NCBI GenBank assembly: GCA_025449735.1
Contig: JANWIV010000001.1
Location: 12,654 to 76,653 of the forward strand
Length of the DNA: 64,000 bases
Reading direction: 5' to 3'
From: Candidatus Microgenomates bacterium
GTDB taxonomy: Bacteria; Patescibacteriota; Microgenomatia; UBA1406; HO2-37-13b
In this document: positions 1-64,000 of the stretch, piece by piece
How positions within the stretch are numbered: the stretch's first letter is position 1
How the letters are laid out: every line of letters starts with the position of its first letter
Made by a program: the position numbers and the translations under genes
Notes under the pieces: model-generated
What the model saw: the letters and a program-made list of their open reading frames with translations, nothing else
Told to the model about the DNA's origin: nothing
The model's database searches: none

Positions 1-686
1 TCTCCATCAAAAGCGATTTTGCCACCTTTAAGATAAATTACTCGGTTGCAAAATTCCTTCACCTGCATCATACTGTGTGAAATATAAATTATGGTGATAT
101 TACGCTCTTTAAATTCATTCATTTTTTGAAAACACTTCTTTTGAAAAGCGCTATCACCAACAGCAAGAATTTCATCAACCAGCAAGATATCAGGATCAGT
201 AAATATCGCAATTGAAAAAGCTAACCTCATATACATTCCGGATGAATAATGCTTAACCGGCATTTGGATAAATTTCTCCTCAAGCTCTGAGAAACTACAA
301 ATATCCTTAAATTTTTTACTAATTTGCTCCTCAGTCATACCCAATATCACTCCATTTAAATAGATATTTTCACGCCCCGTAAGCTCAGGATGAAATCCAG
401 CACCAAGCTCGATTAAAGGCGCTACTTTACCGGTTATTTTTAAGGCTCCTGATGTCGCTTTCGTCACCCCTGCCATCAATTTAAGCATTGTTGACTTTCC
501 AGCGCCATTTCTGCCGATTATTCCGACGGTAGTCCCTTTTTCGACTTCAAAACTAACATCCTGAAGCGCATAGACCTTCTCTCTTGTCTTCTGACCTTTA
601 AATATCGCCTGAACGAGCTCTTTTATTGTCCTTTGATGATGCAGAAAATAAGATTTATTTACAGCATTAAAAATTATCGGTTTCAT
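1..686 (-). CDS. ABC transporter ATP-binding protein, polysaccharide/teichoic-acid export type (TagH/Wzt-like); C-terminus runs off the window
   Basis: Own reverse translation from ATG at 686-684: MKPIIFNAVNKSYFLHHQRTIKELVQAIFKGQKTREKVYALQDVSFEVEKGTTVGIIGRNGAGKSTML... It has Walker A GRNGAGKST, signature YSSGM and Walker B ILLVDE. It is absent from the ORF track because the window edge truncates it. Confidence 0.85.
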   Translation of the reverse strand, partial: MKPIIFNAVNKSYFLHHQRTIKELVQAIFKGQKTREKVYALQDVSFEVEKGTTVGIIGRNGAGKSTMLKLMAGVTKATSGALKITGKVAPLIELGAGFHPELTGRENIYLNGVILGMTEEQISKKFKDICSFSELEEKFIQMPVKHYSSGMYMRLAFSIAIFTDPDILLVDEILAVGDSAFQKKCFQKMNEFKERNITIIYISHSMMQVKEFCNRVIYLKGGKIAFDG

Positions 687-708
687 TAGTTTATTCTAGC
701 ACAGATAG

Positions 709-1524
709 CTAACTTAGGACAGATTTTATCAGTCCATTTAGATTCCTAAATCTCTCAAACAACAGTGATGGCGAATGAAGCGTTATAAACCGCCATGAAA
801 AGTTTTTTAAAACAATCCGAATCCAATTTTTGAAATCCTGTCTTTGTTTGTAACTACCCATGGTAATACTTGTCGCCATGTGATAATGAAGACAAGTCGC
901 ATTCACTGTCGGATAATATTTGTAGCCAGCGCTATTTAGTCTGATAAACAAGTCCACATCTTCGAGATAGGAATGAAAGGAATTGTCAAACATCCCAATT
1001 TTAGTGAAAATGTCCCGTTTTATCAAAAGGCAAGTCGCTGAAAGTCCGTAAATAAATCTTTTGTTGTTAACTTTTGGAATTTTTAATTCCGCTTTTACCA
1101 CTTCAGCTCGACCTATATATGTATCAACAACATAGCCAATATTCTCAACCACTTCCTCATTAACACCATTTTTTATACCATACACCATTGGCTGGGTAGC
1201 AACAAATTGAGGGTTATTAACTAAAAAATCAATCATCAATTTAGTTGAATTTTTCTCAAGCAGGCAATCATCATTTAATATAAGCAAATAATCTCCCTGT
1301 GCCAATCTCGCTCCCTTGTTAATTGCACCGGTAAAACCTAAATTGCCTTCAGATTGCAATAGCTTTATATGCCTTGAGTCTAATTTACCAAAATCAATCG
1401 GTCTCAAGCCATTATTCACTATAATTATTTCATAAGTAAATCCAGTTAGTGAGTTGTGTAAATGATCTAGGGTTTGAATCAAGTATTCTCCCTTAAGAGT
1501 CGGGATAATAACCGATAATTTCAT
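709..1524 (-). CDS. Glycosyltransferase family 2 (GT-A fold)
   Basis: 271 aa. N-terminal LSVIIPT beta-strand start and acidic LILNDDCLL motif, a typical GT2 layout. ATG start checked. Confidence 0.8.
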   Translation of the reverse strand: MKLSVIIPTLKGEYLIQTLDHLHNSLTGFTYEIIIVNNGLRPIDFGKLDSRHIKLLQSEGNLGFTGAINKGARLAQGDYLLILNDDCLLEKNSTKLMIDFLVNNPQFVATQPMVYGIKNGVNEEVVENIGYVVDTYIGRAEVVKAELKIPKVNNKRFIYGLSATCLLIKRDIFTKIGMFDNSFHSYLEDVDLFIRLNSAGYKYYPTVNATCLHYHMATSITMGSYKQRQDFKNWIRIVLKNFSWRFITLHSPSLLFERFRNLNGLIKSVLS

Positions 1525-1530
1525 ATCTCT

Positions 1531-1536
1531 ATTTTA
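1531..1536 (-). promoter_or_regulatory. -10 box TAAAAT, 6 nt upstream of the GT2 ATG (1524)
   Basis: Minus-strand reading ggTAAAATagagatATG. No Shine-Dalgarno sequence would fit in the gap. Confidence 0.4.
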
Positions 1537-1544
1537 CCGCGATC

Positions 1545-1553
1545 TGTTAAAAT
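1545..1553 (+). promoter_or_regulatory. Extended -10 TGtTAAAAT, 8 nt upstream of ATG 1562
   Basis: ctgttaaaataatgcgatATG. Confidence 0.4.
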
Positions 1554-1561
1554 AATGCGAT

Positions 1562-2902
1562 ATGAATGTCGCTTTTGAAATAAGCCCACTAATAACTGCT
1601 TCCGGTACATTTGGTGACAAGTCAGGAGTCTACAGATACATGATAGGACTACTTAAGGCCTATATTAAACATGTGCATAAAATGGACAAACGATCAAAGG
1701 TTATCCTTTTCTCATTCAATCGTGATTTTATGAGATATCCACTGAACCCTGAAATACTTATACTACTTCAAAATCCCCATGTAGTTATGTTAAATAAAAT
1801 TCCTAAGATCCATAAGAAATCGTACATCGAGACAATTCGCGATACGATAGTTATGGATATACCTCTTCTGACAACGATTCTTCGAGCTACAAATAAAATT
1901 TTATCAATAACTAAAATTGATAAAGAACTTGAAAATCGTGCCAATTTTAAAAGATATCGAAAATTTCTAAACCGAGAATTTGAAAAAAATAACGTTAAGG
2001 TCGTTTGCCACTCAGATACTGGTTTTTATCAAATGCCTGGGTTTCTAAACATTACTGTTATCTATGATTTAACTGCCGTCACTATGACCCATATGCATCG
2101 AGAAGATACCAACGATCTTCAAAAACGCAAGCTCCGTTTTGCTCGTTTGTGGTGCAACGGAATTGTATGTATTAGTTCAAAAACCAAAAAGGACCTCATT
2201 CGTTTTTCACCTGATTTTTTACAAAAGAAAATAGTAATCTGTTATCCAGGCATAGATGATAGTTTTAAAAAAAGGATCAATAATTCCGTAGGCTCAATTA
2301 CAAGAGTCAATAAAATTGTCGCTAAGAAAAAGATTCGACTTAAGTCTAAAAAATACTTACTCTACTATGGTACTTTTGAACCTAGAAAAAATCTTTTATA
2401 TTTGGTGAGAGCATTTTGTGACTTAGTTGAAGAGGGTAGTGTGCCGAAAGATTTTAGATTAGTAATGACTGGTGGTGAGGGTTGGGGAGGTGTAAAAAAG
2501 TTAATTAAGAATTATATTACTGAAAATTATCAAATTTCAGATGAAAATAAGGTTGTCTTATTAGGTTTTATGAAAGATGATAATTTAATCGATTTTATTC
2601 AAAATGCACAAGGAATTGTATATCCCAGCTTATATGAGGGTTTTGGATTACCAGTGCTGGAATCAATGGCACTCTCAACTCCAGTGATATGTTCGAAAAC
2701 CTCATCTTTACCAGAAGTAGGTGGACAATCAGTGTTATATATCGATCCTCATGATTACTATGATTTGAAAGATAAGATGAAATTACTTATAAAGGATAAT
2801 AAGCTAGCCCAGGATCTAGGTAAAAGAGGTCATGAGCAAAGTAAAAAATTTACTTGGGAAAACTCAGCTAAAAATTTATATGACTTTGTAAAAGCCTTAT
2901 GA
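1562..2902 (+). CDS. Glycosyltransferase family 4 (GT-B fold)
   Basis: 446 aa. C-terminal YEGFGLPVLESMALSTPVICSKTSSLPEV block is typical of GT4 retaining transferases. Confidence 0.8.
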   Translation: MNVAFEISPLITASGTFGDKSGVYRYMIGLLKAYIKHVHKMDKRSKVILFSFNRDFMRYPLNPEILILLQNPHVVMLNKIPKIHKKSYIETIRDTIVMDIPLLTTILRATNKILSITKIDKELENRANFKRYRKFLNREFEKNNVKVVCHSDTGFYQMPGFLNITVIYDLTAVTMTHMHREDTNDLQKRKLRFARLWCNGIVCISSKTKKDLIRFSPDFLQKKIVICYPGIDDSFKKRINNSVGSITRVNKIVAKKKIRLKSKKYLLYYGTFEPRKNLLYLVRAFCDLVEEGSVPKDFRLVMTGGEGWGGVKKLIKNYITENYQISDENKVVLLGFMKDDNLIDFIQNAQGIVYPSLYEGFGLPVLESMALSTPVICSKTSSLPEVGGQSVLYIDPHDYYDLKDKMKLLIKDNKLAQDLGKRGHEQSKKFTWENSAKNLYDFVKAL

Positions 2903-4026
2903 AAATAGGAGTTGATTTATCAATGCTGGTATATGCGGGCAGTGGTGTTGCCACCTACACCCTTAACTTTGCTCAAGAGTTATTGAAGCGTCAGTCAAGC
3001 AATAATTATGTATTTTTTTATTCTTCTCTAAGAAAACCTAAAAACTTCACTTATTTGAATGTCTTAAGAGATTTCGGAGCGAATATTAAAGAGTTACCGC
3101 TACCAACGAGTGCCATCAGGTTCCTCTGGAATAAGCATTCGCTTCTGCCTGTTGAAGCTTTAATTGGCAAAGTCGATTTTTATCATTCCTCTGACTATTT
3201 GAGGCCACCACTATTGCCAGGGACTAAAGGAATAACTACAATTCATGACCTAACTTGGAAGCTTTTTCCACAGTATCATACCGAGGACGTTATTCGCCAT
3301 CATGAACGCAAGCTAGAAAGAACTATCAAGTATCAGGATATAATAATTGTTGATTCTCAAAATACCGAGCACGACCTGCTTAAACTTTATCCAATGATTG
3401 ATGAAAAAAAAGTTCATATCATATATCTTGGCATAGATGATCGCTTTCAGAAAGTTAGTGATACAAAAAAAATTGCCTCAGTACTTTCCAAATACTCAAT
3501 ACCAAATACTAAATACTTGCTCTACGTTGGCGCTATTGAGCCAAGGAAAAATCTACCAGTCGCCATTAATGTGTACAATGAATTATTGAAAGATAAAAAA
3601 TATTCCGACTATCATTTTGTCATTGCTGGTCGAGCCGGTTGGAAAAATGAATCAGTATATCAATTAGTCAAAGAATTGAACCTTGAAGATAGAATCCATT
3701 TTATCGGTTTTGTCGAAGATATTGACCTACCTACTTTATACTCTGGCGCCAGTGTCTTTATTTATTTGAGTTTATATGAGGGATTTGGTCTTCCACCACT
3801 GGAGGCGGCCGCTTGTGGCACACCTAGTCTAATATATAGAAACTCTTCCCTCGCTGAATCTTTTCCAAATGAATACCCTTTTGCTGAGAAAGGAAATGAA
3901 TTGAAGACTCTAATAAATTTAATTGAAAATCCAGAAAGAATCAAACTTTCTTTTGTCACAAAATATTCCTGGAAGAATTACGTAAATAATTTCCTTGCGG
4001 TTCTTAGTCAATTCCAATCTCTTTAA
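2899..4026 (+). CDS. Glycosyltransferase family 4 (GT-B fold)
   Basis: 375 aa. YEGFGLPPLEAAACGTPSLIYRNSSLAE block. ATGA overlap with the upstream GT4. Confidence 0.8.
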   Translation: MKIGVDLSMLVYAGSGVATYTLNFAQELLKRQSSNNYVFFYSSLRKPKNFTYLNVLRDFGANIKELPLPTSAIRFLWNKHSLLPVEALIGKVDFYHSSDYLRPPLLPGTKGITTIHDLTWKLFPQYHTEDVIRHHERKLERTIKYQDIIIVDSQNTEHDLLKLYPMIDEKKVHIIYLGIDDRFQKVSDTKKIASVLSKYSIPNTKYLLYVGAIEPRKNLPVAINVYNELLKDKKYSDYHFVIAGRAGWKNESVYQLVKELNLEDRIHFIGFVEDIDLPTLYSGASVFIYLSLYEGFGLPPLEAAACGTPSLIYRNSSLAESFPNEYPFAEKGNELKTLINLIENPERIKLSFVTKYSWKNYVNNFLAVLSQFQSL

Positions 4027-6217
4027 AGGCGGCACTCAATTTCCTATTGTCTAGTGAAAGACCTATTTCTACTGGGGAATATTGATTCTCAAACTCGAAT
4101 CGTAAATGATGGATAGTTTTTTTATTATATGAAGGTTGGATCTTGTGGCGATAAGTTAAAAACTCCTCCTCCAAATCATCTTCTCCTATTAAAATTTCAT
4201 CCATGTATATTTTGACGTGCTGAGGTTTTTCTAATGTCCGCGCCGTATAAGTAAGCGTAGTAGGTGACGATTTAGAAATAAGCCTAATGGTTGTCACTTT
4301 TGCATTTGCCCAACGACCCTCTGGTTCCGATACATCCCAACCCTCTAAGAGCAACATATCCTCGCAACAATTTGAATTAAAATTAATCCTAGAATAATCT
4401 GTGTTACTAGTTGTAAGGCAATTGTCGCTAATACAAACATTCCCTAAACGGTAAAAGCTGTTTTCCCAAACAATATTTTCTAAATGAATCCTAGCAGGAC
4501 TTGTTAGCATATCTTTGGATTGTAAAATCAAGCTAGTTTCTGTTGGTACATTAAAAAATATTTGATTCGAAGTATAAACTGTACGTAGCTTTGGATATAA
4601 AAAGTATTCCAACCAGATATCGCGCCAATAATTAATTTTGCCACTATAAAAACCATCTAGAAAAATTGGGCCGGATATATTTGTATTTTTGCTTAATTCT
4701 GAAATTGATATTAAATCACGACCAACGATTTTAGATTCCCTAATAAATCGTTTGTTCATTAATACACCGTTATAAATCACAAGTAATAACAGAGAAGTCA
4801 ACAGCAAGAACTTAAATTTTTTTAATTTGTTGAGTATTGAAACAAGGCCAATCGATAAAAAAATTATTAAAATTGGTAGTGAAAAAGTGATTGTCCGGTT
4901 ATAAACAAAGAAGTTTGGAGCAAATATTGTGCTCCAAAAAATAAAAATACCATAAATAATAACAATACCAAAAGTCATTACTTTCATTTTTGAGTTTTTA
5001 ATACCAAAACAAAAAATTATTAAGGTTAAAATGCTCAAAATAATTGATAAAAATAATGATAATGGGGGGTAGTTATGCATGCTATGAAACCCGAAAAATT
5101 CGAATGGGTAAGCAAAAGGAGTTTGTTCACGAAACAAAGCCCATCCAATTGGTTTACCAATATTACTCGCCTGCGCTATATCTAATTTAATCGCATGAAA
5201 AATAGCTGGAACGGAAATAATAAAAGCGGTTGATAATATTTTTAACAAGGATTCAATAAATCTAAAGTAACGTTGGTGCAAAATAAAAGTTACACAAATA
5301 TAAAAAACTAATGGAAAAATTATAAAAATACCACCTTCATGATATGATAAAAATACAGAAGCAATTATTATTCCTATTAATATTTCATTGACACTTTTAT
5401 AAGTTTTATCTGTTGATAATAATTTAAAATGAGCAATTACAAATACGTACAAATAGCTCTGCAGCAGCCAAAAAAAAACTTGACCTGTGAAATTATGGTA
5501 AAGCATATATAACAGATCAGCATTAAACGCTGTCATGAAAGCGATAATCAAAGCACCATAATGACTAGGCCGGTAGAATAAACTAAATAGGATGTACCCT
5601 AGCGGGATAGTCAGAGCAAAAATAATCACTGGGAAAATATAAGCAATTTGATAACCCTGAAGTGAGAGTAGTGATTCAAAAAAAGCAATGACAGCAGGAC
5701 TTCCCCAACGAAATCCGGAAACAATCATATTCATTATTCCAGTCGGATCATCGTTTACTTTTTCTGGTTTAATTAATAAATTATCAGCAATCGACCTCCC
5801 AACTAGATAATCTGGTACAGAAGCATATACCAAGGCATCAGTATTGCCAAGTGATACTGAAGTCAAAAAACGCGCATGTCTAAGCGGGGCAAGATTAATA
5901 AAAATACTAGTCAGAATAACAATAAACAGAAGACCATCGATTAAATAATTGATCTTCAATCTATTATTTTTGAAAAGATAGCTATAAATTGTTGTCAATG
6001 TGAGCAATACAAAAATCACTGGCGTCACATATTTTAAAGGAATACCAACCAGGCTAAGAATTGTTAAGAAAACACTTAAAAAAACAACAAGGGTCGCTGG
6101 CGAGAGCCAAAGGGAAAATTTGCTTAAATTTTTAGGTAAAATTAATGTTGTAATCCCGAATCCAAGGAAAAAAAGACTGAAGTAAAGGGCCCCAGTATAA
6201 AATATAAGTTCAACCAT
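4004..6217 (-). CDS. Polytopic membrane protein, paralog family A, with C-terminal GW..E..RW/DNR.L module (putative GT-C-like glycosyltransferase)
   Basis: 737 aa, mostly hydrophobic helices. Motifs LGNTDALVYASVPDYL and FRWGS are shared with 6220-8019 and 15184-17388. C-terminal soluble tail EGWDVSEPEGRW...DNRKLSAAF. Confidence 0.6.
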   Translation of the reverse strand: MVELIFYTGALYFSLFFLGFGITTLILPKNLSKFSLWLSPATLVVFLSVFLTILSLVGIPLKYVTPVIFVLLTLTTIYSYLFKNNRLKINYLIDGLLFIVILTSIFINLAPLRHARFLTSVSLGNTDALVYASVPDYLVGRSIADNLLIKPEKVNDDPTGIMNMIVSGFRWGSPAVIAFFESLLSLQGYQIAYIFPVIIFALTIPLGYILFSLFYRPSHYGALIIAFMTAFNADLLYMLYHNFTGQVFFWLLQSYLYVFVIAHFKLLSTDKTYKSVNEILIGIIIASVFLSYHEGGIFIIFPLVFYICVTFILHQRYFRFIESLLKILSTAFIISVPAIFHAIKLDIAQASNIGKPIGWALFREQTPFAYPFEFFGFHSMHNYPPLSLFLSIILSILTLIIFCFGIKNSKMKVMTFGIVIIYGIFIFWSTIFAPNFFVYNRTITFSLPILIIFLSIGLVSILNKLKKFKFLLLTSLLLLVIYNGVLMNKRFIRESKIVGRDLISISELSKNTNISGPIFLDGFYSGKINYWRDIWLEYFLYPKLRTVYTSNQIFFNVPTETSLILQSKDMLTSPARIHLENIVWENSFYRLGNVCISDNCLTTSNTDYSRINFNSNCCEDMLLLEGWDVSEPEGRWANAKVTTIRLISKSSPTTLTYTARTLEKPQHVKIYMDEILIGEDDLEEEFLTYRHKIQPSYNKKTIHHLRFEFENQYSPVEIGLSLDNRKLSAAFKEIGID

Positions 6218-6219
6218 TG

Positions 6220-8019
6220 TTACAATTCTGAACTTACTGGAATAGGTTCAATACGACCCAACTGATAAAATTCGTTTTCCCATATGATTTTTTTGTAGTT
6301 AATGACCTTATCGTCGTTTGAAGTCTTATTTTTGGCAGTGAGTACTGGTAATTTAACATTGTATTCTGAAATTAAAGTTACATAATTCGCCTTAGTTATA
6401 ATTTTTTTATGATTCAGAAAATAGTAAGTCCAGACTCGATTCCACAGATCATATTCAGTAAAATAAACGTCTGAGGTGACGAATGGTTTTTTAATTTTGG
6501 TATTTTTATCTAATTGTATAAGGGAAATAAGCGGCCGATCTACGGAGCGATGGTGACTGGCAAATTGAAACATTGTGCGATTAGCCGATCGCAGCGATAA
6601 AAAAATCATTATTCCAAAGACAAAAATTATAATCAATCTGTAATTGAATCTATCAAATAGGCGAGTCATGCCAATTGAGAAAACTGCAGAAAAAAGGAAA
6701 ACTGAATAAGTGATGGTCCGATGGTAAACGAAAAAATTTGGTTTAATAAATTTAAACAAAAATAAAAATCCGATGAAAAAAATCGCATAGCTTAGAATTA
6801 GCAATTTATTTTTTATCCTTAAAAATCCAAGGAAAGCGATGCCTAGGATTACAACGGTAAGTATGACATCAAATAAAATCGGAAGATCGCGATAATAATT
6901 CAGATTGTAAAATCCTAGTGCCTCGGCAGGAAAAGCATGGCGAATCGCTTCCCAACCAATATGCTCCTCAATTGTAGTAACTTTGACCATCCGAATAAAC
7001 CATCTTGCCATTGTGCCAAAAGTAAATGGATTGAAAATAATAGAAAGAATTATAATTTTTACAATTTTGAATAAATTTTCGACATTTTTAGTAATTAATT
7101 GAGTAGCGCCATAAATAAGCATCGGAAAGACTGCCAAAAAATACCCCTCGGGATAAATTGTTGTAATCGAGGATAAAATTAGGCCTAGTGTCAAATCATA
7201 ATGGTTTAAATTATGGGTTTTTAATTTGTCAGATAAATATTGACACAGCAGAACCAAAGTAAGCGCTATTAAACCTCCAAAAATTATCTGCCCAAAAAAA
7301 GCATTGTATAGAATGTAAAGCAGAGTTGAATTAATCCCATATGTCAGAAAGGTAAGAACGGCAATCTTCAGTTTATCCTTTTTATAAATTAGTACCGCCA
7401 ATACATATACCAATGGATAGGTAAGGGCAAAAAAAATACTTATCAATGTCGTAAATATTTCATATGACCTGGTGTTCAGCAGGACCGCAAAATAGCTAAA
7501 GATAATTCCACTACCCCATCGGAAGCTGTAGGTGATCAAATCACTGGCGCTAGCCACGCTAGGAACAAATGGGTCTTGAAAATCACCCCCAAAAACTGAA
7601 TTTTTAATTAAATAGTCCCCAGTCGTCGCATAAGCAACTGGATCAAGATTGCCAAGCGACATTACCGTCGGATAACCAACCCTAAAAATCATTGGCCATA
7701 TATTATAGAGCAGAATAAACGAAGTCATAATTAATACAGACAGTGACACTTTTGAAAATTTCAGCTGTGCTTTATCTCTTAATAAGCAATGTAGGAAAAG
7801 TAGGCTAGAAATTAGAAATATCGGTCTACTAGCCTGTTCCATCGTAAACCCCGCCATGCTCATATAGACGCTGGCCACAACAATTCCTATGGTTCCTAAC
7901 CACGGAGAAATGAAGAAGGTATAAGATTTGAGAGATTTGGGTAATATAATTGAAGATAGACCTAGACCAGATATATAAAGCAATAGGACAAGTTTAATTG
8001 TTAAAATAAGTGTTTCCAT
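6220..8019 (-). CDS. Polytopic membrane protein, paralog family A, tail-less member
   Basis: 599 aa. LGNLDPVAYATTGDYL and FRWGS motifs. It ends right after WENEFYQLG, where its paralogs continue into the C-terminal module. Confidence 0.6.
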   Translation of the reverse strand: METLILTIKLVLLLYISGLGLSSIILPKSLKSYTFFISPWLGTIGIVVASVYMSMAGFTMEQASRPIFLISSLLFLHCLLRDKAQLKFSKVSLSVLIMTSFILLYNIWPMIFRVGYPTVMSLGNLDPVAYATTGDYLIKNSVFGGDFQDPFVPSVASASDLITYSFRWGSGIIFSYFAVLLNTRSYEIFTTLISIFFALTYPLVYVLAVLIYKKDKLKIAVLTFLTYGINSTLLYILYNAFFGQIIFGGLIALTLVLLCQYLSDKLKTHNLNHYDLTLGLILSSITTIYPEGYFLAVFPMLIYGATQLITKNVENLFKIVKIIILSIIFNPFTFGTMARWFIRMVKVTTIEEHIGWEAIRHAFPAEALGFYNLNYYRDLPILFDVILTVVILGIAFLGFLRIKNKLLILSYAIFFIGFLFLFKFIKPNFFVYHRTITYSVFLFSAVFSIGMTRLFDRFNYRLIIIFVFGIMIFLSLRSANRTMFQFASHHRSVDRPLISLIQLDKNTKIKKPFVTSDVYFTEYDLWNRVWTYYFLNHKKIITKANYVTLISEYNVKLPVLTAKNKTSNDDKVINYKKIIWENEFYQLGRIEPIPVSSEL

Positions 8020-8024
8020 TTTTT

Positions 8025-10211
8025 TTACTTTTTAATACTCAGCTTTGAAAAAAATACGGCTAGATTTCGATTATCTTGATTATCTTTATATATGTTCGAC
8101 GGCCTAACATTTTTTTCAAAAATAAATGTAATTCTATTTACGCCTACTTTTAAATTTTGCTGTAAGCTAAAATGATATTTCTTTCTCTCTTTATCAAAAT
8201 TTAAATTATATGTGGGGAGACCATTGATATTGATCGTGGCTTGTTGATTATCAACGATGGTATTGGCTTCAAAATCGAGATTAATTCCAGCCTTGCGATT
8301 GGTCTTAAAAAAAATCGTCGCTACCTTATCAAGAGTCCATCGACCTTCGGGTTCGTAGGGTGCCCATCCGTAACCAAAATAAAACTGTCGCTGACTGCTC
8401 GATAATTCATCTAGGTAAAATTCCTGTCGTTTTATCATCCTATTGTACAGACTATAACCGTTATCATTTATTGACAACTCATATCCAAGCGAAATCAGTA
8501 TGTCGTTTATAGCTTCCGAATATGGCTCTTTTTGCTTTAGCACGATATTTTCCAATCCAAAAAATTCGATTGAATCAAGCATCTTATCTCTATCTAAAGT
8601 CAGATTCGATTGACTACTAGGATCAATCAGCTGAGCTAGATAACCAATAAAAGCGTCATTGCGATAATAGTCAAATACGGCTGGGTTCAATCTACCCGCA
8701 TAGACACTAAACTTTGGTTTTTTGTATATTAATTGTGTTCGTAGTGATGAAACAGCATTAAAATCACCAATGTATTGCAACCCGTCTCTTATGACAAAAG
8801 GGATCTCCATAACTGGTCCCGTCGGAGAACTTTCTAAACGATCGTATATTTTTTGTGGAATTGGTTGGAGCACTTGTCCAAAAGATGCCGTATAAGATTG
8901 GTCGATTAAAAAAATGAAAATTGCCAGAATACAAAGAGTGAAATATGTTAGTCTATCCTTAACTTTCTTATCTGCGAAGTCCTGGGCTAATAAGGCAGTC
9001 ACTATCGTCATAAGAAAGATCGCAGGGACAATAAACCGGGCCGGACTCCTTGCTAGCTGAACGTATGGAATACTATTTAGAATCTTAAAGGGCAATACTA
9101 TAAAAGTTTCATGACCGAAAATATGTAACTTTGGTCCCAGTGTCAGAATCCAAAAGCAGAGGATGACAAATAACATTGGATTGATTTTTCTTTTTATTTT
9201 AAGACTGATCTTTTTATTGAAGAAAATAACGTATAGTACCCCTAACAAGATTATTATTCCAGGATAAACTAAATTTTCAAAAGCCGGTCTTAAAGCCAAA
9301 ATTGATGACATATACTCAAGAAATTTGCCAAATACTAATCCCGTAGTTGCTGGAGTGAAAATTCCAATTAAGTCTGATGAAAATTGAATACTGTCTTTGG
9401 AAAAATGAAAGTCGATACCCTGACTTAACAAGAGGCTTCGGTAAACCTTAATAATCCATGGGTAAAGCAATATTAAGCCAAGAAATAGAATAATGAGTAA
9501 GTATTGGTATCGGCTCTTGATGAAACTTGTCAATACATTTTTGTTTGAGATTAAATAATAGCTTAGAAAAAAAGACACCATCAGTGCGAGCATCACTGTG
9601 AAATACAGATTCGTAAGAACTAATACTGCCACACTAATCGTTAGTCCAAAACTATTGATTACAATGAACTTTTTAGTTTTACTCCTGAGAACACTAATAA
9701 AAAAGAATGCTATCGCTGGAAATAAATACAAAGCTGTGTAGGTAGGATGTCCTAACCTGGCGACAACGAAAGGAGAGTAGCCATATACCAAACTCAAGAC
9801 ATAAGAGATGCCGCGCCTTATCTCAAATTGTCTCAACAATAGATACATAAAGGCACAACTGGCTACGATACCAAACATTACTATTATAGTAAAGGCATCA
9901 TGGACTGAAAAGAAAGGGCGCAGAAAAAGGAAATAAACTCCATTAATGGGTGCCACATCCTCAAGGGCAAAATTCCAACCAAATGGAAAAAGCAAGGGAG
10001 CTTCGTTAAACGGGTTACGAAGTGAAAGAATATTAAGTCTTACCGTTTCGGCCACATACTCGTACACTGGCCACTCTCCAAAAACCACTAATGTATTTGG
10101 TACTTTGAAAATTGAATAGTGCCAAATATTGAAATTAAAAATGTAGTTTAATAGTGTGTAACTGAGAAGTATTAAGAAAGGGATAGAAACTTTTTTTTTC
10201 AAAAAATTCAT
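8025..10211 (-). CDS. Polytopic membrane protein, paralog family B, with C-terminal GW..E..RW/DNR.L module (putative GT-C-like glycosyltransferase)
   Basis: 728 aa. NPFNEAPLLFPFGWNFALEDVAPINGVYFLFLRPF near the N-terminus, MEIPFVIRDGLQYIGD late in the protein, and tail GYGWAPYEPEGRW...DNRNLAVFF. Confidence 0.6.
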   Translation of the reverse strand: MNFLKKKVSIPFLILLSYTLLNYIFNFNIWHYSIFKVPNTLVVFGEWPVYEYVAETVRLNILSLRNPFNEAPLLFPFGWNFALEDVAPINGVYFLFLRPFFSVHDAFTIIVMFGIVASCAFMYLLLRQFEIRRGISYVLSLVYGYSPFVVARLGHPTYTALYLFPAIAFFFISVLRSKTKKFIVINSFGLTISVAVLVLTNLYFTVMLALMVSFFLSYYLISNKNVLTSFIKSRYQYLLIILFLGLILLYPWIIKVYRSLLLSQGIDFHFSKDSIQFSSDLIGIFTPATTGLVFGKFLEYMSSILALRPAFENLVYPGIIILLGVLYVIFFNKKISLKIKRKINPMLFVILCFWILTLGPKLHIFGHETFIVLPFKILNSIPYVQLARSPARFIVPAIFLMTIVTALLAQDFADKKVKDRLTYFTLCILAIFIFLIDQSYTASFGQVLQPIPQKIYDRLESSPTGPVMEIPFVIRDGLQYIGDFNAVSSLRTQLIYKKPKFSVYAGRLNPAVFDYYRNDAFIGYLAQLIDPSSQSNLTLDRDKMLDSIEFFGLENIVLKQKEPYSEAINDILISLGYELSINDNGYSLYNRMIKRQEFYLDELSSSQRQFYFGYGWAPYEPEGRWTLDKVATIFFKTNRKAGINLDFEANTIVDNQQATININGLPTYNLNFDKERKKYHFSLQQNLKVGVNRITFIFEKNVRPSNIYKDNQDNRNLAVFFSKLSIKK

Positions 10212-10214
10212 ATG

Positions 10215-10931
10215 TCAATTATAGCGCTTCATTTCAAAAAAAAGACGCAAATCACCAACAATTTTTTCACGGATTAAATCAAGGATATTATAATTCGAAG
10301 TTCCCCAAATTCTTGGATAATGAGATACTGGCACCTCAGCGAATGTAGCTCCGGATATTTGAAGTTTTTTTACGAGCTCCGGCAAAATTGATGAATCAGT
10401 ACTATCTAATTTTATTTTTGCAAGCCTCGACTTTCTAATTAGCCTGAAATCGCAATCGACATCGCGGACTGGAAGCTGAAGAATTGTTTTGCTAAATTTA
10501 GCATACAGATTACCTAAGAGAACTCGAATAAAAGCATCTCTTCTGGATTTTTTATATCCATTAACGACATCGACATTAGTCTTCTGCTGTTTTTCTACTA
10601 GGTGCTCCAAATCAGTTTCTAAATGGTACTGAGCGTCGCCATCAGTATAAAAAATCCATTTCTTATTGGCATTTGCAAAACCGTGTTTTATGACCGCATA
10701 ACCTTCCTGATTGCGAGATCTATCAACTATCTTTAGATTTGGATAAATAGACTTCATCTCTTTGATTCTTTGAGTAGTTTTATCCTGGGACCTGCCGCCG
10801 ATAATAGCAATTACCTGCAGATTATCTGTCATTCGTCGTCCGATGCTATATGCCAAGTGAATTTGTCGAGATACAGTTCCTTCATCGTTTAAAAAGGGAA
10901 AAAAAATAGATAAGCTTTCAAGTTTTTTCAT
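10215..10931 (-). CDS. Glycosyltransferase family 2, DPM1/polyprenyl-phosphate sugar synthase-like, soluble form
   Basis: 238 aa. LSIFFPFLNDEG start and YTDGDAQY DxD-type motif. No C-terminal TM helices. Confidence 0.65.
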   Translation of the reverse strand: MKKLESLSIFFPFLNDEGTVSRQIHLAYSIGRRMTDNLQVIAIIGGRSQDKTTQRIKEMKSIYPNLKIVDRSRNQEGYAVIKHGFANANKKWIFYTDGDAQYHLETDLEHLVEKQQKTNVDVVNGYKKSRRDAFIRVLLGNLYAKFSKTILQLPVRDVDCDFRLIRKSRLAKIKLDSTDSSILPELVKKLQISGATFAEVPVSHYPRIWGTSNYNILDLIREKIVGDLRLFFEMKRYN

Positions 10932-12039
10932 AGAAGTTTTTTATTTTTGAGACAATATATTGTACCTCTTTATCGGTCAAATACTCATGAAAAGGCAGGC
11001 TCAGAATATGTTTCGATAAGTATTCCGAATTGGGGAAATTTTTATTTTTTATATTACCAAAAGCCTTAACCTTATTAACTGGATATGGATAGTGGATCAT
11101 GGTCTCAATTCCATTTTTCAATAAGTATTTTTTTAATTGACTGCGTTTTCTCACCGTTAGCGTCATGAGGTGCAATATTGGTACAGACGACTCAATCGAT
11201 TCGAGTAGTCTTGCATTATTGCTCAAGTTTGAATTAAGAATTGCCTTATTATAAATGTAATACAACTGTTTTTTAACCCGCATTACCTGCTTAAAATCTT
11301 TTAGGTATAAATTCAAAATCTCTGCCTGAATTTCTGGTAGGCGACTATGACCGGCAATAAATTGACTACGATAACGAGCCTTCTCACCATATTGTCTGGC
11401 CTTTAAAATATAAGAGTAATATTTTTTATTACCAGTGATAATAGCGCCACCATCGCCAAGCGCCCCCAAATTCTTTGTCGGGTAAAAAGAAAAACAACCC
11501 ATATCTCCAAATGTCCCAAGGTGTTTGCCTTTAAACTTGCTACCGAAAGATTGAGCGCAATCTTCGATTAAAACTAGATTATATTTTTTAGCTATTTTTA
11601 GAATTGACTCAATATCTCCAGCCAAACCATATAAGTGAACCATTATAATCACTTTAGTTTTTTTAGTTATTTTCTTTTCCACCTCAAAAGGATCAAGCTG
11701 GCCATTAATATCAACGTCGACGGGGACTGGTTTTCCAGAAGACAGAAAAACTGGGAAAGCAGTTGGATAGGCGTTGGCAGGAAATATGATTTCGTCATCA
11801 CTCTTTAAATCAAGAGCATTTAGTGCCATAAGAAGTGCATCATGTCCTGAGGCGACCGCAATTGCTGAACTGGCAAACATTGTTGATAATTTTCTTTCGA
11901 GACTTATTACCTTATTGCCGTTTAAAAAAACTCCTCGATCAATTATCGAACTTACGCTGCTTAATATTTCTTTCCTATATTTTTTTGCTTTAAGTCGAGT
12001 TGAAGAAAAAGGAATCGCTGGCAGAGTTTTTTGAGTCAT
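10918..12039 (-). CDS. DegT/DnrJ/EryC1/StrS-family sugar aminotransferase
   Basis: GHDALLMALNAL and FSFYPTKNLGALGDGGAIIT (PLP-lysine region). I moved the start to ATG 12039 (MTQKTLPAIPF), which removes the 46-nt overlap of the longer track ORF. Confidence 0.8.
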   Translation of the reverse strand: MTQKTLPAIPFSSTRLKAKKYRKEILSSVSSIIDRGVFLNGNKVISLERKLSTMFASSAIAVASGHDALLMALNALDLKSDDEIIFPANAYPTAFPVFLSSGKPVPVDVDINGQLDPFEVEKKITKKTKVIIMVHLYGLAGDIESILKIAKKYNLVLIEDCAQSFGSKFKGKHLGTFGDMGCFSFYPTKNLGALGDGGAIITGNKKYYSYILKARQYGEKARYRSQFIAGHSRLPEIQAEILNLYLKDFKQVMRVKKQLYYIYNKAILNSNLSNNARLLESIESSVPILHLMTLTVRKRSQLKKYLLKNGIETMIHYPYPVNKVKAFGNIKNKNFPNSEYLSKHILSLPFHEYLTDKEVQYIVSKIKNFYEKT

Positions 12040-12044
12040 ACTAT

Positions 12045-12593
12045 TTAATCTCGTTTTGGTTTCCAAAAATCGCGACCCAAAGAATCCCAAGGAATTCTTT
12101 TTTCGTCGGCTTTTTTTAAATTAAATTGTTGATTGACAAAGACATAAAGCTCAACTGGTTTGCTCGTAAAAATTGCCGAACCATGTGCTACCCCTTTTGG
12201 AATATAAAGCATATGAGCACTGCCGCCACCAAGGACCACTCTCATCGTCTTGCCGACTGAAGGCGACTTCGTTCTTACATCCCACAAACCCGCCAATAGG
12301 TGGTCAAGCGGACTAACATACCAAATTTCATCTTGGCGATAATGAAGATGCCAAGCTTTAATAGAGCCGGGGATAAGTGTTGTTCGATTAATTTGGGCCA
12401 GTTTAAAACCCTTTATATTTTCAAGATTGCCGTTTTTTATTCGTAGTATTTCGGAGAAATCACCCTCTTCTGCAGGAATGTTTTTCAAATCGATTATTCT
12501 TACTCCTTCAATATTTTCTTGTTCACTATAATCAGCCGGGTAAATTAATTTAGAAGCATCAAGAACAATATCTTTGGCAGTAAGGTTTTTCAT
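12045..12593 (-). CDS. RmlC-like cupin (NDP-4-keto-6-deoxyhexose 3,5-epimerase family)
   Basis: 182 aa. AWHLHYRQDEIWYV, LYIPKGVAHG and RIPWDS correspond to the RmlC core motifs. Confidence 0.65.
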   Translation of the reverse strand: MKNLTAKDIVLDASKLIYPADYSEQENIEGVRIIDLKNIPAEEGDFSEILRIKNGNLENIKGFKLAQINRTTLIPGSIKAWHLHYRQDEIWYVSPLDHLLAGLWDVRTKSPSVGKTMRVVLGGGSAHMLYIPKGVAHGSAIFTSKPVELYVFVNQQFNLKKADEKRIPWDSLGRDFWKPKRD

Positions 12594-12627
12594 CAGAGCT
12601 CCATTGTATCAAATTACGCGCCATATG

Positions 12628-14415
12628 TCAGTTATTATTGTTAGCATCAACTCTTTGCCATAATGAGTAGCCATTATCCCTCATTATAAGTGTAAAGTTG
12701 AGATGTTTAAGAATGGACTCTGAATCCAAACTATACTTTTGGTAATCTCTTAAAATAGCATAGCTTATATTTTTAAATTCGAGACTTTCTTCCGCTTTGT
12801 CAAAATCAATTTCGTTTAATATTTTTGCTCGGTCCGTTGTTTTTACGTCTATTAATCTGCCAAGTGGACCAAATAAAGCATCGTTTTGAATAGTTGAGAA
12901 AGCAACCTCTGGAACTCTCCCGGCATATAAACTAAATATCGAATGTCCATGCAAGCTCATTACCCGAGTGGACCAAACGCTATTAGCAAAACCAAAATTT
13001 TTAATTCCGTCGCGAACAGTAAACGGTATTTCGAGGAGCGGTCCTTCCTGATGATGCAGTAATAAAGAGTATATTTTGGTGGGCAAAACAATTGTTTCAA
13101 CGGGAGCCGGTTTTACTGATTGATCAATAAGTACAGCAGCTAACAGCAATAAAGCTATAGTAATTTTTTTTAACCGGGTAGTTTTTTTTGTTAGATATGA
13201 TAGTACATACGCTAAAATAATTGAAAGTAGGAAAATTACCGGCGCAATAAATCTACCCGGAGCTCTTGCCATTTGAACAAATGGCAATCGGTATAAAAAT
13301 TGATATGGAAGATCAATAAACGTGGTTTTGCCAATAAATCTTAGGAATGGGCCTAATGTAAAAATGTAAAGAAATATTGAACTAGCAAAAATAGCCTTTA
13401 AAAAAAGGGGCAACTTATTTCTAATCTTAAGATACAAAATGCTTGTGCTAATTAATGCAACTCCGAGGTATGAATAAATTTCAAACCGGGGACGAAAACT
13501 CAATACATCTGACAACGGCAAGATGATGGAAGCATAAAAAGGATTGCGGACTGGCCAAAGTATACTAATCAGATCGGCTGAAAGCAAAACACTGTCAGTA
13601 ACTGGCCGAGCTTCCGCATAACCGTTAAAGTAAAGTGATTCGATAACTTTTACAACCCAAGGTAATAATAACAAGCAAGAGAACCAGACAGCCCAAACAA
13701 TATGTCTATAATTTCCTTTAACGATAGTTATAATTTTCTTTCTTTCGAAGACAAGTCCTATTGTCGTAACTAGTCCAATCATCAACCCGATCATAATCGT
13801 AAAATATAAATTTGTTAGTGGGCAAAGGGCCAGATTTACTCCAAGCAAACTCGAATACAAAAATTTTATCGACGGTCTCTTTTCTTTTGAAAGTAATATA
13901 AAAAATAAGGCCGGTAATGAAAAAAGATAAAGCGCTACATAAGTGGGATGCCCCCAGATTCGATACGAAACAAATGGAGTGAAACCGTAAACCGCTCCTG
14001 TGATAAATGACACTAATCGATCGTGATCAAGTACACGAGCCAACAAATACATACTAAAACTGGATAAAATAACACTCAGTATTACAATTAGCATAAATGC
14101 TTGATGTATTGAAAGAAACGGTCGCAATAATAAAAAGTAAAAACCATTAATCGGAGCGACATCGTCTGGGGCAAAATTCCATCCATAAGGGTTCAGTACT
14201 TCAGGTATTTCGGAGAAAGGATTTTTTAGAGAAATAATATTTTGATATACAGTCTCAGCAACAAATTCATAGACATGACTTTCCCCTTGAGCCGTTAGTA
14301 TGTCAGCTGGATCTTGATAAATAACCTGTTGCCAAATTTGACCGTAGAAAATAAAACTAATAAGTAAATATCCAAGGGTAACAATTAATATTGGGAACCA
14401 ATTAATTTTTTTCAT
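12628..14415 (-). CDS. Polytopic membrane protein, paralog family B, tail-less member
   Basis: NPFSEIPEVLNPYGWNFAPDDVAPINGFYFLLLRPF and LLEIPFTVRDGIKNFG. It ends after DNGYSLWQR, where paralogs continue into the C-terminal module. The track start at 14421 is TTG, so I prefer ATG 14415 (MKKINWFP). Confidence 0.6.
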   Translation of the reverse strand: MKKINWFPILIVTLGYLLISFIFYGQIWQQVIYQDPADILTAQGESHVYEFVAETVYQNIISLKNPFSEIPEVLNPYGWNFAPDDVAPINGFYFLLLRPFLSIHQAFMLIVILSVILSSFSMYLLARVLDHDRLVSFITGAVYGFTPFVSYRIWGHPTYVALYLFSLPALFFILLSKEKRPSIKFLYSSLLGVNLALCPLTNLYFTIMIGLMIGLVTTIGLVFERKKIITIVKGNYRHIVWAVWFSCLLLLPWVVKVIESLYFNGYAEARPVTDSVLLSADLISILWPVRNPFYASIILPLSDVLSFRPRFEIYSYLGVALISTSILYLKIRNKLPLFLKAIFASSIFLYIFTLGPFLRFIGKTTFIDLPYQFLYRLPFVQMARAPGRFIAPVIFLLSIILAYVLSYLTKKTTRLKKITIALLLLAAVLIDQSVKPAPVETIVLPTKIYSLLLHHQEGPLLEIPFTVRDGIKNFGFANSVWSTRVMSLHGHSIFSLYAGRVPEVAFSTIQNDALFGPLGRLIDVKTTDRAKILNEIDFDKAEESLEFKNISYAILRDYQKYSLDSESILKHLNFTLIMRDNGYSLWQRVDANNNN

Positions 14416-14426
14416 AGACAATAAGC

Positions 14427-14432
14427 TATAAT
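14427..14432 (+). promoter_or_regulatory. -10 box TATAAT, 9 nt upstream of ATG 14442
   Basis: gctataattgcctccatATG. The divergent gap to the family B gene start (14415) is only 26 bp. Confidence 0.4.
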
Positions 14433-14441
14433 TGCCTCCAT

Positions 14442-15176
14442 ATGAAGCAAAATGAATATTACACTATGTTTGCCGTTGAAGATAGTCATTTTTGGTATCG
14501 AGGAATGAAACAAATCACCAGCACTCTTATCAAAAGCAATTTTAAAAAAAATCAGAAATATAAAATCCTTGATGCTGGCTGTGGTACTGGCGCTGGCATG
14601 ATAGCACTTTCAAAATTTGGCGAAGTTGCAGGTGTTGACTATTCGCCTCTCGCGATTGAACTTTGCAAAAAAAGGGGACTCAAAAAAGTTTCTGTTGCCA
14701 GTATCGAAAAATTGCCTTTCAAAAACTCCTCATTCGATCTAGTCATTTCCTCTGATGTGTTGGGCCAAATGGAAGTAAATCAGGATATGACGGCAATTAA
14801 TGAATTCTATCGAGTGCTAAAACCTGAGGGAATTTTGATTTTGCGAACCGCTGCTTTCAATTGGCTATACAGCTATCATGACCGTGCGGTCCATACTAAA
14901 CATCGCTATACAGATAATGAACTCAAAGCGCTTCTTAAGAAAGGCAAATTTAAAATAATAAAAACTACCTATGCGAATATGTTTCTCTTTCCAATATCCT
15001 TTATTCTAAGAATAGCCAGTAACTTTTTGAAGATTGAACCAAAAAACTCTGATGTCAAACCCTTGAATCCCATTATCAATCAGCTTTTTTATTTTCCTTT
15101 TTTTATTGAAAACCAACTTATTAAAAGGGGCTCTCTTCCTTTTGGCTTATCGATCATCATGGTAGGTAAAAAATAA
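14442..15176 (+). CDS. Class I SAM-dependent methyltransferase
   Basis: 244 aa. Motif I ILDAGCGTGAG. Confidence 0.8.
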   Translation: MKQNEYYTMFAVEDSHFWYRGMKQITSTLIKSNFKKNQKYKILDAGCGTGAGMIALSKFGEVAGVDYSPLAIELCKKRGLKKVSVASIEKLPFKNSSFDLVISSDVLGQMEVNQDMTAINEFYRVLKPEGILILRTAAFNWLYSYHDRAVHTKHRYTDNELKALLKKGKFKIIKTTYANMFLFPISFILRIASNFLKIEPKNSDVKPLNPIINQLFYFPFFIENQLIKRGSLPFGLSIIMVGKK

Positions 15177-15183
15177 AGGTAAA

Positions 15184-17388
15184 TTATTCCAGTCTCATCT
15201 TTCTCACATTTGCTGATAAAGCTCGATTGTCAAAACCTTGCCCATACTCAGAGGGCTTGTATGATGAGGAAAATTCAAAGGTAATGCTGTGGATGCCGGG
15301 TAGTACCTTAATAGGAATCCGGAATTCCTGCCAATTTTCTGTTAATTTAATTGTCGCCATCTTTTGATTATCAACCTTCACTGTCATTGCTTGAGGGGTT
15401 TGGAAAGTTATCGCTTCGATTATAAGACTTCTTGTGATATGTTTATTTATGAGCCGAACGCTAGCCAGCTTATCAACGATCCAACGGTGATCACCCTCAT
15501 TCACACCCCAACCATCAACTAATAGAGAATCGACATATTGGCTCTCAGCAAAGTCGATTTGGGATAAATCCTCAACGTTATTAAGAAGACACTTGTCACT
15601 GATACATAGAGAACCTAATTTATAGTAATTATTCTCCCAAACTACCTTATTAAAAAGTAGGTTGCTAGGAATAATATACTTTACTACTTTTGAAATCAAA
15701 ACAAGATCATCATCCTTAATTTTATTATTACTCTGTGCATATTCGAGACTAGTGATGAAATTGACCTTATCGCCTAAGAAGTACTCCGCCCAAAGCTCTT
15801 TCCAAATTGGCAAATCGGGGTTAAATATTTGTTCTGAATAAATAATTGAGTCTTCAGTGAGTTTTGGCATGTCAGACAGAATAGTCATCCAGCGATCAAC
15901 TGCTAAATTTTCACGCCAGTAGCGCTTCATCAGCAATCCATTATTGATGAAACTTATCCAAACAATTACCACCAAAATATAAGGAATTAAATGTTTTTTT
16001 GACTGTAATAAACTTACTAAGCCAATCATAAGTAAGGTTATGAGAATTGGTGCCCCATAAGAAACCGCTCGATCATAAAACCAGAAATTGGGCCGCACCA
16101 AGCTTAGGAGCAGGATGAAAAAACCATAGGTAGCAACAAAACTACTCATAAGAATATTATTGTTAGACTTTTTGGCACCATACAATATCATTCCAATTAC
16201 TCCCAGGCTTAAAATTATGGAAATAATTATTGGTAGTGATGGCAAACTATGGATGCTATATAAGCCTGTCATCTCAAATGGACTGATAAAGGAGCTACCT
16301 GATTGACGAAACGCCTGCCAACCTACCTCCGCGTTAAAGTCACCGGTTCGATAAAATATCGCAAAACGTATTGAATGAATAATCGCTGGCCAAGCCAGTA
16401 AGAAAGTTAAAAAAAGAGATTTAGAATAGGCTACGGTCCACACTAAACTTTTTTGCTTTGAGAAAATATGAAATAAGGCAATAATCCCTATTGGGATTAA
16501 TATAAATACTGCCGCTTCATGATATGAAAAAAATATCACTGAAAGGACTACTGAAATTAAAAAGTCATGACGATTAAATATAAGGCTTACTTTTTCCTGC
16601 TTTTTAAGGATCTTCTCATAACTGATAAGCAGAATAGTAACCAGGAGTGACAACCCGAGGAAAATAATTTGTCCGATAAAGTTGTGATAAAGATAATAGA
16701 TAATATTAACATTAGTTCCTACTAAAATTGCTGTTACTATTGCGACGAAGTTATTCTTTTCTCGATTTAATAAATTAAACAGAATATAAATCAGCGGCAT
16801 CGCCGCTGCAAAAAGCACCGTCTGAATTATTGTCAGGAGTTGATAACCAGCAAGACCTAACAACTGTTGAAAAAATGCCATCAAGACTGATGGGCCAACA
16901 CGCCACCCAAAAGAAAATAAAGTATGGACTTCAAAGTTAGTTTGCTCCTCAAAGGCTTGGCGCACCGAATGAGTCAAAAGATAATCAGGGACGGCGGCAA
17001 ATGCCTTAGCATCATTTCCTCCTAGTGAAAGTGTGGTTAAGAATCGTTGCTGTAATAACATTGGCAGCAGATTAAGCAAAACTAATACTAAAGCAAGGGC
17101 GAAAATAATCTTGGTAGACAAATCGACTTTCGGCAATCCAAACTTTACAATTACGTAGATTGAGCTCAAAATCATGGTTGTTGTCAAGATGATTACAATC
17201 AACTTCGTACTTAAACCGAGACTACCTAAAATAACCATCGAAAAAATGACAGCAATAACTGTTACCCAGGGCGAGATCGGTAATGAATACGGTTGTAATT
17301 TTTTCGGTAATAAGAGTCGACTAATACCGTAACCTAAGAAATAAAATACGAAAAATAGAATCACTGGATAAATGATTGCAGATTCCAT
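15184..17388 (-). CDS. Polytopic membrane protein, paralog family A, with C-terminal module
   Basis: 734 aa. LGGNDAKAFAAVPDYL and FGWRVG motifs. Tail DGWGVNEGDHRW...DNRALSANV. Confidence 0.6.
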   Translation of the reverse strand: MESAIIYPVILFFVFYFLGYGISRLLLPKKLQPYSLPISPWVTVIAVIFSMVILGSLGLSTKLIVIILTTTMILSSIYVIVKFGLPKVDLSTKIIFALALVLVLLNLLPMLLQQRFLTTLSLGGNDAKAFAAVPDYLLTHSVRQAFEEQTNFEVHTLFSFGWRVGPSVLMAFFQQLLGLAGYQLLTIIQTVLFAAAMPLIYILFNLLNREKNNFVAIVTAILVGTNVNIIYYLYHNFIGQIIFLGLSLLVTILLISYEKILKKQEKVSLIFNRHDFLISVVLSVIFFSYHEAAVFILIPIGIIALFHIFSKQKSLVWTVAYSKSLFLTFLLAWPAIIHSIRFAIFYRTGDFNAEVGWQAFRQSGSSFISPFEMTGLYSIHSLPSLPIIISIILSLGVIGMILYGAKKSNNNILMSSFVATYGFFILLLSLVRPNFWFYDRAVSYGAPILITLLMIGLVSLLQSKKHLIPYILVVIVWISFINNGLLMKRYWRENLAVDRWMTILSDMPKLTEDSIIYSEQIFNPDLPIWKELWAEYFLGDKVNFITSLEYAQSNNKIKDDDLVLISKVVKYIIPSNLLFNKVVWENNYYKLGSLCISDKCLLNNVEDLSQIDFAESQYVDSLLVDGWGVNEGDHRWIVDKLASVRLINKHITRSLIIEAITFQTPQAMTVKVDNQKMATIKLTENWQEFRIPIKVLPGIHSITFEFSSSYKPSEYGQGFDNRALSANVRKMRLE

Positions 17389-17390
17389 GA

Positions 17391-19631
17391 TTATTTTGAA
17401 TCCAACAACTCGATAAATTCAAATTCAGCGGCAGTCAACCCATCGTCATTAACCGAATCAAAAAAGAAATGAATCTCATTGATTCCTGGATTTAGTTTGT
17501 TGTTAGTATCAATTTTATAGCTACTGTTTTTAGGCGTTAATAATAATTGACCGATATTTTTTTTATTGACATCTATTGAGACGGATTTTGGCCTTTCAAC
17601 ATGCGTTATAAAACGTAGAGTCATATCTCGCTTTTTTGTTAACTTCATCATTACTGAGGCCTTTTTTTCGGCCAATCGAAATTGCCCCTCTTTTTCCTGC
17701 CATCCCATGCCTAAATAGGTCACTAAATTAGGCGTATCAAAATCAACTTTCAAAAACTCCCGATTTTTAGGAGGCCTCATCAGCAAGGAAAATCGCCCGT
17801 CAGTCATCATTTCCTTAAAACCAAGGTCTATTAGCGTTTTGCTAACCGTGTCAGAATAAATTTCTTTGTTATCAACAATGACGTATTTAATATCAAGGAA
17901 ATCAATAACCAATAAGGCGCTCTGTTTGTCCAGAGTTGACCATTTTGATAGCTCCTTTTGATCGATAATTGGATTTTTAGAAACATTTGAGTCCATAGCT
18001 CGACCAAGATAGCCAAGAAACGGATTGCGATAATAATAGGCCCGTTTATAATCGGCGATTCTCCCGGTGTAACCACCGATTATTGGTTTACCATGATAAG
18101 ATTCGCCGACAATGCCGGATACGGCATCTTCATCACCAAAATAGGTAAAGCCATCGCGTACTGTGAAAGGAATTTCCATCACCGTTGAAAAAGAAGGGTC
18201 TTTGGCAATAGTTTCGTAGATTTTGTATGGATAGTCGACATCTGGAGGTGTTAAATTACTTACATAGCGTTGATCAAAAATAAATACTAAAAGCAGTGCA
18301 CCAAAAAACAAGCTACGAAAAAAGCTCGATCGCTTTCTGATTAAATATTCAAAAACATATGCAACGGTAATATATGCAAAGAAAATAAATGCGACGACCA
18401 GTCGACCTGGCACACGAATATTTTCGAAAAGTGGTATAAAATGAAGCAAAACATAAGGCATTGGAATAACTAATTTAATAGTGTCATCTAAATAGTAACC
18501 GCCTCTTCCAAATACATGCAGAAATGGTCCCAATGTCAGCACAAAAAAAACAATCGTAACAAAAAAGAATGGCTGAGATGGTTTCATTTTTACCCTGTGG
18601 CCTTTTTTTAAATGAAGGATTGAGTAAAGTACAAGCCCAATGAGAATAATTAATCCCGGATAAACAAAGTTTTCAAAGGCACCTTCGGCAAAATGAGCAT
18701 AAGTTTTAACTATTTTTTCATACAAATCCGGATAATAATTATTTATGTAGTGATTGTAGCCACTAGGTACAAGAAAGGAAAATAAGTCAGCCGAAAAATC
18801 AATCGCCCCACCCCAACCAGGTAAGCGCGGAATGCTCTCAAACTTTATCCCCTCATAAACTCCTTTGATCCAGGGAATAAGAAGAAGAATTATAAAAAGG
18901 ACCGTCCTTAATAAGTCGAGCCACCTTTCCTTTAATTTAATAAACAATTGCTTTTTTGCAATCGTTAAGTAATAAATAAGGAAGGCTCCAATCGATATTA
19001 CAATCATGATGAAATAGTAAAAATTAGTCCAAAGAGATAAAGCAAAAAAAACTGCCGCTCCAAGTCCACTCACAATTCTTGTTGATGCCTCCTTTGAGAT
19101 GAGTAGTGAATAGCCACACAAATAAAACCAAGGGAAAACATAGATCATGAAATAGTTCAGATGCCCTTGCCTGACTGCCAAAAAAGTCATATAGCCAAAG
19201 GCGAGTGCTATTATAAAAGACACCATTTTACTTATCTGAAATTTCCTCAGTAACAAATACATACCAATATTTGCCATCAGCTGACTGAGCGCCATGATAA
19301 TTGAGAAGCTAGTATAGGATGAGAAGAAAGGTCTCAAAGGAAGATAAAACAATCCATTACCAGCATCAGTTAAACCAATTTGCAGCCGAAAAGGATAGAG
19401 CATACCAGTATAAAAACCAAAGGGATTTTGTCCAGCAACGATTGCCTCATAAAATTTATTTGTTAACCATTCATAAACTCTAACCTCCCCCCAAATAGAC
19501 CCGTTTGTTGAGCTGTCAAAAAAAATCTGACTCCAAAAAAGGCTGCCATTAAACCAGAAGCTAAAAAAGAGAAAGCCAAACAATACAAACCAAATTGATC
19601 TTTTATCTATGTATTCGCTAATTTTTATCAT
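17391..19631 (-). CDS. Polytopic membrane protein, paralog family B, with C-terminal module
   Basis: 746 aa. NPFGFYTGMLYPFRLQIGLTDAGNGLFYLPLRPF and VMEIPFTVRDGFTYFGD. Tail GMGWQEKEGQFRL... Confidence 0.6.
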   Translation of the reverse strand: MIKISEYIDKRSIWFVLFGFLFFSFWFNGSLFWSQIFFDSSTNGSIWGEVRVYEWLTNKFYEAIVAGQNPFGFYTGMLYPFRLQIGLTDAGNGLFYLPLRPFFSSYTSFSIIMALSQLMANIGMYLLLRKFQISKMVSFIIALAFGYMTFLAVRQGHLNYFMIYVFPWFYLCGYSLLISKEASTRIVSGLGAAVFFALSLWTNFYYFIMIVISIGAFLIYYLTIAKKQLFIKLKERWLDLLRTVLFIILLLIPWIKGVYEGIKFESIPRLPGWGGAIDFSADLFSFLVPSGYNHYINNYYPDLYEKIVKTYAHFAEGAFENFVYPGLIILIGLVLYSILHLKKGHRVKMKPSQPFFFVTIVFFVLTLGPFLHVFGRGGYYLDDTIKLVIPMPYVLLHFIPLFENIRVPGRLVVAFIFFAYITVAYVFEYLIRKRSSFFRSLFFGALLLVFIFDQRYVSNLTPPDVDYPYKIYETIAKDPSFSTVMEIPFTVRDGFTYFGDEDAVSGIVGESYHGKPIIGGYTGRIADYKRAYYYRNPFLGYLGRAMDSNVSKNPIIDQKELSKWSTLDKQSALLVIDFLDIKYVIVDNKEIYSDTVSKTLIDLGFKEMMTDGRFSLLMRPPKNREFLKVDFDTPNLVTYLGMGWQEKEGQFRLAEKKASVMMKLTKKRDMTLRFITHVERPKSVSIDVNKKNIGQLLLTPKNSSYKIDTNNKLNPGINEIHFFFDSVNDDGLTAAEFEFIELLDSK

Positions 19632-19633
19632 TA

Positions 19634-21913
19634 TTATTCAAGGGTCAAACTATAGAATTGCATTGCCAAGTCTCTATTATCAAGATTATTTGTCAAAACA
19701 ATACTCGGTTTAAATGATTTTGAGTAGACAAAATCAATTCTATTTAAGCCGCTATTTAGATTACCCTTAGTCTTGATTGTATATTGCTTCCGTTTGGTTT
19801 CTACATCGATTCCATCAAGGAATACGTCATTTAGATAAATTGATATTTCTTGCGGTAAGTGAAACGAGGCGGCTTCAAAATTAATATCTTGACTACTCGC
19901 TTTATTAGTTTTAATAAATACGGTTGACGATTTGCCCAAACCCCATCTAAATCCTCTCTCTGGCGCACTAAAATTTCTCCCGGCGAAAAGCGCGCTTTCT
20001 TTGTCGCCAAACGAGATGTTTGTAAATTCAAGGTCTTTACTTCGACGAAAATAGAGACTATGAGAGCCATCCTCCATAACTGACTTAAAGCCTAACTCAA
20101 TCAATTTCTCTTGAATAATCTGAGAGTATAACTCATCATTTTTGACAATGACATAATTTATATCTAACAATTCAATCTCCTCTAAAAGCATTTCGTTTGA
20201 TGCTAAAAATTGACTAACACTCGGCGTTTTTGCTGGTTCTTTATACAAATGAAAATTTCCTTTATCAATTATTTTCCCAATGTGACCAATAAAGGGAAGG
20301 GCGCGGTAATAATCAAAAATCGCGCTGTCAATTCGCGATAAATAGCCTCCAATAATTGGGTGCTCATGGATCATCGCACCACGCATAATCTGCTGAGCGT
20401 GCACATCTCCCATATACTGCAAACCATCTCGCAACACAAATGGCACCTCCAGCACCGTGCCACCAGTTTGGTGATTATTGATATATTGATAAGTCTCAAC
20501 TGGTAATTCCGCTGGAGCACGATTAGGGACAAAATATGTCTGATCAACAATGAAAATGAGTAAAACAAGTATAAAAAATTTCAGCAATTTCTCTTTTTTC
20601 AAATGGTCGCTAATAAATTGGAAAATAAAAGCAGCAAATATTGAACCAAAAAATACCGTGCCGGTTATGAATCGAGAAGGGGCGGAGATGATATCAAAAA
20701 AGGGTATAAAATGAAGCGCTAAGAAAGGCAAAGGAAAGTAGATTGGAATTTCTTCGGGCAAAATTATATACCACTTGTTAAAAACCTTAAGTAGTGGCCC
20801 TAAAGAAAGAATGGCAAAGATGATTCCTGATACGGCAAAAACCTTCATGTATTGCTTGGTAATGCTTGGTATTTTTTTGCGAGCAAAGAAATAAATTACA
20901 AAGGAAACAAGAATTAAAATTCCAGGATAGCCAAATCGACCCCAATTGCCTTCAAAAAAAACTGACAATTTCGCGAGTAAAGAATTTTTGTTTGAGATAG
21001 TGTCAAAGATATAATTATAAAGCGGATTAAATTCACTGGGGAATAATAAATTCATCAAGTCGGAAGAGAGAGTCAACGGTCGAACAATTCCTTTGAGCTC
21101 TGGCAATCTATTTCTCATCAGATATTCATTGGCCGACAAAATCCATGGTAATAAAAATACCAAAAATGACAATATAGAGATCGGTACTAATCCCAAATTT
21201 GCGACCATAGTGCCAATGGCTCTTTTCTTAAAGTAAACAAGAGAGCAAACAAAAAGCAGTAAACTACCGATTACTGCCGTAATGAAGTAGTAAGGATTAG
21301 CATAGTAAAGACCCGCCCAGACAGCGCCCCAAAATATTGAGAATAGCACTCGTTGACGATTTGAATTATTGTTTAGAATCGAATGTCCAATCAGCATCAG
21401 CAGCGGAAAAAAATAAGTGGCTGTATAGGTCAAATGCCCTAAAACTCGATAAGAAAGATACGGCGAAAAGCCATATATTAGAGCGCCAATCATTGATGCA
21501 AAGTTTGATAATTTAAATCGTCTCAATAGCAAATACATAACTAAATTTCCTAATGCGATGTTAAAAAGTACAATTAATTGAGTCGCTTGGTGAATATCAA
21601 GTAGGGGACGAAGTACAAAAAGAAACGGTACATTGATAAAAGAAGTATCTTGAAAAGCAAAATTGGTTTCGAACGGATACAAAACTTTTGTAGTCGTAGC
21701 AAACGGGTTATTGAAATGAGACAAACTTTTATATTCAGTTTCCGTCAGAAACTCGGTCACCACTCCGTCATCAATTGGAATTGTCATCGAGTCATATAAT
21801 ATGACGTTTCGCAGAATTTGAAAATTGAAAACTATTGTAAGTAAAGAAACTAGAAGCGTAAAAGCGATTTCATATCTGAATATTAGTGCTTTTTCTTTTA
21901 TCGCTTTCAACAT
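19634..21913 (-). CDS. Polytopic membrane protein, paralog family B, with C-terminal module
   Basis: NPFATTTKVLYPFETNFAFQDTSFINVPFLFVLRPL and VLEVPFVLRDGLQYMGD. Tail APERGFRW...DNRDLAMQF. The track start 21958 is TTG, so I prefer ATG 21913 (MLKAIKEK). Confidence 0.6.
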   Translation of the reverse strand: MLKAIKEKALIFRYEIAFTLLVSLLTIVFNFQILRNVILYDSMTIPIDDGVVTEFLTETEYKSLSHFNNPFATTTKVLYPFETNFAFQDTSFINVPFLFVLRPLLDIHQATQLIVLFNIALGNLVMYLLLRRFKLSNFASMIGALIYGFSPYLSYRVLGHLTYTATYFFPLLMLIGHSILNNNSNRQRVLFSIFWGAVWAGLYYANPYYFITAVIGSLLLFVCSLVYFKKRAIGTMVANLGLVPISILSFLVFLLPWILSANEYLMRNRLPELKGIVRPLTLSSDLMNLLFPSEFNPLYNYIFDTISNKNSLLAKLSVFFEGNWGRFGYPGILILVSFVIYFFARKKIPSITKQYMKVFAVSGIIFAILSLGPLLKVFNKWYIILPEEIPIYFPLPFLALHFIPFFDIISAPSRFITGTVFFGSIFAAFIFQFISDHLKKEKLLKFFILVLLIFIVDQTYFVPNRAPAELPVETYQYINNHQTGGTVLEVPFVLRDGLQYMGDVHAQQIMRGAMIHEHPIIGGYLSRIDSAIFDYYRALPFIGHIGKIIDKGNFHLYKEPAKTPSVSQFLASNEMLLEEIELLDINYVIVKNDELYSQIIQEKLIELGFKSVMEDGSHSLYFRRSKDLEFTNISFGDKESALFAGRNFSAPERGFRWGLGKSSTVFIKTNKASSQDINFEAASFHLPQEISIYLNDVFLDGIDVETKRKQYTIKTKGNLNSGLNRIDFVYSKSFKPSIVLTNNLDNRDLAMQFYSLTLE

Positions 21914-21921
21914 AGAATGTC

Positions 21922-21935
21922 CTATTATATAATAG
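21922..21935. promoter_or_regulatory. Perfect 14-bp palindrome CTATTATATAATAG giving TATAAT on both strands (back-to-back divergent -10 boxes)
   Basis: It lies in the 31-bp gap between ATG 21913 (minus strand) and ATG 21945 (plus strand). Distances from the -10 boxes to the ATGs are 10 and 11 nt. Confidence 0.5.
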
Positions 21936-21944
21936 CCTTTGAAT

Positions 21945-22886
21945 ATGAGTGACACCAATCTAATTAAAAAATATCTTCGTCCTTTTTACCGACGAACTTC
22001 TAAAAGAATGTTTAAGTTTTTAAAATTAGATGAGCTAATGGATATGTTGCTGCAAATTAATCATCGCGCTTTTACAATTGAAGAAGAGCTGCAAAAATTG
22101 AAGAAGATTCAAGCGGCAACCAATCTCATCCTTTCGGGCCAAGATTCTTATCAAAATGAACTCTACCGAAAATACGAAATCGCCCCTTTGGAAATTTTTG
22201 ATCTTAGTACGGCGATAGCCGGTGAAAGCAAAAGTGAAATTGATATTATTAATTTCATCGACCGGACGGGTCTCGATTTTGCAAATAAAACAGTCACGAT
22301 AATTGGCGGCAATAGCGATCTATACGCTCATATTTTGCAAAAAAAAGGGGCTAAAAAAATACACCGGATAGAAAGTAATCCCCAAATTTCAAAAGACATT
22401 GAAGAGAACAATGTTAGTTTTATTTATCCCTTAAACCTAGGCAAAGCTTCTCGTGAACATTGTGACATCTTACTTATTCCAAGCGCTAGTTGGACCACGC
22501 TATTATCCTCACGTAGCTTTGCCGGGTTTGGCAGCTTTGTTAAGGAGTCGATTATACTTCAGTCTCGAGTCAATTCTCAAACTTCATATAGCTCAAGCTT
22601 AGAACCGGCTATATTTGATGACGACGGCCGACTTAGTTTGAATGATAATTATTTAAGGCGACAATTACATTTAAGCGGTTTTGTTGAAGTTGAATGCATT
22701 TATACAGAAGGAGTTTATATTGATAACTATTTTGATTTGAAGGTAACTAAATTTAATCAATTGAATGGATTTACCATAATTAAAAAAAATAGAAGACCAA
22801 CTAAGGATCAGTTACTAAAAATAAAAGACTCAACAGAGAAGATATATATTGGTCGAAAACTTCCCAGTAAAAAATACCTTTCATGA
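21945..22886 (+). CDS. Hypothetical protein (coiled-coil N-terminus, Rossmann-like middle)
   Basis: Long ORF. The track start 21939 is TTG and the first ATG is 21945. VTIIGGNSDLYAHILQKKGAKKIHRIE looks like a nucleotide-binding strand-loop, but no clear family motif is present. Confidence 0.5.
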   Translation: MSDTNLIKKYLRPFYRRTSKRMFKFLKLDELMDMLLQINHRAFTIEEELQKLKKIQAATNLILSGQDSYQNELYRKYEIAPLEIFDLSTAIAGESKSEIDIINFIDRTGLDFANKTVTIIGGNSDLYAHILQKKGAKKIHRIESNPQISKDIEENNVSFIYPLNLGKASREHCDILLIPSASWTTLLSSRSFAGFGSFVKESIILQSRVNSQTSYSSSLEPAIFDDDGRLSLNDNYLRRQLHLSGFVEVECIYTEGVYIDNYFDLKVTKFNQLNGFTIIKKNRRPTKDQLLKIKDSTEKIYIGRKLPSKKYLS

Positions 22887-23821
22887 AAACTACCTTTTTA
22901 TTTTATGGTTTTGGTGCAGAATACGTGCTTCATTCACTTTATGAAGAGTTATTGAAAAGAGGGGAGGCCTGCATTGAAATTGATGCCCTGACCACGCTTG
23001 ATTCAAGAAGGTTGATCAAAAGGTTAACAGCTAAACCTGTAGTTCTTCTTACATCAGCCCATCTTCTCCTTGATAGAAAAAGTTTTACCGACTTCTATCC
23101 AACTAAAAGCAAGTTCTACAGTGTTCTCGAAATAATTTCATTGATAAAACCACTTAAAACCTTTTTCTTTCCTCATGATTTAACAGAGCCCTTGATTGAA
23201 TATGAAGAAAAATACCTAAATCAGCTTGATTTATTTTTATCCCCCGGTGAGCCGTTTACCACTATTTTTTCACAATATGTCATGACCGAAGAAGTCGGTT
23301 GGATTAAATACAAAAAAAATAACTCGCGACCTAAAAAACCAAATAGAAGCAAACAAAAAAATGCTATCTGGTTTTTATCCGATTTTATTATATATATCAA
23401 CATGGGTAAAGTTGCGGCATATGAATTCTTATCACCCATACTTTCGCAAGGAATCAGTATGAAGCTCCCACTTTGGGAGAGTAGTGAAGAATTTGAGAAA
23501 TATTTTATAGAGAAGGGTGTAAAAATGTATCCGGCGCGCGAAAATGCGATTGAGCTAATTCAAAATCACGATATTACTATTACAAATGGTCTTTCATCGA
23601 TAATTGCCGAAAGCTATTATTTAGGCAAAACGACAGTAAATATCAAGGAACGCTCTCATTATGGCAACAAACTTTCTCATCTTGAGAATCAGTTTCCAGA
23701 TTTGATATTTTATGAAAATATAGTAGACTTCACCTTGTCAGAAGTTCCTAAAAAGATGCGGAAGCCAACTCTAAAACCATTCGACATGAAAAAAACAATT
23801 GAATTAATTACAAAATTATGA
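22883..23821 (+). CDS. Hypothetical protein
   Basis: 312 aa. ATGA-coupled to the upstream gene. No motif I can assign. Confidence 0.5.
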   Translation: MKTTFLFYGFGAEYVLHSLYEELLKRGEACIEIDALTTLDSRRLIKRLTAKPVVLLTSAHLLLDRKSFTDFYPTKSKFYSVLEIISLIKPLKTFFFPHDLTEPLIEYEEKYLNQLDLFLSPGEPFTTIFSQYVMTEEVGWIKYKKNNSRPKKPNRSKQKNAIWFLSDFIIYINMGKVAAYEFLSPILSQGISMKLPLWESSEEFEKYFIEKGVKMYPARENAIELIQNHDITITNGLSSIIAESYYLGKTTVNIKERSHYGNKLSHLENQFPDLIFYENIVDFTLSEVPKKMRKPTLKPFDMKKTIELITKL

Positions 23822-24411
23822 GGTATAATTTCGCTTTTGACCTAGATGGCACAATCACTACTAAGGAAATCTTACCGATTTTAGCTAAAGAACTAGGACT
23901 ATATAACGAGATGTCTAAGTTGACCGAAGCTTCAATGGCAGGAGAGATTCCATTTGATCAAAGTTTCCAAAAAAGAGTCTCGATGCTTAAAAAAATTCCC
24001 ATTTCTAAAGTTCAAAAAATAATTCTTGGGATTCCATTGAACAAGCATATCGTCAGTTTTATAAAGGAGAATCGAAATCGGTGTCATATCGTCACTCAAA
24101 ACTTAGATGTTTGGATTGAACCCTTACTCATGCGAATTGGTGCCCCTTATCTAGCTTCTACCGCGGACTATAAGGGGGACCACTTAATTGACATCAAGAA
24201 GATTTTACGAAAAAAGACAATTCATCATGATGTCGACTACCCAATAGTTGCCATAGGTGAAGGTTTTAATGACTTGGAAATGATGGTTGATGCCCCATTA
24301 AGCATTGCTTTTGGCGGTATTCACCAGCCAGTCCCGGCGGTACTGGACGCTTGTGATTATGCAATTTATGAGGCTCAGCATCTATGCAACTTCCTAAAAC
24401 AATTATTATAA
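23818..24411 (+). CDS. HAD-superfamily phosphatase (subfamily IB, phosphoserine-phosphatase-like)
   Basis: Motif I FAFDLDGTIT and motif III GEGFNDLEMM. Confidence 0.75.
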   Translation: MRYNFAFDLDGTITTKEILPILAKELGLYNEMSKLTEASMAGEIPFDQSFQKRVSMLKKIPISKVQKIILGIPLNKHIVSFIKENRNRCHIVTQNLDVWIEPLLMRIGAPYLASTADYKGDHLIDIKKILRKKTIHHDVDYPIVAIGEGFNDLEMMVDAPLSIAFGGIHQPVPAVLDACDYAIYEAQHLCNFLKQLL

Positions 24412-25034
24412 GCGCCGCCGGTGCTGGCTCGAGGCTTAGCTTTGCTCATACCAAAGCGCTCTTAAAAATAGCCGGTAAACCAATTATTATTCATCACCTT
24501 GAGGCACTTGACGATTTTGATGACATCCGCATTATTGTCGGCTATGATGCTGAGAATGTCATTAAAACTGTGTTAAATTATCGGCGCGACGTCACATTCG
24601 TCTTCAATCATCGTTATCAAACGACAAACACCCTACATAGTTTATACCTAGGGACACGCTTTGCACAAAAATATATTGTCTCACTGGATGGAGACTTATT
24701 AGTAAACCCTAAAGATTTGAGAAGCTTTCTAAAGGAGGATGGCGAGGTAATGGGGCTTATTCCTACCTATTCAGATGAACCGGTTTGTACTAAAATAGTG
24801 AATAAGGGTAAAGATATCATGATTACCGGATTTACCAGGAAAAGACTCGAATATGAGTGGACTGGTCTACTTCAAATAAAAAGTGAGCGTATTATCGACA
24901 CTGGCACTTATGTTTATCATTGTGTTGAAAATGCCCTGCCTTTCAAAGCCGCCTTTGTCGATTGTCGCGAAGTTGATACCCCAGATGATTATCAGCGAGC
25001 TGTCGAATGGGGGCTTAAAGTATTTAAAAAATGA
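24384..25034 (+). CDS. Sugar-/alcohol-phosphate nucleotidyltransferase (MobA-like NTP-transferase, LicC/IspD-like)
   Basis: N-terminal IIISAAGAGSRL glycine-rich loop followed by KALLKIAGKPII. Confidence 0.65.
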   Translation: MQLPKTIIISAAGAGSRLSFAHTKALLKIAGKPIIIHHLEALDDFDDIRIIVGYDAENVIKTVLNYRRDVTFVFNHRYQTTNTLHSLYLGTRFAQKYIVSLDGDLLVNPKDLRSFLKEDGEVMGLIPTYSDEPVCTKIVNKGKDIMITGFTRKRLEYEWTGLLQIKSERIIDTGTYVYHCVENALPFKAAFVDCREVDTPDDYQRAVEWGLKVFKK

Positions 25035-26113
25035 CAGAACAAAACTCAAATTCACCATTAACAGAATTCATTGGCGTTCTTCCTGAAGATAAACGCTTAT
25101 CCTTCGCTCGCTATATGACCTCGCTGTCATCTTTTGAAATTGGCAAGTCTCTACTACTTCATGGTCGAATCCGTGATCGATCGCTTACCGTTATAGATAA
25201 AGTTCGAGGGTCAAACCACCTTGGCACTGTCGAGCGATCATTTCGAAACATTACTGGTCATGAACTTACAGTAGCAGCAAGCTTAAACGCCCTGTCAAGT
25301 ATGATGGGTTTTAGTGATGAGGGAATAACAACTGCAACAATTGCCGGATATGCCCATGATGCTACCAAACCAACCCAAATAGTACTAGATAATTTTCGTA
25401 TAGTTGCTGTAAATCAGGGTGGTGAAAACGGATATTCAAAAGGCGAAGTTCAATCGTCCCGTAGGATCGCGCAAGAATGGCTTGAGTATTATAATTTGCC
25501 AGCTGGAGATTTATTGAATCGAATTGAAACCTCTGGTCCTGAAGAAAATATTCACCTTTTTGAGCAAGATGTAAACATTCCAATACTTAATTCAATTCTT
25601 AGAGAAGCTGGTGTGGATTCAAAGGAACGAGATGAACTTCTAACTTTAGCATCATGTGATACCTGGAACGGCATGCCGAACATGATTGCAATGACCGCAA
25701 GGACTGTAGGTGACAAGGGTGAGAAATTTTCACATCTTGTCAGCTATCTTCTATCGCGGAATAGACTTCCTAAGGTCTCTTTGTCAGAACAAGACCAATT
25801 AATGGCAATGATGTTGTGGTACACTGATGCCATTGCTGCTGGCGACACGCTTCGTACTGTCGATGGTCGAATTGATGAACTCGAACACAGAATAGATTAT
25901 TCTGAGCTAAATACTTGGGCGAAAGAATTTTATGGTATTGAGTCAATTACTGAAGTCAATCGAATACTTAACCATTCGATAGAAGAGGTCCTAATGGACA
26001 AACTAATTGCCGCTGGAAAAATAAAACCAGACACTCCCGCCTCAGAACTACCGATTTTGATTCTAAATCATATCCTAGAGTCGGTCAACAGTTTTGCAGA
26101 AAGCAAAAAATAG
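25031..26113 (+). CDS. Hypothetical protein, possible HD-domain phosphohydrolase
   Basis: GHELTVAASLNAL...(about 25 aa)...AGYAHDATKP resembles the H...HD signature. Weak by-eye paralogy to 52148-53479. Confidence 0.4.
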   Translation: MTEQNSNSPLTEFIGVLPEDKRLSFARYMTSLSSFEIGKSLLLHGRIRDRSLTVIDKVRGSNHLGTVERSFRNITGHELTVAASLNALSSMMGFSDEGITTATIAGYAHDATKPTQIVLDNFRIVAVNQGGENGYSKGEVQSSRRIAQEWLEYYNLPAGDLLNRIETSGPEENIHLFEQDVNIPILNSILREAGVDSKERDELLTLASCDTWNGMPNMIAMTARTVGDKGEKFSHLVSYLLSRNRLPKVSLSEQDQLMAMMLWYTDAIAAGDTLRTVDGRIDELEHRIDYSELNTWAKEFYGIESITEVNRILNHSIEEVLMDKLIAAGKIKPDTPASELPILILNHILESVNSFAESKK

Positions 26114-26145
26114 AGTTAAATTCAATCAGCCATATCGAATAAATT

Positions 26146-26790
26146 ATGAAAACTCAAATAGATCGGAAAAAAATTGATGCCTTTTGGAAAAAGCGTACTA
26201 AAGTCACCAATGTCCGGGTTTCAACTCACTTCAGAATTGATGACATGCATGAGTTTGATCTGAAGCTCATTGAAAAATATATAACAAAAAAAACCAGACT
26301 ACTTGATCTAGGGGCTGGCACTTGTTACCACGCCAACAGACTAATTGGCAAAGTGGCCTATATCAAGGCAACAGATAAATTCGGTGAATTTTTGCATCAT
26401 TGCAAAGTGGGGGATAATTTCGAGACCCAAACTGCCGACGCCCTCACCTATGACGATCATAAAAAATATGATGTCATACTGCTTTTGGGAGTGATGAATT
26501 ACTTTAGTGACAAAGAAGCCAGTCAAATTTACAAAAATTGCCATTCCATGCTTGCCGAGGGCGGCACGTTAATTATCAAGCATCAATCTGGAGTTAAAGA
26601 AGATATTGTCGTTGATAAATATTCTGAGGTAATAGGGGATTCCTACCATGCTCTGTATCGTCAAAAAGAAAAAGATGTCAAGTTGATGGAAAAATATTTC
26701 CAAGTTGAAACAATCGACATTTACCCCAAACGCCTCAACCCTTGGCCCAATACCCATTTCTATGCCTACGTCTGTAAAAATAAAAATTAA
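26146..26790 (+). CDS. Class I SAM-dependent methyltransferase
   Basis: Motif I LLDLGAGTCYH. 214 aa. Confidence 0.7.
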   Translation: MKTQIDRKKIDAFWKKRTKVTNVRVSTHFRIDDMHEFDLKLIEKYITKKTRLLDLGAGTCYHANRLIGKVAYIKATDKFGEFLHHCKVGDNFETQTADALTYDDHKKYDVILLLGVMNYFSDKEASQIYKNCHSMLAEGGTLIIKHQSGVKEDIVVDKYSEVIGDSYHALYRQKEKDVKLMEKYFQVETIDIYPKRLNPWPNTHFYAYVCKNKN

Positions 26791-26792
26791 AT

Positions 26793-28772
26793 CTAATTGT
26801 TAGATCTTTTCAATTTATATATCTCTAAGATGCCTGCTGTTTTATCAAATTGATAGAATGGTTTTGTCGCTTCAAACAGTTCATTTGCACCTTGGTATGA
26901 AGAGGGGGTCGGAAACTGCGGATAATTTTTATCGACAAATATGTATTCTGGTTTAGGATCCATATTGATTAGCGTTTTTTTAGCTTTTTCCAATTCACTT
27001 TGATAATAAAATTGCTCCATCATTGGTACTGGTAGCAGTTGGGTTTTCTCCGCCATGACAAGAATTACGGTATCAAATTGAGAAAATAAAAGAATTTTTT
27101 TTTCACCTGATGACAGTTTTTTTATTGCTGATACTGATTCGAATAATTCGTTCACCGTTCGTCCCGCATCTTCGTTGTAGGAGACCACATAAAAAGCACG
27201 ATTGCCGGGATACTTTTTTGAAATCTTTACCTGATTGTAGGCATAGGAGCGATATTCAATTCTTTTAGCTAAGTAATATGTACTAAAGCAGAATATTGCG
27301 ATAAAAGAAATAAATATCGTTATCTTAATTAGCTTTGAAAAGTTGTCCTTAAAATTTGACAGTTGGTCAAAAAAAATAATTAAAATAAGCAAAGCCGGCA
27401 AAATAACCACTGGCAAATTCGAACTGACACTACGGCTAATATAATAATTAAAAAGCATCAAACCATATCCAGCAAGACCAGCTGTGGCAGCATATATCCA
27501 GTTAAACGGTTTTTTACTAACAAATATTTGATTTAGAGAAAGAATGATAGTCAAAAAATAAATAGCCAAAATTGGCAAGTGCAAACCGAGGACTGGGGTT
27601 TTGACATTAGAAATTCCTTCTTGTGCTAAATAAACAAACTTAAAAAAGAAATTCCAGTTTGGCCAAGAACCAGAAACAGCTAATGTATAGATTGAAAAAA
27701 TTACAAAAACAAGAACTAAAGAGGTTAAGAAAAATGATGATTTTTTAAGAAAGAAAATAAGTCTCGCTTTTAGCGATAATTCATATTTTGATAAGGAGGC
27801 AAACAAAGTAAATGACATCAGCCCAATCGACAAAGCCAGACCTGTCTCTAAATTGTAAAGAACCGAGCCGGTCGTCAAAAAACAAGCAATTACAAATAGG
27901 GGAGTGGAAGATAAATTTTTATTCTTGTAAAGCAGATAAAATACCGGGATATCTAGAAAATATCTAAGCACGGTTGCTCCGGGCCAGACATAATTTTCCG
28001 ACACCGGATAAGTCGGGTAATTAAAAAGGGTAGTTACACCCATCATAATAAATAACCCGAAAAGACAAAGCAACTTATTCTGAGTCACGCGAAGCAAGAA
28101 AAAATACAAGAAAAAATAGTAAATCATCGTGACGACCATAAATACAAAATAAAGATTCATGTAAGAAAATGGGATTACAAATTGAAACAGTTTGTATAGC
28201 ACAAAAGGTAGTAGCATTCCATATTGGCTATATGTGTCAACCAACAGATGTTTGCCGGCAAACAAGTCATTGATGGTGGCGATAATAAAATTATGATGGT
28301 AATAATTAATCCAAATCCCAGTCTCAAGCAAGTAGCCAAAATTGAAAAGGACAACAAAAATCAGCAACATTGCCACTGCTAAATGATTTTTATTTAGAAA
28401 GTTTTTTATTGGTGAAATTTTCTTTTCTATCTTTAAATACTGATTACGCATACCAAAACCAAATTTCGGTAGTTTAAAAGAGAGATTTATATCTTTTTTA
28501 AAGAATCGACTTAACTTCATCGATAACAGAATCGTTACAATCGGTATGAAAATCAAAGACAGGTTATAAAATAATTTAAAATACCTCTTAGGGTTAAATT
28601 CTTCATGCCGCCATGAAACTAATTGCGTCCGATCGATACGATTCATTGACTCCTCAACGCCTAAATATTTCAAAACAATATAAATTACTCCCAAAATTAA
28701 TACTGATAATAAAAAACTGAATACAAGAACTAAAATTGATGAAGAAATTCGAATAGAATTATTTTTTTGCAT
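26793..28772 (-). CDS. Polytopic membrane protein (third type, unrelated by eye to families A/B) with C-terminal soluble domain
   Basis: 659 aa with many hydrophobic helices and a C-terminal hydrophilic domain of about 150 aa. The stop lies 3 nt from the convergent methyltransferase. Confidence 0.5.
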   Translation of the reverse strand: MQKNNSIRISSSILVLVFSFLLSVLILGVIYIVLKYLGVEESMNRIDRTQLVSWRHEEFNPKRYFKLFYNLSLIFIPIVTILLSMKLSRFFKKDINLSFKLPKFGFGMRNQYLKIEKKISPIKNFLNKNHLAVAMLLIFVVLFNFGYLLETGIWINYYHHNFIIATINDLFAGKHLLVDTYSQYGMLLPFVLYKLFQFVIPFSYMNLYFVFMVVTMIYYFFLYFFLLRVTQNKLLCLFGLFIMMGVTTLFNYPTYPVSENYVWPGATVLRYFLDIPVFYLLYKNKNLSSTPLFVIACFLTTGSVLYNLETGLALSIGLMSFTLFASLSKYELSLKARLIFFLKKSSFFLTSLVLVFVIFSIYTLAVSGSWPNWNFFFKFVYLAQEGISNVKTPVLGLHLPILAIYFLTIILSLNQIFVSKKPFNWIYAATAGLAGYGLMLFNYYISRSVSSNLPVVILPALLILIIFFDQLSNFKDNFSKLIKITIFISFIAIFCFSTYYLAKRIEYRSYAYNQVKISKKYPGNRAFYVVSYNEDAGRTVNELFESVSAIKKLSSGEKKILLFSQFDTVILVMAEKTQLLPVPMMEQFYYQSELEKAKKTLINMDPKPEYIFVDKNYPQFPTPSSYQGANELFEATKPFYQFDKTAGILEIYKLKRSNN

Positions 28773-29649
28773 AGATAACCAGATTCCCAGGATATATTTT
28801 AATTTTGAGTTGAACTAGTCGAAATGTCTCAAACACTTGAATTATAAGCTTTTTTGCCGGCGTCGGCAGTGGAAAAAGTCTCACCCAATAAGCCAGAGCA
28901 TGAATATTGAATACGCTCTCCACCGCCATGACCTTAAAATTGTGTTTCTTAAAAATTTTCTTTATTGTTTTTTTATTAAACAAATACATGTGCTCAATAT
29001 CAATAATAGGACTTCGCTCACCGAGCACTCGATTGAGTATCGCTCCTTCATCATGATTTAAAAAAAGGATGATGCCATCCTTTTTCAAGATGCGATAGCT
29101 TTCCTTCAAAAAACTGTTTGGATCGGGGATATGATCGAATGTCTGAAAACAAGTTATCACGTCAAAAAAGTCGGCTTTAAATTGACCCTCACGAAAAATG
29201 TCTATGGTGATGTTTTTTTTGATATCAGGCAATGCTTTGTCGACTGATTTTTTACCTGGCTCCACCCCGTAGACATTTTTGTACCCTTGCCTCTTGGCTT
29301 CCTTCAAAAAAAACCCATTACCACAACCAATCTCAAGCAGGTTATTTTTTTTGACATTATATTTCTCAAGTTGGGAAAGATAATAGCCATAGGTCTCATT
29401 AAGATTATCTATATGCTCATCATAGCTAACAAAGCTTTTTTGATAAAGTTTCTCAATTATTTTTTGATCAAGGATTGGGGTTGAAAAAAGCAGTTTGCAG
29501 ATTCTGCATCGAACAAATCGAAAGTGGACCTGATCTGGTAAACGTCTGGCGGAAAAAGTTTTTTCGTTTACTTTCTTCACATCAAAATTGGCTTCGTAAA
29601 TTATTTCAAAATTATTTTTTTTACAAATGGCGCAACTTTGGTCTATCAT
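28759..29649 (-). CDS. Class I SAM-dependent methyltransferase with N-terminal 4-Cys zinc ribbon
   Basis: CAIC...(about 34 aa)...CRIC, then motif I LLEIGCGNGFFL. Confidence 0.75.
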   Translation of the reverse strand: MIDQSCAICKKNNFEIIYEANFDVKKVNEKTFSARRLPDQVHFRFVRCRICKLLFSTPILDQKIIEKLYQKSFVSYDEHIDNLNETYGYYLSQLEKYNVKKNNLLEIGCGNGFFLKEAKRQGYKNVYGVEPGKKSVDKALPDIKKNITIDIFREGQFKADFFDVITCFQTFDHIPDPNSFLKESYRILKKDGIILFLNHDEGAILNRVLGERSPIIDIEHMYLFNKKTIKKIFKKHNFKVMAVESVFNIHALAYWVRLFPLPTPAKKLIIQVFETFRLVQLKIKIYPGNLVIYAKK

Positions 29650-29700
29650 ATAGGCGTTTTGTGATAATATACAGGTATTCTACAGTATATAAATGTGAAA

Positions 29701-30501
29701 ATGAAAATAGGCAATAAAAATCAAATTAGTATTCTTTTAAGAAAGCGCATTCTTGATTTTGCGGTGAAGACCGAGAAAGCCCATGTCCATATTGGTTCTT
29801 GCCTGTCAGCTATCGATATTCTAATTGAAACACTGGTATTTCAGATGGGGAGTCGTGACCGTTTTATTCTTTCCAAAGGTCATGCTTCGCTTGCGCTTTA
29901 TGTCGTCTTTAATTATTTAAAAAAAATATCCAACAAAGAGCTCGCTTCTTATTTTGAAGAGGGGACTCATTTTGGAATTCATACTCCGGGATCAATGCCG
30001 GATTTGATTCCACTGGCCACTGGTAGTCTTGGCCATGGCCTTTCTTTCGCTGCCGGAGTCGCCCTTGGCTACAAAATGCAGGATCAAAAAACAAAACGAC
30101 ACGTCTATGTGATGATCTCAGATGGCGAATGCAATGAGGGGGCGGTATGGGAAGCAGCGCAATTTGCCGTCGCCATAAGAATTGACAATCTGACGGTAAT
30201 CATCGACAAAAATAGAGTTCAAGCCCTTGGTAGAAATAAGGAGGTATTAGGCGATGGTGCCAGTGTTGCCAAATGGCGCGCCTTTGGATTCAATGTGGGG
30301 ACATGCAATGGCCACTCTTTTGCTGATTTGTCTGCCGGCTTTTCTGCTCTCAATAAACTTAAAAATAATCGGCCATCAGTCTTAATCTGCAAAACAATCA
30401 GAGGCCGAGGAATCAAATCAATTGAAAATAAAGTGGTATCGAATTACACCGCAGTCACTAAAGAAGTTTATGAGGAAGCAATTTTAAATTTGAAATCTTA
30501 G
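29701..30501 (+). CDS. Split transketolase, N-terminal (ThDP-binding) subunit, copy 1
   Basis: GHASLALY, GSLGHGL and ThDP motif SDGECNEGAVWEAAQFA...NLTVIIDKN. ATG at 29701 (the track starts at GTG 29695). Confidence 0.8.
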   Translation: MKIGNKNQISILLRKRILDFAVKTEKAHVHIGSCLSAIDILIETLVFQMGSRDRFILSKGHASLALYVVFNYLKKISNKELASYFEEGTHFGIHTPGSMPDLIPLATGSLGHGLSFAAGVALGYKMQDQKTKRHVYVMISDGECNEGAVWEAAQFAVAIRIDNLTVIIDKNRVQALGRNKEVLGDGASVAKWRAFGFNVGTCNGHSFADLSAGFSALNKLKNNRPSVLICKTIRGRGIKSIENKVVSNYTAVTKEVYEEAILNLKS

Positions 30502-30513
30502 TAATTATTAGTA

Positions 30514-30657
30514 TTTCGAATAAGATTTACGCGTGAAGTGGATGTTTGAGCAAGGGAGTGAATCGTGAGTCCAAGCATTGCTCGGCCGAGCGACGAACGA
30601 CCGGTCCCGACGGTACCGTCGGGATGCGAGTTCACTTCCAAGTAAATCTTGTTTGAA
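30514..30657. repeat. GC-rich structured element (MITE-like or structured RNA) between the two transketolase subunit genes
   Basis: Imperfect inverted arms tttcgaataagatttacgcgtgaagtg / cacttccaagtaaatcttgtttgaaa. Inner hairpins gagcaa..ttgctc and tcccgacgg-tac-ccgtcggga. An 8-bp direct repeat TTTGAAAT occurs at 30489-30496 and 30652-30659. Confidence 0.6.
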
Positions 30658-30665
30658 ATTTAACT

Positions 30666-31571
30666 ATGCGATACATTTTTGCAGAACAATTTCAAAAAAT
30701 AGCCGATAGCGACAAAAAAACTGTCTTTATGACAGGCGACCTGGGTTTTAATGCCTTTGAGCCTTTGATTCAGTCAATGGGTCCTCGTTTTATCAATGCC
30801 GGAGTCGCCGAGCATAATATGGTAACGGCGGCGGCAGGTCTGGCATATTCAGGTTTAAAACCCTGGATATATAGCATTGCTCCTTTTGTCAGCATAAAAG
30901 TGCTTGAGGAATTAAGAAACGATGTCTGCTTGCCAAATGCCAATGTCAAAATTGTCGCCCTTGGAGGTGGCTTTGATTATGCCATTGCCGGTCCCACCCA
31001 TCATGCGCTTGAAGATGTGGCACTAATGTTGACGCTGCCCAATATGAAGATTTATGTCCCTTCTTTTCCCCAAGATATCGCCCCCATCATCAAAGAAATG
31101 AGTGAGCATCAATCGCCCTCCTATCTGCGTCTTACCAAGGCGCATACTACAAACATTAATATCCCCGCCTTTAAACCGATGCGTCAAGTGATAAAGGGAG
31201 ATAAGCTTACTATCGTCGTCTTAGGCTCCCTTGCGGTTGAGGTGATTGATGCAGTCTCTAAATTTGAATACAAAATTGATCTTTGGGCAGTGTCTCAATT
31301 GCCGCTAAGAATTGATGATGCTTTTGAAGAATCAATTAAAAAAACTAAATCATTGATTATTATCGAAGAACACGTCGAGCATGGTGGGCTGGGGCAATAT
31401 TTATCCGCCTACCTGATGAAGCGCGGCCGAGTCAGTCCAAATTTTATTCACCTCGCAACCAAGGGCTATCAATCCGGGCTCTATGGCAGTCGAGATTTCT
31501 ATTTAAAAGAAAACTCACTTGACAAGAAAAGCATTGCTAGAATAGTTGAAAAATATTTAAGTCGATTATGA
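30666..31571 (+). CDS. Split transketolase, C-terminal (pyrimidine-binding) subunit, copy 1
   Basis: FINAGVAEHNMVTAAAGLA and GPTHHALEDVALM motifs. Confidence 0.8.
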   Translation: MRYIFAEQFQKIADSDKKTVFMTGDLGFNAFEPLIQSMGPRFINAGVAEHNMVTAAAGLAYSGLKPWIYSIAPFVSIKVLEELRNDVCLPNANVKIVALGGGFDYAIAGPTHHALEDVALMLTLPNMKIYVPSFPQDIAPIIKEMSEHQSPSYLRLTKAHTTNINIPAFKPMRQVIKGDKLTIVVLGSLAVEVIDAVSKFEYKIDLWAVSQLPLRIDDAFEESIKKTKSLIIIEEHVEHGGLGQYLSAYLMKRGRVSPNFIHLATKGYQSGLYGSRDFYLKENSLDKKSIARIVEKYLSRL

Positions 31572-32524
31572 ATGACCACCTCATAATAAAACTCCAAGGA
31601 CCGATTGCGATATTTGGCGCTGCTGGCTTTGTCGGCAGCCATTTAATGGCTCAAATATCCTCGGTCAGGTTGGACGTCATCGGTTTCACAAGAAATCCTA
31701 AAAGTTCTTGGCGACTTAAAAAACTTGGTATTGATAAAAAACAAATTGCGAGATGTGATTTATTAAACAAAGAATCAATAAACAAAGTGATTAAAAAATA
31801 CAGACCAAAAACGATATTTAATCTCGCCGCCTATGGTGCCTATTCCTGGCAAGAAGATATCCCGCGTATCTATGGGACAAATTTTAACTCGACATTGACT
31901 CTAGTCGAATGCCTTAAAAAATATCCAATCAAAATTTATATTCATGCTGGCTCTCAATCAGAATATGGACTTAATGCGAATCGTCCGAGCGAGGATAGCG
32001 AACTGCTACCCAACAGCCACTATGCAGTCTCGAAAGTAAACACCTATTATTTACTCAAGTACTATGCGATGAAGGAAAACTTTCCCGCTCTTCATTTGCG
32101 ACTCTACTCGGTATACGGACCACTTGAGGAAACTGGTCGCCTGATGCCGACTTTAATTGAAAAAGTTAAAGATGGTGCTTTGCCCAATTTTGTTGACCAA
32201 AATATTTCTCGCGACTTCATTTATATTGATGATGTTATTTCTGCCATGTTAACAGTCGCTACAAAAGCAACAAAAAAACATTATGGTCAAGCCTACAATG
32301 TCGCCACTGGCAAAAAAACTACTATGAAAGATCTTGCCTCAACAACAAGGAAACTTTTCAATATCAAACAAAGCCCTAAATTTGGTACGATGAAAAAGAG
32401 AGCTTGGGATTTGTCAGATTGGGTAGGAGAGCCATCAAAAATTAAGCGTGACTTTTCCTGGCAGGCAAAAACACCACTGAACGAGGGTTTAAAAAAATAC
32501 TTCGAATATGAAAAAAATAGTTGA
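31568..32524 (+). CDS. NAD-dependent epimerase/dehydratase (extended SDR)
   Basis: IFGAAGFVGSHL glycine motif and YAVSK catalytic Y-x3-K. Confidence 0.75.
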   Translation: MNDHLIIKLQGPIAIFGAAGFVGSHLMAQISSVRLDVIGFTRNPKSSWRLKKLGIDKKQIARCDLLNKESINKVIKKYRPKTIFNLAAYGAYSWQEDIPRIYGTNFNSTLTLVECLKKYPIKIYIHAGSQSEYGLNANRPSEDSELLPNSHYAVSKVNTYYLLKYYAMKENFPALHLRLYSVYGPLEETGRLMPTLIEKVKDGALPNFVDQNISRDFIYIDDVISAMLTVATKATKKHYGQAYNVATGKKTTMKDLASTTRKLFNIKQSPKFGTMKKRAWDLSDWVGEPSKIKRDFSWQAKTPLNEGLKKYFEYEKNS

Positions 32525-33212
32525 TTATTCAATAGTCTTTCCAGTGATGAATCAGAGTGATCATATTGAGAGAGTCATCCGCGCCTATCACAAACTTTTA
32601 ACAAAGCGTAAAATTTCTTTTGAGTTAGTTGCAGTTGTCAATGGGACGACAGATAACAGCTTTACAATTTGTCAAAATGTTTCAAAAACATTTGATAACG
32701 TCAAGGCATTCGAACTTAAAGAGGGTGGTTATGGTTTAGGAATATTGCATGGCTTTGCGCATTCGGAGGGCAAATATTTATGCTATCTAAATTGTGCCCG
32801 GATAAATGCTGAAGATTTGGTTCTGGCACTTCGTGAATTTGAGAAAGATAAAAATGATATTGTTCATGGTGTCCGCGCTTCTCGTGATAGTGTGCCCTGG
32901 AGAAAACTCGGCTCAAATATTTATAATACTTATTGCCAGTTATTATTTTCACTTAAAACCAACGACATCAATGGTAACCCCAATGTTTTCTCAAGAGCTA
33001 ATTTTGAAAAACTCAAGCTCACCTATACTGACAGTATGATTGATCTGCAACTTTTAGACCGTGCCCGACAACTCAAAATAAAAGTGAGAGAGATTGAAAT
33101 AGGCAATTATACCCGCGCCGGCGGCATTTCTACCTCTAATTTCAAAACAATTTTCCGATTAATTAAAGAAGTTACCATTTATTTTTTCAAAACAAGAGTA
33201 AAGAAATCGTAA
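32508..33212 (+). CDS. Glycosyltransferase family 2, DPM1-like soluble form
   Basis: YSIVFPVMNQSDHIERV start and GT2-like layout. 234 aa. Confidence 0.6.
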   Translation: MKKIVDYSIVFPVMNQSDHIERVIRAYHKLLTKRKISFELVAVVNGTTDNSFTICQNVSKTFDNVKAFELKEGGYGLGILHGFAHSEGKYLCYLNCARINAEDLVLALREFEKDKNDIVHGVRASRDSVPWRKLGSNIYNTYCQLLFSLKTNDINGNPNVFSRANFEKLKLTYTDSMIDLQLLDRARQLKIKVREIEIGNYTRAGGISTSNFKTIFRLIKEVTIYFFKTRVKKS

Positions 33213-33224
33213 ATATAGCTATCT

Positions 33225-33292
33225 TGTCATTCCCGCGAAGGCGGGAATCTATTTCGTTTTTTTATGGATCCCGTATCAAGTACGGGATGACA
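33225..33292. repeat. TGTCAT-type double-hairpin repeat (family R1)
   Basis: tgtcattcccgcgaaggcgggaatc ... ggatcccgtatcaagtacgggatgaca. Two inverted TGTCATYC-stem-loop-GRATC units. Confidence 0.8.
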
Positions 33293-33331
33293 AAAATACA
33301 ATAACCTATTGTAAATATTACAAGTACTATC

Positions 33332-33337
33332 TATAAT
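33332..33337 (+). promoter_or_regulatory. -10 box TATAAT, 7 nt upstream of ATG 33345
   Basis: tctataatcccattaATG. Confidence 0.4.
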
Positions 33338-33344
33338 CCCATTA

Positions 33345-34556
33345 ATGAAAAATTCTGACAAGTCACTTCGCGTCCCATATGGCCAGGCTGTCCATGACAA
33401 AGAAGAAACTGCCGCCGTTGTTAAAGTACTCAATGAACATCGCAGCATCATGGGACCGGAAACAAAAAAGTTTGAATCTAGTGTCGCCAAACTTTATAAC
33501 AAAAAATATGGCGTCATGGTTAATTCTGGTAGCAGCGCCAATCTCCTGGCAATTGAACTGCTCAATCTTCCCGCTGGTAGCGAAGTCATCACCCCAATTT
33601 TAACTTTTGCTACCACCGTCGGTCCCTTAGTCATGAAAGGGTTGACCCCGGTATTTGTCGATGTTGAACATGGCACCTACAATGTCAATGTCGACGCAGT
33701 TGAGCGAGCGATTACAAAGAAAACTCGTGCCCTGATGATCCCGCTACTTCTTGGCAATACTTCCGACATAAAAAGATTGTCTCAAATTGCCAAAAAGAAT
33801 AAGCTCTTTTTTATCGAAGATTCCTGCGATACCTTAGGTGCTAAATTTGATGGCAAACCTACCGGCAGTTATTCAGATATTTCTGTCACCAGTTTTTATG
33901 GCAGCCATATAATCACTGCCGGTGGGGGTGGGGGAATCCTGATGATGAATAAGACCGCTTGGTATGACCGTGCTAGAGTACTCAGAGGTTGGGGAAGAAC
34001 TAGTTCTTTATTTGGCGAATCAGAAGATATTAAAATTCGCTTCAAAGGTAAGATTGGAGTCATTCCTTATGACGCCAAATTTATTTTTGATGAAATTGGC
34101 TATAACTTTGTACCTATGGAGATAGGGAGCGCCTTTGGCAATGTGCAGCTCAAAAAACTGCCTACTTTTAGGAAAACGCGCGAAAGAAACTTTGCCAGTC
34201 TCTATAAATTTTTTGAGCAATATGAAAAGTATTTCATCCTTCCCAAGACTCATCCAAAATTAAAGACTCAGTGGCTCGCTTTTCCACTAACAATTAGAAA
34301 AACTGCTCCATTCAAACGGTTGGAACTAGCATCGTTTTTAGAAAACGCTAATATTCAAACTCGACCAATATTCACTGGTAATATCCTTTATCAGCCCGGA
34401 TTTAAAAATATCACTCATCGCAAGTTTGGGAATAGCTTCCCGGTGGCCGAGCAGGTGATGAAGCATGGCATTGTCGTCGGCGCCCATCATGGACTAAATG
34501 ACAAGCAGATTGAAAAAATAAAGAGCACCTTCTCCGAATTCCTAAGCAAATATTGA
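33345..34556 (+). CDS. RfbH/E1-like (or ColD-like) PMP/PLP-dependent NDP-4-keto-6-deoxyhexose 3-dehydrase
   Basis: VMVNSGSSANLLA, VITP, VFVDV..TYN and SFYGSHIITAGGGG, with His where aminotransferases carry the PLP lysine. There is only one Cys in the whole protein. Confidence 0.65.
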   Translation: MKNSDKSLRVPYGQAVHDKEETAAVVKVLNEHRSIMGPETKKFESSVAKLYNKKYGVMVNSGSSANLLAIELLNLPAGSEVITPILTFATTVGPLVMKGLTPVFVDVEHGTYNVNVDAVERAITKKTRALMIPLLLGNTSDIKRLSQIAKKNKLFFIEDSCDTLGAKFDGKPTGSYSDISVTSFYGSHIITAGGGGGILMMNKTAWYDRARVLRGWGRTSSLFGESEDIKIRFKGKIGVIPYDAKFIFDEIGYNFVPMEIGSAFGNVQLKKLPTFRKTRERNFASLYKFFEQYEKYFILPKTHPKLKTQWLAFPLTIRKTAPFKRLELASFLENANIQTRPIFTGNILYQPGFKNITHRKFGNSFPVAEQVMKHGIVVGAHHGLNDKQIEKIKSTFSEFLSKY

Positions 34557-34575
34557 TCTAGAAGTCTTTTTAGTC

Positions 34576-34584
34576 TGATATAAT
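34576..34584 (+). promoter_or_regulatory. Extended -10 TGaTATAAT, 7 nt upstream of ATG 34592
   Basis: tctgatataatagtccaaATG. Confidence 0.45.
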
Positions 34585-34591
34585 AGTCCAA

Positions 34592-35665
34592 ATGAAAATA
34601 GAGCAGTGGCAGATAACTCTTCAAAGTTCTACTTGGCCAAAAGTCGATTCAAGTAATAATGCAGAAGTGCTTTCGAACTTTTCGCTATCATCTCCTGAGG
34701 CATCTAGACTGATGCAACCGTTGCGATCAATTTTACTGGAAGATCAAAGTGGTTTTTATCGACTGCTATTAGAATCAAATGTTTTGAGTCTCAGATTAGG
34801 AACTGCCGATGTAGAGTTAGATTATGAAACGTATAATTTTCGTGGAGAACTAATTCAAAGGACAGCCACACTTACTTTTGACGAGATCAGTAAACATACT
34901 TATGAAGCTAATGGTTTTACTCAACCTGATGTCTCAAATCCAGAAGTGGCGCTCTTTCCAAAATATGATCTTGTTCGACAAGCTACTGAAGCCAATAGAT
35001 CAGATCAAGTAAAAGTAGTGGAGAATATCAGCGATGGCCCAATAGGCTTACTTGTCAATGGCATTGGCAAATATAACCCAATTACACTAGAGCATTTGGG
35101 TTTTGATGAAATACCGCTTACCGATCTCGAAGCCCAAACAATCGCAATCTCAAACCAAATGAGAGCATATCATGATCGTATAGGGACTATAGAGACAATT
35201 TTGTTTGTTGCTTCAAGAGATAGAGTTCATCGAACTGGTGTTGAAAATTTTTCAGATTATGGATTTTCGGCTCTACGCCCTTATCTTAATTCTGATGGCA
35301 GGCATGCGCTACATTTAAAATCTCTGTATGATTTGTCAAAGTCGATAAATATACCTTTAGATACATTTTACAGATCTGGGATAAAACACACTCGTTTTAC
35401 CTTTATGCCAACAATACCATTATTAAATGCTTGCCATGCTCTTAAAAAAGAAGTGTTGGTGCACAAAGCTCGCTATTCATCGATTAGTTATCTTAAATTA
35501 CAACCCTTTGAAGAAATGTTGCAAAGAGCTGAATCTTATCTTGAGTCAACTTCGGAAGCTATCGTTCGGGAAAAAATACTAGAGCTGGCCGGCGAGGTAA
35601 AACCGGATTTTACATCATCAGTAAGAGAAGCTAATCCATGGTTAGCAGAATACGGGATAACCTAA
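34592..35665 (+). CDS. Hypothetical protein
   Basis: 357 aa ORF with its own promoter-like TGaTATAAT 7 nt upstream. No recognisable motifs. Confidence 0.5.
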   Translation: MKIEQWQITLQSSTWPKVDSSNNAEVLSNFSLSSPEASRLMQPLRSILLEDQSGFYRLLLESNVLSLRLGTADVELDYETYNFRGELIQRTATLTFDEISKHTYEANGFTQPDVSNPEVALFPKYDLVRQATEANRSDQVKVVENISDGPIGLLVNGIGKYNPITLEHLGFDEIPLTDLEAQTIAISNQMRAYHDRIGTIETILFVASRDRVHRTGVENFSDYGFSALRPYLNSDGRHALHLKSLYDLSKSINIPLDTFYRSGIKHTRFTFMPTIPLLNACHALKKEVLVHKARYSSISYLKLQPFEEMLQRAESYLESTSEAIVREKILELAGEVKPDFTSSVREANPWLAEYGIT

Positions 35666-35669
35666 GCCT

Positions 35670-35756
35670 CTAACCCTTCGGGCTTCGGCCGTGAGCCCTC
35701 GGCGTGAGCGTAAGTCGAACGCTCAGCCGAACGGTTAATTGTTACTCGTACCCTTT
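35670..35756. repeat. REP-like repeat family R2, copy with a 50-nt GC-rich internal insertion
   Basis: CTAACCCTTCGGG (35670-35682) and GGTTAATTGTTACTCGtACCCTTT (35733-35756) match the reverse complement of the 54374 copy. The segment 35683-35732 between them is GC-rich and palindromic. Confidence 0.65.
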
Positions 35757-35888
35757 GATTTGAAATAAATTCTGTCAAATTTCCACCTCAACATTTACAA
35801 TTAAACGTTTAAATGTAAATGTTTAACTCAAAAAATGCAGAAATTAACTTAAGAGTACCCAACTCGAGGCTATTCTAAGTTAAATTTG

Positions 35889-35897
35889 TGATATAAT
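35889..35897 (+). promoter_or_regulatory. Extended -10 TGaTATAAT, 6 nt upstream of ATG 35904
   Basis: tgtgatataattggttaATG. Confidence 0.45.
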
Positions 35898-35903
35898 TGG
35901 TTA

Positions 35904-36329
35904 ATGACTGAACAATCACCCAATACTCCCATCACGGTGTCATTGCCAGATTTGATTTCAAAAGCATTAGTCAAATTTAAGGGTAAGGAAACGGTTGTTG
36001 ACGAATTTGGTAATGAAAGATTCTATAGTAGCGATCATGCGGCTGATGATGTATTAGATGAGCTTCTCGTAGATCATAGACTCGATATTAAAGATGTCCT
36101 CTTTGAAATAATTGGGCAAACAACTAAGGAAGCTCGTGATTTAGAAGGTACAAGCTTTGATGGGTTTGATAATTATGAGAATCTATTTCGGATATTAGCT
36201 TCAACTATAATTTATTATGAAATGAGAGATCAAGACGCCAGCATTATTGCTGAAGACGAGAGACGTGATGAAGCTGATTTGGTAAAATATCAAAAAGCTC
36301 AAGATAAGAAAAGCGTATTTGAATTGTAA
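35904..36329 (+). CDS. Hypothetical acidic protein
   Basis: 141 aa, D/E-rich. TGaTATAAT lies 6 nt upstream of the ATG. Confidence 0.45.
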   Translation: MTEQSPNTPITVSLPDLISKALVKFKGKETVVDEFGNERFYSSDHAADDVLDELLVDHRLDIKDVLFEIIGQTTKEARDLEGTSFDGFDNYENLFRILASTIIYYEMRDQDASIIAEDERRDEADLVKYQKAQDKKSVFEL

Positions 36330-36332
36330 GAC

Positions 36333-37271
36333 TTACTTTCTCCCATTCTGGATTTTTTCGATGATATATTTGGGGCGGGCTTTTATTTCATCAAACATTA
36401 TGCTCAAATAGTGAGCAATGATTGACAGCGACAAAATCTGAATCCCTCCCAATAATAAAGTGGTTAAGAGCAAGGTCTGAATACCTCGTGGTGTCCCTGG
36501 ATAGGTGAAATAGCGAATGGTAAATATAATTATTCCAACTCCCGTCAATCCCAAGGCACCAAAAGCAAGCCAGGAAATAAGTTCAAGTGGCGCATAGGAA
36601 AATGAAAAGATCGCAAAAATCGCCCAGCGAACATTATCAATAAATGAATTGGTGGTGAAACCACGATGGCGCTCTTGGCGCTCATAAGGGACGCCAATGC
36701 TTTTAAAACCGACCCAGGCGCGAAGTCCGCGGATATATCGATTTTTCTCTGGTAGTTTTTTGAAAATGTCGACTACCTTGCGATCCATGAGTGAGAAGTC
36801 TCCAGCGTCTACTGGAATATCAATATAAGAAAGCTTTTTGAAAATTCGATAAAAGGTTTTGTAGGTCACTCTTCGAAACATGCTGTCATTTCGTTTCACT
36901 CGTGAACCATAAACCACATCATACCCCTCTTCCCATTTTTTGATTAATTGAGGAATGATCTCTGGTGGATCCTGAATGTCCCCGTCAATAAGGACCACGG
37001 CATCGCTGTCTACAAAATCAATTCCAGCTGTATATGCACCTTGAGATTTATAGAAGTTTCGCGACAGCGTCAAGACAACGACATGTTTGTCGCGGTTAGC
37101 AAGACTGGCAAATATAATCGCTGAGTCATCAATACTACCGTTATCGATATATACAAATTCATAATCATAATTTAATTTCTTGAATACTTGACTTAGTCGT
37201 TTATACATTGACTCAATATTGCCGCTCTCATTGTAGCAGGGGATAATTACCGATATCTTTTTCTTTTTCAT
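36333..37271 (-). CDS. Polyprenyl-phosphate sugar synthase, GT2 (GtrB/ArnC/DPM-synthase type, two C-terminal TM helices)
   Basis: KISVIIPCYNESGNI, LIDGDIQDPPE and two C-terminal hydrophobic helices. The start is set to ATG 37271 because the track start 37304 is TTG. This gives 312 aa, the same length as 39357-40295. Confidence 0.75.
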   Translation of the reverse strand: MKKKKISVIIPCYNESGNIESMYKRLSQVFKKLNYDYEFVYIDNGSIDDSAIIFASLANRDKHVVVLTLSRNFYKSQGAYTAGIDFVDSDAVVLIDGDIQDPPEIIPQLIKKWEEGYDVVYGSRVKRNDSMFRRVTYKTFYRIFKKLSYIDIPVDAGDFSLMDRKVVDIFKKLPEKNRYIRGLRAWVGFKSIGVPYERQERHRGFTTNSFIDNVRWAIFAIFSFSYAPLELISWLAFGALGLTGVGIIIFTIRYFTYPGTPRGIQTLLLTTLLLGGIQILSLSIIAHYLSIMFDEIKARPKYIIEKIQNGRK

Positions 37272-37278
37272 GATTAAA

Positions 37279-38208
37279 CTATTCCTTTTTGAAAGCCTTG
37301 ACAATCTGGTCAGTTAACCCCGAAGCTGAAAGTCCAAAAGTCTCTCGCAGATAATCATGATTGCCTAGTTCTTTAATGAACCGGTCATCAGTACCAATAA
37401 TAAGTAGACGGGGAGAGCCTACTACTTGAGATAAAACCTCAGCCACGGCCGAGCCAAATCCGCCAATACGATAATGCTCCTCGACGCTAACTGCAAGAGT
37501 CTTGCCGGCTGAAATGCGCTCAATCAATTTGGCATCAATTGGTTTAACGGTATGTACATCGACAACAGTTGGCATAATACCTTGCTTCTCAAGCAAGGGA
37601 ATGGCCTTGACCACCTCCGACAAAATTGGCCCGGTAGCAAAAATCACAATATTATCCCGTTTTGACTCAGAATAAATGTTGGCCTTACCGAAGGTGAAAC
37701 TAAAAGGCTTTTCATATACCGTCGGCTCGCTTTTTTTGCCGACTCGCACATAAACCGGCCCCTGGCGATTGAGCAGTGCCTCCATCCCGAGCACCGCTTC
37801 CATCTCGTCGCTCGGACTAAAGATATTCATATGAGGTAATGGCCGCATGATAGCAAAATCCTCCAAAGCAAAGTGAGTCGCCGATAAGACTCCATAAGAA
37901 AGACCCCCGCCAAGCCCAATTATCATCACATCCAAATTGTGATAGCAAATATCATTTCTTATTTGCTCATAACACCGCATAGTAACAAACGGAACAATTG
38001 AATAAACAAAGACTTTTTTACCTGATAATGCCAAGCCCGAGGCAACACCGATCATGTTTTGCTCAGCCACCCCCATGTTGATGACGCGTGTGGGAAATTC
38101 TTTTTGCAATTCCTCAAGAACGGAAAAACCAAGGTCTCCAGTTAAGAAGTAGGAATCCTTATTTTTCTTCATGTGATTATGCACTGCTTTGATTATTCCT
38201 GGTCTCAT
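37279..38208 (-). CDS. Split transketolase, C-terminal subunit, copy 2
   Basis: VINMGVAEQNMIGVASGLA and ATHFALEDFAIM. ATGA overlap with the N-terminal subunit gene. Confidence 0.8.
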   Translation of the reverse strand: MRPGIIKAVHNHMKKNKDSYFLTGDLGFSVLEELQKEFPTRVINMGVAEQNMIGVASGLALSGKKVFVYSIVPFVTMRCYEQIRNDICYHNLDVMIIGLGGGLSYGVLSATHFALEDFAIMRPLPHMNIFSPSDEMEAVLGMEALLNRQGPVYVRVGKKSEPTVYEKPFSFTFGKANIYSESKRDNIVIFATGPILSEVVKAIPLLEKQGIMPTVVDVHTVKPIDAKLIERISAGKTLAVSVEEHYRIGGFGSAVAEVLSQVVGSPRLLIIGTDDRFIKELGNHDYLRETFGLSASGLTDQIVKAFKKE

Positions 38209-39026
38209 GATTTTTTATTAAAACTACTCAATAATTCGGCTTTTTTTTCTTCACTGATTGAATAATAGTGAGATTCAAATTTGCCTTCAAAAAAAGGAAT
38301 GCCGCGACCTTTGATGGTTTTGGCAATAATAATATTTGGTTTATCTGACTGGCTATTTTGCGCCTCTGTCATGGCTTTTTTGAGTGATTGCAAATCATGA
38401 CCATCAGCCTCCTGTACTGCCCACCCGAATGATTCCAATTTTTCCTTAATTGGCTCAACAGAAATCACCTCTTCAGTTTTACCAAAACCCTGCAAGCCAT
38501 TTTTGTCAATTATGGCAATGACATTGTTTAGTTTATGCTGGCTAGCAAATAAAAATGCCTCCCAGTTGCTGCCCTCATCTAGCTCGCCATCAGACATCAA
38601 GACAAATACTTTATTTGGTCGTTTGTCTCTCTTAGCTGATAATGCCAAACCCAAGCCAACTGGCAAACCATGCCCAAGAGATCCAGTTGATAATTCCACC
38701 CCAGAGACCACTCTTGAGGCGTGCTCGGGCAAAAGACCACCATTAGTATCATATTGCGACAATAGCTTTTTATCAAAAAAACCACGCAAGGCAAGGGTCG
38801 CATAAAGAGAAGCGCCGGCATGACCTTTGGAAAGAATAAAGTAGTCACGGTTTATGTCTTCTGGATTCTTGGGGTCAATATTCATCACCTCAAAATAAAG
38901 CGCGGTTAAAATCTCGACAATCCCCAATGAACAACCAATATGATGCGACTCTAGGGGAACAAGCATTTTGATAATTTCGTAGCGGATTTGGTGTGCGATT
39001 GCATCAAGTTTATTATCTATTGCCAT
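38205..39026 (-). CDS. Split transketolase, N-terminal subunit, copy 2
   Basis: GHAGASLY, GSLGHGLP and MSDGELDEGSNWEAFLFA...NVIAIIDKNG. Confidence 0.8.
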   Translation of the reverse strand: MAIDNKLDAIAHQIRYEIIKMLVPLESHHIGCSLGIVEILTALYFEVMNIDPKNPEDINRDYFILSKGHAGASLYATLALRGFFDKKLLSQYDTNGGLLPEHASRVVSGVELSTGSLGHGLPVGLGLALSAKRDKRPNKVFVLMSDGELDEGSNWEAFLFASQHKLNNVIAIIDKNGLQGFGKTEEVISVEPIKEKLESFGWAVQEADGHDLQSLKKAMTEAQNSQSDKPNIIIAKTIKGRGIPFFEGKFESHYYSISEEKKAELLSSFNKKS

Positions 39027-39272
39027 AGGAAGTTTTTAAATTAGAGCATCATTGTATCATTCATCTGCAATTGTACTAAACTTTTCTTGTTTTTGTTATG
39101 CCCCTTCGCTTAATAATACCTAGCGTAGCTTTGAGTTTTATTATACATTTAAGTTTCTATAGTAGACTGATACCTATCCTGAAAGCTACGGGGGCATATA
39201 CCCATTTGTTGCAAACTCAAAGCAGAGTGGTATATAATCGTGCCAGTTCAGAAACGTTGGCGATTTTGGATC

Positions 39273-39332
39273 TGTCATCCTGAGTGAAATGAAGGATCTA
39301 ATGAGATTCTTCACCTTTGGCTCAGAATGACA
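39273..39332. repeat. TGTCAT-type double-hairpin repeat (family R1)
   Basis: tgtcatcctgagtgaaatgaaggatct aatg agattcttcacctttggctcagaatgaca. Confidence 0.8.
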
Positions 39333-39356
39333 AACTGTCAGTGAAAGTAAATTCAT

Positions 39357-40295
39357 ATGAAAAACGATAAAAAACTAATCTCATTTGTCTTTCCGGTCTA
39401 TAACGAAGCTGAAAATTTGCCTGAGCTTTTAAAACAATTAAAGGCATTATTTGATAAAGAGGCAAGCTACCTTTGGGAAGCCGTATTTGTTGAGCATGGT
39501 TCAATTGATGCTTCTTTTGAAATTCTGAATAAAGTAGCGACAAAAGACAATCGAATAAAAGTGTTAAGACTATCTCGCAACTTTGGGGCTGATGGGGGAG
39601 TGGCCGCGGGGATGAAATACGCCAATGGTGAAGCCCTTATAATCATGATGGCTGATCTACAAGAACCTTTTGAGATAGTCCCCAAATTTGTAAAACGTTG
39701 GGAAGAGGGTAATGAAATTGTCTACGGTGTCGTCAAAAAAAGAACGGCCAGCAAAGCGCGCAATTTTATGTCAAAGCTCTTTTATAGAATTATGAATCTT
39801 TTGACTGGGCACATATTCCCAGAAAATGCCAGTGACTTTCGCCTGATCGATCGCAAAGTCTATGCCGCCATCAATAGCATGCCAGAGCAAAATAAATATT
39901 TGCGGGGCTTGGTGGCCTGGACTGGTTTTAAAAGCGCTGGTGTTGAGTTTGACCGCAAAGCAAGATTTGCCGGGGAATCAAAAGCCGATTTTAAAACCGT
40001 TTTCAAAGTGGCAAGTAATGGCATCTTTTCTTTTTCTTATTTTCCACTTCGCTTAGTATCGATTACCGGAATTGGCCTGACATTTGTCTCCTTCCTATTA
40101 GGACTATTTTATTTGGGTCTATTTATCGTCCATGGTAGAGTAGCACCGGGCGCGGCGACGATCATCTTGATCATGCTTTTTCTTTTTGGGGTGTTATTTT
40201 TTATTCTTGGCATTATCAGCGAATACCTAGCGCGGATGTATGAAGAGGTCAAGGGCCGACCGACTCATATTGTCAAAGAGACTGTCAACTTATGA
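39357..40295 (+). CDS. Polyprenyl-phosphate sugar synthase, GT2 (GtrB/ArnC type, two C-terminal TM helices)
   Basis: ISFVFPVYNEAENL, MMADLQEPFE and two C-terminal helices. 312 aa. Confidence 0.75.
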   Translation: MKNDKKLISFVFPVYNEAENLPELLKQLKALFDKEASYLWEAVFVEHGSIDASFEILNKVATKDNRIKVLRLSRNFGADGGVAAGMKYANGEALIIMMADLQEPFEIVPKFVKRWEEGNEIVYGVVKKRTASKARNFMSKLFYRIMNLLTGHIFPENASDFRLIDRKVYAAINSMPEQNKYLRGLVAWTGFKSAGVEFDRKARFAGESKADFKTVFKVASNGIFSFSYFPLRLVSITGIGLTFVSFLLGLFYLGLFIVHGRVAPGAATIILIMLFLFGVLFFILGIISEYLARMYEEVKGRPTHIVKETVNL

Positions 40296-41218
40296 AAAAG
40301 CCCATTCTTTTTTTTGGAATAGTTTTCTTTTTTGCAATTCGTTCTGTTTTATATGCAGAGGTAAATCAAACTTTTACTTCTGATCAAATGACTGGAACAG
40401 CTGCTGCGGGAATATCATTAACTGCAACTAGCGCTGCTCTAACTTCTACCTTTTTAAGCATAACGCCGAATGGTCCAACTTTGACTGCGCGAGCAGGCTT
40501 AACTTTAACTATGGCCGTTAACTTAACAGCAACAGAAGCAAAAAGACAGAGCAACCTAACAACATCTCCACAAGCTCCACAGCCGACGGCGACTTCAGCT
40601 CCAGGTAGCTCAAGTGGATCATCTGATCCCGCGCCAACTGCATTACCCACTGTTGAAGGAGTACCAACGATTTCTTCTGATGAAGCCACTCTTTCTGGCA
40701 GCCCGACGCCGACACCTTCTCCTTCACCAACTCCAGCAGTCTTAGGCGAGCAAACTAAGGAGCTTGATCGATTTGACGTCACGGTAGTTGTTGTTGATAA
40801 GAAAAGTCATCCTATCAACAGAGTCAAAGTGACGCTTGGTGAAGGAGGGGAGGCAAAACGCACCAATGGTGACGGGAAATTAATTTTCACCGGTCTTAAG
40901 CGCGGCAAACATACCTTCTTCGCCTATTATAACGGAGAGATGAAAATTAAAATCGTCAAAGCCCAAGGCACCACCAAGGGAATCGAGACGACAATTGAAT
41001 TTGAAAGAGGCCATCCATTGTTAAAAACAATCATCAAACTTCTGCTCACTATTGCGCTGCTCGCATTCTTGCAAAAAAGAGGCTACTTCAAAAGGATTGA
41101 AGAAAGTCCAAGACTAGCACCAATTTTTGCTAAATTAAATAAACTCCTAAACAAACTGCCTTTAACTAAAATAAAAACACTCTTTGACAACCTTCTTTCT
41201 AAATTTAGTCGAAAATAA
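40292..41218 (+). CDS. Secreted/anchored protein with Thr/Ser/Pro-rich linker, beta-sandwich-like domain and C-terminal TM helix
   Basis: Signal-peptide-like MKKPILFFGIVFFFAIRSVLYA. A T/S/P/A-rich stretch of about 130 aa (PTPTPSPSPTP). VTVVVVDKKSHPINRVKVTLGEGGEAKRTNGDGKLIFTGL resembles carboxypeptidase-regulatory/Ig-like folds. Hydrophobic LLLTIALLAFL lies near the end. Confidence 0.6.
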   Translation: MKKPILFFGIVFFFAIRSVLYAEVNQTFTSDQMTGTAAAGISLTATSAALTSTFLSITPNGPTLTARAGLTLTMAVNLTATEAKRQSNLTTSPQAPQPTATSAPGSSSGSSDPAPTALPTVEGVPTISSDEATLSGSPTPTPSPSPTPAVLGEQTKELDRFDVTVVVVDKKSHPINRVKVTLGEGGEAKRTNGDGKLIFTGLKRGKHTFFAYYNGEMKIKIVKAQGTTKGIETTIEFERGHPLLKTIIKLLLTIALLAFLQKRGYFKRIEESPRLAPIFAKLNKLLNKLPLTKIKTLFDNLLSKFSRK

Positions 41219-41237
41219 CTTTAAACAAGCCTTTTGC

Positions 41238-41388
41238 ATACTTTTAACTTTTTTATGGCGGTGGAGGCAGCGTAGAAACTGTTTCAAAATGATGCCAGGA
41301 GACGGCCATTGCCCGAGGTGTTCCTCGCATGAATTTTGAAATTCAGTTTCTAGACCCGAAACATAGACACTAAAAAAGTTAAAAGTAT
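41238..41388. repeat. Nested inverted-repeat element (MITE-like or large stem-loop)
   Basis: Perfect 18-bp arms atacttttaactttttta (41238-41255) and taaaaaagttaaaagtat (41371-41388). Inner arms tagaaactgtttcaaaat (41273-41290) and attttgaaattcagtttcta (41333-41352). The core is GC-rich with a cgagg-tgtt-cctcg hairpin. Confidence 0.7.
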
Positions 41389-41463
41389 AATTTGACTTAG
41401 GATCATGTCGACAATGTGTGGCAGATACGGCTCCTTTTTGTTATACTCATCTCACTCTTTTTC

Positions 41464-42369
41464 ATGAAAAAACCGAGCAAACAAAAAACTAAAAAGTCTA
41501 AAAAAATCCCAGTCGGCATTATAGGTACTGGCAACATTGGTACTGATCTTTTGCTTAAAATCGGCCGTTCAAAAGTCTTGGAATGCAAAATGTTTGCTGG
41601 CGTCCGCGCCGACTCTGAAGGAATAAAAAGAGCCATAGAAATGGGGATCCCGACCTCTATTGAGTCTATTGAAGTTTTCAAAAAAAATAAGGGTCTGGTT
41701 GATATTGTTTTTGATGCCACCTCGGCGAGTGCGCACAAAATCCATGCCCCGATTTTAAAAAAACTCGGCATTTTCACCATTGATTTGACTCCGGCCAAAA
41801 TAGGACGCATGTGTGTGCCGCAAATAAACCTGCAGTCTTGCATGAATATCGATAATGTCAACATGATTACCTGCGGCGGTCAAGCGACGATTCCGATCAT
41901 TGCTGAAATTCTTAAAGTACACCCCAAGACAAAATATGTCGAGGTAGTCTCAAGCATTTCATCTAAATCGGCTGGCATGGCGACGCGCGACAACATTGAC
42001 GAATACACCCAAACTACCGCTGAGTCAATTCGCGAATTTTCCGGAATAAAATCAGCCAAAGCGATAATAATATTGAATCCCGCTGAGCCGCCAATCTTAA
42101 TGAATAACACTATTTATGCGCTGATTGAGAAGCCGGACCTTAAAAAATTAAAGCAGGGGATTAATCGGGTCGTTTCTGAGATTAAAAAGTATGTCCCCGG
42201 CTATGAAATTATTTTGGGACCAATTCATGAAAATAATCGACTAGTCGTCATGATGAGAGTCCGCGGTAGAGGAGATTTCTTGCCAGAATATGCGGGTAAC
42301 CTTGATATAATCAACGCGGCGGCAATTGTGACGGCTGAAGAATATGCGAAGAAAAAATTGCGTCATTAA
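41464..42369 (+). CDS. Acetaldehyde dehydrogenase (acylating), DmpF/MhpF-like
   Basis: VGIIGTGNIGTDLLLK and catalytic-Cys region NMITCGGQATIP. The start is moved to ATG 41464 (MKKPSKQ) because the longer track ORF adds a hydrophobic leader that is probably not translated. Confidence 0.8.
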   Translation: MKKPSKQKTKKSKKIPVGIIGTGNIGTDLLLKIGRSKVLECKMFAGVRADSEGIKRAIEMGIPTSIESIEVFKKNKGLVDIVFDATSASAHKIHAPILKKLGIFTIDLTPAKIGRMCVPQINLQSCMNIDNVNMITCGGQATIPIIAEILKVHPKTKYVEVVSSISSKSAGMATRDNIDEYTQTTAESIREFSGIKSAKAIIILNPAEPPILMNNTIYALIEKPDLKKLKQGINRVVSEIKKYVPGYEIILGPIHENNRLVVMMRVRGRGDFLPEYAGNLDIINAAAIVTAEEYAKKKLRH

Positions 42370-42373
42370 ATAA

Positions 42374-43423
42374 ATGAAAAATAAAGAAATTCTAATAATC
42401 GACTCCACCCTTCGAGATGGCAGTCATGCGGTGCATCACCAACTGACTGTCAAACAAGTGGCTGACTATAGCATGGCGGCAGAGAAAACTGGAATAAAGA
42501 TCCTAGTCGTCGGTCATGGTAATGGACTCGGCGCCTCTTCCCTTCATCTTGGCCAATCGGCTGTCGGGGATACCGAAATGCTAACTACTGCCAAAAAATA
42601 TCTTAAATCAACCAAGCTTTCAGCATTTCTAATTCCTGGATTTGGTACGATTAAAGACAATCTCAAACCGGCTCTTGACGCTGGAATTACCGCCTTGATG
42701 GTCGCCAGTCATTGCACCGAGGCCAATGTCACCCGTCAACATATTGAGTTTGCCGTCAAAAATAATCTTGAGACATATGGCATCCTTATGATGAGTCATA
42801 TGATTTCAGCGAGTGAGCTACTCACTCAAGCAAAACTAATGGAAAGCTATGGCGTGAACGGAGTCATCTTAATGGACTCGGCTGGCGCTTATTTGACGAG
42901 TGATGTCCGTCGAAAAATAAGCACTCTAGTCTCTGGTCTTAAAATTGGGGTTGGCTTTCATGCCCACAACAACTTGGGCCTTGCCATTGCCAATTCTGTG
43001 ACTGCAGTCGAAAACGGTGCTACCATTCTCGACACCACCTCACGTGGCTTTGGTGCGGGCGCTGGTAATTGCCAGATGGAAGTGGTGGTGGCGGTCCTGG
43101 AAAAAATGGGCTATCAGACTAATCTTGATTTATATCGATTGATGGATATTAGCGAGGAAATCGTCTCGCATTTCATGACACATTCTCAAGAAATAAATAA
43201 AATGACGCTCAGTAGTGGATTGGCGGGAGTTTTTTCTGGTTTTGCTCCACATGCTCAAAAGGCGGCCGAAAAATATGGTGTCGATGTTCGCGATATTTTT
43301 ATGGAGCTAGGCAAAAGAAGCATTGTCGCCGGACAAGAAGATGCTATAATAGACGTTGCCATGAACCTAAAACAGAAAAAGAGTAGCAGTGAAGAAAATT
43401 TTCAAATAGAATCCTTAACATGA
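42374..43423 (+). CDS. 4-hydroxy-2-oxovalerate aldolase, DmpG/MhpE-like (DRE-TIM metallolyase)
   Basis: IIDSTLRDGSHAVHHQ, VGHGNGLGASS and FHAHNNLGLAIANS motifs. Confidence 0.8.
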   Translation: MKNKEILIIDSTLRDGSHAVHHQLTVKQVADYSMAAEKTGIKILVVGHGNGLGASSLHLGQSAVGDTEMLTTAKKYLKSTKLSAFLIPGFGTIKDNLKPALDAGITALMVASHCTEANVTRQHIEFAVKNNLETYGILMMSHMISASELLTQAKLMESYGVNGVILMDSAGAYLTSDVRRKISTLVSGLKIGVGFHAHNNLGLAIANSVTAVENGATILDTTSRGFGAGAGNCQMEVVVAVLEKMGYQTNLDLYRLMDISEEIVSHFMTHSQEINKMTLSSGLAGVFSGFAPHAQKAAEKYGVDVRDIFMELGKRSIVAGQEDAIIDVAMNLKQKKSSSEENFQIESLT

Positions 43424-45201
43424 GAGTCAGCGATTACATCATCAAATATTTGAGTGAAAAAGGCGTCAACACTGTATTCATGGTTGCCGGTGGACAAGCA
43501 ATGTTTTTAAATGACGCGGTCTACAATTCAAAACGCATCACTCCAATATTTACCCACCACGAACAAGCCGCGGGTATGGCTGCCGAAGCATATGGTCGCA
43601 TCTCAGGTCGTCTTGGCGTCGCCATGGTGACAGCCGGACCGGGAGCGATTAATGCTCTTAATGGTGTTGCTGGTGCCTGGACTGACTCCTCTCCTATGCT
43701 GGTCTTGTCTGGTCAATCAGCTCTTTCTAACGTCAACTATATGAAGAAGACCAATATTCGCCAATACGGATTGCAAGGTATATATACCGAGCCGATGGCT
43801 AAGGCGATAACTAAATATTTTGTCACGGTTGAAGACCCCGCTAGCATTGCCTATCATCTAGAAAAAGCAATTTATTTAGCGACTACCGGCCGTGCCGGAC
43901 CAGTCTGGCTTGAGATTCCACTCGATGTCCAGCGAATGGAAGTGCCAAAAGCACTACTTAAGCATTTCGAGACACCAAGAACTAAAATAAATGGTGGCAC
44001 CAAAAACCAAGTCAAAAAAACCCTGTCTTTACTATATAAAAGCAAGCGACCCCTAATCATCGCCGGTCAAGGAATTCGCGTCAGTAATGCTCAGGAAACA
44101 TTTTCAAAATTAATAAATAAAATAAAGTCTCCAGTCGCTACCAGTCGACTCGGTATTGATCTAATTGAAACAGACAGTCCGCTTTTTGTTGGCCGTCCTG
44201 GTCTTTATGGAGACAGGTTTGCCAACCTTTCGGTGCAACTCGCTGATTTCATATTGGTAATTGGAGCCAGGCTTGACCCAGGAATAATTGGTTATGATGC
44301 GGCTGACTGGGGTAGAGGAGCGCAAAAGGTAATTGTTGATATTGATGAAAAAGAACTCAATAAACCCGGCATTCAAAATGCGACGCTCTTCTTGAATGAT
44401 GCCAAGGTTTTCTTAGATGAAATGGCTAAAGAACTAGACCTAAAAAAACTACCACAAACAAAAGAGTGGGTCGCGAGATGCAATAAATTGAAAAAGGCTT
44501 ATCCGACGGTATTGACCTCTTATAAAAAAGAGCATCCAGTAAACTCTTACTACCTTACCGATAGAATCTCCGCTGCTGCCAAACCGAGTGACGTCATTGT
44601 CGTTGATACCAGCTCCCCATTTCATGTCGTCTGCCAGGCTTGGAATATCAAAAAAGGCCAGCGCTTTATCACCACTGGTGGTATTTCGACCATGGGTTAT
44701 TGGCCAGCCGCTATTGGCGCTTGTCTAGCTAACAATCGAAAACGCACTATCTGCGTCACTGGTGATGGTTGCTTACAAATGAATATACAGGAGTTGGCTA
44801 CAGTGAAGCATAATAAACTGCCGATTAAACTTTTTATTGTCAACAATAATGGCTATTTACTTATCAGACACACCCAAAAAACTCATATGGAAGGACGACT
44901 CTTGGGAGAAAGTCCTAAGACCGGTCTTTGGTGCCCAGACTCAATCAAAATCGCTCAGGCCTATGGCATCAAATCAGTCAAGATTACGAGCACGAAAGAC
45001 ATTGATAAAAAAATCCGTATGGTCCTAGACTATAATGGACCTGTCATCTGTGATGTCGACTCTCCCCAATGGCAACTGATTATCCCCAGAATTTCATCTG
45101 AGAAAAAAGCCGATGGATCGATGGTCTCCAAACCATATGAAGACATGTTCCCATTTTTAGATCGGGATGAATATGAGAATATTATAAAAGTTGAAAAGTA
45201 A
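43420..45201 (+). CDS. Thiamine-diphosphate enzyme of the acetolactate-synthase large-subunit family (YerE-like candidate)
   Basis: 593 aa with a three-domain layout. HEQAAGMAAEAYGR and ThDP motif GDGCLQMNIQELATV...LFIVNNNGY. Confidence 0.75.
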   Translation: MRVSDYIIKYLSEKGVNTVFMVAGGQAMFLNDAVYNSKRITPIFTHHEQAAGMAAEAYGRISGRLGVAMVTAGPGAINALNGVAGAWTDSSPMLVLSGQSALSNVNYMKKTNIRQYGLQGIYTEPMAKAITKYFVTVEDPASIAYHLEKAIYLATTGRAGPVWLEIPLDVQRMEVPKALLKHFETPRTKINGGTKNQVKKTLSLLYKSKRPLIIAGQGIRVSNAQETFSKLINKIKSPVATSRLGIDLIETDSPLFVGRPGLYGDRFANLSVQLADFILVIGARLDPGIIGYDAADWGRGAQKVIVDIDEKELNKPGIQNATLFLNDAKVFLDEMAKELDLKKLPQTKEWVARCNKLKKAYPTVLTSYKKEHPVNSYYLTDRISAAAKPSDVIVVDTSSPFHVVCQAWNIKKGQRFITTGGISTMGYWPAAIGACLANNRKRTICVTGDGCLQMNIQELATVKHNKLPIKLFIVNNNGYLLIRHTQKTHMEGRLLGESPKTGLWCPDSIKIAQAYGIKSVKITSTKDIDKKIRMVLDYNGPVICDVDSPQWQLIIPRISSEKKADGSMVSKPYEDMFPFLDRDEYENIIKVEK

Positions 45202-45305
45202 TTAATATTGTACGGGTGCCAAGCCCGGAGGGACAACCCAACCGGTATGTGCGACGATTAAATAATTTTCTCGTCATCCTGATCTTGTTTCAAAATGCAG
45301 TATTT

Positions 45306-45380
45306 TGTCATTGCGAACCGACGGCACTCGGTGAAGCAATCTCTTGATTCTGAGATCGCCGCGCTTTGCTCGCGATGACA
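45306..45380. repeat. TGTCAT-type double-hairpin repeat (family R1)
   Basis: tgtcattgcgaacc...gaagcaatctc ttgattct gagatcgccgcgctttgctcgcgatgaca. A partial unit (cgtcatcctgatc) lies at 45272. Confidence 0.75.
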
Positions 45381-45402
45381 AGAAAGATAAGAGTAAGTTA
45401 TC

Positions 45403-46590
45403 ATGACAAATATTAAAACAAATTCTCCAAAGCTTGCTAAAAAATTAAACTTTTTCAAATCCGCTGGTTCTTTTGCCATGCTTGTTAAAGCAACCGCCCT
45501 TGAAGCTAAAGGAAAGCGTATTATTCATCTAGAAAGTGGCCAACCAGATTTCCCAACACCCAAGCATATCGTCAGCGCCGCCGTTGACGCCATGCACGAT
45601 GGCAAAACCAAATATACCCCACCATTAGGAATCCTGCCGCTTCGCACCGCTATCGCAAACAACTTGTCAAAAAAGTTCCAAGTCAAAGTAGAGGCAAATA
45701 ATATTGCCATCACCCCTAGTGGCAAGACGGCTATTTTTGCTGCCTTAAGCGCGGTTATTGAACCGGGTGATGAGATTATTTATCCCAATCCTGGTTTCCC
45801 CGTATATGAGACCATGATTCAATACCTGGGCGGCAAACCAATGCCAGTGCCGATTACCTCAAAAAACAATTTTAGTTTCGATATGGAAATCTTTAGAAAA
45901 AAATTCTCAAGTAAAACTAAGCTTATAATTCTCAATTCTCCTAGCAACCCAACTGGCGGCATCATTCCCAAAAGCGATTTGCAGATAATAGCGCGCATGG
46001 TGCGCGACAGCAAATGTTGGGTAATGACTGATGAGATCTATGACAATATCGTCTATGACGATAACTACCAAAGTTTTTATAGTCTGGACCATGTCCGCGA
46101 TCGTACCTTTCTCGTCAATGGCTTTTCCAAAACCTATTCAATGACTGGCTGGAGAATCGGTTATCTGGCGGCTCCCAATGGCATTATGGAAAAAATGGAT
46201 TATTTACTCACTCATATTGTCGGCTGCACTGCGAGCTTTACCCAATATGCCGCCATGACCGCAATTGAGGGATCGATGAGCGAACCAAATCATATGGTCA
46301 AAGAATTTAAAAGAAGGCGCGATTATTTTGTTGGTGCCCTAAACGAAATTCCCGGTATTCACTGTTCATTACCACAAGGCGCCTTTTATGCCTGGCCTAA
46401 TATCAAAAGTTTTAAAAAAAGCTCCTCTTGGATGGCTGACTATCTCTTAAAAGAAGCCGGAGTTGCCACCTTACCGGGGTCTGATTTTGGTAAATGGGGT
46501 GAAGGCTACCTACGTCTTTCCTTTGCCACTAGCATGGAAAACCTGGAGCAAGCGATCAAACTAATCAAAAAGGCCTTAGCCAAAATATAA
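45403..46590 (+). CDS. Class I/II (aspartate-type) PLP aminotransferase
   Basis: LESGQPDFPTP, NSPSNPTG and PLP-lysine motif SKTYSMTGWRIGY. Confidence 0.8.
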   Translation: MTNIKTNSPKLAKKLNFFKSAGSFAMLVKATALEAKGKRIIHLESGQPDFPTPKHIVSAAVDAMHDGKTKYTPPLGILPLRTAIANNLSKKFQVKVEANNIAITPSGKTAIFAALSAVIEPGDEIIYPNPGFPVYETMIQYLGGKPMPVPITSKNNFSFDMEIFRKKFSSKTKLIILNSPSNPTGGIIPKSDLQIIARMVRDSKCWVMTDEIYDNIVYDDNYQSFYSLDHVRDRTFLVNGFSKTYSMTGWRIGYLAAPNGIMEKMDYLLTHIVGCTASFTQYAAMTAIEGSMSEPNHMVKEFKRRRDYFVGALNEIPGIHCSLPQGAFYAWPNIKSFKKSSSWMADYLLKEAGVATLPGSDFGKWGEGYLRLSFATSMENLEQAIKLIKKALAKI

Positions 46591-46613
46591 TACGCTACTT
46601 TCTTGCTCTTTAC

Positions 46614-46874
46614 TTACTTTTTCTTCTCGTATTGAAACTTCAGAAGAATTATTATCATCACCAAAATAAAAATTAGAATATTAGCGACTATAACTGGAAA
46701 AGAATTTGTCATGACGCCATAAGTTGTCCAAATGATATTCCCGGTTCCAAAAAGGGCAAAGGCAGAATAAGAGATATCACGCGTTTGCTTCGTTGAATAA
46801 ACTTTAATTACTTGCGGAAGGAAGGAGACAGTACTAATTATGGAGCCGATATAGCCTACAATTTCCGGATTCAT
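46614..46874 (-). CDS. SemiSWEET / PQ-loop sugar transporter (3-TM unit)
   Basis: 86 aa with three hydrophobic helices and PQ motif in SFLPQVIKVY. Confidence 0.7.
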   Translation of the reverse strand: MNPEIVGYIGSIISTVSFLPQVIKVYSTKQTRDISYSAFALFGTGNIIWTTYGVMTNSFPVIVANILIFILVMIIILLKFQYEKKK

Positions 46875-47044
46875 GGGAAGATTTTACTAAAATTAGTACC
46901 GAAACTCAAACTCAAATAATTTTAATAACAACATCGATTTAGACTGCTAGGACAGGCTATATAGCTATTTAAACCTGTTAGCAGACTTTGGTGTCGTCTG
47001 CTAATGCTTATTTCGAGGATTTAATCGTCACAAGGCTCTACAAC

Positions 47045-47932
47045 CTATAAAGCGTGGGTTAATTCTTTTTTGTCAATTAATTTTAACTGCTTTCCATACC
47101 AATCATACATTTCGCTTATCGCAACAGGCATTGGGGTAAATTGAAGATTTTTTATTTCCCCTTTCAGTCGATTGTTGTTGCCACTATATTCTTTTTTAAA
47201 TCCTGGCTTCATTATTTTAATTTTGAGATTTTTTTGAGATATTTTTACAACCTCTTCGGCAATTGTCCTCAAATCTACTGATCGGCCAGTGCAAATATTG
47301 TAATGATGGTGTTTCAATCGACGAGTCAACATTTTTTCAATGATTGGAGCTAAATCTTTGACATAGAGATAATCAAAACGTACGTTTTGCCCAATTTTTA
47401 TATCCATGTCATAGATAGCCTTACAAATCGACTGGGAAATAAATCTTACTTGCCACCGTTCGCCTGGTCCAAAGCAACCAAAAAGTCGAAGATTATAAAT
47501 ATTATCGCTTTTGCCAGCATATAGAGCGCATATATATTTCGAAAAACCATATGGGTCAACAGGTACATGGGCGTCAAAATATTTCTCGTTCATTTTTGGT
47601 TTGTAATGGTGAGCATCATATTCGGCACCTGACCCAAAATAAAACATCCGTTTGTAAAGGCCTTGACAACGGGCTAAACTGAAAAACATCATCAAGTTAT
47701 TGTGCAAAATCTGTAATTGATTAGAATCTCCATGGCGGGTTGGCACGTCAGCCGCCGCATGGATAACAATATCTGGTTTTACTTTCTTAAGATATTTCTC
47801 AGTGTCTACAGAGTCAAGAAGATTGAGTAATTTTGAATTAGGTGAGTAAACCTGATAATTTCTGTTGATTGAAAAATACTCAACCAAATTACGCCCGACA
47901 AATCCACTTCCTCCGGTAATGAGAATTTTCAT
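47045..47932 (-). CDS. NAD(P)-dependent sugar epimerase/reductase (extended SDR)
   Basis: ILITGGSGFVGRNL and YGFSK Y-x3-K. ATGA-type overlap with the upstream dehydratase. Confidence 0.7.
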   Translation of the reverse strand: MKILITGGSGFVGRNLVEYFSINRNYQVYSPNSKLLNLLDSVDTEKYLKKVKPDIVIHAAADVPTRHGDSNQLQILHNNLMMFFSLARCQGLYKRMFYFGSGAEYDAHHYKPKMNEKYFDAHVPVDPYGFSKYICALYAGKSDNIYNLRLFGCFGPGERWQVRFISQSICKAIYDMDIKIGQNVRFDYLYVKDLAPIIEKMLTRRLKHHHYNICTGRSVDLRTIAEEVVKISQKNLKIKIMKPGFKKEYSGNNNRLKGEIKNLQFTPMPVAISEMYDWYGKQLKLIDKKELTHAL

Positions 47933-48900
47933 GACATCAGTTTCATATGGTAGCCATAGTACCAGCGATTGATTTGAGACAAGGTGTCAGCTACTGAATG
48001 TTTTGGTATCCAGTTAAGTATTCTCTTGGCTTTATTAAAATCAAGGACCTGATAGGGGATTTCGTTTTTGGCAATATCCAGAATTTCAAAATCAATTTTC
48101 TTATTTAAAGATTCCTCAGCCACCTTTATCAGGTTTAATACTGACATATCATCCCGGGAACCAAAATTAAAAGCCTCACCAGAAATTTTCTTAATATTCT
48201 CAGCAAGCATTAGATAGCCCGCTACGACATCCTTGACATAGACATAATCCCTAACGAATTTACCATTACTACGAATCATTAATTTTTGCCCCGAAATCAA
48301 AGCTTCCATAATACCAGGGATAATTCGTGAGAAATTAAGATCCCCCTCGCCATATACATTGCCGAATCGAGCCGTCACTACCGGCAGGCCATAGGTACTA
48401 TGATAGGTTTTGACAATCAGATCAGTTGCTGATTTGGAAACCTCATAAGGATGGTCCCCAGATAGTCGGTCAGTTTCCAAATATTTCTTCTTCTTGGTTT
48501 TGCCATAAGCTTTGTCCGAGGAGGCGACGACGACGGCTTCAATTTTTGGATAAAGCCGAGCGGTCTCCAAGACATTGACCGTCCCCATGATATTTGATGA
48601 TAAGGTGCGTCTCGGATTATAAAAGGCGACATCGACCAAGGGTTGAGCCGCTAAGTGAAAAATGTGAGAAATATCATGCTTGGTGACAACATGCATCAAT
48701 GACTCAAAATCTTCAATATTGATGTTGGACATTATTGTCCTTTTGTCAAGTTCCTTCCCATAAAAATAGGAGTAGGGATTTTGGGTCTGATAGGTCGTTA
48801 CAACTCGAGCTCCAATACTTAACAATTTTTCCACCAGATGACTACCGATAAATCCAGTACCACCGGTAACTAATATGTTCTTAGTATTTAATTTATGCAT
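47929..48900 (-). CDS. NDP-hexose 4,6-dehydratase, CDP-glucose 4,6-dehydratase (RfbG)-like
   Basis: ILVTGGTGFIGSHL, HLAAQPLV, NIMGTVNVLET, SSDKAYG and YEVSK. These blocks resemble RfbG. Confidence 0.6.
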   Translation of the reverse strand: MHKLNTKNILVTGGTGFIGSHLVEKLLSIGARVVTTYQTQNPYSYFYGKELDKRTIMSNINIEDFESLMHVVTKHDISHIFHLAAQPLVDVAFYNPRRTLSSNIMGTVNVLETARLYPKIEAVVVASSDKAYGKTKKKKYLETDRLSGDHPYEVSKSATDLIVKTYHSTYGLPVVTARFGNVYGEGDLNFSRIIPGIMEALISGQKLMIRSNGKFVRDYVYVKDVVAGYLMLAENIKKISGEAFNFGSRDDMSVLNLIKVAEESLNKKIDFEILDIAKNEIPYQVLDFNKAKRILNWIPKHSVADTLSQINRWYYGYHMKLMS

Positions 48901-49020
48901 AATGTTATTTGTATTGATTTTAGATAGTTGGCGATAAAAGTATAAAGGGGTAAGTATAAGGAATAATGGGAGATCCTTTTAAACCCATAATACTTAATAC
49001 TTTCCCCATAATACTTATTT

Positions 49021-49800
49021 TCATTCCCATACCTTCCATGGTGCCTTCTTACTGCTCCACAATTTATTCAGTTCCTCCACTTCCTTATAAGTGTCCATTG
49101 CATACCAAAAACCGTCATGTCGATAAATTGATAGCTGATTTTCCTTGGCCAGTCTTCTTAGCGCCGGATGCTCAGTCTCACCTTCTTTTATATACTTGAA
49201 AAACCGCTTGTCAAAAACCATGTAGCCGCCATTGACATAATCGTCCAAAACCGGCTTTTCAGTAAAATCAACTACTTTGCTGTCTTTACCTACTTTCACC
49301 AGCCCAAATTTGCTTCGTGGATGGACCCCGGTAATGGTGCCTATGGTATGCTGTTTCTTGTGAAACTTTACCAAATCTCGAATATCAAGATCAGTCACTC
49401 CATCACCATAGGTGACCATAAAATATTTATCTCGTGAAGAAATATATTTTTCGCATCTTAATATTCTTTCTCCCGGGGTAGTGTCAAGACCAGTATCGAC
49501 AAAAGTAATTTTTAAATCATCAACTGTCTCTCTATCTTTCAAATAGAATTTGCGTTTATGAGTTTTGGTTTGCAAAGTGAAGTCGCTCGTGAAGGCTTTT
49601 TGATTTAGGAAAAAATCCTTGATATAGTCGGCTTTATAGCCAAGCGCCAAGATGAATTCATTGAAACCGCAATAGGCATATATTTTCATGATGTGCCAGA
49701 TTATCGGCTGGCCGCCTACATAGACCATTGGCTTTGGTTTAAATTCGGTCTCTTCTTTGAGCCTAGTACCGGTGCCGCCACAAAGGATTATTGTTTTCAT
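49021..49800 (-). CDS. rfbF: Glucose-1-phosphate cytidylyltransferase
   Basis: MKTIILCGGTGTRLKEETEFKPKPMVYVGGQPIIWHIMKIY closely matches the RfbF N-terminus. The start is set to ATG 49800 because the track ORF adds 20 unlikely residues. Confidence 0.8.
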   Translation of the reverse strand: MKTIILCGGTGTRLKEETEFKPKPMVYVGGQPIIWHIMKIYAYCGFNEFILALGYKADYIKDFFLNQKAFTSDFTLQTKTHKRKFYLKDRETVDDLKITFVDTGLDTTPGERILRCEKYISSRDKYFMVTYGDGVTDLDIRDLVKFHKKQHTIGTITGVHPRSKFGLVKVGKDSKVVDFTEKPVLDDYVNGGYMVFDKRFFKYIKEGETEHPALRRLAKENQLSIYRHDGFWYAMDTYKEVEELNKLWSSKKAPWKVWE

Positions 49801-49885
49801 GATAATTATGTAATATGTATTATGTAGAATGTAAAACAAGCTTAAACGCTTGGCACTCACACAGGCAAAATATCTTATAAACTCA

Positions 49886-49939
49886 TGTCATTCTGGCCCG
49901 CTTCGCCAAAGCTTCAGCGAGGCGAGCTTGACCAGAATC
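49886..49939. repeat. TGTCAT-type repeat, single unit (family R1)
   Basis: tgtcattctgg cccgcttcgccaaagcttcagcgaggcgagcttga ccagaatc. Confidence 0.65.
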
Positions 49940-50016
49940 TATTTCATTATTACCTATGCGAAGTTCATTGTAGTTTTTTTGCAATAAAATGCAACTGTTC
50001 AAAAGCGCACTTATAC

Positions 50017-50045
50017 TTGCTTTTTATATCACTTGGCGTTAGAAT
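50017..50045 (+). promoter_or_regulatory. TTGCTT-17-TAGAAT promoter, 9 nt upstream of ATG 50055
   Basis: -35-like TTGCTT at 50017-50022 and -10 TAGAAT at 50040-50045. Confidence 0.4.
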
Positions 50046-50054
50046 AAGCTATAT

Positions 50055-50792
50055 ATGACAACTCCAAATAAATTCGCCCTTTTTGATATCGATTACACCT
50101 TAACCCGGGGTGGGGGAACCACCTTTATTGAAGGGCACCGGGTGGCGCTACGTGAAGTTCTTGAGGTTGATTTGCCGGCAGACTTCGACCTGACTCCCCA
50201 TGAGGGCAAAACGGCCGCTGGTTTTTTTGTCGATGTGGCCGAAGAGCTTGGTGTAGAAAGAGAAAAAACTATAAAAAATCTAGGTAGCCTTGAGACTACT
50301 TTGACTAAATTTTGTCTAAAACATGCCGACGAGCTAGGAGTAGTTCCTATGCCTGGAGTTGAGAAATGTCTGGGCGCCATGCAAGAAGAGGGAGTCGGAC
50401 TAGGCATTCTTACTGGTAATTTCAAAGGTATCGCGCACTTAAAATTACGACTCGGTGGTATCGATGATTACTTCAGCTTTGGTGCCTACGGCGATGTCTC
50501 AGAAAACCGAGTTGATTTGGTCACCGCCGCAGAACGAGAAGCAAGTGAAGTCTATGGTACTTTTGTTCGTCGGGACCAATTTTTTATTGTAGGAGACAGT
50601 TGGCGTGATATGCAGTGCGCCCGCGAAGCCGGTATTGGCGCAATTGGTGTTGTCACCGGACCAAACAATGTCGAGGACCTCGATGAAGCTGGAGCTGATT
50701 TGGTAATTCCCACTTTAGAATCATATCGAGCAATTATAAATTTTACCCGAGGACCCGAAAATGCGTACTCCCGAAATGAGAGAAGAAATTGA
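50055..50792 (+). CDS. HAD-superfamily hydrolase
   Basis: Motif I ALFDIDYTLT and motif III VGDSWRDMQCA. GC is higher than in the glycan island. Confidence 0.7.
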   Translation: MTTPNKFALFDIDYTLTRGGGTTFIEGHRVALREVLEVDLPADFDLTPHEGKTAAGFFVDVAEELGVEREKTIKNLGSLETTLTKFCLKHADELGVVPMPGVEKCLGAMQEEGVGLGILTGNFKGIAHLKLRLGGIDDYFSFGAYGDVSENRVDLVTAAEREASEVYGTFVRRDQFFIVGDSWRDMQCAREAGIGAIGVVTGPNNVEDLDEAGADLVIPTLESYRAIINFTRGPENAYSRNERRN

Positions 50793-51402
50793 AACCGCTG
50801 ATTTAAATGTTGTGATTCTGCCAGATGAGGAGACTCGACAAGCATTAATTTCACTAAGTCAAGAATTATCAAAAAAGGTAGATTCGCATTTTATATTAAA
50901 CGAAGCAGAGTTTCGCCCCCACCTATCCCTTTTTCCCAATCAATTTCCAACTCGTAACCGACAGGGAATCGAAAATGCCCTGAAGGCTTTAGGTGAAAGT
51001 TCAGAATCGTTAAATATTCAATTAACAGGTTATTCGCAAATTTCCGGCTACATTTTTATTGACGCCGTAAAAACCGCAGACTTAATCAACTTGCACTCCG
51101 ATGCAGTCTCTGTCTTGAACCCACTTAGAGAAGGCCATATGCCGGCATTGGTTTCACATTTGAAAGGTCTGAATGATTCTCAAAGAGACAACGTGGAGAC
51201 TTATGGAAATCCGATTGTGCTATCTACCTGGGAACCACATGTAACACTTACTCATATTGATGACCTTGAAAGAGCCAAGCAAATTTTAGCCGAACTACCA
51301 CCAATCAACCTAAAATTTAATGCCGCCGCCATGCATCTCTCTCGCTTTGCACGCTGGGGAACCTGTCCGGAGATTCTTGAATCATTTCCACTTCGTAGTT
51401 AG
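50761..51402 (+). CDS. 2H phosphoesterase superfamily protein (LigT/2',5'-RNA-ligase-like)
   Basis: Two H-x-S/T-x motifs: RPHLSLF and EPHVTLTH. The start is uncertain (50761 or 50776). Confidence 0.6.
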   Translation: MRTPEMREEIETADLNVVILPDEETRQALISLSQELSKKVDSHFILNEAEFRPHLSLFPNQFPTRNRQGIENALKALGESSESLNIQLTGYSQISGYIFIDAVKTADLINLHSDAVSVLNPLREGHMPALVSHLKGLNDSQRDNVETYGNPIVLSTWEPHVTLTHIDDLERAKQILAELPPINLKFNAAAMHLSRFARWGTCPEILESFPLRS

Positions 51403-51422
51403 AAAAACTGCTTAGGTTTAGA

Positions 51423-52133
51423 TTATTCTTTTTCCGGCCTTTGATTCCGCCAGCCTTCAATACTAGCATCAACTTCGGGAATTCGGATTCGTCGGCCCTC
51501 GCCAACGATTCTCAGACTCGGATCAAGTGTAAGCAAATGAGCTTCGGCTTTTTCTAAATAGAATAATTCCTTCATCTGCCAATAACCTTCGGGTAGCTCA
51601 CCCTCATCATGACTCATTGCCCAGTGCAACGCGCTCAATTGGTCTCCATGTCCGACAATTCCAATCCTGCTTCCTTTGCGCAAATTAAATGCATATTGCA
51701 TCCGTCTTTGACGAGTTATAATATCGGCAATTGATTCTTGATCTTTAATATAAAAAGATTGTTCTGGTGTCTGAGGGGCAAATGAGTAAATATCGCCATT
51801 CGTTAACCTAATAAATTCTTCCTTTGAGATTCCATCCCAATTCGGAGCATAAACATCACGAAGTATTTTTTGTTCTTGAATATTAATGTTATTTTTCATA
51901 CCTCTGACTAGGGCTGTAGCAGAATCAATCGCCCTTTGGTAATCACTAGAAATAATCATATCAGGAGATATTCCTTCAATTCGTAGAGTTCGACCAAGAG
52001 ACTCCAGTTGACTTCGACCCATTTCTGTCAATTGAGCCGTATCTCCATTGTAGATAAGCTCTGGTCGGGGAGTGCCGGTCTCATCAACATAAACCACATC
52101 CCCATGCCGTATTAAAAGTAATTGTGTATTCAT
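51423..52133 (-). CDS. Histidine phosphatase (phosphoglycerate-mutase family)
   Basis: LLLIRHGD (RHG motif) and second His in GIVGHGDQL. Confidence 0.7.
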   Translation of the reverse strand: MNTQLLLIRHGDVVYVDETGTPRPELIYNGDTAQLTEMGRSQLESLGRTLRIEGISPDMIISSDYQRAIDSATALVRGMKNNINIQEQKILRDVYAPNWDGISKEEFIRLTNGDIYSFAPQTPEQSFYIKDQESIADIITRQRRMQYAFNLRKGSRIGIVGHGDQLSALHWAMSHDEGELPEGYWQMKELFYLEKAEAHLLTLDPSLRIVGEGRRIRIPEVDASIEGWRNQRPEKE

Positions 52134-52147
52134 AAAGTATGATGTTA

Positions 52148-53479
52148 TTATTCCGTAGAGACCCCGGTCTCAGAATTGTAATAAAATTTTCCAAGTATAC
52201 CATCAAAATCATTAAGCGTGCTTTCCCAACGATGATTTTCTCTGTTGTATTCAGCTGAAGATAAAAAGTACCCGCGATCTAGCGCATCTCGACAATGATT
52301 GGCTATAGATTCTCCAGCAGATTTCATTTCAACATAAAACAAATTAAATGCTGCCTCTGTCCACCAATTTCCTTTGGGGAAATCCTTATCGTAACGAATT
52401 AGCTCCGTCCAATTAACTGCCTCCTCGAACTGTCCTGTTTCCCGACGATCCTGAATAGCTGCAAAAACACTTTCACGCGCAAACTCTACATATTGTTCTC
52501 TAATATCGCGCTCCCATGCTGGCATTGGGATTGATTCTTCATTGAAATTTTCGGTGTCAATGCCAAGAGCTTCAAGGTCGGCTTCAGTATTTGCATCAGT
52601 TAACATCAGACCCAAAAACATTCGCAGTGTCAGGCGTTCGGAACCATCACTGGCTCCAAATTCTTTCGCCAAGCGAACTGCTTCTTCAATTCCCATTTTA
52701 ACTTCTTCACCACGGCGCATTGCTTTTCTCTGATCAACGACCTTTTGGATGACTTCTATCGCACCTGTCAAACTCTCTTGTGTTTGGGTACCTGACTCAA
52801 GAAAGTTTCTATTCAAAAAGTCTCCCATTCGGTTGGCAATTGTGTCATATTCCTGACCGGTGCGATGATCAGCCCACATAGCAATTCGATATTCTCCAGA
52901 GTCAAGCATTGCGTAATCAACATTGAAACGATCCAGCTCATGCCCCAGCGCCACGACGATATTAAATGCCCCTTCAGAAACTTGACCGCGAATAAGCCTC
53001 ATTCCTGTAACTTCATTTATTACTCCTTGATTTCGCTCTTCAACGTTAGCGCTTGGCGCATCATTTTTGTACCAACCCGCTTCATCCCATACCCGACGCC
53101 CCGCATGACTCACCAAACCACCATCAAGTAGCGCTTGAATGTCAATATTAGTAGCGGTTCGTTCGTTGACTTGTTGTGCAAAATGAATTGCGGCTCGAGT
53201 CATCATCCATGTATGATTTTGAATACCACTCCATTCCTTACTGTCACGCCAATCAGTTAGCCCCCAGAGCCCAGCACCTTCCTGAACCAAAGAGACTCCT
53301 TCGACTTGTCGACCGCCAGCGGCTTTATCTTCTGGGGTTTTAAAAGAGGTGACAGTTTGTGGTTCAGAGATTTTTCCTCGCAAAACGTCAAAAACTTCTG
53401 GAGAAGGGGAGAGTTCATTAATTGTAGGAATCTCTGATCGGTCTGGGGTCATGTTTGGTCTAACATTTTCTGCAGTCAT
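52148..53479 (-). CDS. Hypothetical protein, weak paralog of 25031-26113 with altered HD-like signature
   Basis: 443 aa. NHTWMMTRAAIHF...LVSHAGRR sits where the paralog has H...HD. AMWADHRTG..DTIANRMGDFL resembles LWYTDAIAAGDTLRTVDGRIDEL. Confidence 0.4.
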   Translation of the reverse strand: MTAENVRPNMTPDRSEIPTINELSPSPEVFDVLRGKISEPQTVTSFKTPEDKAAGGRQVEGVSLVQEGAGLWGLTDWRDSKEWSGIQNHTWMMTRAAIHFAQQVNERTATNIDIQALLDGGLVSHAGRRVWDEAGWYKNDAPSANVEERNQGVINEVTGMRLIRGQVSEGAFNIVVALGHELDRFNVDYAMLDSGEYRIAMWADHRTGQEYDTIANRMGDFLNRNFLESGTQTQESLTGAIEVIQKVVDQRKAMRRGEEVKMGIEEAVRLAKEFGASDGSERLTLRMFLGLMLTDANTEADLEALGIDTENFNEESIPMPAWERDIREQYVEFARESVFAAIQDRRETGQFEEAVNWTELIRYDKDFPKGNWWTEAAFNLFYVEMKSAGESIANHCRDALDRGYFLSSAEYNRENHRWESTLNDFDGILGKFYYNSETGVSTE

Positions 53480-53642
53480 AAAATTATTTAAGAATTAATA
53501 AGTAATGCGGATTATAGCAATAGTCCAAACCAAAAGTCAATATTACAAAGTAATATTTTAATTATCAAACCGTAGTATTATTACTTTTTTGTATTACCAT
53601 AACAATCTAAATGCTATAAATATATTTTTCTCCAACCCTCTT

Positions 53643-53676
53643 CCAACCCTTCGGGTTGAAGTGAGCTTGAACCCTT
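53643..53676. repeat. REP-like repeat family R2, diverged copy
   Basis: ccaacccttcgggttgaagtgagcttgaaccctt, with hairpin caaccc-ttc-gggttg. It shares AACCCTTCGGGTT and GAACCCTT blocks with the copies at 35670 and 54374. Confidence 0.6.
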
Positions 53677-53686
53677 CGTTTTTTAA

Positions 53687-54349
53687 TCAAAAAAGCAAAT
53701 CCTTTATTTCTTTAAGCCTTCGTTGGTAATCAACTTGGTCAAATACAAACTGCTTATATTTTTCAGGTTTCTTAAAATATTCCATGATATCTCTAGTTTC
53801 AATATAGTTGTATTGAAAACCACCAATATAGGTCCCAAAAGAGCTTCTTGGTTCATTAGCTAATTTTTCAATCTCGATTAAATATGAAGTAACGTGATTT
53901 AAATGTATATAACGAGATGTATGAATAAACTGTTCAACTGACTCAATCCGAACCGCCTTGAATGGATGGATAAAAAGACTTCCTTGCCGCTCATTCTTGA
54001 TATTGAAATATTTAGCAAAACTATTTTGAAAGTTTGAGATAAATTGTGAAATTCCACCTGTTTTCAGTTGTTTTAGCAAAAAATGCCAATGATTAGGCAT
54101 AAGTGAAAATGCGTGTATTTCGAGTAGTTGATCTTCAACGCTTCTTTTCCTTAGTATTTCATGCTGAACATCTTGACTTGAGTTCAGAAACGAAGATAAA
54201 CTGAAAGAGTTTGAATAACGATAATAATCCATTATTTCTATTGCTTTTTTCACGTTTCTTTTTCCATCAAAACTTATCTCCCTCCCAACCGTCTTATTAA
54301 ATACATGATAAAATTCCCCATTAGCAAATATTGTTTTTCTACCTAACAT
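53687..54349 (-). CDS. IS200/IS605-type Y1 HUH transposase homolog, REP-associated tyrosine transposase (RAYT)-like
   Basis: GEFYHVFNKTVGRE..F start, HUH motif MPNHWHFLL, GSLF..PFKAV, and catalytic Tyr region SRYIHLNHV. Palindromic repeats flank it on both sides. Confidence 0.75.
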   Translation of the reverse strand: MLGRKTIFANGEFYHVFNKTVGREISFDGKRNVKKAIEIMDYYRYSNSFSLSSFLNSSQDVQHEILRKRSVEDQLLEIHAFSLMPNHWHFLLKQLKTGGISQFISNFQNSFAKYFNIKNERQGSLFIHPFKAVRIESVEQFIHTSRYIHLNHVTSYLIEIEKLANEPRSSFGTYIGGFQYNYIETRDIMEYFKKPEKYKQFVFDQVDYQRRLKEIKDLLF

Positions 54350-54355
54350 ATGAAT

Positions 54356-54364
54356 AATATAGCA
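54356..54364 (-). promoter_or_regulatory. Extended -10 TGcTATATT, 6 nt upstream of the RAYT ATG (54349)
   Basis: Minus-strand reading ttgctatattattcatATG. It directly abuts the REP hairpin at 54374-54424. Confidence 0.4.
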
Positions 54365-54373
54365 AATAAATTA

Positions 54374-54424
54374 AAGGGTTCGAGTAACAATTAACCCGAA
54401 GGGTTAGAAGTTACTCGAACCCTT
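54374..54424. repeat. REP-like repeat family R2, full palindromic copy
   Basis: aagggttcgagtaac / aattaacccgaagggttagaa / gttactcgaaccctt. Perfect 15-bp arms, and the 21-nt loop contains a nested aaccc-gaa-gggtt hairpin. Confidence 0.75.
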
Positions 54425-54483
54425 TCTCTTTAGTTACATAACAAGTCAATAAAACTGTTCAAATTTATAATAATTTTAAAATG

Positions 54484-54492
54484 TGATAGAAT
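54484..54492 (+). promoter_or_regulatory. Extended -10 TGaTAGAAT, 9 nt upstream of ATG 54502
   Basis: tgtgatagaatttttaaataATG. Confidence 0.4.
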
Positions 54493-54501
54493 TTTTAAAT
54501 A

Positions 54502-55392
54502 ATGACATTTAGCCCTCAACAAATCGCTATCTGCATGATCACCCAATACCCCAATTGGTATTCGGGGGAGGCAAGGGGACTAAAAAACATCGACAAGGTC
54601 CGCGGTGACTTGGCACTAGAGTCAATTGCCCTGTCAGTCAAAAAAGGATATCATACGGTCATTGGCTATGATCCTGACTCCAGCGAATTTAACCAAGCCC
54701 TCGAAGCCATTGGTGATGTCATTCTTGTCAGAAGAGAAACCAAAAAAAGCTCACCTAGCAAACGTCAGATCATTGAAAAAGCTACCGAACTTCCTCAAAT
54801 AAAGGTAATTGTGTTGACTGAACCCGAAAAAGTTTCTTTTGTTAAAGATTGTATTGAAGAAACAGTAAAGCCAATTCTTGACGGCAGCGCTGACATTGTC
54901 ATTCCCAAAAGAGACGAAATTCTATTTAAAGATACCTACCCCGACTATATGTATCAGTCTGAGAAAGAGGGGATTGCGCTTTATAATGAGGAGCTCCGGG
55001 CCCATGGACTTATTGATAAAAATAGTGAAGATTTTGATATGTTTTTTGGACCACGGGTACTAGCTAATAACCAAGAAATAGTTGACTTATTCTTGAAGGA
55101 GTACTTGTTAGAAATCGAAAAAATTTCTCTTCCTAAGATTTATTTTGATGCCGATCAACTTTCTAACACTCAATTTTTCCCAGTGGTCTTGGCCTTAAAA
55201 CATAAGAACAAGGTAAAAACAATCACAGTCCCATTTCACTATCCAGAGAGTCAAAAACAAAATGAGACGATTCAACAAAAGGATTTTTTTATGGAAAAAC
55301 GACGCACTCAAAAACTAGGTCTAATTATTGAGTTAATGCATTTCGTCAGCTTTCTTGAAAAAAACCAATCGAGTCGAGTCGAACTAGTTTAA
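54502..55392 (+). CDS. Hypothetical protein, possible GT-A-fold glycosyltransferase
   Basis: 296 aa. VIVLTEPEK...DGSADIVIPKR resembles a nucleotide-sugar-binding acidic loop. The assignment is weak. Confidence 0.35.
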   Translation: MTFSPQQIAICMITQYPNWYSGEARGLKNIDKVRGDLALESIALSVKKGYHTVIGYDPDSSEFNQALEAIGDVILVRRETKKSSPSKRQIIEKATELPQIKVIVLTEPEKVSFVKDCIEETVKPILDGSADIVIPKRDEILFKDTYPDYMYQSEKEGIALYNEELRAHGLIDKNSEDFDMFFGPRVLANNQEIVDLFLKEYLLEIEKISLPKIYFDADQLSNTQFFPVVLALKHKNKVKTITVPFHYPESQKQNETIQQKDFFMEKRRTQKLGLIIELMHFVSFLEKNQSSRVELV

Positions 55393-55574
55393 TGAGAATG
55401 GGCTTCGCCTTTTTTATAAACCTCCCGACATTGACTACATCTCATACGCTCCTCAAACTCTTCCCCCTCACAAGTACAACCCTTGGTGCCACATTGCACG
55501 AGGCCGTTTTCATAATCTTCGGCGCTGACAACCGAATGACAAGTACCGGTGCAACAATATACTGTCTCATCCAT
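55389..55574 (-). CDS. Small cysteine-rich protein (putative metal-binding)
   Basis: MDETVYCCTGTCHSVV...QCGTKGCTCEGEEF...RCSQCREVY, with 9 Cys in 61 aa. The longer track version starts at TTG 55631 and overlaps the upstream gene, so I prefer ATG 55574. Confidence 0.45.
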   Translation of the reverse strand: MDETVYCCTGTCHSVVSAEDYENGLVQCGTKGCTCEGEEFEERMRCSQCREVYKKGEAHSH

Positions 55575-55602
55575 ATATATGGTTTGAAATTTATAAATAT
55601 CA

Positions 55603-55950
55603 TCAAACTCGAGACAAACAGACCACTCCAACCATTATTAATAGTACACCAAAAACTTTCATTCCCGTGATTGGTTCGCCAAAAAAATAATTTGAAGTAA
55701 ACAAAATTATTACATAAGCCAGGCTCATTGAAGGCAAAAAAATGGACAAGGGGAATTTCTGCAAAGCGAAAAGAGAGATAATTGAAGCACCGCCATAGAA
55801 AATAAAACCAAGAATAATATGCGGTGTGAAAAGAGTATGGATAATTGAAGTCAAATCAGCCTTCACTGGTGTCATGTCAACCCCTTTTTTGAGGAATAGC
55901 TGCCCAACGGCGACCATTATCACGGTACTAATCAAAAGCACATATCGCAT
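55603..55950 (-). CDS. Small EamA/SMR-like 4-TM membrane protein (ArnE/ArnF-like flippase subunit candidate)
   Basis: 115 aa, four hydrophobic helices. VAVGQLFLKKG resembles the EamA half-domain start. Confidence 0.5.
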   Translation of the reverse strand: MRYVLLISTVIMVAVGQLFLKKGVDMTPVKADLTSIIHTLFTPHIILGFIFYGGASIISLFALQKFPLSIFLPSMSLAYVIILFTSNYFFGEPITGMKVFGVLLIMVGVVCLSRV

Positions 55951-55969
55951 ATGTTTTTATTTTATCAAA

Positions 55970-56968
55970 TTATGAGTCCCAACCGTGAGGATGAGATGTA
56001 TACCATTTCACGAGCGAATTCACAGAGTCTGATAAAGACCGCTTTGGTTGCCATTTTAAAATTGACCCTGCTTTTTTAATGTCAGCAACCGCCCTTGGAT
56101 ATTCGCCAACTCGCGCTTGCGTCGTCTTTTTTTCTATAATCGCCCCAGTAATTTCTTCTACTTGTTTAATTATAGAAAGCACCGAGTTGCCCGTACCAGT
56201 GCCAAGATTAATAACCTCGCTTTCACCCCCAGCAAATAAATATAAGAGAGCCAATAAATGTGCTTCATTTAAATCAACCACATTGACATAATCCCTAATT
56301 GGCGTATGGTCAGGGGTATCAACAGTAGGGCAAGTGAGAAAAAATGGCTCAATGCCAAGGACCCCGCGCACCGCATTTTGCATTAGGTGCACTGAGGGCT
56401 TTTTGGAGTCGCCGATGTCGCCTTCATCAGTAGCACCACAAACATTGAAATAACGCAAAATGACATAAATCAGTCCGGAGTTTTTGATCTCTTCCTCAAT
56501 CTTAAGTTTCGATTCACCATAGGGATTGACCGGCAAAGTTGATGCGTCTTCTGTAATTGACATCTCCTTAGCATTGCCATAAACAGCGCAAGTGGAAGAA
56601 AAAATTATTTTATCAACCCCAGCTTGCTTAATTGCTTTTATTAAACGCTGACTGCCGATGACATTATTTTTTTCATAAAGTTCGGGGTGGAGTACTGATT
56701 CATTTACTGAGCAAAGCGCTCCATAATGGACCACCGCTTCGATATTTTGCTCCGCTTCAAAGACAGCCCCGATGTCATCTTCAGCAAGATCAATCTCATA
56801 AACTTTCAATCTATCCTCACCATATTTTTTCTTCAGAAATTCGAGTGGACTCTTAAAACCACGAGAAAAATTATCTAATGCCACAATATTGAATCCCTTT
56901 TTTAAAAATAAATCGCAAGCTACTGAACCAATATAGCCACCGGCACCAGTGATAATGATTTTACGCAT
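55970..56968 (-). CDS. galE: UDP-glucose 4-epimerase
   Basis: IIITGAGGYIGS, SSTCAVYG, YGESK and RYFNVCGA are GalE-typical blocks. Confidence 0.85.
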   Translation of the reverse strand: MRKIIITGAGGYIGSVACDLFLKKGFNIVALDNFSRGFKSPLEFLKKKYGEDRLKVYEIDLAEDDIGAVFEAEQNIEAVVHYGALCSVNESVLHPELYEKNNVIGSQRLIKAIKQAGVDKIIFSSTCAVYGNAKEMSITEDASTLPVNPYGESKLKIEEEIKNSGLIYVILRYFNVCGATDEGDIGDSKKPSVHLMQNAVRGVLGIEPFFLTCPTVDTPDHTPIRDYVNVVDLNEAHLLALLYLFAGGESEVINLGTGTGNSVLSIIKQVEEITGAIIEKKTTQARVGEYPRAVADIKKAGSILKWQPKRSLSDSVNSLVKWYTSHPHGWDS

Positions 56969-56974
56969 GACAAT

Positions 56975-56980
56975 ATTTTA
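56975..56980 (-). promoter_or_regulatory. -10 box TAAAAT, 6 nt upstream of the galE ATG (56968)
   Basis: Minus-strand reading gtgTAAAATattgtcATG. Confidence 0.4.
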
Positions 56981-57014
56981 CACGATCTTGAGTAGTGAAA
57001 ACGGTCGAATTTTA

Positions 57015-57023
57015 TGGTATAAT
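57015..57023 (+). promoter_or_regulatory. Extended -10 TGgTATAAT, 9 nt upstream of ATG 57033
   Basis: ttatggtataataccgctatcATG. Confidence 0.45.
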
Positions 57024-57032
57024 ACCGCTATC

Positions 57033-57581
57033 ATGACGCGTCCTACGATTCTTCAAAAAAACGATGATTTGCTTGCTCAGATAGCTTTTCCGGTTCGTGC
57101 TAATGCGGTAAAAATTAGTACCGTACAAACTATCATTGACTCGCTAATCGATGTCATCAACTCCCAAAAATTAACTGCCCTTTCAGCTCCCCAAATTGGC
57201 GAAAGTCAAAGAATTATCGCCATCAAACATACTGGCGCCCCAAGAATACCACTCACTATTGTCGTTAATCCCGTCGTCTTAGAGCGTTCACCCGATAAGG
57301 AACTATTTTTTGAATCTAGCCCCTCAGTTGACGAAGGCGAAACTTATGCTTTGGTCCCTCGTAGTTCCCAAATCAAGATTATCGGTTTTGATCGAGAAGG
57401 CAAAAAGGTTGATATAGAAGCCACCGGAATTCATGCCAGACTCCTGCTTCATGCAATTGACTTTTTGGAAGGCCGAAATTTTTTGAAAAAAACCAGCGGT
57501 GAGCTTTCAAAATATGTGGTTACAAAGTCAATTTGGACCAAAAAATATCAAAAAAAATGGCCTAGCCCTAAACCGGCTTAA
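57033..57581 (+). CDS. Peptide-deformylase homolog with degenerate active site
   Basis: Motif 1 is kept (ALSAPQIG). Motif 2 EGCLS reads ESSPS, and motif 3 HEhDH reads HAIDF. The start is set to ATG 57033 (MTRPTIL), 9 nt after TGgTATAAT. Confidence 0.65.
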   Translation: MTRPTILQKNDDLLAQIAFPVRANAVKISTVQTIIDSLIDVINSQKLTALSAPQIGESQRIIAIKHTGAPRIPLTIVVNPVVLERSPDKELFFESSPSVDEGETYALVPRSSQIKIIGFDREGKKVDIEATGIHARLLLHAIDFLEGRNFLKKTSGELSKYVVTKSIWTKKYQKKWPSPKPA

Positions 57582-57587
57582 ATAAAA

Positions 57588-57926
57588 ATGAAAAAACCAA
57601 CTATCACTTATGATGATTTTGATCGTCTCGATCTTCGCGCTGGTTTGGTCAAATCTGTTGAGTCGGTTGCCGACTCCAAAAAACTACTAGCACTAATGGT
57701 TGATTTTGGTTCAGAGCTTGGTGAGATTGAAATCCTGGCTGGTCTGAAGGAATATTTTAGGGAAGATAATTTCATTAATAAAACCTTTGTTTTTCTGGTC
57801 AATCTTGAACCAAAGCCAATGGGAGGAAAAATATCTAATGGAATGATTCTCGCCGCCGACATCGAAGGCAATCCTCAACTGATTCCTTTGTCTCCAATTA
57901 TTGCTCCAGGAAGCATAATCAGATAA
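57588..57926 (+). CDS. tRNA-binding domain protein (CsaA/Trbp111/EMAP-like OB fold)
   Basis: FDRLDLRAGLVKSVE...LLALMVDFG...ILAGLK...VFLVNLEPKPMGG..SNGMILAA matches the MetRS-C/CsaA domain pattern. Confidence 0.75.
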   Translation: MKKPTITYDDFDRLDLRAGLVKSVESVADSKKLLALMVDFGSELGEIEILAGLKEYFREDNFINKTFVFLVNLEPKPMGGKISNGMILAADIEGNPQLIPLSPIIAPGSIIR

Positions 57927-57939
57927 GATAAATATTGCC

Positions 57940-58917
57940 ATGACAAAAATCATTGTCATTACCGGACCTACCGCGACTGGCAAAACTGCCTTTGCGCTAA
58001 AGCTTGCCAAGCGCATTAACGGTGAGCTAATCAGCGCCGACTCTAGACAGATTTATAAAGGTCTTGATATTGTGACTGGCAAAGATATCCCCAAAAAGGC
58101 AGAATTCTATATTGATAAAAAACTTTCAATTATATCCTCAAAAAATGTCCGCAGTAGTAAAATGGTTATGGGATATTATTTGGCAAATTCTATTCCAATT
58201 TGGCTTTATGATGTCGTCTCACTACGGGAATATTTTTCCTCGTATGATTTCGCTCGTATGGCGCGAGAAGTAATTACTGATATTTTAACTCGCGACAAAA
58301 CTCCAATCGTTATCGGTGGTAGCTACCTATATATCAAACACTTAATTTATGGCCTTGATACTGATGGCATTCCTCCAAATTGGATTGAAAGAGAAAAGTT
58401 AAAAGATTCTTCAGTCACAGAACTTTTTGAAATATTAAAGTCGATTGATCTCAAAACTGCTTCTGTTCTCAATCAATCAGACAAAAACAATCCCCATCGC
58501 TTAATGAGAAAGATTGAACTGGCAGAATACCATCGTCATTCTGGTAAGCCGAAGGCGCATCCAGAATCTCAAGGGGATCCTGGACAGGCCAGGATGACCT
58601 ATCCACTAGGTCAATTTATTGGGCTTAAATTCAAAAACAAAGAAGCCCTTGACCAATTAATTAGGCATAGAGTAGAGGAGCGAATAAAAGCAGGAGCAAT
58701 TGAAGAAATTAAGCAATTACTTGAGAAAGGTTACTCCAAATCTGATCCAGGACTTTGCACTATCGGAGCGAAACAAATTATTGATTATTTATCGGGCAAA
58801 ACAACCTTTGATGAAATGGAATCTTTATGGACCACTGCTGAGACCCAATATGCCGGTCGCCAAATGACCTTTATGAAAACCGACCAGAATATAAAATGGC
58901 AGATTGTAAAAAAATAA
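57940..58917 (+). CDS. miaA: tRNA dimethylallyltransferase
   Basis: P-loop ITGPTATGKTAFAL, ISADSRQIYKGLDIVTGK, and GGSYLYIKHLIYG. A repeat-derived segment lies at 58534-58599. Confidence 0.85.
   Translation: MTKIIVITGPTATGKTAFALKLAKRINGELISADSRQIYKGLDIVTGKDIPKKAEFYIDKKLSIISSKNVRSSKMVMGYYLANSIPIWLYDVVSLREYFSSYDFARMAREVITDILTRDKTPIVIGGSYLYIKHLIYGLDTDGIPPNWIEREKLKDSSVTELFEILKSIDLKTASVLNQSDKNNPHRLMRKIELAEYHRHSGKPKAHPESQGDPGQARMTYPLGQFIGLKFKNKEALDQLIRHRVEERIKAGAIEEIKQLLEKGYSKSDPGLCTIGAKQIIDYLSGKTTFDEMESLWTTAETQYAGRQMTFMKTDQNIKWQIVKK
58534..58599. repeat. TGTCAT-type double-hairpin repeat (family R1) lying in frame inside miaA
   Basis: cgtcattctgg taagccgaaggcgca tccagaatc tcaagg ggatcctgg acagg ccaggatgac. 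It is translated as RHSGKPKAHPESQGDPGQARMT. Confidence 0.65.
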
Positions 58918-58939
58918 TTAAAAAGCGGTATTAATTATT

Positions 58940-59015
58940 AAAAAATAGGTACTACCGATGGGCAAGTCGACGCGAGTCGACTTGAGGGCAGTTGAGCCCC
59001 ATCGGTAGATTTTTG
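58940..59015. terminator. Bidirectional intrinsic terminator between convergent miaA and the GC-rich secreted-protein gene
   Basis: Stem ctaccgatggg (58952-58962) / cccatcggtag (58998-59008), with a nested aagtcgac-gcga-gtcgactt hairpin. It is flanked by an A-run (58940-58946) and a T-run (59010-59014). Confidence 0.6.
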
Positions 59016-59043
59016 CCCTGCTTCAGGAGAGACTACTTATGAC

Positions 59044-60165
59044 TCAGTAGGCGAGTTCGCTTCCCACGCTCAGTGGATTGGTCGGCACTAGGTGCTCAGT
59101 CACTCCAAAGAACGAGGCGGACCCGCCATACTCCAGGAAGATGTCCGAGACCTTAGTGAATCCGATGCCCTTCATTTGATCGACGAATTCCCAGTTTTGT
59201 GAGTTGCCCGGCGTTGATGCAGCACAGAAACTGGGATTGCCAATACACCGCCAGATCTTGTGATAGGTGGTGTAGGTTGACTCATGCCACCAGAGATCGC
59301 CATCCAGAAAGGTTTCCCAGTCTGCTGGCCAAGTGCAGGTCGGTGCTGAACTAGTCGCATTCGTGGCCATGATGATCAGCGAGTGCTGGAGCCCGGGATC
59401 CGGGCACTCCCAGCTGATATCGGTGACGACGCAGTTGTTTGCAAACACCTCAAACTCTCCGCCTGGCTGATAGACAATCCAGTTGGAGAAAGTGTTTTCC
59501 TCACTCCCGTAGAACTTCATCCAGATGTTATATTGCGGTGGAGGCATACCGGCTTCGATGATTCCGATGTAGCCGGTCGCGTTTCCTGACAACCACTGGG
59601 ATACGTCCATTCCTCGATCGTTTCCACAGTACCATTCGAAGTTACCTTGATAACCAGTATCTGCCGGTACTGTTACGAGATATTCCCAGTACGGATTGGG
59701 AATGCCCTCGTACGGTCGGTTGTTATGGCACGGTGCGTTGTCAGTGAGACACCTGTAGAGGGCCACCGAATGCATGATCGGTGTGTTGAAATCGATTTCG
59801 GTCGAGGGTTCGACCGGATCACCGAATCCCGCATCAAATGGAACAAAGACACACGATGGCGTCCCGTGAGGGGGCGCCCCATTGCCGAAAAAGAGATGAG
59901 CCATCGGGATATTGAGTCCCCCATAGGCCCACGCCCAGGAGCAATCCTCCACCGTACAGTTGGTGTTGAAGAACTCCAATGGGTTAATGTCATGCTCACA
60001 GTATGGTGGAATCGTCTGCCAGCCAACAGCCCACCAGTCGGTCCAACCGTTCTCCTCGACGAAAAACTCCACATCGGGAGCGGCGGCAACGGTTCTGGCA
60101 TTGAGCCCGAACAGGGCGGCGATGACGATGAGCAGCGTTGTGATGCGAAGGATGTTTCGCGTCAT
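59044..60165 (-). CDS. Secreted Cys/Trp-rich protein with two internally homologous halves, on a GC-rich island
   Basis: About 55% GC versus about 35% around it. ATG 60165 is preceded by AGGAGG, while the track start 60186 is GTG. Signal-like ILRITTLLIVIAALFGLNARTVAAAP. LEFFNTNCTVEDCSW resembles FEVFANNCVVTDISW. Confidence 0.65.
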   Translation of the reverse strand: MTRNILRITTLLIVIAALFGLNARTVAAAPDVEFFVEENGWTDWWAVGWQTIPPYCEHDINPLEFFNTNCTVEDCSWAWAYGGLNIPMAHLFFGNGAPPHGTPSCVFVPFDAGFGDPVEPSTEIDFNTPIMHSVALYRCLTDNAPCHNNRPYEGIPNPYWEYLVTVPADTGYQGNFEWYCGNDRGMDVSQWLSGNATGYIGIIEAGMPPPQYNIWMKFYGSEENTFSNWIVYQPGGEFEVFANNCVVTDISWECPDPGLQHSLIIMATNATSSAPTCTWPADWETFLDGDLWWHESTYTTYHKIWRCIGNPSFCAASTPGNSQNWEFVDQMKGIGFTKVSDIFLEYGGSASFFGVTEHLVPTNPLSVGSELAY

Positions 60166-60446
60166 GGTTTGAGTGCCTCCTAGCACTCGGATTTTTTGTA
60201 CATGGAGTTAGACCATTCACTCATATGAATTTCAGTTTTGTTTATAGCTCTCCTGTATTGTAAAGGCGCGTATGAATCCAAAACGGCCCCACGCGGATGC
60301 AGACCATTAGATTCAAAGATGAGTAATTATAGCATAGCAACGCTCTTTTTGATAGTAAATTGATATTATAAAAAAACTATTATGCTTTGGCAAATATCGA
60401 CATCGTGAGGTGAAAAAATTTTAGACCAAAAGGAATATTTAAGAAT

Positions 60447-61427
60447 TTATTTCGCAGACAATCTTTTCAAATCAGCCTCAACCATCATCTTGACTAACTC
60501 CTCAAATCCGATCTTTGGTTGCCAACCCAATTTTTCACGCGCTTTATCAGCTCGCGCTTTAAGATCAGGCACCTCAGCTGGACGCATAAATCGAGGATCT
60601 ATCGTGACAAATGTCTCCCAATCGGCAATATCAACCGCCTTGAAGGCCATCTCGACAAATTCTCGCACCGAATGATTTTCACCAGTACCAATGACATAAT
60701 CGTCCGCCTCTTCTTGTTGCATCATGGCATACATCGCCTCGACATAGTCGCCGGCAAAACCCCAATCACGCTTAGAATCCATGTTCCCCAATCGCAATTC
60801 CTGAGCCAACCCCAATTTGATTTTCGCCACACCATCGGTAATCTTGCGCGTCACAAACTCAATGCCACGAAGTGGCGACTCATGATTAAAAAGAATCCCA
60901 TTGCAGGCATAAAGGCTATATGACTCTCTGAAATTAACTGTCATCCAATAGGCATAAACTTTACTTACCCCATAGGGGGAACGGGGATGAAACGGTGTCT
61001 TTTCATCCTGCCAGCCATCAACATTGCCCAGCCCAAACATCTCGCTTGTTGCCGCTTGATAAAATTTGGTAGTAGGGGAGAAGTGTTTAATTGCAGTCAA
61101 TAAGTATAATACTCCAAGGCCATTGGCTTCAGTGGTAAACTTCGCTAAATCCCAGCTAGAACCAACAAACGATTGGGCTGCCAAATTATAAATCTCATCA
61201 GGCCGGATGCTTTTTACTAAATTCATTAAACTCGACTCATCAGTCATGTCCCCAGTGACATATTCGATCTTATCTTCAATATCGAGATAGCTTAAATTTT
61301 CAAAGTTAGGTTTTGAATATCGCCTGATCATGCCGTAGACTTTATAATCTTTAGAGAGGAGTAGTTTCGCTAAATATGGCCCATCTTGACCCAAAATCCC
61401 AGTGACGATGGCGGTTTTTTTCTGCAT
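60447..61427 (-). CDS. gmd: GDP-mannose 4,6-dehydratase
   Basis: AIVTGILGQDGPYLAKLLL, YNLAAQSFV, YGVSKVYAYW and GILFNHESPLRG are Gmd-typical. Confidence 0.85.
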   Translation of the reverse strand: MQKKTAIVTGILGQDGPYLAKLLLSKDYKVYGMIRRYSKPNFENLSYLDIEDKIEYVTGDMTDESSLMNLVKSIRPDEIYNLAAQSFVGSSWDLAKFTTEANGLGVLYLLTAIKHFSPTTKFYQAATSEMFGLGNVDGWQDEKTPFHPRSPYGVSKVYAYWMTVNFRESYSLYACNGILFNHESPLRGIEFVTRKITDGVAKIKLGLAQELRLGNMDSKRDWGFAGDYVEAMYAMMQQEEADDYVIGTGENHSVREFVEMAFKAVDIADWETFVTIDPRFMRPAEVPDLKARADKAREKLGWQPKIGFEELVKMMVEADLKRLSAK

Positions 61428-61434
61428 GGAGATA

Positions 61435-61443
61435 ACTATACCA
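61435..61443 (-). promoter_or_regulatory. Extended -10 TGgTATAGT, 7 nt upstream of the gmd ATG (61427)
   Basis: Minus-strand reading tatggtatagttatctcATG. Confidence 0.45.
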
Positions 61444-61496
61444 TATGACCAAATAATAAAGCAATATTTTAAATTGATAAAAAAATAATTTCCCTA

Positions 61497-61525
61497 TTGA
61501 CAGAGTGAAAAATTAGGCATAGAAT
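61497..61525 (+). promoter_or_regulatory. Consensus sigma-70-type promoter TTGACA-17 nt-TAGAAT, ending 6 nt before ATG 61532
   Basis: TTGACA at 61497-61502, TAGAAT at 61520-61525, spacer exactly 17 nt. Confidence 0.55.
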
Positions 61526-61531
61526 AAATTT

Positions 61532-61993
61532 ATGGCGCAAAACAAAAGTGTTATGTCCGCACTGAGCTCACTCGAAACTACTCTTGATCAGTATCTTGTC
61601 AAAAAAGCCCCTGCAATCCCGACAGCTTGGAAAGACGTCATTGTCAAAGTGGCGCCATGGCTCTCGCTACTTATGGTAATTGTATCAATCCCGGCAATTT
61701 TAGTGCTCTTTGGTATAACCGCATTTGTCTTACCTTTTAGTATGTTCGCCGGACCCTATGCACCAGCGGGGATTTCAATCGCCGTCATTTTAATGATCGC
61801 AACAATCGCGCTTGAAGCGCTCGCCATCCCAGGACTTTTCAAACGAAGTCGTCAGGGTTGGAACTTCGTCTTTTGGTCAGCCTTGGTCGGGGCATTATCA
61901 AATATAATTTCTCTCAACATCGGCGGCTTTATAATCGGCACATTGCTATCTCTATATATTCTTTTCCAAGTCAAAAGCTACTATAAAGCTTGA
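61532..61993 (+). CDS. Hypothetical membrane protein
   Basis: 153 aa with 3-4 hydrophobic helices. A consensus TTGACA-17-TAGAAT promoter ends 6 nt before the ATG. Confidence 0.55.
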   Translation: MAQNKSVMSALSSLETTLDQYLVKKAPAIPTAWKDVIVKVAPWLSLLMVIVSIPAILVLFGITAFVLPFSMFAGPYAPAGISIAVILMIATIALEALAIPGLFKRSRQGWNFVFWSALVGALSNIISLNIGGFIIGTLLSLYILFQVKSYYKA

Positions 61994-62006
61994 ATTTGGA
62001 ATCTAA

Positions 62007-62100
62007 AGTCATCCTGAGCATGTCTAAGGCGAAGGATCTTTGAACAATGAGATTCTCACGTCGTCATCCGCAAGTTGTCGGACTCCTCCTCAGAATGACA
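62007..62100. repeat. TGTCAT-type double-hairpin repeat (family R1), long variant
   Basis: agtcatcctgagcatgtctaaggcgaaggatct ... agattctcacg...cctcctcagaatgaca. Confidence 0.75.
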
Positions 62101-62278
62101 GGGCTTAACTGATTTTATCTGAGTCTACTGATTGCAATTGAATATAACTGGATCTACTAGTCTCGTGCTATAATAGCCTTATATTTCTGCACCTGCCTTA
62201 AGACTTCAAATAAGTCAAGGCAAGCACCTTGACACTACGGATAGCACCCAAAAAAAATCGCTAAGGAGGCGACAGCTC

Positions 62279-62497
62279 ATGGACTGGTACTGGATCTTTC
62301 AGTTTGGCCTTGCTACTGGGTCATTAATGTCAACATTGGTTTTAGCAGAACTGTATTTAACAGACTATATCGATGGCGGGCCAGGATTTTTCCTGTCCGT
62401 CTGTGCTTTTTGTTTTTTCATTTGGGTCATATTCACCGAGCAACCTGAGCGGTTGACCAAGCGCTTGCTCGGTTGGCTCTATCGCAACATGCCCTAA
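62279..62497 (+). CDS. Small membrane protein
   Basis: 72 aa, two helices. AAGGAGG Shine-Dalgarno upstream. Lies in a GC-rich segment. Confidence 0.5.
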   Translation: MDWYWIFQFGLATGSLMSTLVLAELYLTDYIDGGPGFFLSVCAFCFFIWVIFTEQPERLTKRLLGWLYRNMP

Positions 62498-62525
62498 ACC
62501 ATAACTACACGAGAAGGGGAAAACA

Positions 62526-62831
62526 ATGCTAACTAGACTTCGTGGCTTTCTCTTCGGCGTCAAAACCGGCGATCCTGAAATCGATAGTTTGGGCAAAGCG
62601 CAACGATACGTCCTTCGCACTGTAGCAAAAGGACCGGGAGATGGCTGGGAGCTAAAAGCTCGAATGCCAAAGATCGGATATTCAGCAACCATGTATGAAT
62701 CGCTCAAACAGCTTTTCGATATGGACCTGATCGGACGAGAGAATTTGTACATAAATGGCAGAATACGCATCCGCTACTTTGCCACCGAAAAAGGTAAAGA
62801 GCTGGCACAGCGAATGGAGGAGCTATTATGA
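62526..62831 (+). CDS. PadR-like winged-helix transcriptional regulator
   Basis: GWELKARM...SATMYESLKQLFDMDLIGRE...GRIRIRYFATEKGKEL fits the PadR wHTH pattern. Confidence 0.5.
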   Translation: MLTRLRGFLFGVKTGDPEIDSLGKAQRYVLRTVAKGPGDGWELKARMPKIGYSATMYESLKQLFDMDLIGRENLYINGRIRIRYFATEKGKELAQRMEELL

Positions 62832-62956
62832 GAGTTCACTTCCGCGCCTGGTTTGAGGCGCTTCCAGAATCGGCAGATTGGCCCATAATGGTAATAATTG
62901 TAATCTTGGCCTATCTCCCGTTGATCCTCTCGGCTCTTTTCTTGTTCTATCGATAG
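62828..62956 (+). CDS. Small single-TM protein (42 aa, below the ORF-track cutoff)
   Basis: Own translation: MRVHFRAWFEALPESADWPIMVIIVILAYLPLILSALFLFYR. ATGA overlap with the PadR-like gene stop. Confidence 0.4.
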   Translation: MRVHFRAWFEALPESADWPIMVIIVILAYLPLILSALFLFYR

Positions 62957-62984
62957 AGCCTACACTCACCAGGAGGAGCTTCAA

Positions 62985-63458
62985 ATGAACATAAGTGAAT
63001 ACGGATATATAGTTGGCCATACAGTTTTCTATACCTCGGCGTTTCTGTTCATCGCATTCTTGTTGTCGATGGTTCGTTTTAAGGTTGAACGCGACGCGGT
63101 AACCGCATTAGAATTCTTTGCCTTCCTTTCAGTTGGCCTAGGCCTTCTGTCTGGATGGCTGGGTTTATACTATGCCTCAGCACTCTTGATCGGGACTGGT
63201 ACAGGCATCCTCAGCCTTTACTACATCGGATGGAGGTTTATTGCTCTTTCATACATCAATGAGGAAAAAACCAAAGCTGACGCTGTAAATGTACAGATGC
63301 TTGAAGAAGAGGAGTCTGTCGACAGCCAAATCGACAACCCAGTGTTGGCTGAGGAGGAAAAAACCAAAGTTGACGCTTCAACGACTCCCGAACAAGAGAC
63401 GGAAGAGGCACCTGTCGACAACCAAGCCGCCAACCTGGCGCTAGCTGAGGAACAATGA
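62985..63458 (+). CDS. Membrane protein with acidic tandem-repeat C-terminal tail
   Basis: 157 aa with three N-terminal helices. AGGAGG lies upstream. The tail contains two copies of EEKTK(A/V)DA...VD(S/N)Q...LAEE. Confidence 0.55.
   Translation: MNISEYGYIVGHTVFYTSAFLFIAFLLSMVRFKVERDAVTALEFFAFLSVGLGLLSGWLGLYYASALLIGTGTGILSLYYIGWRFIALSYINEEKTKADAVNVQMLEEEESVDSQIDNPVLAEEEKTKVDASTTPEQETEEAPVDNQAANLALAEEQ
63261..63449 (+). repeat. Intragenic tandem duplication (two units of about 93-96 bp)
   Basis: Units start with gaggaaaaaaccaaag(c/t)tgacgct at 63261 and 63354. Both contain ctgtcgaca(g/a)ccaa and end in (t/a)(g/-)gctgag. Confidence 0.7.
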
Positions 63459-63664
63459 ACCAACCATTTCGTGATTTCTTAGGAGCGGCTGTTTTCATTG
63501 CCATTATCACCGTCGGCGCCATACCGATGACAAAAAAGCCAGAAGACCAGGACGCGCTCGCCATCTTTGTAGCGATGTTTATTGTCGGCATTCTCGTCGG
63601 CAGCGCCATCAATGGCTCACTCTTCGGTGCTATCCGTTATTTCCAGTCATATGAACCGGACTAG
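63455..63664 (+). CDS. Small membrane protein
   Basis: 69 aa, two helices. ATGA overlap with the upstream gene. Confidence 0.5.
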   Translation: MNQPFRDFLGAAVFIAIITVGAIPMTKKPEDQDALAIFVAMFIVGILVGSAINGSLFGAIRYFQSYEPD

Positions 63665-63669
63665 TCAGG

Positions 63670-63790
63670 TGCAGACTTCGCACAGGCTCGCTTCAAAAGC
63701 GAGCTGATCTTTTGTCCCGAAGCTTGGGATATTTGGTCGGCTCGCCCCCAATTCGCCTACCGGCGAAAAGGGCGAGCCTGTGCTTCTGCA
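63670..63790. repeat. GC-rich inverted-repeat structure downstream of the small-membrane-protein operon
   Basis: tgcagacttcgcacaggctcgc (63670-63691) pairs with gcgagcctgtgcttctgca (63772-63790). Internal hairpin ggctcgccc (63739-63747) / gggcgagcc (63770-63778). Confidence 0.55.
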
Positions 63791-63903
63791 TTTTAAATTC
63801 TTGCATTACTAGCCTCACTACACCTCGGGGGTGTGGACGCTCAACTATTGCAATATTTATTTTTTACTTAAAATCTAGATCAACTTTGCGTTAAACTAAG
63901 ATC

Positions 63904-64000
63904 ATGCCCAAATTCAAAAATCTCTTAAAAAATCGCACTCATCGCGATATTCTCGTCAACACCAGCGGCAATTATCTTGGCGTCATTTTTGCCTTACTAT
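63904..64000 (+). CDS. N-terminal fragment of a membrane protein, possibly a Wzx/PST-type polysaccharide flippase
   Basis: Own translation: MPKFKNLLKNRTHRDILVNTSGNYLGVIFALL... This resembles flippase N-termini, but only 32 codons are visible. Confidence 0.3.
   Translation, partial: MPKFKNLLKNRTHRDILVNTSGNYLGVIFALL

Follow-up and report, generated by a model that had tools for sequence, protein, structure and literature searches.

Seven tandem GT-C-like membrane proteins of two interleaved families in a Patescibacteria bacterium: a likely array for glycan elaboration outside the membrane

Here we describe a locus of a small uncultured CPR/Patescibacteria bacterium in which seven large open reading frames (ORFs) encode membrane proteins of two families, A and B. 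In the window, by which we mean the whole stretch of 64,000 nt that was analysed, the seven ORFs occupy positions 4004-21958 of the minus strand, encode 597-774 aa each, and are separated by intergenic gaps of 2-5 nt. The first-pass annotation of this DNA had reported these ORFs, their gaps, and the gene order B-B-A, then B-(cupin, DegT, GT2)-B-A-A, and all of these are confirmed. The array and the genes within and beside it are as follows.

1..686, minus strand: ABC-transporter ATPase (Wzt/TagH-like), cut by the window start; Walker A GRNGAGKST
709..1524, minus strand: cytoplasmic GT2, 271 aa (Pfam)
1562-2902, plus strand: GT4 glycosyltransferase (Pfam Glycos_transf_1, E 1e-28)
2899-4026, plus strand: GT4 glycosyltransferase (Pfam Glycos_transf_1, E 1e-28), convergent with A1
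4004..6217, minus strand: A1, 737 aa, family A, GT-C-like; 14-TM domain, soluble domain, C-terminal CBM-like beta-sandwich
6220..8019, minus strand: A2, 599 aa, short family A paralog without the C-terminal beta-sandwich
8025..10211, minus strand: B1, 728 aa, family B, GT-C-like; 11 TM helices, alpha/beta domain, CBM-like beta-sandwich
10215..10931, minus strand: small GT2, 238 aa (Pfam Glycos_transf_2)
10918..12090, minus strand: DegT/DnrJ/EryC1-type sugar aminotransferase (Pfam PF01041, E 1e-81)
12045..12593, minus strand: RmlC-like cupin of the NDP-4-keto-6-deoxy-sugar epimerase/isomerase family (Pfam dTDP_sugar_isom, E 8e-11; PDB 3ejk and RmlC matches)
12628..14415, minus strand: B2, short family B paralog without the CBM-like domain, upstream of cupin-DegT-GT2 as the cassette head
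14442..15176, plus strand: divergent SAM-dependent methyltransferase (Pfam Methyltransf_11, E 3e-21)
15184..17388, minus strand: A3, 734 aa, family A, GT-C-like
17391..19631, minus strand: B3, 746 aa, family B, GT-C-like
19634..21913, minus strand: B4, family B, GT-C-like

Two of the ORFs have alternative starts. B2 is 595 aa long from its ATG and 597 aa if the upstream TTG at 14421 is the start, and B4 is 759 aa from its ATG, the start chosen in the first-pass annotation, or 774 aa from the upstream TTG at 21958; for B4 the ATG agrees better with the profile alignment. The plus-strand methyltransferase probably divides the array into two transcription units. The models nearest to the DegT aminotransferase in NCBIfam are NDP-4-amino-4,6-dideoxyhexose transaminases, matched below their cutoffs. 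Neither a priming enzyme nor a second ABC component is visible in the 64,000 nt.

Blastp comparison of the seven proteins bears out the proposed split into two families, with three members in A and four in B, interleaved along the array. Identities run from 25 to 32% within family A (E 1e-44 to 1e-111) and from 29 to 39% within family B (E 1e-57 to 1e-119), and the membrane domains of A and B give no significant blastp match to each other. A1 scores 773 bits against the family A profile and is 32% identical to A3. The sequence motifs first used to describe the families are found in the sequences, except for part of one in B3, which deviates in the (F/Y)(G/E)(W/T)NFA stretch and retains the Asp; the family B motif (M/L)E(I/V)PF..RDG belongs to the soluble part that follows the final TM helix, outside the membrane. 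Neither family falls within a named Pfam family, as had been suspected: for the seven window proteins, searches of Pfam, NCBIfam, and PDB profiles gave nothing above threshold and no sequence-level tie from A or B to any characterised GT-C, with no STT3, PMT, or Arabinose_trans Pfam matches, no PMT_2 or ArnT profile matches, and no match to a characterised family of other function, such as would have counted against a glycosyltransferase role. Sub-threshold Pfam matches were seen to DUF7657 in 9 of 54 family B members, to DUF6541 in two B members and one A member, and to DUF7024 for the C-terminal domain; a distant family A relative (P0192) exceeds the DUF6541 cutoff, some B homologs bear precomputed DUF6311 tags, and none of the seven window proteins reaches the curated cutoff of any of these four. 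To our knowledge all four DUFs are uncharacterised and without known function, and a literature search found no paper naming DUF6311 or DUF6541. YfhO was matched in one homolog only, at E 0.66.

Families A and B are old and only distantly related to each other, and all occurrences found so far are in Patescibacteria. Interleaved A/B arrays of four to seven genes occur in most of the loci fetched from Roizmanbacteria, Gottesmanbacteria, and other Patescibacteria, and by this synteny comparison the array is not confined to this one genome. Every one of the seven is more similar to an ortholog from another genome than to any of its paralogs in the same array; the pathway is therefore old and fixed, and the earlier suggestion of a combinatorial system is unsupported. 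B2 is 52% identical to its ortholog in locus L002, which holds the same position before cupin-DegT-GT2, B3 has orthologs of 43-49% identity in eight loci, and A2 orthologs of ~600 aa are found in most related loci. The flanking genes are conserved as well, in that the GT4/ABC-exporter module adjoins related arrays wherever flank is available: 10 related loci have orthologs of the 446-aa GT4 and of the ABC ATPase next to their A/B arrays, GT4 orthologs stand beside the array in every locus with sufficient flank, an ABC2_membrane gene comes after the ATPase in L001 and L002, and the 271-aa GT2 is kept beside the ABC genes. In L002 the B2 ortholog is followed by the cupin-DegT-GT2-methyltransferase cassette, and in L006 and L007 this cassette is found immediately downstream of the array, with the small GT2 kept after cupin-DegT and the methyltransferase in the same place in all three.

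The proteins had been described as almost entirely hydrophobic, which is not so, as the final ~110-295 residues are soluble. An N-terminal domain of 11 TM helices in B and 14 in A, the latter having three additional N-terminal helices relative to the 11-helix GT-C core, is followed by a soluble alpha/beta domain and, in five of the seven proteins (A1, A3, B1, B3, and B4), by a C-terminal beta-sandwich of ~130 aa that is common to both families (A against B: blastp E 1e-4 to 1e-10, hhalign E 2e-24) and absent from A2 and B2. Conservation is concentrated on a few polar positions. D126 of A3 is invariant across 67 sequences, position 46 of B1 (E46) is D or E in 54/54 sequences, and D85 of B1 is 98% conserved among the same 54; hhalign aligns D126 with E46, and in both families this always-acidic residue stands immediately N-terminal to the first juxtamembrane helix of the first loop. 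A1 retains equivalents of D126, R163, Y289/E291, and W357/R361, and B4 departs at two otherwise conserved positions (E312G and R388S) while retaining acid 46, E51, D85, D437, and D476. Since the key residues are retained in all seven paralogs, none resembles a dead enzyme.

The membrane topology can be read from charge. Alternate loops differ in K+R fraction (0.30 vs 0.07 in B, 0.26 vs 0.06 in A), a pattern present in every family member, and the conserved residues avoid the K/R-rich loops, which we infer to be cytoplasmic: among columns at least 85% conserved, family B has 49 on the outer side, 18 within TM helices, and 0 on the inner side, and family A has 27, 14, and 1, respectively. The proposal that conserved loop acids face outward holds for conservation across 54 (B) and 67 (A) members, and the outer face itself would follow from the positive-inside rule as applied to the sequences. 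Secondary structure and charge bias together would place these acids in an active-site groove that shares its side of the membrane with the soluble domains, and conserved polar residues group at the outer membrane boundary along with conserved soluble-domain residues, as is expected for a GT-C active site. The proposed topology requires B1 180-222 and A3 273-309 to form tight helical hairpins, where DSSP assigns almost or fully continuous helices.

Structure models were made with AlphaFold2 for one member of each family, B1 (pLDDT 91.4, pTM 0.91) and A3 (pLDDT 96.0, pTM 0.93), and their full-length PDB matches in Foldseek are nearly all GT-C enzymes, from six different families. B1 matched AftD 6wby (E 4e-7), PglB, STT3, AglB, ArnT, and AftA, the oligosaccharyltransferases PglB, STT3, and AglB forming the majority of its top structural matches, and A3 matched ArnT 5ezm (E 5e-5, TM-score 0.49 on target), AftA, DPY19, and AglB. 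The hallmarks of a GT-C enzyme are given for AftD as 11 core TM helices, helices placed between TM1 and TM2, a broken TM3, and a long TM7 with a long loop to TM8 (10.1101/2019.12.22.885152). The DSSP strings of both models display the core and the helices after TM1, a TM3 broken in two (B1 133-144/147-151 with P147; A3 213-224/227-234), and a long TM7 (B1 224-262, A3 314-350) followed by a long loop. Because no sequence link joins the proteins to a characterised GT-C, the GT-C assignment rests on the predicted structures and on Foldseek TM-scores of 0.36-0.49, with sequence identities to the matches of 8-12%; read in that way, the models support the GT-C fold foreseen in the first-pass annotation for both families. 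The C-terminal sandwich of B1 matched CBM4/6/35/36 and BcsB, and that of A3 matched CBM6/35 and the BcsB carbohydrate-binding domain; such CBM modules hold the glycan acceptor in EmbC and AftD (10.1101/2019.12.22.885152) and in GT136 ORF12 (PMC11127046).

Candidate sources of lipid-linked donor sugars lie elsewhere in the window.

32508..33212, plus strand: small TM-less GT2, 234 aa, adjoining an epimerase/dehydratase and a DegT/RfbH-like enzyme
36333..37304, minus strand: GtrB/ArnC/PgfS-type polyprenyl-phosphate glycosyltransferase, a GT2 with two C-terminal TM helices
39357..40295, plus strand: second GtrB/ArnC/PgfS-type polyprenyl-phosphate glycosyltransferase (5eke E 2e-65, ArnC E 3e-35), two TM helices
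55603..55950, minus strand: ArnE/ArnF-like protein, 115 aa, four TM (NCBIfam ArnF 40.9 bits, ArnE 34.5 bits, EamA 26.5 bits, all below cutoffs)

Of four GT2s that had been called polyprenyl-phosphate-type, those at 36333 and 39357 are clear, full-length cases with C-terminal TM helices, whereas those at 10215 and 32508 (25% identical to each other) are TM-less proteins of 234-238 aa that resemble ArnC and PgfS weakly. The GT2 at 36333, a possible donor synthase, matches sll0501 GtrB (5ekp) over its full length at E 5e-68, ArnC at E 5e-40, and PgfS at 232 bits; that at 10215 is a candidate synthase of a lipid-linked amino sugar. The protein at 55603 is a candidate flippase for a lipid-linked sugar, weakly tied to the array. 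A distance of 14-34 kb separates the array from the GtrB-like GT2s and the ArnE/F-like gene, and in related genomes none of these lies within 10 kb of an array, so that their tie to the array rests on co-location in this window.

From the predicted fold, the conserved acids, and the absence of a competing family, we consider it likely that the seven genes encode GT-C glycosyltransferases for the extracytoplasmic, polyprenyl-phosphate-sugar-dependent elaboration of an ABC-exported glycan; an extracytoplasmic GT-C array had been proposed beforehand, and none of the outcomes named then as refuting it was found. The role of the seven enzymes is probably to assemble or decorate a polysaccharide of the cell surface. 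The cytoplasmic GT4 and GT2 enzymes would first make the glycan, linked to a lipid carrier; its export would fall to the Wzm/Wzt-type ABC transporter next to the array, and outside the membrane each of the seven GT-Cs would add one specific sugar or linkage, as side-branches or further extension, from polyprenyl-phosphate sugars supplied by GT2 synthases. Each would combine an 11-helix GT-C core, an outward first loop that starts with the conserved acid and holds the juxtamembrane helices, an extracytoplasmic alpha/beta domain, and, in five of the seven, the CBM-like sandwich, which may hold the acceptor glycan. B2, the cupin, DegT, and the small GT2 (plus the methyltransferase) could form an ArnB/ArnC/ArnT-style module that makes an amino-deoxy-sugar and loads it onto lipid, with B2 as the transferase.

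Less probable, though a possibility to be taken seriously, is a full extracytoplasmic assembly line that goes beyond decorating an ABC-exported chain and polymerises a complex heteropolysaccharide or lipoglycan from lipid-linked monosaccharides, as Emb/Aft/Mpt do for mycobacterial arabinan and mannan. Seven distinct, anciently diverged GT-Cs in one locus, with orthologs across genomes, are more than side-chain decoration calls for in any described system, the best fold matches include AftD and AftA, and the CBM-like domains are as in EmbC and AftD; however, elongation and branching do not separate at the sequence level, and the lipid-sugar synthases are fewer than seven (two clear, two possible), bearing in mind that one donor can serve several GT-Cs. 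This reading overlaps with elaboration of an exported glycan and differs from it only in the share of the glycan built outside. We regard it as unlikely that the acceptors are proteins (S-layer, pilins, adhesins), as for PglB/AglB, PMT, or streptococcal Pgf. PglB, STT3, and AglB do provide most of B1's top structural matches, and for the GtrB-like GT2s at 36333 and 39357 the top score is to PgfS, which is the GT2 in a system of protein glycosylation; yet Foldseek rank among GT-C families is uninformative on acceptor type, the WWDYG-type motif is absent from all seven proteins, as are STT3 and PMT Pfam matches, the C-terminal domain resembles the CBMs of the glycan-acceptor enzymes AftD, EmbC, and GT136, and the genes conserved beside the array form a GT4/GT2/ABC-exporter module for polysaccharide and do not encode candidate target proteins. 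That the proteins are instead transporters, Wzy/WaaL/SEDS polymerases or ligases, or structural proteins, their GT-C likeness being an artefact of large helical bundles, is very improbable, for although the TM-scores and identities are modest and no sequence profile ties the proteins to any GT family, GT-C enzymes account for nearly all full-length matches, the matches listed for the B1 and A3 models include no transporter, Wzy, WaaL, or SEDS structure, and the models carry both the specific hallmarks and the conserved outer polar cluster of a GT-C active site.

Among the closest described systems is the three-component GT136 system of the Citrobacter youngae O antigen (the GT-C ORF12, a polyprenyl-phosphoribose synthase, and a flippase), which acts post-polymerisation on the surface O antigen, outside the cytoplasmic membrane (PMC11127046). 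ORF12 shares the architecture of the array proteins, with a small helical segment on the periplasmic side following the first of its 11 TM helices and a beta-rich CBM at the C-terminus; this CBM is dispensable there, and A2 and B2 naturally lack theirs. Its catalytic acid, D31, lies just before the first periplasmic helix, with E34 and Y35 near (PMC11127046), comparable to E46-x3-Y50-E51 in B and D126-x3-Y130 in A. That locus has a single GT-C, where here there are seven of two families, its donor depends on the phosphoribose synthase and a MATE flippase, for which GT2 synthases and the small ArnE/F-like protein are the candidate counterparts here, and its host is a proteobacterium, not a Patescibacterium.

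The mycobacterial embCAB genes are a tandem paralog array too. EmbA/B/C and AftA-D (AftD 6wby, AftA 8if8) are several different GT-Cs that use lipid-phosphate sugar donors and act together on a single glycan of the cell envelope, and AftD resembles the array proteins in its 11-TM GT-C super-domain, mixed alpha/beta soluble domain, and CBMs (10.1101/2019.12.22.885152). The array proteins are without sequence similarity to this set, and AftD, with its three CBMs, additional TM helices, and bound ACP, is far larger; unlike the Emb/Aft set, the array adjoins an ABC-exporter pathway.

In Gram-positive bacteria, multi-component transmembrane glycosylation (CsbB/GtcA/YfhO, GtlA/GtlB, and GacI/GacL) combines a GtrB-type GT2 with a small flippase and a GT-C to decorate the wall polymers of monoderms, whether these polymers are ABC-exported or anchored in the membrane (PMC8035078). 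These systems use one GT-C per modification, and the seven-gene array is without a described counterpart there; the GtrB-like GT2s at 36333 and 39357 are full-length relatives. Of the ArnB-ArnC-ArnE/F-ArnT pathway, ArnT (5ezm/5f15) gives family A its best fold match, the small membrane protein at 55603 is ArnE/F-like, and the cassette logic is the same, with an ArnB-like DegT aminotransferase, a weakly ArnC-like GT2, and the GT-C B2. ArnT differs from the array proteins in its 13 TM helices, lack of a CBM, and lipid A acceptor, and the small GT2 at 10215 is without ArnC's TM helices. Since the cassette includes the RmlC-like cupin, through which its sugar would pass, that sugar is probably a 6-deoxy-amino-hexose and not Ara4N.

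Seven long open reading frames lie on the minus strand of 4004-21958, and their products are named here after the two families, A and B, into which they fall:

4004-6217, minus strand: A1, 737 aa
6220-8019, minus strand: A2, 599 aa
8025-10211, minus strand: B1, 728 aa
12628-14415 (14421 with TTG), minus strand: B2, 595 (597) aa
15184-17388, minus strand: A3, 734 aa
17391-19631, minus strand: B3, 746 aa
19634-21913 (21958 with TTG), minus strand: B4, 759 (774) aa

The coordinates confirm the intergenic gaps of 2-5 nt reported in the first-pass annotation, and an all-against-all blastp of the seven proteins bears out its division into two paralog families, whose quoted motifs are likewise found in the sequences. 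Members of family A are 25-32% identical to one another (E 1e-44 to 1e-111) and members of family B 29-39% (E 1e-57 to 1e-119), while between the families the membrane parts gave no significant match in this comparison. The order of transcription is B4-B3-A3, then a divergent methyltransferase, then B2-cupin-DegT-GT2-B1-A2-A1. The proteins had been described as almost entirely hydrophobic; instead, the membrane helices occupy the first ~440-490 residues and the remaining 110-295 residues are soluble, and the family B motif E(I/V)PFxxRDG falls within this soluble domain, outside the membrane part. Counts from a promoter and terminator scan of 3500-22500 were no better than those of shuffles, so the scan is uninformative on operon boundaries.

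None of the seven proteins reaches a curated threshold in Pfam or NCBIfam. A member-by-member Pfam scan of 54 family B and 67 family A sequences gave sub-threshold matches only: DUF7657 in 9 of the 54 family B members, DUF6541 in two family B members and one of family A, and DUF7024 in four family B members, the C-terminal domain being otherwise without a family match. One distant relative of family A does pass the DUF6541 cutoff. Profiles for PMT, PMT_2 and ArnT found nothing in the seven proteins at E<=1 (Pfam, NCBIfam) or among the 121 family members at E<=0.01, and the sole match to YfhO (PF09586) was at E 0.66, in one family B homolog. Sequence-profile searches of the PDB with both families recovered no glycosyltransferase even at E<=10, ArnT included. 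Membership of the OST family (STT3/PglB/AglB, GT66) was rejected because the WWDYG-type motif is missing and the STT3 Pfam profile matches none of the seven proteins or the 121 family members. A word-indexed search found 63 relatives of family B, the few named ones being hypothetical proteins of Roizmanbacteria, Woesebacteria or "Patescibacteria group"; with A3 it returned the query itself only. An exhaustive profile search with family A yielded 530 cluster representatives at E<=1e-3, of which 94 reach E<=1e-30, and the ten that were looked up are all metagenomic sequences without names. Literature searches on DUF6311, DUF6541 and GT-C with Patescibacteria found nothing, and those on Roizmanbacteria with glycosyltransferase nothing relevant by title or abstract.

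AlphaFold2 models of A3 (pLDDT 96.0, pTM 0.93) and B1 (pLDDT 91.4, pTM 0.91) were built with the family alignments and compared to the PDB by Foldseek. The B1 model matched AftD (6wby, E 4e-7), PglB, STT3 of yeast and human OST, AglB, ArnT and AftA; the A3 model matched ArnT (5ezm/5f15, E 5e-5, TM-score 0.49 on the target), AftA, the C-mannosyltransferase DPY19 and AglB. For these predicted models the Foldseek probability was 1.00, and nearly all full-length matches, at E 4e-7 to ~5e-3, were GT-C enzymes. TM-scores of the GT-C matches were a modest 0.36-0.49, as expected for distinct GT-C families that carry extra domains. The matches listed for B1 and A3 include no transporter, Wzy, WaaL or SEDS protein, and on that ground a transporter or Wzy/WaaL fold was rejected.

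In the study of AftD, the GT-C core is described as eleven TM helices in one arrangement, with two juxtamembrane helices between TM1 and TM2, a TM3 broken into two short helices, and a TM7 that projects beyond the membrane and is followed by a long loop to TM8 (10.1101/2019.12.22.885152). Every one of these features is visible in the DSSP strings of both models. B1 has 11 TM helices, with TM1 at 2-34, loop helices at 47-62 and 90-97, a TM3 split at 133-144/147-151 with P147, and TM7 at 224-262 followed by the loop 263-318. A3 has 14, three of them extra at the N-terminus, so that its core begins at helix 90-114; the loop helices lie within 126-177, TM3 is split at 213-224/227-234, and TM7 (314-350) leads into the loop 351-386. 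An hhalign comparison of the two families gave a probability of 99.6% (E 2e-24), the confident part being the C-terminal domain; the membrane part, aligned with low confidence, pairs TM1 of B with TM4 of A, which are the equivalent helices.

The residues conserved in the first loop point the same way. In family A, numbered here as in A3, D126 is invariant (67/67) and opens the first loop helix, while in family B, numbered as in B1, all 54 sequences have D or E at position 46, immediately ahead of helix 47-62; E51 and D85 of family B are 94% and 98% conserved. The same hhalign comparison pairs D126/Y130/D135 of A with E46/Y50/E55 of B. In GT136 ORF12, residues D31, E34 and Y35, just before the first periplasmic helix, are required for activity (PMC11127046), and, going by secondary structure, the conserved acid is in the same place as the catalytic acid of characterised GT-C enzymes. 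These loop acids are kept in all seven paralogs of the window, as are the key residues, so that to judge from sequence none of the seven looks inactive; B4 alone deviates at two positions, E312G and R388S. The candidate catalytic residues would be D126 in family A, and E46, E51, D85, D437 and D476 in family B.

Topology was derived from the model helices, secondary structure and charge bias, and it puts every short K/R-rich loop on one side of the membrane. The K+R fraction of alternate loops is 0.30 vs 0.07 in family B and 0.26 vs 0.06 in family A, a bias present in each of the 121 sequences. With this topology, the columns that are at least 85% conserved divide into 49 outside, 18 in membrane helices and 0 inside for family B, and into 27, 14 and 1 for family A, so that the conserved polar residues would, like the soluble domains, be at the outer boundary of the membrane. 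Those of family B are R98, R152, H155, N201, Y203, D280, E312, R388, R392, D437, E469, R475, D476 and R507, and those of family A are R163, Q240, Y289, E291, W357, R361 and E372. The topology requires tight hairpins at 180-222 of B1 and 273-309 of A3, where DSSP draws nearly continuous helices, with N201/Y203 and Y289/E291 at the respective outer turns.

A C-terminal domain of ~130 residues, with the motifs GW-x3-E-x3-RW and DNR-x-L, is common to A1, A3, B1, B3 and B4; A2 and B2 are without it. The other Foldseek matches were to CBM4, 6, 35 and 36 and to the carbohydrate-binding domain of BcsB (E ~1e-3, 100-230 alignment columns), and from their length and the type of target we infer that they belong to a C-terminal beta-sandwich in the models. 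In EmbC, AftD and GT136 ORF12, CBMs hold the glycan acceptor (10.1101/2019.12.22.885152, PMC11127046). The CBM of ORF12 is dispensable (PMC11127046), which fits the naturally CBM-less A2 and B2. Just before the CBM-like domain, A1 and A3 have a Cys-x4-Cys pair (CISDxC) at residues 595 and 600 (window ~4430-4435 and 15590-15605, minus strand), invariant among the long members of family A; the two cysteines may be disulfide-bonded, as would suit an extracytoplasmic position.

The array has further glycosyltransferases and part of an export system beside it:

1-686, minus strand: Wzt/TagH-like ABC ATPase truncated at the window edge, with only its start present (Walker A GRNGAGKST)
709-1524: cytoplasmic GT2
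1562-4026: two GT4 enzymes

Embedded in the array are genes for an RmlC-like cupin, a DegT aminotransferase and a TM-less GT2 of 238 aa; the opposite strand there encodes a methyltransferase. With an 18-sequence alignment of close members, thirteen loci were located and fetched from metagenome-assembled genomes of relatives (Roizmanbacteria, Gottesmanbacteria, "Patescibacteria group" and one "Gammaproteobacteria" bin). All thirteen carry tandem family A and B genes, mostly in arrays of 4-7 whose order varies and in which there is usually one short member of each family; in one short locus (L010) two A/B genes are visible. In 10/10 loci with enough flank, the array has a 446-aa GT4 and the ABC ATPase as its neighbours. 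In related loci a permease partner follows the ATPase, so the glycan-export module reaches past the window edge. The cassette of cupin, DegT, GT2 and methyltransferase is present in three related loci, and in one of these (L002) an ortholog of B2, 52% identical, directly precedes it. Each paralog of the window is 36-52% identical to orthologs elsewhere vs 25-39% to its paralogs at home, which argues that the duplications are old and the copies specialised, and contradicts the earlier suggestion of a combinatorial array, as well as a recent expansion of the array. The locus labelled "uncultured Gammaproteobacteria" (L012, CAYNFC010000004.1) carries the same A/B array and GT4/ABC neighbours; its bin is probably mislabelled or chimeric. 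In four related arrays there is also an ORF of 319-333 aa, without an equivalent in the window, whose match to family A is confined to the family's N-terminal membrane half and which could represent either a shortened paralog or a subunit in its own right:

L001, 4597-5595
L002, 3758-4741
L004, 6800-7756
L005, 4181-5164

Several other genes of the window may belong with the array:

26793-28772, minus strand: polytopic membrane protein of a third family, 659 aa, with at least 9 TM helices and a soluble C-terminus
32508: second small GT2, beside sugar-modifying enzymes
36333 and 39357: two full-length GtrB/ArnC/PgfS-type polyprenyl-phosphate glycosyltransferases, each with two C-terminal TM helices
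55603: ArnE/F-like protein, 115 aa, below curated cutoffs

Neither the GtrB-type GT2s nor the GT2 at 32508 nor the ArnE/F-like gene occurs within 10 kb of the arrays in other genomes, which leaves no more than a suggestive link to the array. The protein at 26793-28772 has no Pfam or PDB match and was rejected as a member of family A or B (hhalign probability 3-22%). Its homologs comprise three named ones (Roizmanbacteria or Patescibacteria), the rest being metagenomic sequences. One homolog, at 12135-14051 of related locus L009, sits inside an A/B array, so the protein may be an eighth enzyme of the system.

The fold matches, the conserved acids and the inferred topology together make an array of GT-C glycosyltransferases acting outside the membrane, as the first-pass annotation had proposed, the best-supported reading, and the models make it highly probable that the seven proteins are GT-C-fold enzymes. 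That they are not glycosyltransferases at all we consider very improbable. For what the array does, we would give even chances to the decoration or extension of an ABC-exported glycan: the neighbouring GT4 and GT2 enzymes would make the backbone, the ABC transporter would export it, and the seven GT-C enzymes would act on it outside the cytoplasmic membrane, drawing on polyprenyl-phosphate sugars as donors, while the CBM-like domains would hold the acceptor glycan. The window has two GtrB/ArnC-type and two small GT2s as possible donor synthases, and the logic of the B2 cassette resembles that of ArnB/ArnC/ArnT. The kind of system, GT-C enzymes and multi-component transmembrane glycosylation, is a known one (PMC8035078, PMC11127046), and C. 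youngae ORF12 (GT136) has the same architecture as far as its published description goes (PMC11127046).

Overlapping with this scheme is a full extracytoplasmic assembly line like that of mycobacterial arabinan, which we hold to be possible though doubtful. Tentatively, Microgenomates-type Patescibacteria would then have a lineage-specific line of at least seven specialised GT-C enzymes from two (perhaps three) families not known elsewhere, building a complex envelope heteropolysaccharide or lipoglycan on the outer side of the membrane. Such a line would be the counterpart in function of mycobacterial arabinogalactan/LAM synthesis, evolved independently in bacteria that are ultra-small and probably symbiotic, and its glycan could mediate attachment to hosts. 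That the acceptors are proteins is unlikely, as no WWD or W[WY]D[YFW]G motif occurs in any of the seven.

What is new is two sequence families for which we found no database family or literature and which are apparently confined to Patescibacteria, and the conservation, in organisms whose genomes are very small, of arrays with up to seven of these paralogs. To our knowledge, hardly anything has been learned of the chemistry of CPR/Patescibacteria cell envelopes, although the prevailing view is that these bacteria live attached to hosts on which they depend, and do so through their surfaces. That very small genomes keep ~16 kb for seven large, predicted outward-facing glycosyltransferases, in arrays shared by Roizmanbacteria, Gottesmanbacteria and relatives, suggests that the surface glycan is complex and conserved and that most of its synthesis takes place outside the membrane. 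Both families are absent from Pfam and NCBIfam; they are two candidate new GT-C families that matter for CAZy-type classification, and B2-cupin-DegT-GT2 is a defined cassette that could be tested in a heterologous host.

Among the sugar-nucleotide genes of the window are two split transketolase pairs, a DmpF/DmpG-like acetaldehyde dehydrogenase and aldolase, and an acetolactate-synthase-like ThDP enzyme, which may do branched-chain or unusual sugar chemistry:

29695-31571, plus strand
37279-39026, minus strand
41416-45201, plus strand

An IS200-like Y1 transposase (53687-54349, minus strand) separates the sugar genes from the ArnE/F-like gene. The G+C content shows a compositional step: it is 0.32-0.37, apart from a single 2-kb bin at 0.41, over 1-30000, where the array and the genes around it lie, vs 0.36-0.46 over 30000-64000. 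Three soluble proteins of 312-360 aa, at 21939-23821 and 25031-26113 on the plus strand, adjoin the array without a family match; the second has a very weak likeness (E 0.17) to the GT28 C-terminal domain, and the comparison with related loci covered the first, at 21939-22886, which has a homolog beside the array of L004.

What the first reader, a model, noticed from the sequence alone, without database searches (positions are those of the whole stretch)
4004..4345. A shared C-terminal module of about 105-116 aa (G-W..E..RW ... DNR-x-L) on two otherwise different membrane-protein families, with one tail-less member in each family
Five of the seven large proteins end in a hydrophilic module with the same pattern:
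- A1 EGWDVSEPEGRWANAKVTTIRL...DNRKLSAAF (4004-4345)
- A3 DGWGVNEGDHRWIVDKLASVRL...DNRALSANV (about 15184-15510)
- B1 GYGWAPYEPEGRWTLDKVATIFF...DNRNLAVFF (about 8025-8375)
- B4 APERGFRWGLGKSSTVFI...DNRDLAMQF (about 19634-19980)
- B3, a diverged copy, GMGWQEKEGQFRLAEKKASVMM (about 17391-17710)

Alternating hydrophobic residues suggest a beta-sandwich, which could be a carbohydrate- or acceptor-binding domain. Each family also has exactly one member that stops just before the module. A2 ends at WENEFYQLG-RIEPIPVSSEL, and B2 ends at DNGYSLWQRVDANNNN.

The same module fused to two different TM scaffolds indicates domain shuffling. It also suggests a division of labour between tailed and tail-less enzymes.
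Basis: seen in the sequence. Interest (0 to 1): 0.65.

Follow-up and report, generated by a model that had tools for sequence, protein, structure and literature searches.

The report
Shared sugar-binding-like tail on membrane glycosyltransferases

Summary
Five minus-strand ORFs (A1, A3, B1, B3, B4) end in one homologous module of about 122-128 aa. Tail-to-tail scores lie 8-30 SD above shuffles, and an A-tail versus B-tail profile comparison gives E 1e-36. The two transmembrane bodies show no detectable sequence relationship (hhalign probability 2.4%). A2 and B2 stop cleanly at the domain boundary and no relic lies downstream.

The module is predicted (pLDDT 82) to be an all-beta jelly roll. 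Its closest solved folds are the BcsB carbohydrate-binding domains and CBM6/35/36. It is a distant relative of Pfam DUF7024. It occurs in 1,322 protein clusters, singly or in tandem, on at least six scaffolds: family A, family B, PMT_2 and GT22 GT-C enzymes, LtaS-like sulfatases, hexapeptide acyltransferases and lipoproteins.

The family A body models confidently (pLDDT 87) as a GT-C-like fold (STT3, AglB, EmbB, AftA). In Patescibacteria (Microgenomates) genomes, A and B genes form interleaved arrays that usually include a conserved tail-less A2-type gene. The window's tail-less B2 is an independent loss.

Best reading: an accessory acceptor-glycan-binding domain, as in EmbC, AftD and GT136 ORF12. 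Binding itself is untested.

The parts
4007..4381 (-). A1 tail module (aa 613-737), the given finding
   Evidence: HMM envelope. AF2 model is an all-beta jelly roll, pLDDT 82. Foldseek matches BcsB-CBD and CBM6.
4382..6217 (-). A1 body, family A: polytopic membrane protein with a GT-C-like fold plus a membrane-proximal soluble domain
   Evidence: AF2 pLDDT 87.3, pTM 0.86. Foldseek matches STT3, AglB, EmbB, DPY19 and AftA. No Pfam hit in 37 family members.
6220..8019 (-). A2, tail-less family A member (599 aa), ending at the body/tail boundary
   Evidence: A-body HMM positions 2-588 are covered, with no tail. It keeps every invariant column of the family. The A2 subfamily has bootstrap 199/200.
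8028..8414 (-). B1 tail module (aa 600-728)
   Evidence: HMM hit at E 6e-54. Weak Pfam DUF7024 hit of 16.8 bits, E 3e-4 for the tail alone.
8415..10211 (-). B1 body, family B (DUF6311/DUF7657-like polytopic membrane protein, putative GT-C)
   Evidence: Precomputed PF19830 on many relatives. Weak DUF7657, DUF6541 and PMT hits. Invariant D85 lies in the loop after TM1.
12628..14421 (-). B2, tail-less family B member (597 aa)
   Evidence: B-body HMM positions 7-607 are covered, with no tail. It groups with tailed P0168 at bootstrap 200/200, which indicates an independent loss.
15187..15552 (-). A3 tail module (aa 613-734)
   Evidence: HMM hit at E 2e-48.
15553..17388 (-). A3 body, family A
   Evidence: BLASTP A1-A3 1e-111 over the full length.
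17394..17750 (-). B3 tail module, degenerate: RW is changed to RL, and a ~10-residue deletion removes P...D-x-R-x-L
   Evidence: HMM hit at E 9e-40. Alignment with orthologues that keep the motif.
17751..19631 (-). B3 body, family B
   Evidence: BLASTP B1-B3 4e-89.
19637..20020 (-). B4 tail module (last 128 aa)
   Evidence: HMM hit at E 2e-52.
20021..21958 (-). B4 body, family B
   Evidence: BLASTP B1-B4 3e-95.
10215..10931 (-). Context: small GT2. Its best, sub-threshold matches are polyprenyl-phosphate glycosyltransferases (PgfS, ArnC, AglJ), so it is a candidate maker of the lipid-linked sugar donor.
   Evidence: Pfam Glycos_transf_2 and NCBIfam.
10918..12593 (-). Context: DegT-type sugar aminotransferase and an RmlC-like cupin (nucleotide amino-/deoxy-sugar synthesis), lying between B1 and B2
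1..700 (-). Context: partial TagH/Wzt-like ABC ATPase for glycopolymer export, cut by the window edge
   Evidence: Translation. NCBIfam TagH match of 222 bits. The syntenic locus L001 has ABC2_membrane plus ABC_tran next to the same GT2/GT4 genes.

Best explanation
The tail is a mobile accessory domain of about 125 residues with a beta-jelly-roll fold of the carbohydrate-binding-module type. It is a distant relative of Pfam DUF7024.

In this window it is fused to the C-terminus of two sequence-unrelated families of polytopic membrane enzymes. Family A models as a GT-C glycosyltransferase. Family B is probably one too.

These enzymes sit in a glycopolymer cluster that also encodes a TagH/Wzt-like ABC exporter, GT2/GT4 polymer glycosyltransferases, nucleotide-amino-sugar enzymes and small GT2s of the polyprenyl-phosphate-sugar-synthase type.

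Proposed mechanism:
- The GT2s load sugars onto polyprenyl phosphate.
- After flipping, the A and B enzymes transfer those sugars onto an envelope glycopolymer at the outer face of the membrane.
- The tail binds the acceptor polymer and holds it near the active site. This raises efficiency or specificity without being needed for chemistry.

Because the tail is accessory, it is evolutionarily labile: lineages carry 0, 1 or 2 copies on A/B enzymes and up to 4-5 on other carriers. Tail-less enzymes (the conserved A2 subfamily, and B2 here) remain intact. They presumably act on acceptors that need no polymer grip, such as a lipid-linked primer or a short acceptor.

Shown: the homology, the fold class, the modular distribution, the loss pattern and the conserved arrays. 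Inferred: export of the tail in A/B, glycan binding, the donor type and the role of the tail-less members.
For: - Homology and chance.
- Fold: the tail model has pLDDT 82 with 10 beta strands. Foldseek top hits are BcsB CBDs (E 9e-5, TMq 0.58), CBM6, CBM35, CBM36, CBM4 and the CE2 jelly roll. Sub-threshold PDB sequence hits are enriched for CBMs.
- Link to DUF7024: B1's tail scores 16.8 bits, and 6 of 50 B tails give weak hits. Copy 3 of P0103, which our tail HMM finds at E 8e-17, scores 46.6 bits against a cutoff of 24.4.
- Modularity: 1,322 clusters at E<=1e-3, with 1-5 tandem copies. Of 43 non-A/B carriers, 15 have Sulfatase, 5 PMT_2, 1 Glyco_transf_22 and 3 Hexapep.
- Export: lipoprotein signal peptides occur on soluble multi-module proteins. 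In A1, short loops assigned inside carry 10 K+R and short loops assigned outside carry 0, which places residues 495-737 outside. A nearly invariant Cys pair (C595/C600) lies in the A linker.
- GT-C body: A1 model pLDDT 87.3; best matches are STT3 6s7t (1.4e-4), AglB, EmbB, DPY19 and AftA. D127 is invariant in a long loop.
- Context.
- Accessory and labile: tail-less members keep all family-invariant residues. Trees and bootstraps show at least 2 changes of state in A and at least 3 in B. B3's tail is eroding.
- Recurrence: interleaved A/B arrays with one tail-less A appear in L001-L004, L007, L009, L010, L013, L015, L017 and L019.
- Experimental precedent: the CBM of GT136 ORF12 binds the unmodified O-antigen backbone and is dispensable for catalysis. 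The CBMs of EmbC and AftD bind the acceptor (PMC11127046; PMC3044687).
Against: - No binding data exist and no ligand-binding residues were identified.
- Fold matches are moderate (TM 0.42-0.58, 6-16% identity), and jelly rolls also serve non-lectin roles.
- The window tails do not reach Pfam's DUF7024 threshold.
- The family B fold was not modelled, and its GT-C assignment rests on weak or sub-threshold Pfam hits.
- The A1 GT-C match is also modest (TMq 0.31-0.39).
- The module occurs on hexapeptide acyltransferases that have no signal peptide or TM segment. It is therefore not exclusively extracytoplasmic, and any single 'periplasmic acceptor' story is incomplete.
- No flippase gene was identified in the window.
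- The trees are neighbour-joining only.
Confidence: 0.6

Rival explanations
1. The tail is a protein-protein assembly domain. It links A and B enzymes, which are always encoded side by side, into one multi-enzyme complex, much as the jelly-roll domains of BcsB build the periplasmic crown. It does not bind sugar.
For: The top fold matches are BcsB domains in oligomeric crowns. A and B genes are interleaved in nearly every related locus. Both families carry the same module.
Against: The matched BcsB domains are themselves carbohydrate-binding domains. The module also occurs in 2-5 tandem copies on lipoproteins, on LtaS-like enzymes and on soluble acyltransferases in organisms without A/B arrays. 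Tails group by their own family rather than co-varying across A and B. The conserved tail-less members would be left out of such a complex.
Confidence: 0.15
2. The tail is a structural or regulatory cap with no ligand of its own. It might act as a spacer or ruler that sets distance from the membrane, or as a lid over the active site. It would then be a conserved fold used passively.
For: The conserved motif residues (G-W, E, R-W, D-x-R-x-L) lie on the first and last strands and could form a structural clasp rather than a binding site. In GT136 ORF12 the CBM is dispensable.
Against: Promiscuous fusion to many catalytic classes that share only a glycopolymer substrate. Tandem arrays on lipoproteins with no catalytic domain. 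CBM-type fold.
Confidence: 0.15
3. The tail-less genes A2 and B2 are truncated pseudogenes or assembly artefacts, and the 'one tail-less per family' pattern is accidental.
For: B2's tail-less state is lineage-specific, since its close relatives P0168-P0170 are tailed. The neighbouring B3 tail is eroding.
Against: Both genes end exactly at the domain boundary, and no relic is found in any frame. Only 2 nt separate the A2 stop from the A1 start, and 34 nt separate B2 from the next gene. Both keep all family-invariant residues. Tail-less A2-type genes of 599-626 aa recur in more than 10 independent assemblies and form a clade with 199/200 bootstrap. B2 has a tail-less sister, P0171, seen in 8 member sequences on 6 contigs.
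Confidence: 0.05

Closest known systems
GT136 ORF12 of Citrobacter youngae O1 (GT-C glycosyltransferase with a C-terminal CBM; three-component periplasmic glycosylation), PMC11127046
   Same: A polytopic GT-C body is followed by a C-terminal beta-rich carbohydrate-binding module. The cluster combines an ABC-transporter-dependent polymer with a polyprenyl-phosphate-sugar synthase. The CBM binds the unmodified polymer and is dispensable for catalysis, which matches the natural tail-less paralogues here.
   Different: There is no detectable sequence similarity to families A or B or to this tail. That system has one GT-C per system, not an array of 5-7 paralogues from two families. The donor there is a pentofuranose made from PRPP. 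No MATE flippase was identified in this window.
Mycobacterial arabinosyltransferases EmbA/B/C, AftA and AftD (GT-C; Emb and AftD carry CBM-type C-terminal domains), PMC3044687 and PDB 7bvc, 8if8
   Same: They are the structural matches of the A1 model. Several GT-C paralogues act in series on one envelope polymer. Lectin-like C-terminal modules bind the acceptor. Some members have CBMs and some do not.
   Different: The Foldseek match is modest (TMq 0.31-0.35, 9-10% identity) and there is no sequence-level hit. The Emb C-terminal domains are larger, with two subdomains. The organisms here are Patescibacteria with an unknown envelope polymer.
Pfam PF22895 DUF7024 (domain of unknown function)
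   Same: Same motif series: G-W..E...W, Q.V.V..NG, I.F, P...D.R.LG. P0103 copy 3 passes the Pfam threshold and is also found by the tail HMM. B-family tails give weak hits over nearly the whole profile, positions 30-144 of 145.
   Different: The window tails are below threshold (best 16.8 bits against 24.4), and the A tails give no hit at all. DUF7024 has no assigned function, and no paper in the searched library mentions it.
BcsB carbohydrate-binding domains and the CBM6/CBM35/CBM36 jelly rolls
   Same: These are the best fold matches of the isolated tail (E 9e-5 to 3e-3, TMq 0.42-0.58).
   Different: Sequence identity is 6-16%. No PDB sequence hit is significant. Calcium or ligand site residues could not be checked.

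Membership tests
Pfam DUF7024 (PF22895) | Score at or above the gathering threshold (24.4 bits) of the family HMM | tested here: not met
   B1 scores 16.8 bits (E 0.0065 for the whole protein, 3e-4 for the tail alone). A1, A3, B3 and B4 give no hit. Six of 50 B-family relatives give weak hits. A transitive link exists through P0103 copy 3, which scores 46.6 bits.
CBM-type / galactose-binding-like beta-jelly roll | All-beta jelly-roll fold superposable on solved CBMs | tested here: met
   The AF2 model has pLDDT 82 and 10 strands. Foldseek gives probability 1.00, E 9e-5 to 3e-3 and TMq 0.42-0.58 to BcsB CBDs, CBM6, CBM35 and CBM36. The similarity is moderate.
CBM-type / galactose-binding-like beta-jelly roll | Demonstrated carbohydrate binding, or a conserved ligand or Ca2+ site | not testable with these tools
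GT-C fold glycosyltransferases (family A body) | Polytopic membrane domain superposable on solved GT-C enzymes | tested here: met
   The A1 model has pLDDT 87.3 and pTM 0.86. The top whole-chain matches are all GT-C enzymes: STT3 (1.4e-4), AglB, EmbB, DPY19 and AftA, with TMq 0.30-0.39. This is modest but consistent.
GT-C fold glycosyltransferases (family A body) | Conserved acidic residue in a long extracytoplasmic loop near the N-terminus | tested here: inconclusive
   D127 is invariant in 37 sequences and lies in the 109-193 loop. That loop is assigned outside by the positive-inside count. However, it follows four helices rather than one, and its catalytic role is unproven.
GT-C fold glycosyltransferases (family A body) | Uses a polyprenyl-phosphate-linked sugar donor | not testable with these tools
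   There is only contextual support. Two small GT2 genes have ArnC, PgfS and AglJ as their best, sub-threshold matches.
GT-C fold glycosyltransferases (family B body) | GT-C fold, or significant match to a GT-C family profile | tested here: inconclusive
   Relatives carry precomputed PF19830 (DUF6311). Direct scans give only weak DUF7657 (9 of 50, best 2.6e-5), DUF6541 and PMT hits. D85 is invariant in the loop after TM1.
Emb/Aft arabinosyltransferases (GT53/GT85 etc.) and GT136 | Sequence-level membership | tested here: not met
   Profile searches of families A and B against all PDB sequences, which include the Emb, AftA and AftD entries, find nothing significant. No Pfam GT-C family is hit by family A.

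The most novel reading that the evidence does not exclude
The module acts as a polymer address tag. In Microgenomates the same glycan-recognition domain is attached to every enzyme class that works on one envelope heteroglycan: cytoplasmic hexapeptide acyltransferases, two unrelated GT-C families and LtaS-like transferases. The interleaved A/B arrays then form an extracytoplasmic assembly line comparable to mycobacterial arabinan synthesis. In that line, the conserved tail-less A2 subfamily is the priming enzyme that acts before there is any polymer to hold. This would make family A a new, uncatalogued GT-C family and would give a first handle on the unknown cell-envelope glycans of these uncultured bacteria.
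Probability: 0.2. Interest if true: 0.6.

Novelty: new member of a known kind. Interest (0 to 1): 0.38.

Why it matters
Patescibacteria (CPR) are almost entirely uncultured, and their envelope chemistry is essentially unknown. This cluster type packs five to seven large membrane enzymes into one array. Family A has no Pfam or NCBIfam model at all. Recognising the array as GT-C-like transferases with a shared, detachable CBM-like domain turns seven hypothetical proteins into a testable pathway model. It also gives the DUF7024-like domain a working hypothesis: acceptor-glycan binding across many enzyme classes. Natural tailed and tail-less paralogues offer a ready-made comparison for asking what CBMs contribute to GT-C enzymes. 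The design principle itself is already established for EmbC, AftD and GT136, so the advance is in annotation and evolution rather than in concept.

Tried and rejected
- The word-indexed search with the 5-tail profile found nothing. The exhaustive representative search was needed.
- tblastn of A1 against plasmids found no match.
- PDB sequence searches with the tail profile, a broader 34-tail profile and the family A and B profiles gave nothing significant.
- tRNA and Rfam scans of the window found nothing.
- Literature searches for DUF7024, DUF6311, DUF7657, PF19830, PF22895 and for 'Patescibacteria + GT-C' returned no papers.
- hhalign of the A and B body profiles against the membrane bodies of 17 other carriers, including those with PMT_2, gave no link. 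Only three distant B members (P0073, P0143, P0026) matched.
- The idea that the tail-less genes have a decayed tail downstream was rejected. No six-frame hit was found, and the gaps are 2 nt and 34 nt.
- Recent exchange of tails between A and B within this genome was rejected, because tails group by family.
- The apparent tail-less L014 3084-5060 was discarded because that ORF is cut by the contig end.
Full report
**1. The observation**

Seven large ORFs lie on the minus strand between 4004 and 21958.
- Family A: A1 4004-6217 (737 aa), A2 6220-8019 (599 aa) and A3 15184-17388 (734 aa).
- Family B: B1 8025-10211 (728 aa), B2 12628-14421 (597 aa), B3 17391-19631 (746 aa) and B4 19634-21958 (774 aa).

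Local alignment scores among the last 125 residues of A1, A3, B1, B4 and B3 are 67-185. Shuffled controls average 26-30, so z is 8-30, and none of 300 shuffles reached the observed score. The C-termini of A2 and B2 behave like shuffles.

BLASTP between A and B proteins aligns only the tails. I built family alignments of 37 A sequences and 50 B sequences. With these, hhalign gives A-tail vs B-tail probability 99.9%, E 1e-36. A-body vs B-body gives probability 2.4%.

A tail HMM run with filters off against all six-frame ORFs of the window finds exactly five copies and nothing else better than E 0.37. The tail-less genes therefore have no relic downstream. There is also no room for one:
- The A2 stop is 2 nt from the A1 start.
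- B2 is 34 nt from the next gene.

The module envelope is 122-128 aa. For A1 this is nt 4007-4381.

**2. What the module is**

AlphaFold2 on the five-tail alignment gives an all-beta model with 10 strands, mean pLDDT 82.1 and pTM 0.78.

Foldseek against the PDB returns the carbohydrate-binding domains of BcsB first (E 9e-5, TMq 0.58). CBM6, CBM35, CBM36, CBM4 and the jelly-roll domain of CE2 esterases follow. The same matches reappear for the tail portion of the full-length A1 model. Sequence searches of the PDB find nothing significant, but the sub-threshold list is again dominated by CBMs and BcsB.

In Pfam, the only signal is DUF7024 (PF22895).
- B1 scores 16.8 bits, below the 24.4-bit threshold.
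- Six of 50 B relatives give weak hits.
- The third module of P0103 scores 46.6 bits. The tail HMM finds this sulfatase-domain protein at E 8e-17.

The aligned motifs are the same in all of these: G-W..E...(R)W, Q.V.V..NG, I.F, P...D-x-R-x-L. The window tails are thus a divergent branch of, or a sister to, DUF7024, which has no known function. No paper in the searched library names it.

**3. Distribution of the module**

An exhaustive profile search of 1.84 billion representative proteins finds 1,322 clusters at E<=1e-3 and 253 at E<=1e-10.

Among the best 150 there are three groups:
- many 710-770 aa proteins with an A-like or B-like body and one C-terminal copy;
- B-like proteins with two copies;
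- 73 proteins with other architectures and 1-5 tandem copies.

Of 43 such proteins with at least 200 non-module residues, the Pfam hits are as follows:

| Pfam domain | Proteins |
|---|---|
| Sulfatase (LtaS / phosphotransferase type) | 15 |
| PMT_2 | 5 |
| Glyco_transf_22 | 1 |
| Hexapeptide-repeat acyltransferase domain | 3 |
| DUF7024 itself (threshold passed) | 2 |

Soluble multi-module proteins start with lipoprotein signal peptides. Examples are P0012 LLLLLPGC, P0041 IIFAGC and P0120 LGLSAC.

The hexapeptide acyltransferase fusions (P0123, P0128, P0129, P0141) have no signal peptide or TM segment. The module is therefore used on both sides of the membrane.

The feature shared by all carriers is that they are enzymes or lipoproteins of envelope glycopolymer metabolism. 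This is the main argument that the module recognises a glycan.

**4. The bodies**

Family A has no Pfam or NCBIfam hit in any of 37 members. The full-length A1 model is confident, with pLDDT 87.3 and pTM 0.86. All of its best whole-chain PDB matches are GT-C glycosyltransferases:
- human STT3 (6s7t, E 1.4e-4, TMq 0.38)
- AglB
- EmbB
- the C-mannosyltransferase DPY19
- AftA

D127 is invariant and lies in a long loop, and a second conserved loop (G358 W359 R363) follows.

I took the model helices as TM segments and treated helix 172-191 as part of the long loop. With that assignment, the short loops placed inside carry 10 K+R and the short loops placed outside carry none. The last 243 residues then lie outside. 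A nearly invariant Cys pair (C595, C600) in the linker fits an extracytoplasmic location. This topology is an inference.

Relatives of family B carry precomputed PF19830 (DUF6311) hits. Direct scans give only weak DUF7657, DUF6541 and PMT matches. B has an invariant D85 in the loop after the first TM helix.

**5. Genomic context**

The seven genes are embedded in a glycan cluster:
- a partial TagH/Wzt-like ABC ATPase at the left edge;
- a GT2 and two GT4 genes;
- a small GT2 (10215-10931) and a second one (32508-33212), whose best though sub-threshold NCBIfam matches are polyprenyl-phosphate glycosyltransferases (PgfS, ArnC, AglJ);
- a DegT aminotransferase and an RmlC-like cupin;
- several methyltransferases;
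- a HAD phosphatase and a nucleotidyltransferase.

This is the gene content expected for an ABC-transporter-dependent polymer that is then glycosylated outside the membrane by GT-C enzymes using lipid-linked monosaccharides. No flippase gene was identified.

**6. Relatives and the tail-less pattern**

Named relatives are Candidatus Roizmanbacteria, Woesebacteria, Gottesmanbacteria, Daviesbacteria and 'Patescibacteria group' MAGs. Distant A-like proteins (23-29% identity) without this tail occur in cyanobacteria, Carboxydocellales, Binataceae and Nitrospinales.

In 24 fetched loci, A and B genes are interleaved in arrays in almost every Patescibacteria locus. Most arrays contain one tail-less A of 599-626 aa, and several contain one tail-less B of 615-634 aa (L002, L003, L009, L010, L013).

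Neighbour-joining trees of the bodies with 200 bootstraps show the following.
- An A2 subfamily of 14 sequences is supported at 199/200. Twelve are tail-less and two (P0082, P0107) are tailed. These two are the closest relatives of the window's A2 (198/200).
- A separate tail-less A (P0227) lies inside the A1 clade (188/200).
- A core tail-less B lineage (170/200) lies within the B4-like group.
- The window's B2, with tail-less P0171, groups at 200/200 with tailed P0168 inside the B1-like group. B2 is therefore an independent loss, and this genome lacks the usual tail-less B lineage.
- Two-tail B forms arise at least three times.

Tail-less members retain every family-invariant residue. The window's B3 tail has lost about 10 residues, including the D-x-R-x-L motif that its orthologues keep.

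The tail is therefore a dispensable, repeatedly gained and lost accessory, and a tail-less A is a stable component of the system.

Tails group by their own family. The nearest neighbour of an A tail is an A tail in 58 of 61 cases and never a B tail. The sharing between A and B is therefore ancient.

**7. Comparison with what is known**

GT-C enzymes with C-terminal CBMs are established.
- The EmbC C-terminal domain is a lectin-like CBM (PMC3044687).
- AftD and EmbA/B also carry CBMs.
- The GT136 founder ORF12 of Citrobacter youngae has a C-terminal CBM. It binds the unmodified O-antigen backbone, and its removal does not abolish activity in vivo or in vitro (PMC11127046).

ORF12 is the closest functional analogue, and it explains why tail-less paralogues can be functional.

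The present case differs in four ways:
- Sequence: there is no similarity to those families.
- The module family: it is DUF7024-like.
- The organisation: two unrelated body families share one module in arrays of 5-7 genes.
- Host: uncultured Patescibacteria.

**8. Verdict**

- The functional reading (acceptor-glycan binding, division of labour) is the best-supported hypothesis but is untested.
- This is a new member of a known kind, with moderate interest.

Noticed in passing
window 17394-17750 (B3 tail): Compared with its orthologues (P0021, L001 6770-9022, L007 6728-8977, P0181, P0187), the window's B3 tail lacks about 10 residues that include the P...D-x-R-x-L motif. It also has RL in place of RW. 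It looks like a tail in the process of erosion.
   Followed up: partly
L009 1175-2224; L012 4816-5868; proteins P0123, P0128, P0129, P0141: Proteins of about 350 aa consist of a hexapeptide-repeat acyltransferase domain plus one tail module. They have no signal peptide or TM segment and are encoded next to A/B arrays. The module is therefore also used on a presumably cytoplasmic enzyme.
   Followed up: partly
L001 8992-9990; L004 4181-5164; L007 8967-9923: Half-size A-like ORFs of about 320 aa, matching A-body HMM positions 3-334, recur inside the arrays of several related genomes. None is present in the window.
   Followed up: no
window 26793-28772 (-): This is an eighth large polytopic membrane ORF (659 aa). 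It has no Pfam or NCBIfam hit, is neither A nor B, and has no tail. It sits next to a methyltransferase gene.
   Followed up: partly
window 1-30000 vs 30000-64000: GC content is 32-37% across the glycan cluster and 38-46% in the right half of the window.
   Followed up: no
proteins P0082, P0107 (A2-subfamily bodies with tails): Their tails are 40-47% identical to A3-type tails, although their bodies belong to the deeply separate and mostly tail-less A2 subfamily. The tail may have been re-acquired by recombination with a neighbouring paralogue.
   Followed up: partly
L003, L006, L016, L017, L019: MAG records titled 'uncultured Gammaproteobacteria bacterium' carry the same A/B arrays as Patescibacteria MAGs. 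L002 and L003 are near-identical in layout. The titles look like placeholder taxonomy.
   Followed up: no
window 29695-30501 and 30666-31571 (+): Transketolase is encoded as two separate ORFs, one for the N-terminal TPP-binding part and one for the pyrimidine-binding plus C-terminal part.
   Followed up: no
window 21939-22886, 22883-23821, 25031-26113 (+): Three ORFs of 312-360 aa beside the array have no Pfam or NCBIfam hit. Counterparts of the first two (328 and 312 aa) occupy the same position in the syntenic locus L001.
   Followed up: no

Follow-up and report, generated by a model that had tools for sequence, protein, structure and literature searches.

Gene content of the locus

We analyzed a 64-kb stretch of DNA (hereafter, the window) that encodes, at positions 33345..34556 of the forward strand, a 403 aa protein, complete from ATG to stop (hereafter, the target). 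It is an E1-like, His-type DegT protein, predicted to be an NDP-4-keto-6-deoxyhexose 3-dehydratase and here called Cys-less, that is, without cysteine at the positions of E1 residues 251, 253 and 261. Residues 18-394 match the Pfam family DegT_DnrJ_EryC1 (PF01041; 4.5e-76), and the best NCBIfam match is the RfbH equivalog NF011936 (341.6 bits, under the cut-off of 423 bits). In HMMER searches, the top sequence match was Yersinia E1 (3BCX; E=1.3e-65, ~32% identity). The AF2 model of the target (pLDDT 87.9) adopts an aspartate-aminotransferase-like fold, for which Foldseek ranked E1 (3BCX) first, with a TM score of 0.88, and ColD second, with 0.82; E1, ColD and many sugar aminotransferases all scored at least 0.8. 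PDB entry 9WVY, labeled 'putative NDP-4-keto-6-deoxyglucose-3-dehydratase', matched the N-terminal 280 residues only (E=2.5e-38), well below E1 and ColD, and a literature look-up for this entry found no paper naming 9WVY. An antisense ORF at 33227-33490 overlaps the start of the target and, being without support, was rejected as a gene. No tRNA genes were found in the 64-kb window.

The target is preceded on the same strand by a split transketolase (29695-30501 and 30666-31571), a co-operonic extended SDR two genes upstream (31568-32524) and a small GT2 (32508-33212), and synteny of this entire block (29695..33212) extends to relatives at 72-75% identity. Farther along the forward strand lie an ErwJ-like acetaldehyde dehydrogenase (41416-42369; Pfam AcetDehyd-dimer), an ErwI-like 4-hydroxy-2-oxovalerate aldolase (42374-43423; Pfam HMGL-like and DmpG_comm) and a YerE/ErwE-like ThDP-dependent carboligase (43420..45201). 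In the PDB, the carboligase matches 8RPH best, with 400 bits, whereas no acetolactate synthase exceeds 238 bits; 8RPH is JanthE, a YerE-like enzyme (PMC12188165). The erwiniose cluster carries the same set of carboligase, ErwJ and ErwI genes, and the acceptor of both YerE and ErwE is CDP-4-keto-3,6-dideoxyglucose (PMC9306805). This branched-sugar context, with genes that would consume the predicted product of the target, was missing from the original prediction made for this DNA.

About 13 kb from the target, on the opposite strand and outside its operon, an RfbG-like CDP-glucose 4,6-dehydratase (47929..48900) and an RfbF-like glucose-1-phosphate cytidylyltransferase (49021..49860) are encoded. 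Both had been named in the original prediction and are indeed the best NCBIfam matches of these genes, although each falls under its curated cut-off (TIGR02622, 213.9 bits against 278, and TIGR02623, 272.7 bits against 300, respectively). Because the family match of the RfbF-like protein begins at residue 21, an ATG near 49800 is its likely start. On the same reverse strand, an extended SDR (47045..47932; Pfam Epimerase) is a candidate for the YerF/ErwF-like reductase that serves the acyl branch; its orthologue directly adjoins the YerE-like gene in several related loci (L004, L005, L008 and L027-L032). The presence of a gmd gene at 60447-61427, 26 kb from the target, was confirmed.

Active site and the loop in place of the E1 Fe-S loop

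All the E1 motifs quoted in the original prediction are present in the target (VNSGSSANLLA, EVITP, VFVDV..TYN and IEDSCDTLG, together with SFYGSHIITAGGGG and WGRTSSLFGESEDIKIRF), and so is the histidine in place of the PLP lysine. This residue, His188, aligns with E1 His220, a column in which the E1 H220K mutant (3BB8) has lysine in the HMMER alignment, and with His188 of ColD, the register being fixed by the alignment with the ColD H188K structure 2R0T. The column holds histidine in 125 of the 125 aligned family members, whereas the window's own Lys-type DegT protein places its lysine at this position, providing an internal contrast. The preceding residue, Ser187, forms with His188 a dyad as in ColD (codons 33903..33908, forward strand); this serine is common to the target clade and the ColD-type enzymes, whereas the dyad reads Ala-His in the E1 type. 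Of the five conserved positions that discriminate the classes, three (F88, D162 and R218) are E1-like rather than ColD-like in the target, and so is the length of its loop.

The target contains exactly one cysteine, Cys161 (codon 33825..33827, forward strand), equivalent to E1 Cys193. The original prediction had stated that only the first of the Fe-S cysteines is present, and the alignment with E1 agrees: against C193/C251/C253/C261 of E1 (C-X57-C-X1-C-X7-C), the MAFFT mapping gives C/S/L/gap in the target, the 261 column being Ile in the later alignment of 125 sequences. The corresponding segment of the target, W216-F233 (WGRTSSLFGESEDIKIRF; 33990..34043, forward strand), takes the place of the Fe-S-binding loop WGRDCYCAPGCDNTCKKRF of E1, and in the HMMER alignment to 3BCX, E1 WGRDCYCAPGCDNTCKKRF pairs with target WGRTSSLF-GESEDIKIRF. 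This loop is similar in length to that of E1 and strongly conserved, with W216, G217, R218, S220, E227 and R232 invariant across the Cys-less clade; the model has low confidence at loop residues 218-226, and the Lys-type DegT protein of the window shows no such loop in the alignment. Judged by these alignments, the target is without a [2Fe-2S] site, and of the E1 motif it has only the C193 equivalent.

ColD has cysteine in the C193 column, as do most sequences of each of the three classes, and because ColD-type enzymes conserve the same residue, Cys161 is neither an Fe-S relic nor specific to Fe-S binding. The only cysteines conserved in the clade are this one and, in most members, C380, where the target has Ala.

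A large Cys-less clade of the E1 lineage

The pattern of no cysteine at positions 251, 253 and 261 recurs in 120 of 120 closest homologues, which share 62-78% identity with the target and, judging by the taxonomy of the related loci, belong mostly to Patescibacteria. Because all these homologues have the same pattern, the missing Fe-S cysteines do not represent a one-off loss. For a broader sample, 116 diverse cluster representatives were aligned with nine reference and close-homologue sequences; classification based on this alignment assigned 68 of the 125 sequences to the Cys-less WGR type and 42 to the Cys-bearing E1 type. Overall, the Cys-less relatives of the target comprise thousands of uncharacterized sequences, mostly from Patescibacteria, and we found neither a characterized member of the clade nor any biochemistry for it in the literature.

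In a neighbor-joining phylogeny with bootstrap, the target is separated from the ColD-type group with 77% support. The first tree also placed the Cys-less clade as the sister of the main E1 clade, but this node has a bootstrap of 0%, and the placement was dropped. The wording that the target 'has lost' its cysteines is accordingly not borne out, given the 120 Cys-less homologues, the 68 Cys-less sequences among the 125 aligned and the 0% node. By its sequence, the target is a member of a large, uncharacterized, cysteine-less clade of the E1/RfbH lineage. The data suggest that, within the lineage, this cluster-free form is no less widespread than the classical one and is the usual form in Patescibacteria.

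Reductase search and gene neighborhoods

Fer2, FAD_binding_6 and NAD_binding_1 domains are missing from all 55 window ORFs that are 150 aa or longer, and a plant-type [2Fe-2S] motif was not found in any window ORF of 60 aa or more, so that the reported absence of an E3 gene from the 64 kb holds. Comparative gene context was drawn from 36 loci of homologues, none of which contains an E3-, ferredoxin- or FNR-like ORF. However, E3 is missing also from L035, a locus encoding a Cys-bearing E1-type enzyme. The expectation that E1-type genes adjoin E3, examined as a control, failed: P0161 lies on a 2.5 kb contig, P0268 lies on one that looks phage-like, and P0149 has rfbG alongside, with E3 not found. 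Moreover, the gene cluster of SpnQ, an E1 homologue, contains no E3 gene dedicated to it, and the enzyme is served by general ferredoxin or flavodoxin reductases (PMC8987622). Because a Cys-bearing locus also lacks E3 and SpnQ relies on general reductases, the absence of E3 nearby, which the original prediction had used as an argument, is weak evidence and does not discriminate between the two types.

The neighborhoods are more informative with regard to the substrate. In most genomes examined, orthologues of rfbF and rfbG (roughly 34-72% identity) neighbor the target orthologue, at ~10 kb or nearer in L002-L007, L009, L014, L015, L020 and L036; of the two genes, only rfbF has an orthologue in L013. 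In L020, the order rfbF, rfbG, SDR, RmlC-like gene and target orthologue reproduces an ascarylose-like layout without E3. The YerE-like carboligase and the ErwJ/ErwI-like genes likewise occur in relatives as well as in the window. In some orthologues, the Cys-less domain is fused to 4,6-dehydratase-like, RmlC-like (3,5-epimerase) or RmlD-like (4-reductase) domains; a fusion to an E3-type reductase domain was never seen among the fusions found. No gmd gene was found beside target orthologues in the genomes examined. Where the original prediction left the choice between CDP- and GDP-linked substrates open, the rfbF/rfbG neighbors thus give much better support to CDP than to GDP.

Proposed function and alternatives

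On balance, we consider it likely, with some reservation, that the target is an Fe-S-independent CDP-4-keto-6-deoxyglucose 3-dehydratase that employs ColD-type, amino-acid-driven recycling of PMP. Because the target has no iron-sulfur site, the 3-OH is probably removed by glutamate-driven ColD-like chemistry, which would feed the branched-sugar pathway encoded nearby. The RfbF-like and RfbG-like enzymes would supply CDP-4-keto-6-deoxy-D-glucose, with which PMP would form a ketimine at C4; His188 would then take the C4' proton, and the 3-OH would be expelled. Because no [2Fe-2S] cluster can bind, the resulting delta-3,4-glucoseen adduct would not be reduced by an E3-type electron chain but would be hydrolyzed as in ColD, giving PLP, ammonia and CDP-4-keto-3,6-dideoxy-D-glucose, and PMP would be restored by transamination, for which L-glutamate is the probable amino-acid donor. 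The YerE/ErwE-like ThDP carboligase, and perhaps the split transketolases too, could use the sugar product as acceptor, so that the end products may be 4-C-branched 3,6-dideoxyhexoses destined for a cell-surface glycan.

ColD-like, Fe-S-independent chemistry, as originally proposed, thus appears to be the most reasonable mechanism, and the Ser-His dyad is consistent with it, but the E1-like residues at three of five discriminating positions point the other way. Given the resemblance to E1 at F88, D162 and R218 and in loop length, and the position of the target outside the ColD-type group, it is an extrapolation to ascribe ColD-type turnover to this scaffold.

Several other readings were weighed. 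It is unlikely that the target is a 3-dehydratase acting on a sugar other than a CDP-sugar, be it GDP-4-keto-6-deoxymannose made via the gmd of the window or a dTDP- or UDP-linked substrate. The gmd gene itself, the fusions to RmlC/RmlD-like domains, a domain type characteristic of dTDP pathways, and the sub-threshold scores of the rfbF/rfbG-like genes could all be read in favor of such a substrate. However, gmd lies 26 kb off and is not beside the orthologues elsewhere, most of which have rfbF/rfbG-like genes next to them, and the target resembles E1, which is CDP-specific, more closely than ColD, which is GDP-specific.

We likewise assign a low probability to the target only dehydrating its substrate via PMP, with the delta-3,4-glucoseen then reduced by a partner that has no Fe-S cluster, for example, by NAD(P)H with the SDR at 31568-32524 or another SDR. 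That extended SDR is syntenic in close relatives, and fusions between Cys-less and SDR domains are frequent. Nonetheless, the fused and neighboring SDRs resemble ordinary deoxysugar 4,6-dehydratases or 4-reductases, the rfbF/rfbG operons of distant relatives contain no SDRs beyond those that standard 4-keto reduction calls for, and PMP-glucoseen adducts are not known to be reduced by hydride, which counts against such a partner.

It is improbable that the target is a 4-aminotransferase, as SpnQ is without its reductase, yielding CDP-4-amino-4,6-dideoxyglucose instead of a 3-deoxy sugar. The SFYGSHIITAGGGG segment of the target does resemble SFNGNKIITTGGGG of the sugar aminotransferase 7B0M, but the Schiff-base lysine is replaced by histidine in every aligned member, the YerE-like partner requires a 4-keto-3,6-dideoxy acceptor, and a Lys-type DegT protein is already encoded in the window. 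Further against this activity, the conversion of ColD into an aminotransferase is said to have taken both S187N and H188K (a 2009 study by Cook and coworkers; the mutant is PDB 3GR9). Without its reductase, SpnQ acts as an aminotransferase when given PLP and glutamate, which favors such an assignment, but ColD and E1 under the same conditions showed no transaminase activity, which speaks against it (PMC8987622).

There is an equally slim chance that the Cys-less clade uses a third route of C3 deoxygenation, involving neither E3/Fe-S electron transfer nor ColD-type hydrolysis with glutamate recycling. A neighboring or fused SDR, for example, could reduce the PMP-glucoseen or an enamine intermediate directly with NAD(P)H, or else one of the ThDP enzymes of the locus (YerE-like or split transketolase) could trap the enamine or the 4-keto intermediate, so that deoxygenation and branching would be coupled. 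Finally, although the E1-like length and strong conservation of the loop, and the fact that only 64 kb of the genome are in view, would accommodate a classical E1 whose cluster is held across the dimer interface or by ligands other than cysteine and whose reductase is encoded elsewhere, this is very improbable, given one cysteine per chain, Ser, Leu and Ile at the Fe-S loop positions, at most two conserved cysteines clade-wide and a ferredoxin-/FNR-like ORF in 0 of 36 loci.

If ColD-type chemistry indeed operates on CDP-sugars in the clade, as the preferred reading holds, the two known mechanisms would be joined in a single lineage, which bears on the question of which came first. The database names 'CDP-4-dehydro-6-deoxyglucose reductase, E1' and 'aminotransferase' would then need correcting, and the enzyme would offer an oxygen-insensitive, single-protein route to CDP-4-keto-3,6-dideoxyglucose and, with YerE-type carboligases, to 3,6-dideoxy and branched sugars.

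Comparison with known systems

C3 deoxygenation of CDP-sugars, which leads to abequose, tyvelose, paratose, ascarylose and yersiniose, is taught as requiring a PMP/[2Fe-2S] E1 together with E3, and ColD is usually treated as a special, cluster-free case for GDP-sugars. With E1 (RfbH/DdhC/AscC; Yersinia pseudotuberculosis, 3BCX), the target shares the histidine at the lysine position, the WGR...RF loop, F88/D162/R218 and the context of a CDP-glucose pathway. Unlike E1, it lacks Cys251, Cys253 and Cys261, as well as the E1 N-terminal extension of roughly 30 residues, and no E3 partner gene was found for it in the window; around the catalytic histidine, it has Ser where E1 has Ala before this residue, and 'AGGGG' where E1 has 'GEGG' after it.

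The ColD-type enzymes, namely, ColD/WbdK of E. coli O55 (2GMS, 3B8X) and the heptose C3-dehydratases of C. jejuni HS:5/HS:11, are Fe-S-free, like the target, and share with it the Ser-His dyad and the cysteine conserved after the PLP-binding Asp. Their chemistry, with PLP/PMP, an amino-acid donor and no reductase, is the one predicted for the target. They differ in having a short 'HGW' loop, W90 and E164, as opposed to the WGR loop, F88 and D162, and identity is ~29-35%; ColD acts on GDP-sugars in a gmd/colitose context, whereas gmd is not adjacent to the target. SpnQ, the dTDP-4-keto-2,6-dideoxyglucose 3-dehydratase of the spinosyn pathway, keeps the [2Fe-2S] motif, whereas the target cannot bind such a cluster.

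The closest parallel to the locus as a whole is the yersiniose/erwiniose gene set (YerE/YerF; ErwE/ErwF/ErwI/ErwJ), which is matched in the window by the YerE-like ThDP enzyme, an SDR, the rfbF/rfbG-like genes, a BphI/DmpG-like aldolase and a BphJ/DmpF-like dehydrogenase. The described clusters of this type come from Proteobacteria and mycobacteria and are assumed to use a classical E1/E3 pair, as with Yersinia ddhC/ddhD, whereas the target locus is most similar to those in MAGs of Patescibacteria, bacteria whose genomes encode little redox metabolism. Beyond the known gene set, this locus carries the Cys-less enzyme and two split transketolase pairs, and it suggests that candidate-phyla bacteria make elaborate surface glycans with branched sugars.

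Family assignment and active site of the target protein

The ORF at 33345-34556 (+) is complete from ATG to stop and encodes a 403-aa protein of the DegT/DnrJ/EryC1/StrS family (Pfam PF01041, 4.5e-76), whose top curated family is RfbH (NCBIfam NF011936), yet at 341.6 bits, below the 423-bit cut-off. Among solved structures, the closest by sequence is Yersinia E1 (3BCX, 1.3e-65), followed by ColD (about 3e-50), and the nearest folds to the AF2 model (pLDDT 87.9, with low confidence at loop residues 218-226 and 249-252) are again E1 (TM 0.88), then ColD (0.82). In the alignment to 3BCX, the His of the query SFYGSH motif pairs with E1 His220, the column that holds Lys in the H220K mutant 3BB8, and WGRTSSLF-GESEDIKIRF pairs with the E1 loop WGRDCYCAPGCDNTCKKRF. 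The cluster ligands, traced as E1 residues 193, 251, 253 and 261 (C-X57-C-X1-C-X7-C spacing) through a MAFFT alignment including E1 and ColD, correspond to Cys, Ser, Leu and a gap (Ile in a later alignment), and C161 is the sole Cys of the whole protein. The original prediction, that the active-site His is kept and three of the four cluster cysteines are missing, was accurate. Reading the retained Cys as a relic of cluster binding proved untenable, because ColD also has a Cys at the position of Cys193, as do most members of each of the three classes distinguished below. At residue 380 (about 34482-34484), the target has Ala (VGAHHG) where its clade has a near-invariant second Cys (GCHHG, at least 90% Cys), which is why it contains one Cys and most of its relatives two.

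A large clade of Cys-less enzymes

Of 8000 candidates scored in a word-indexed protein search, 7983 reached E ≤1e-20. The best 120 of these 7983 share 62-78% identity with the query. Every one of the 120 has His at E1 column 220, Cys at 193 and Ser at 192 and 251, and none has Cys at columns 251, 253, 257 or 261. Most of the related genome records belong to Patescibacteria MAGs, among them Roizmanbacteria (72%) and Levybacteria (62-66%), with some labelled Gammaproteobacteria or Bacteroidota. The replacement loop is strongly conserved in the clade (W216, G217, R218, S220, E227 and R232 are invariant) and is therefore under selection rather than decaying. Among 50%-identity cluster representatives, which were searched exhaustively, 1214 reached E ≤1e-30, and 116 full-length representatives were aligned with E1, ColD, the query and six close homologues. 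The catalytic His is present in 125/125 of these sequences, which comprise 42 E1-type (at least three loop Cys), 68 Cys-less WGR-type and 15 ColD-type proteins (short HGW loop). Rather than being a one-off of its genome, the target is a typical member of a very large clade of uncharacterised enzymes.

In the phylogeny called for by the original prediction (bootstrapped NJ), the WGR-type sequences, E1-type and Cys-less together, were split from the ColD-type with 77% support, and an all-Cys-less core clade of 43 representatives including the query received 56%. Smaller Cys-less lineages were dispersed among E1-type sequences, and the tree gave no supported branching order between the core clade and the Cys-bearing E1s. 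In this lineage, the cluster loop may have been lost or may never have been gained.

The missing reductase and natural fusions

Pfam analysis of all 55 window ORFs of at least 150 aa found no Fer2, FAD_binding_6 or NAD_binding_1 domain, and the plant-type [2Fe-2S] motif CX4CX2CX20-40C was absent from stop-to-stop ORFs of at least 60 aa in the window and 36 related loci. The claim that the locus lacks an E3 thus stands, but on its own it is weak evidence, because one Cys-bearing E1-type gene (locus L035) also has no E3 neighbour and SpnQ keeps its Fe-S cluster yet uses general cellular reductases (PMC8987622). The gap at 55392-55970 contains an 81-aa stop-to-stop frame (55392-55634, -) with 9 Cys in CxxxC/CxxC-like pairs, no Pfam match and no plant-type ferredoxin motif.

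Natural fusions link the Cys-less domain to SDRs, one of them 4,6-dehydratase-like (P0121), to an RmlC-like epimerase (P0131), or to RmlC-like and RmlD-like domains together (P0169, P0172); none of the fusions found includes an FNR-type reductase. The fused domains represent the steps directly before and after 3-deoxygenation. In a less likely reading, another partner, such as an SDR, would carry out the reduction. The fused multi-step deoxysugar enzymes (P0121, P0122, P0125, P0131, P0150, P0169, P0172; up to 868 aa) could be convenient for biochemical work.

A ColD-like catalytic dyad

All three classes share 38 conserved positions, and only five well-conserved positions discriminate among them; the query clade resembles the E1-type at F88, D162 and R218 and the ColD-type at S187 and F246. 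S187 directly precedes the catalytic His188 of the query. The alignment with 2R0T (H188K) places the catalytic His of ColD as the first one following Ser187. Ser187-His188 of the query thus matches the ColD dyad, in contrast to the Ala-His of E1-type enzymes. Aminotransferase behaviour, as known for SpnQ, is an unlikely alternative. PDB entry 3GR9 is a ColD S187N/H188K double mutant, and Cook et al. are said to have found in 2009 that both substitutions are required to make ColD an aminotransferase. The second DegT protein of the window (10918-12090, -) has the canonical SFYPTK Lys aligned to target His188 and entirely lacks the WGR...RF loop.

Genomic context and the predicted sugar

As originally claimed, the window carries RfbF-like (49021-49860) and RfbG-like (47929-48900) genes, with glucose-1-phosphate cytidylyltransferase and CDP-glucose 4,6-dehydratase as the respective top NCBIfam matches, both somewhat below cut-off. 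Both have orthologues (roughly 34-72% identity) no more than about 10 kb from the target orthologue in 11 related loci (L002-L007, L009, L014, L015, L020, L036), and L013 has only the rfbF orthologue. In the Levybacteria locus L020, the order rfbF, rfbG, SDR, RmlC-like gene, target orthologue is an ascarylose-type layout minus E3. The substrate might instead not be CDP-linked, and the window does contain gmd, which does not travel with the target gene in the neighbourhoods of orthologues in independent genomes. A CDP-linked substrate is probable.

The locus further encodes an ErwJ-like acetaldehyde dehydrogenase (41416-42369, +), an ErwI-like 4-hydroxy-2-oxovalerate aldolase (42374-43423, +), a YerE/JanthE-like ThDP carboligase (43420-45201, +) and a YerF-like SDR (47045-47932, -). 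The best solved relative of the ThDP enzyme is 8RPH, the characterised YerE-like carboligase JanthE (400 bits, whereas no acetolactate synthase exceeds 238 bits). The same gene set is found in the erwiniose cluster, which combines ErwE (ThDP), ErwF (reductase), ErwI (BphI-like aldolase) and ErwJ (BphJ-like dehydrogenase) with genes for CDP-4-keto-3,6-dideoxy-D-glucose, the acceptor of YerE and ErwE (Steitz et al., PMC9306805). The target would supply this acceptor. A YerE-like gene and a similar SDR recur beside target orthologues, synteny with the window extends over about 20 kb in the closest relatives (72-75% identity), and the Cys-less enzyme has no competitor as candidate C3-deoxygenase in these loci. 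Judging from gene content, this erwiniose-like cassette predicts a putative 4-C-acyl-branched 3,6-dideoxyhexose. It spans 41416-46590 (+) and 47045-47932 (-), in a genome nearest to Patescibacteria MAGs, and includes a class I/II aminotransferase that always accompanies the ThDP gene (L021, L036).

Other features of the window and related contigs

Two split transketolase-like pairs (29695-31571, +; 37279-39026, -), each an N-terminal ThDP domain followed by Pyr and C-terminal domains, lie in the glycan locus, one of them in the target's gene string, in an arrangement that is syntenic in relatives; a possible role is two-carbon ketol transfer to keto-sugars. In two places, a DegT gene directly adjoins a small GT2 (234-238 aa). 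At 10215-12593 (-), the DegT protein is a Lys-type aminotransferase and an RmlC-like gene is also present; at 32508-34556 (+), it is the His-type dehydratase. This points to two parallel modules in which a sugar is modified and then transferred to polyprenyl phosphate. Directly downstream of the target, a 357-aa ORF (34592-35665, +) has no Pfam, NCBIfam or PDB match and no counterpart in any syntenic relative, where a convergent GT2 occupies its place; it looks like an insertion. In the closest syntenic relatives (L021-L032), a gene for a His_Phos_1 protein of 486-493 aa separates the SDR from the small GT2 (e.g. L021 7780-9261); the window lacks it there and has a 236-aa His_Phos_1 ORF at 51423-52133. 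Eight large ORFs (597-774 aa; 4004-10211, 12628-14421, 15184-21958 and 26793-28772, all -), with 8-14 hydrophobic segments each and no Pfam match, are possibly GT-C-like glycosyltransferases or polymerases. Seven form two paralogous families of 25-39% identity (4004/6220/15184 and 8025/12628/17391/19634), which ORF 26793 does not match. The edge of the glycan region carries an IS200-like Y1 transposase ORF (53687-54349, -; PF01797, 8e-07). A contig that looks viral, having numerous small ORFs as well as an HNH endonuclease (L034 1-13149), carries a Cys-bearing E1-type gene, which neighbours NeuB, a radical SAM gene and a split ThDP enzyme and may belong to a phage-encoded 3,6-dideoxy or branched-sugar pathway.

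Proposed chemistry and relation to known 3-dehydratases

The best-supported reading is a CDP-4-keto-6-deoxyglucose 3-dehydratase with ColD-type chemistry that would need neither Fe-S nor E3. PMP would form a ketimine with the sugar, the 3-OH would be eliminated with mediation by His, hydrolysis would yield PLP, ammonia and the 3-deoxy-4-keto sugar, and an amino acid would regenerate PMP. We consider 3-dehydratase activity likely and slightly favour ColD-type turnover. Cryptic cluster binding fares poorly, the absent ligands being, at the sequence level, a strong argument against Fe-S, unlike the absent E3; very probably, no cluster takes part in the chemistry.

A 2022 review lists E1, SpnQ and ColD as the only characterised 3-dehydratases (PMC8987622), to which later literature adds C. 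jejuni enzymes that are close ColD homologues; a literature search with little coverage of subscription journals turned up no account of a Cys-less enzyme from the E1 lineage. The target differs from E1 sensu stricto in cluster motif, equivalog score and E3, and falls outside the ColD clade, with which it shares the dyad. It is best described as a putative variant outside both.
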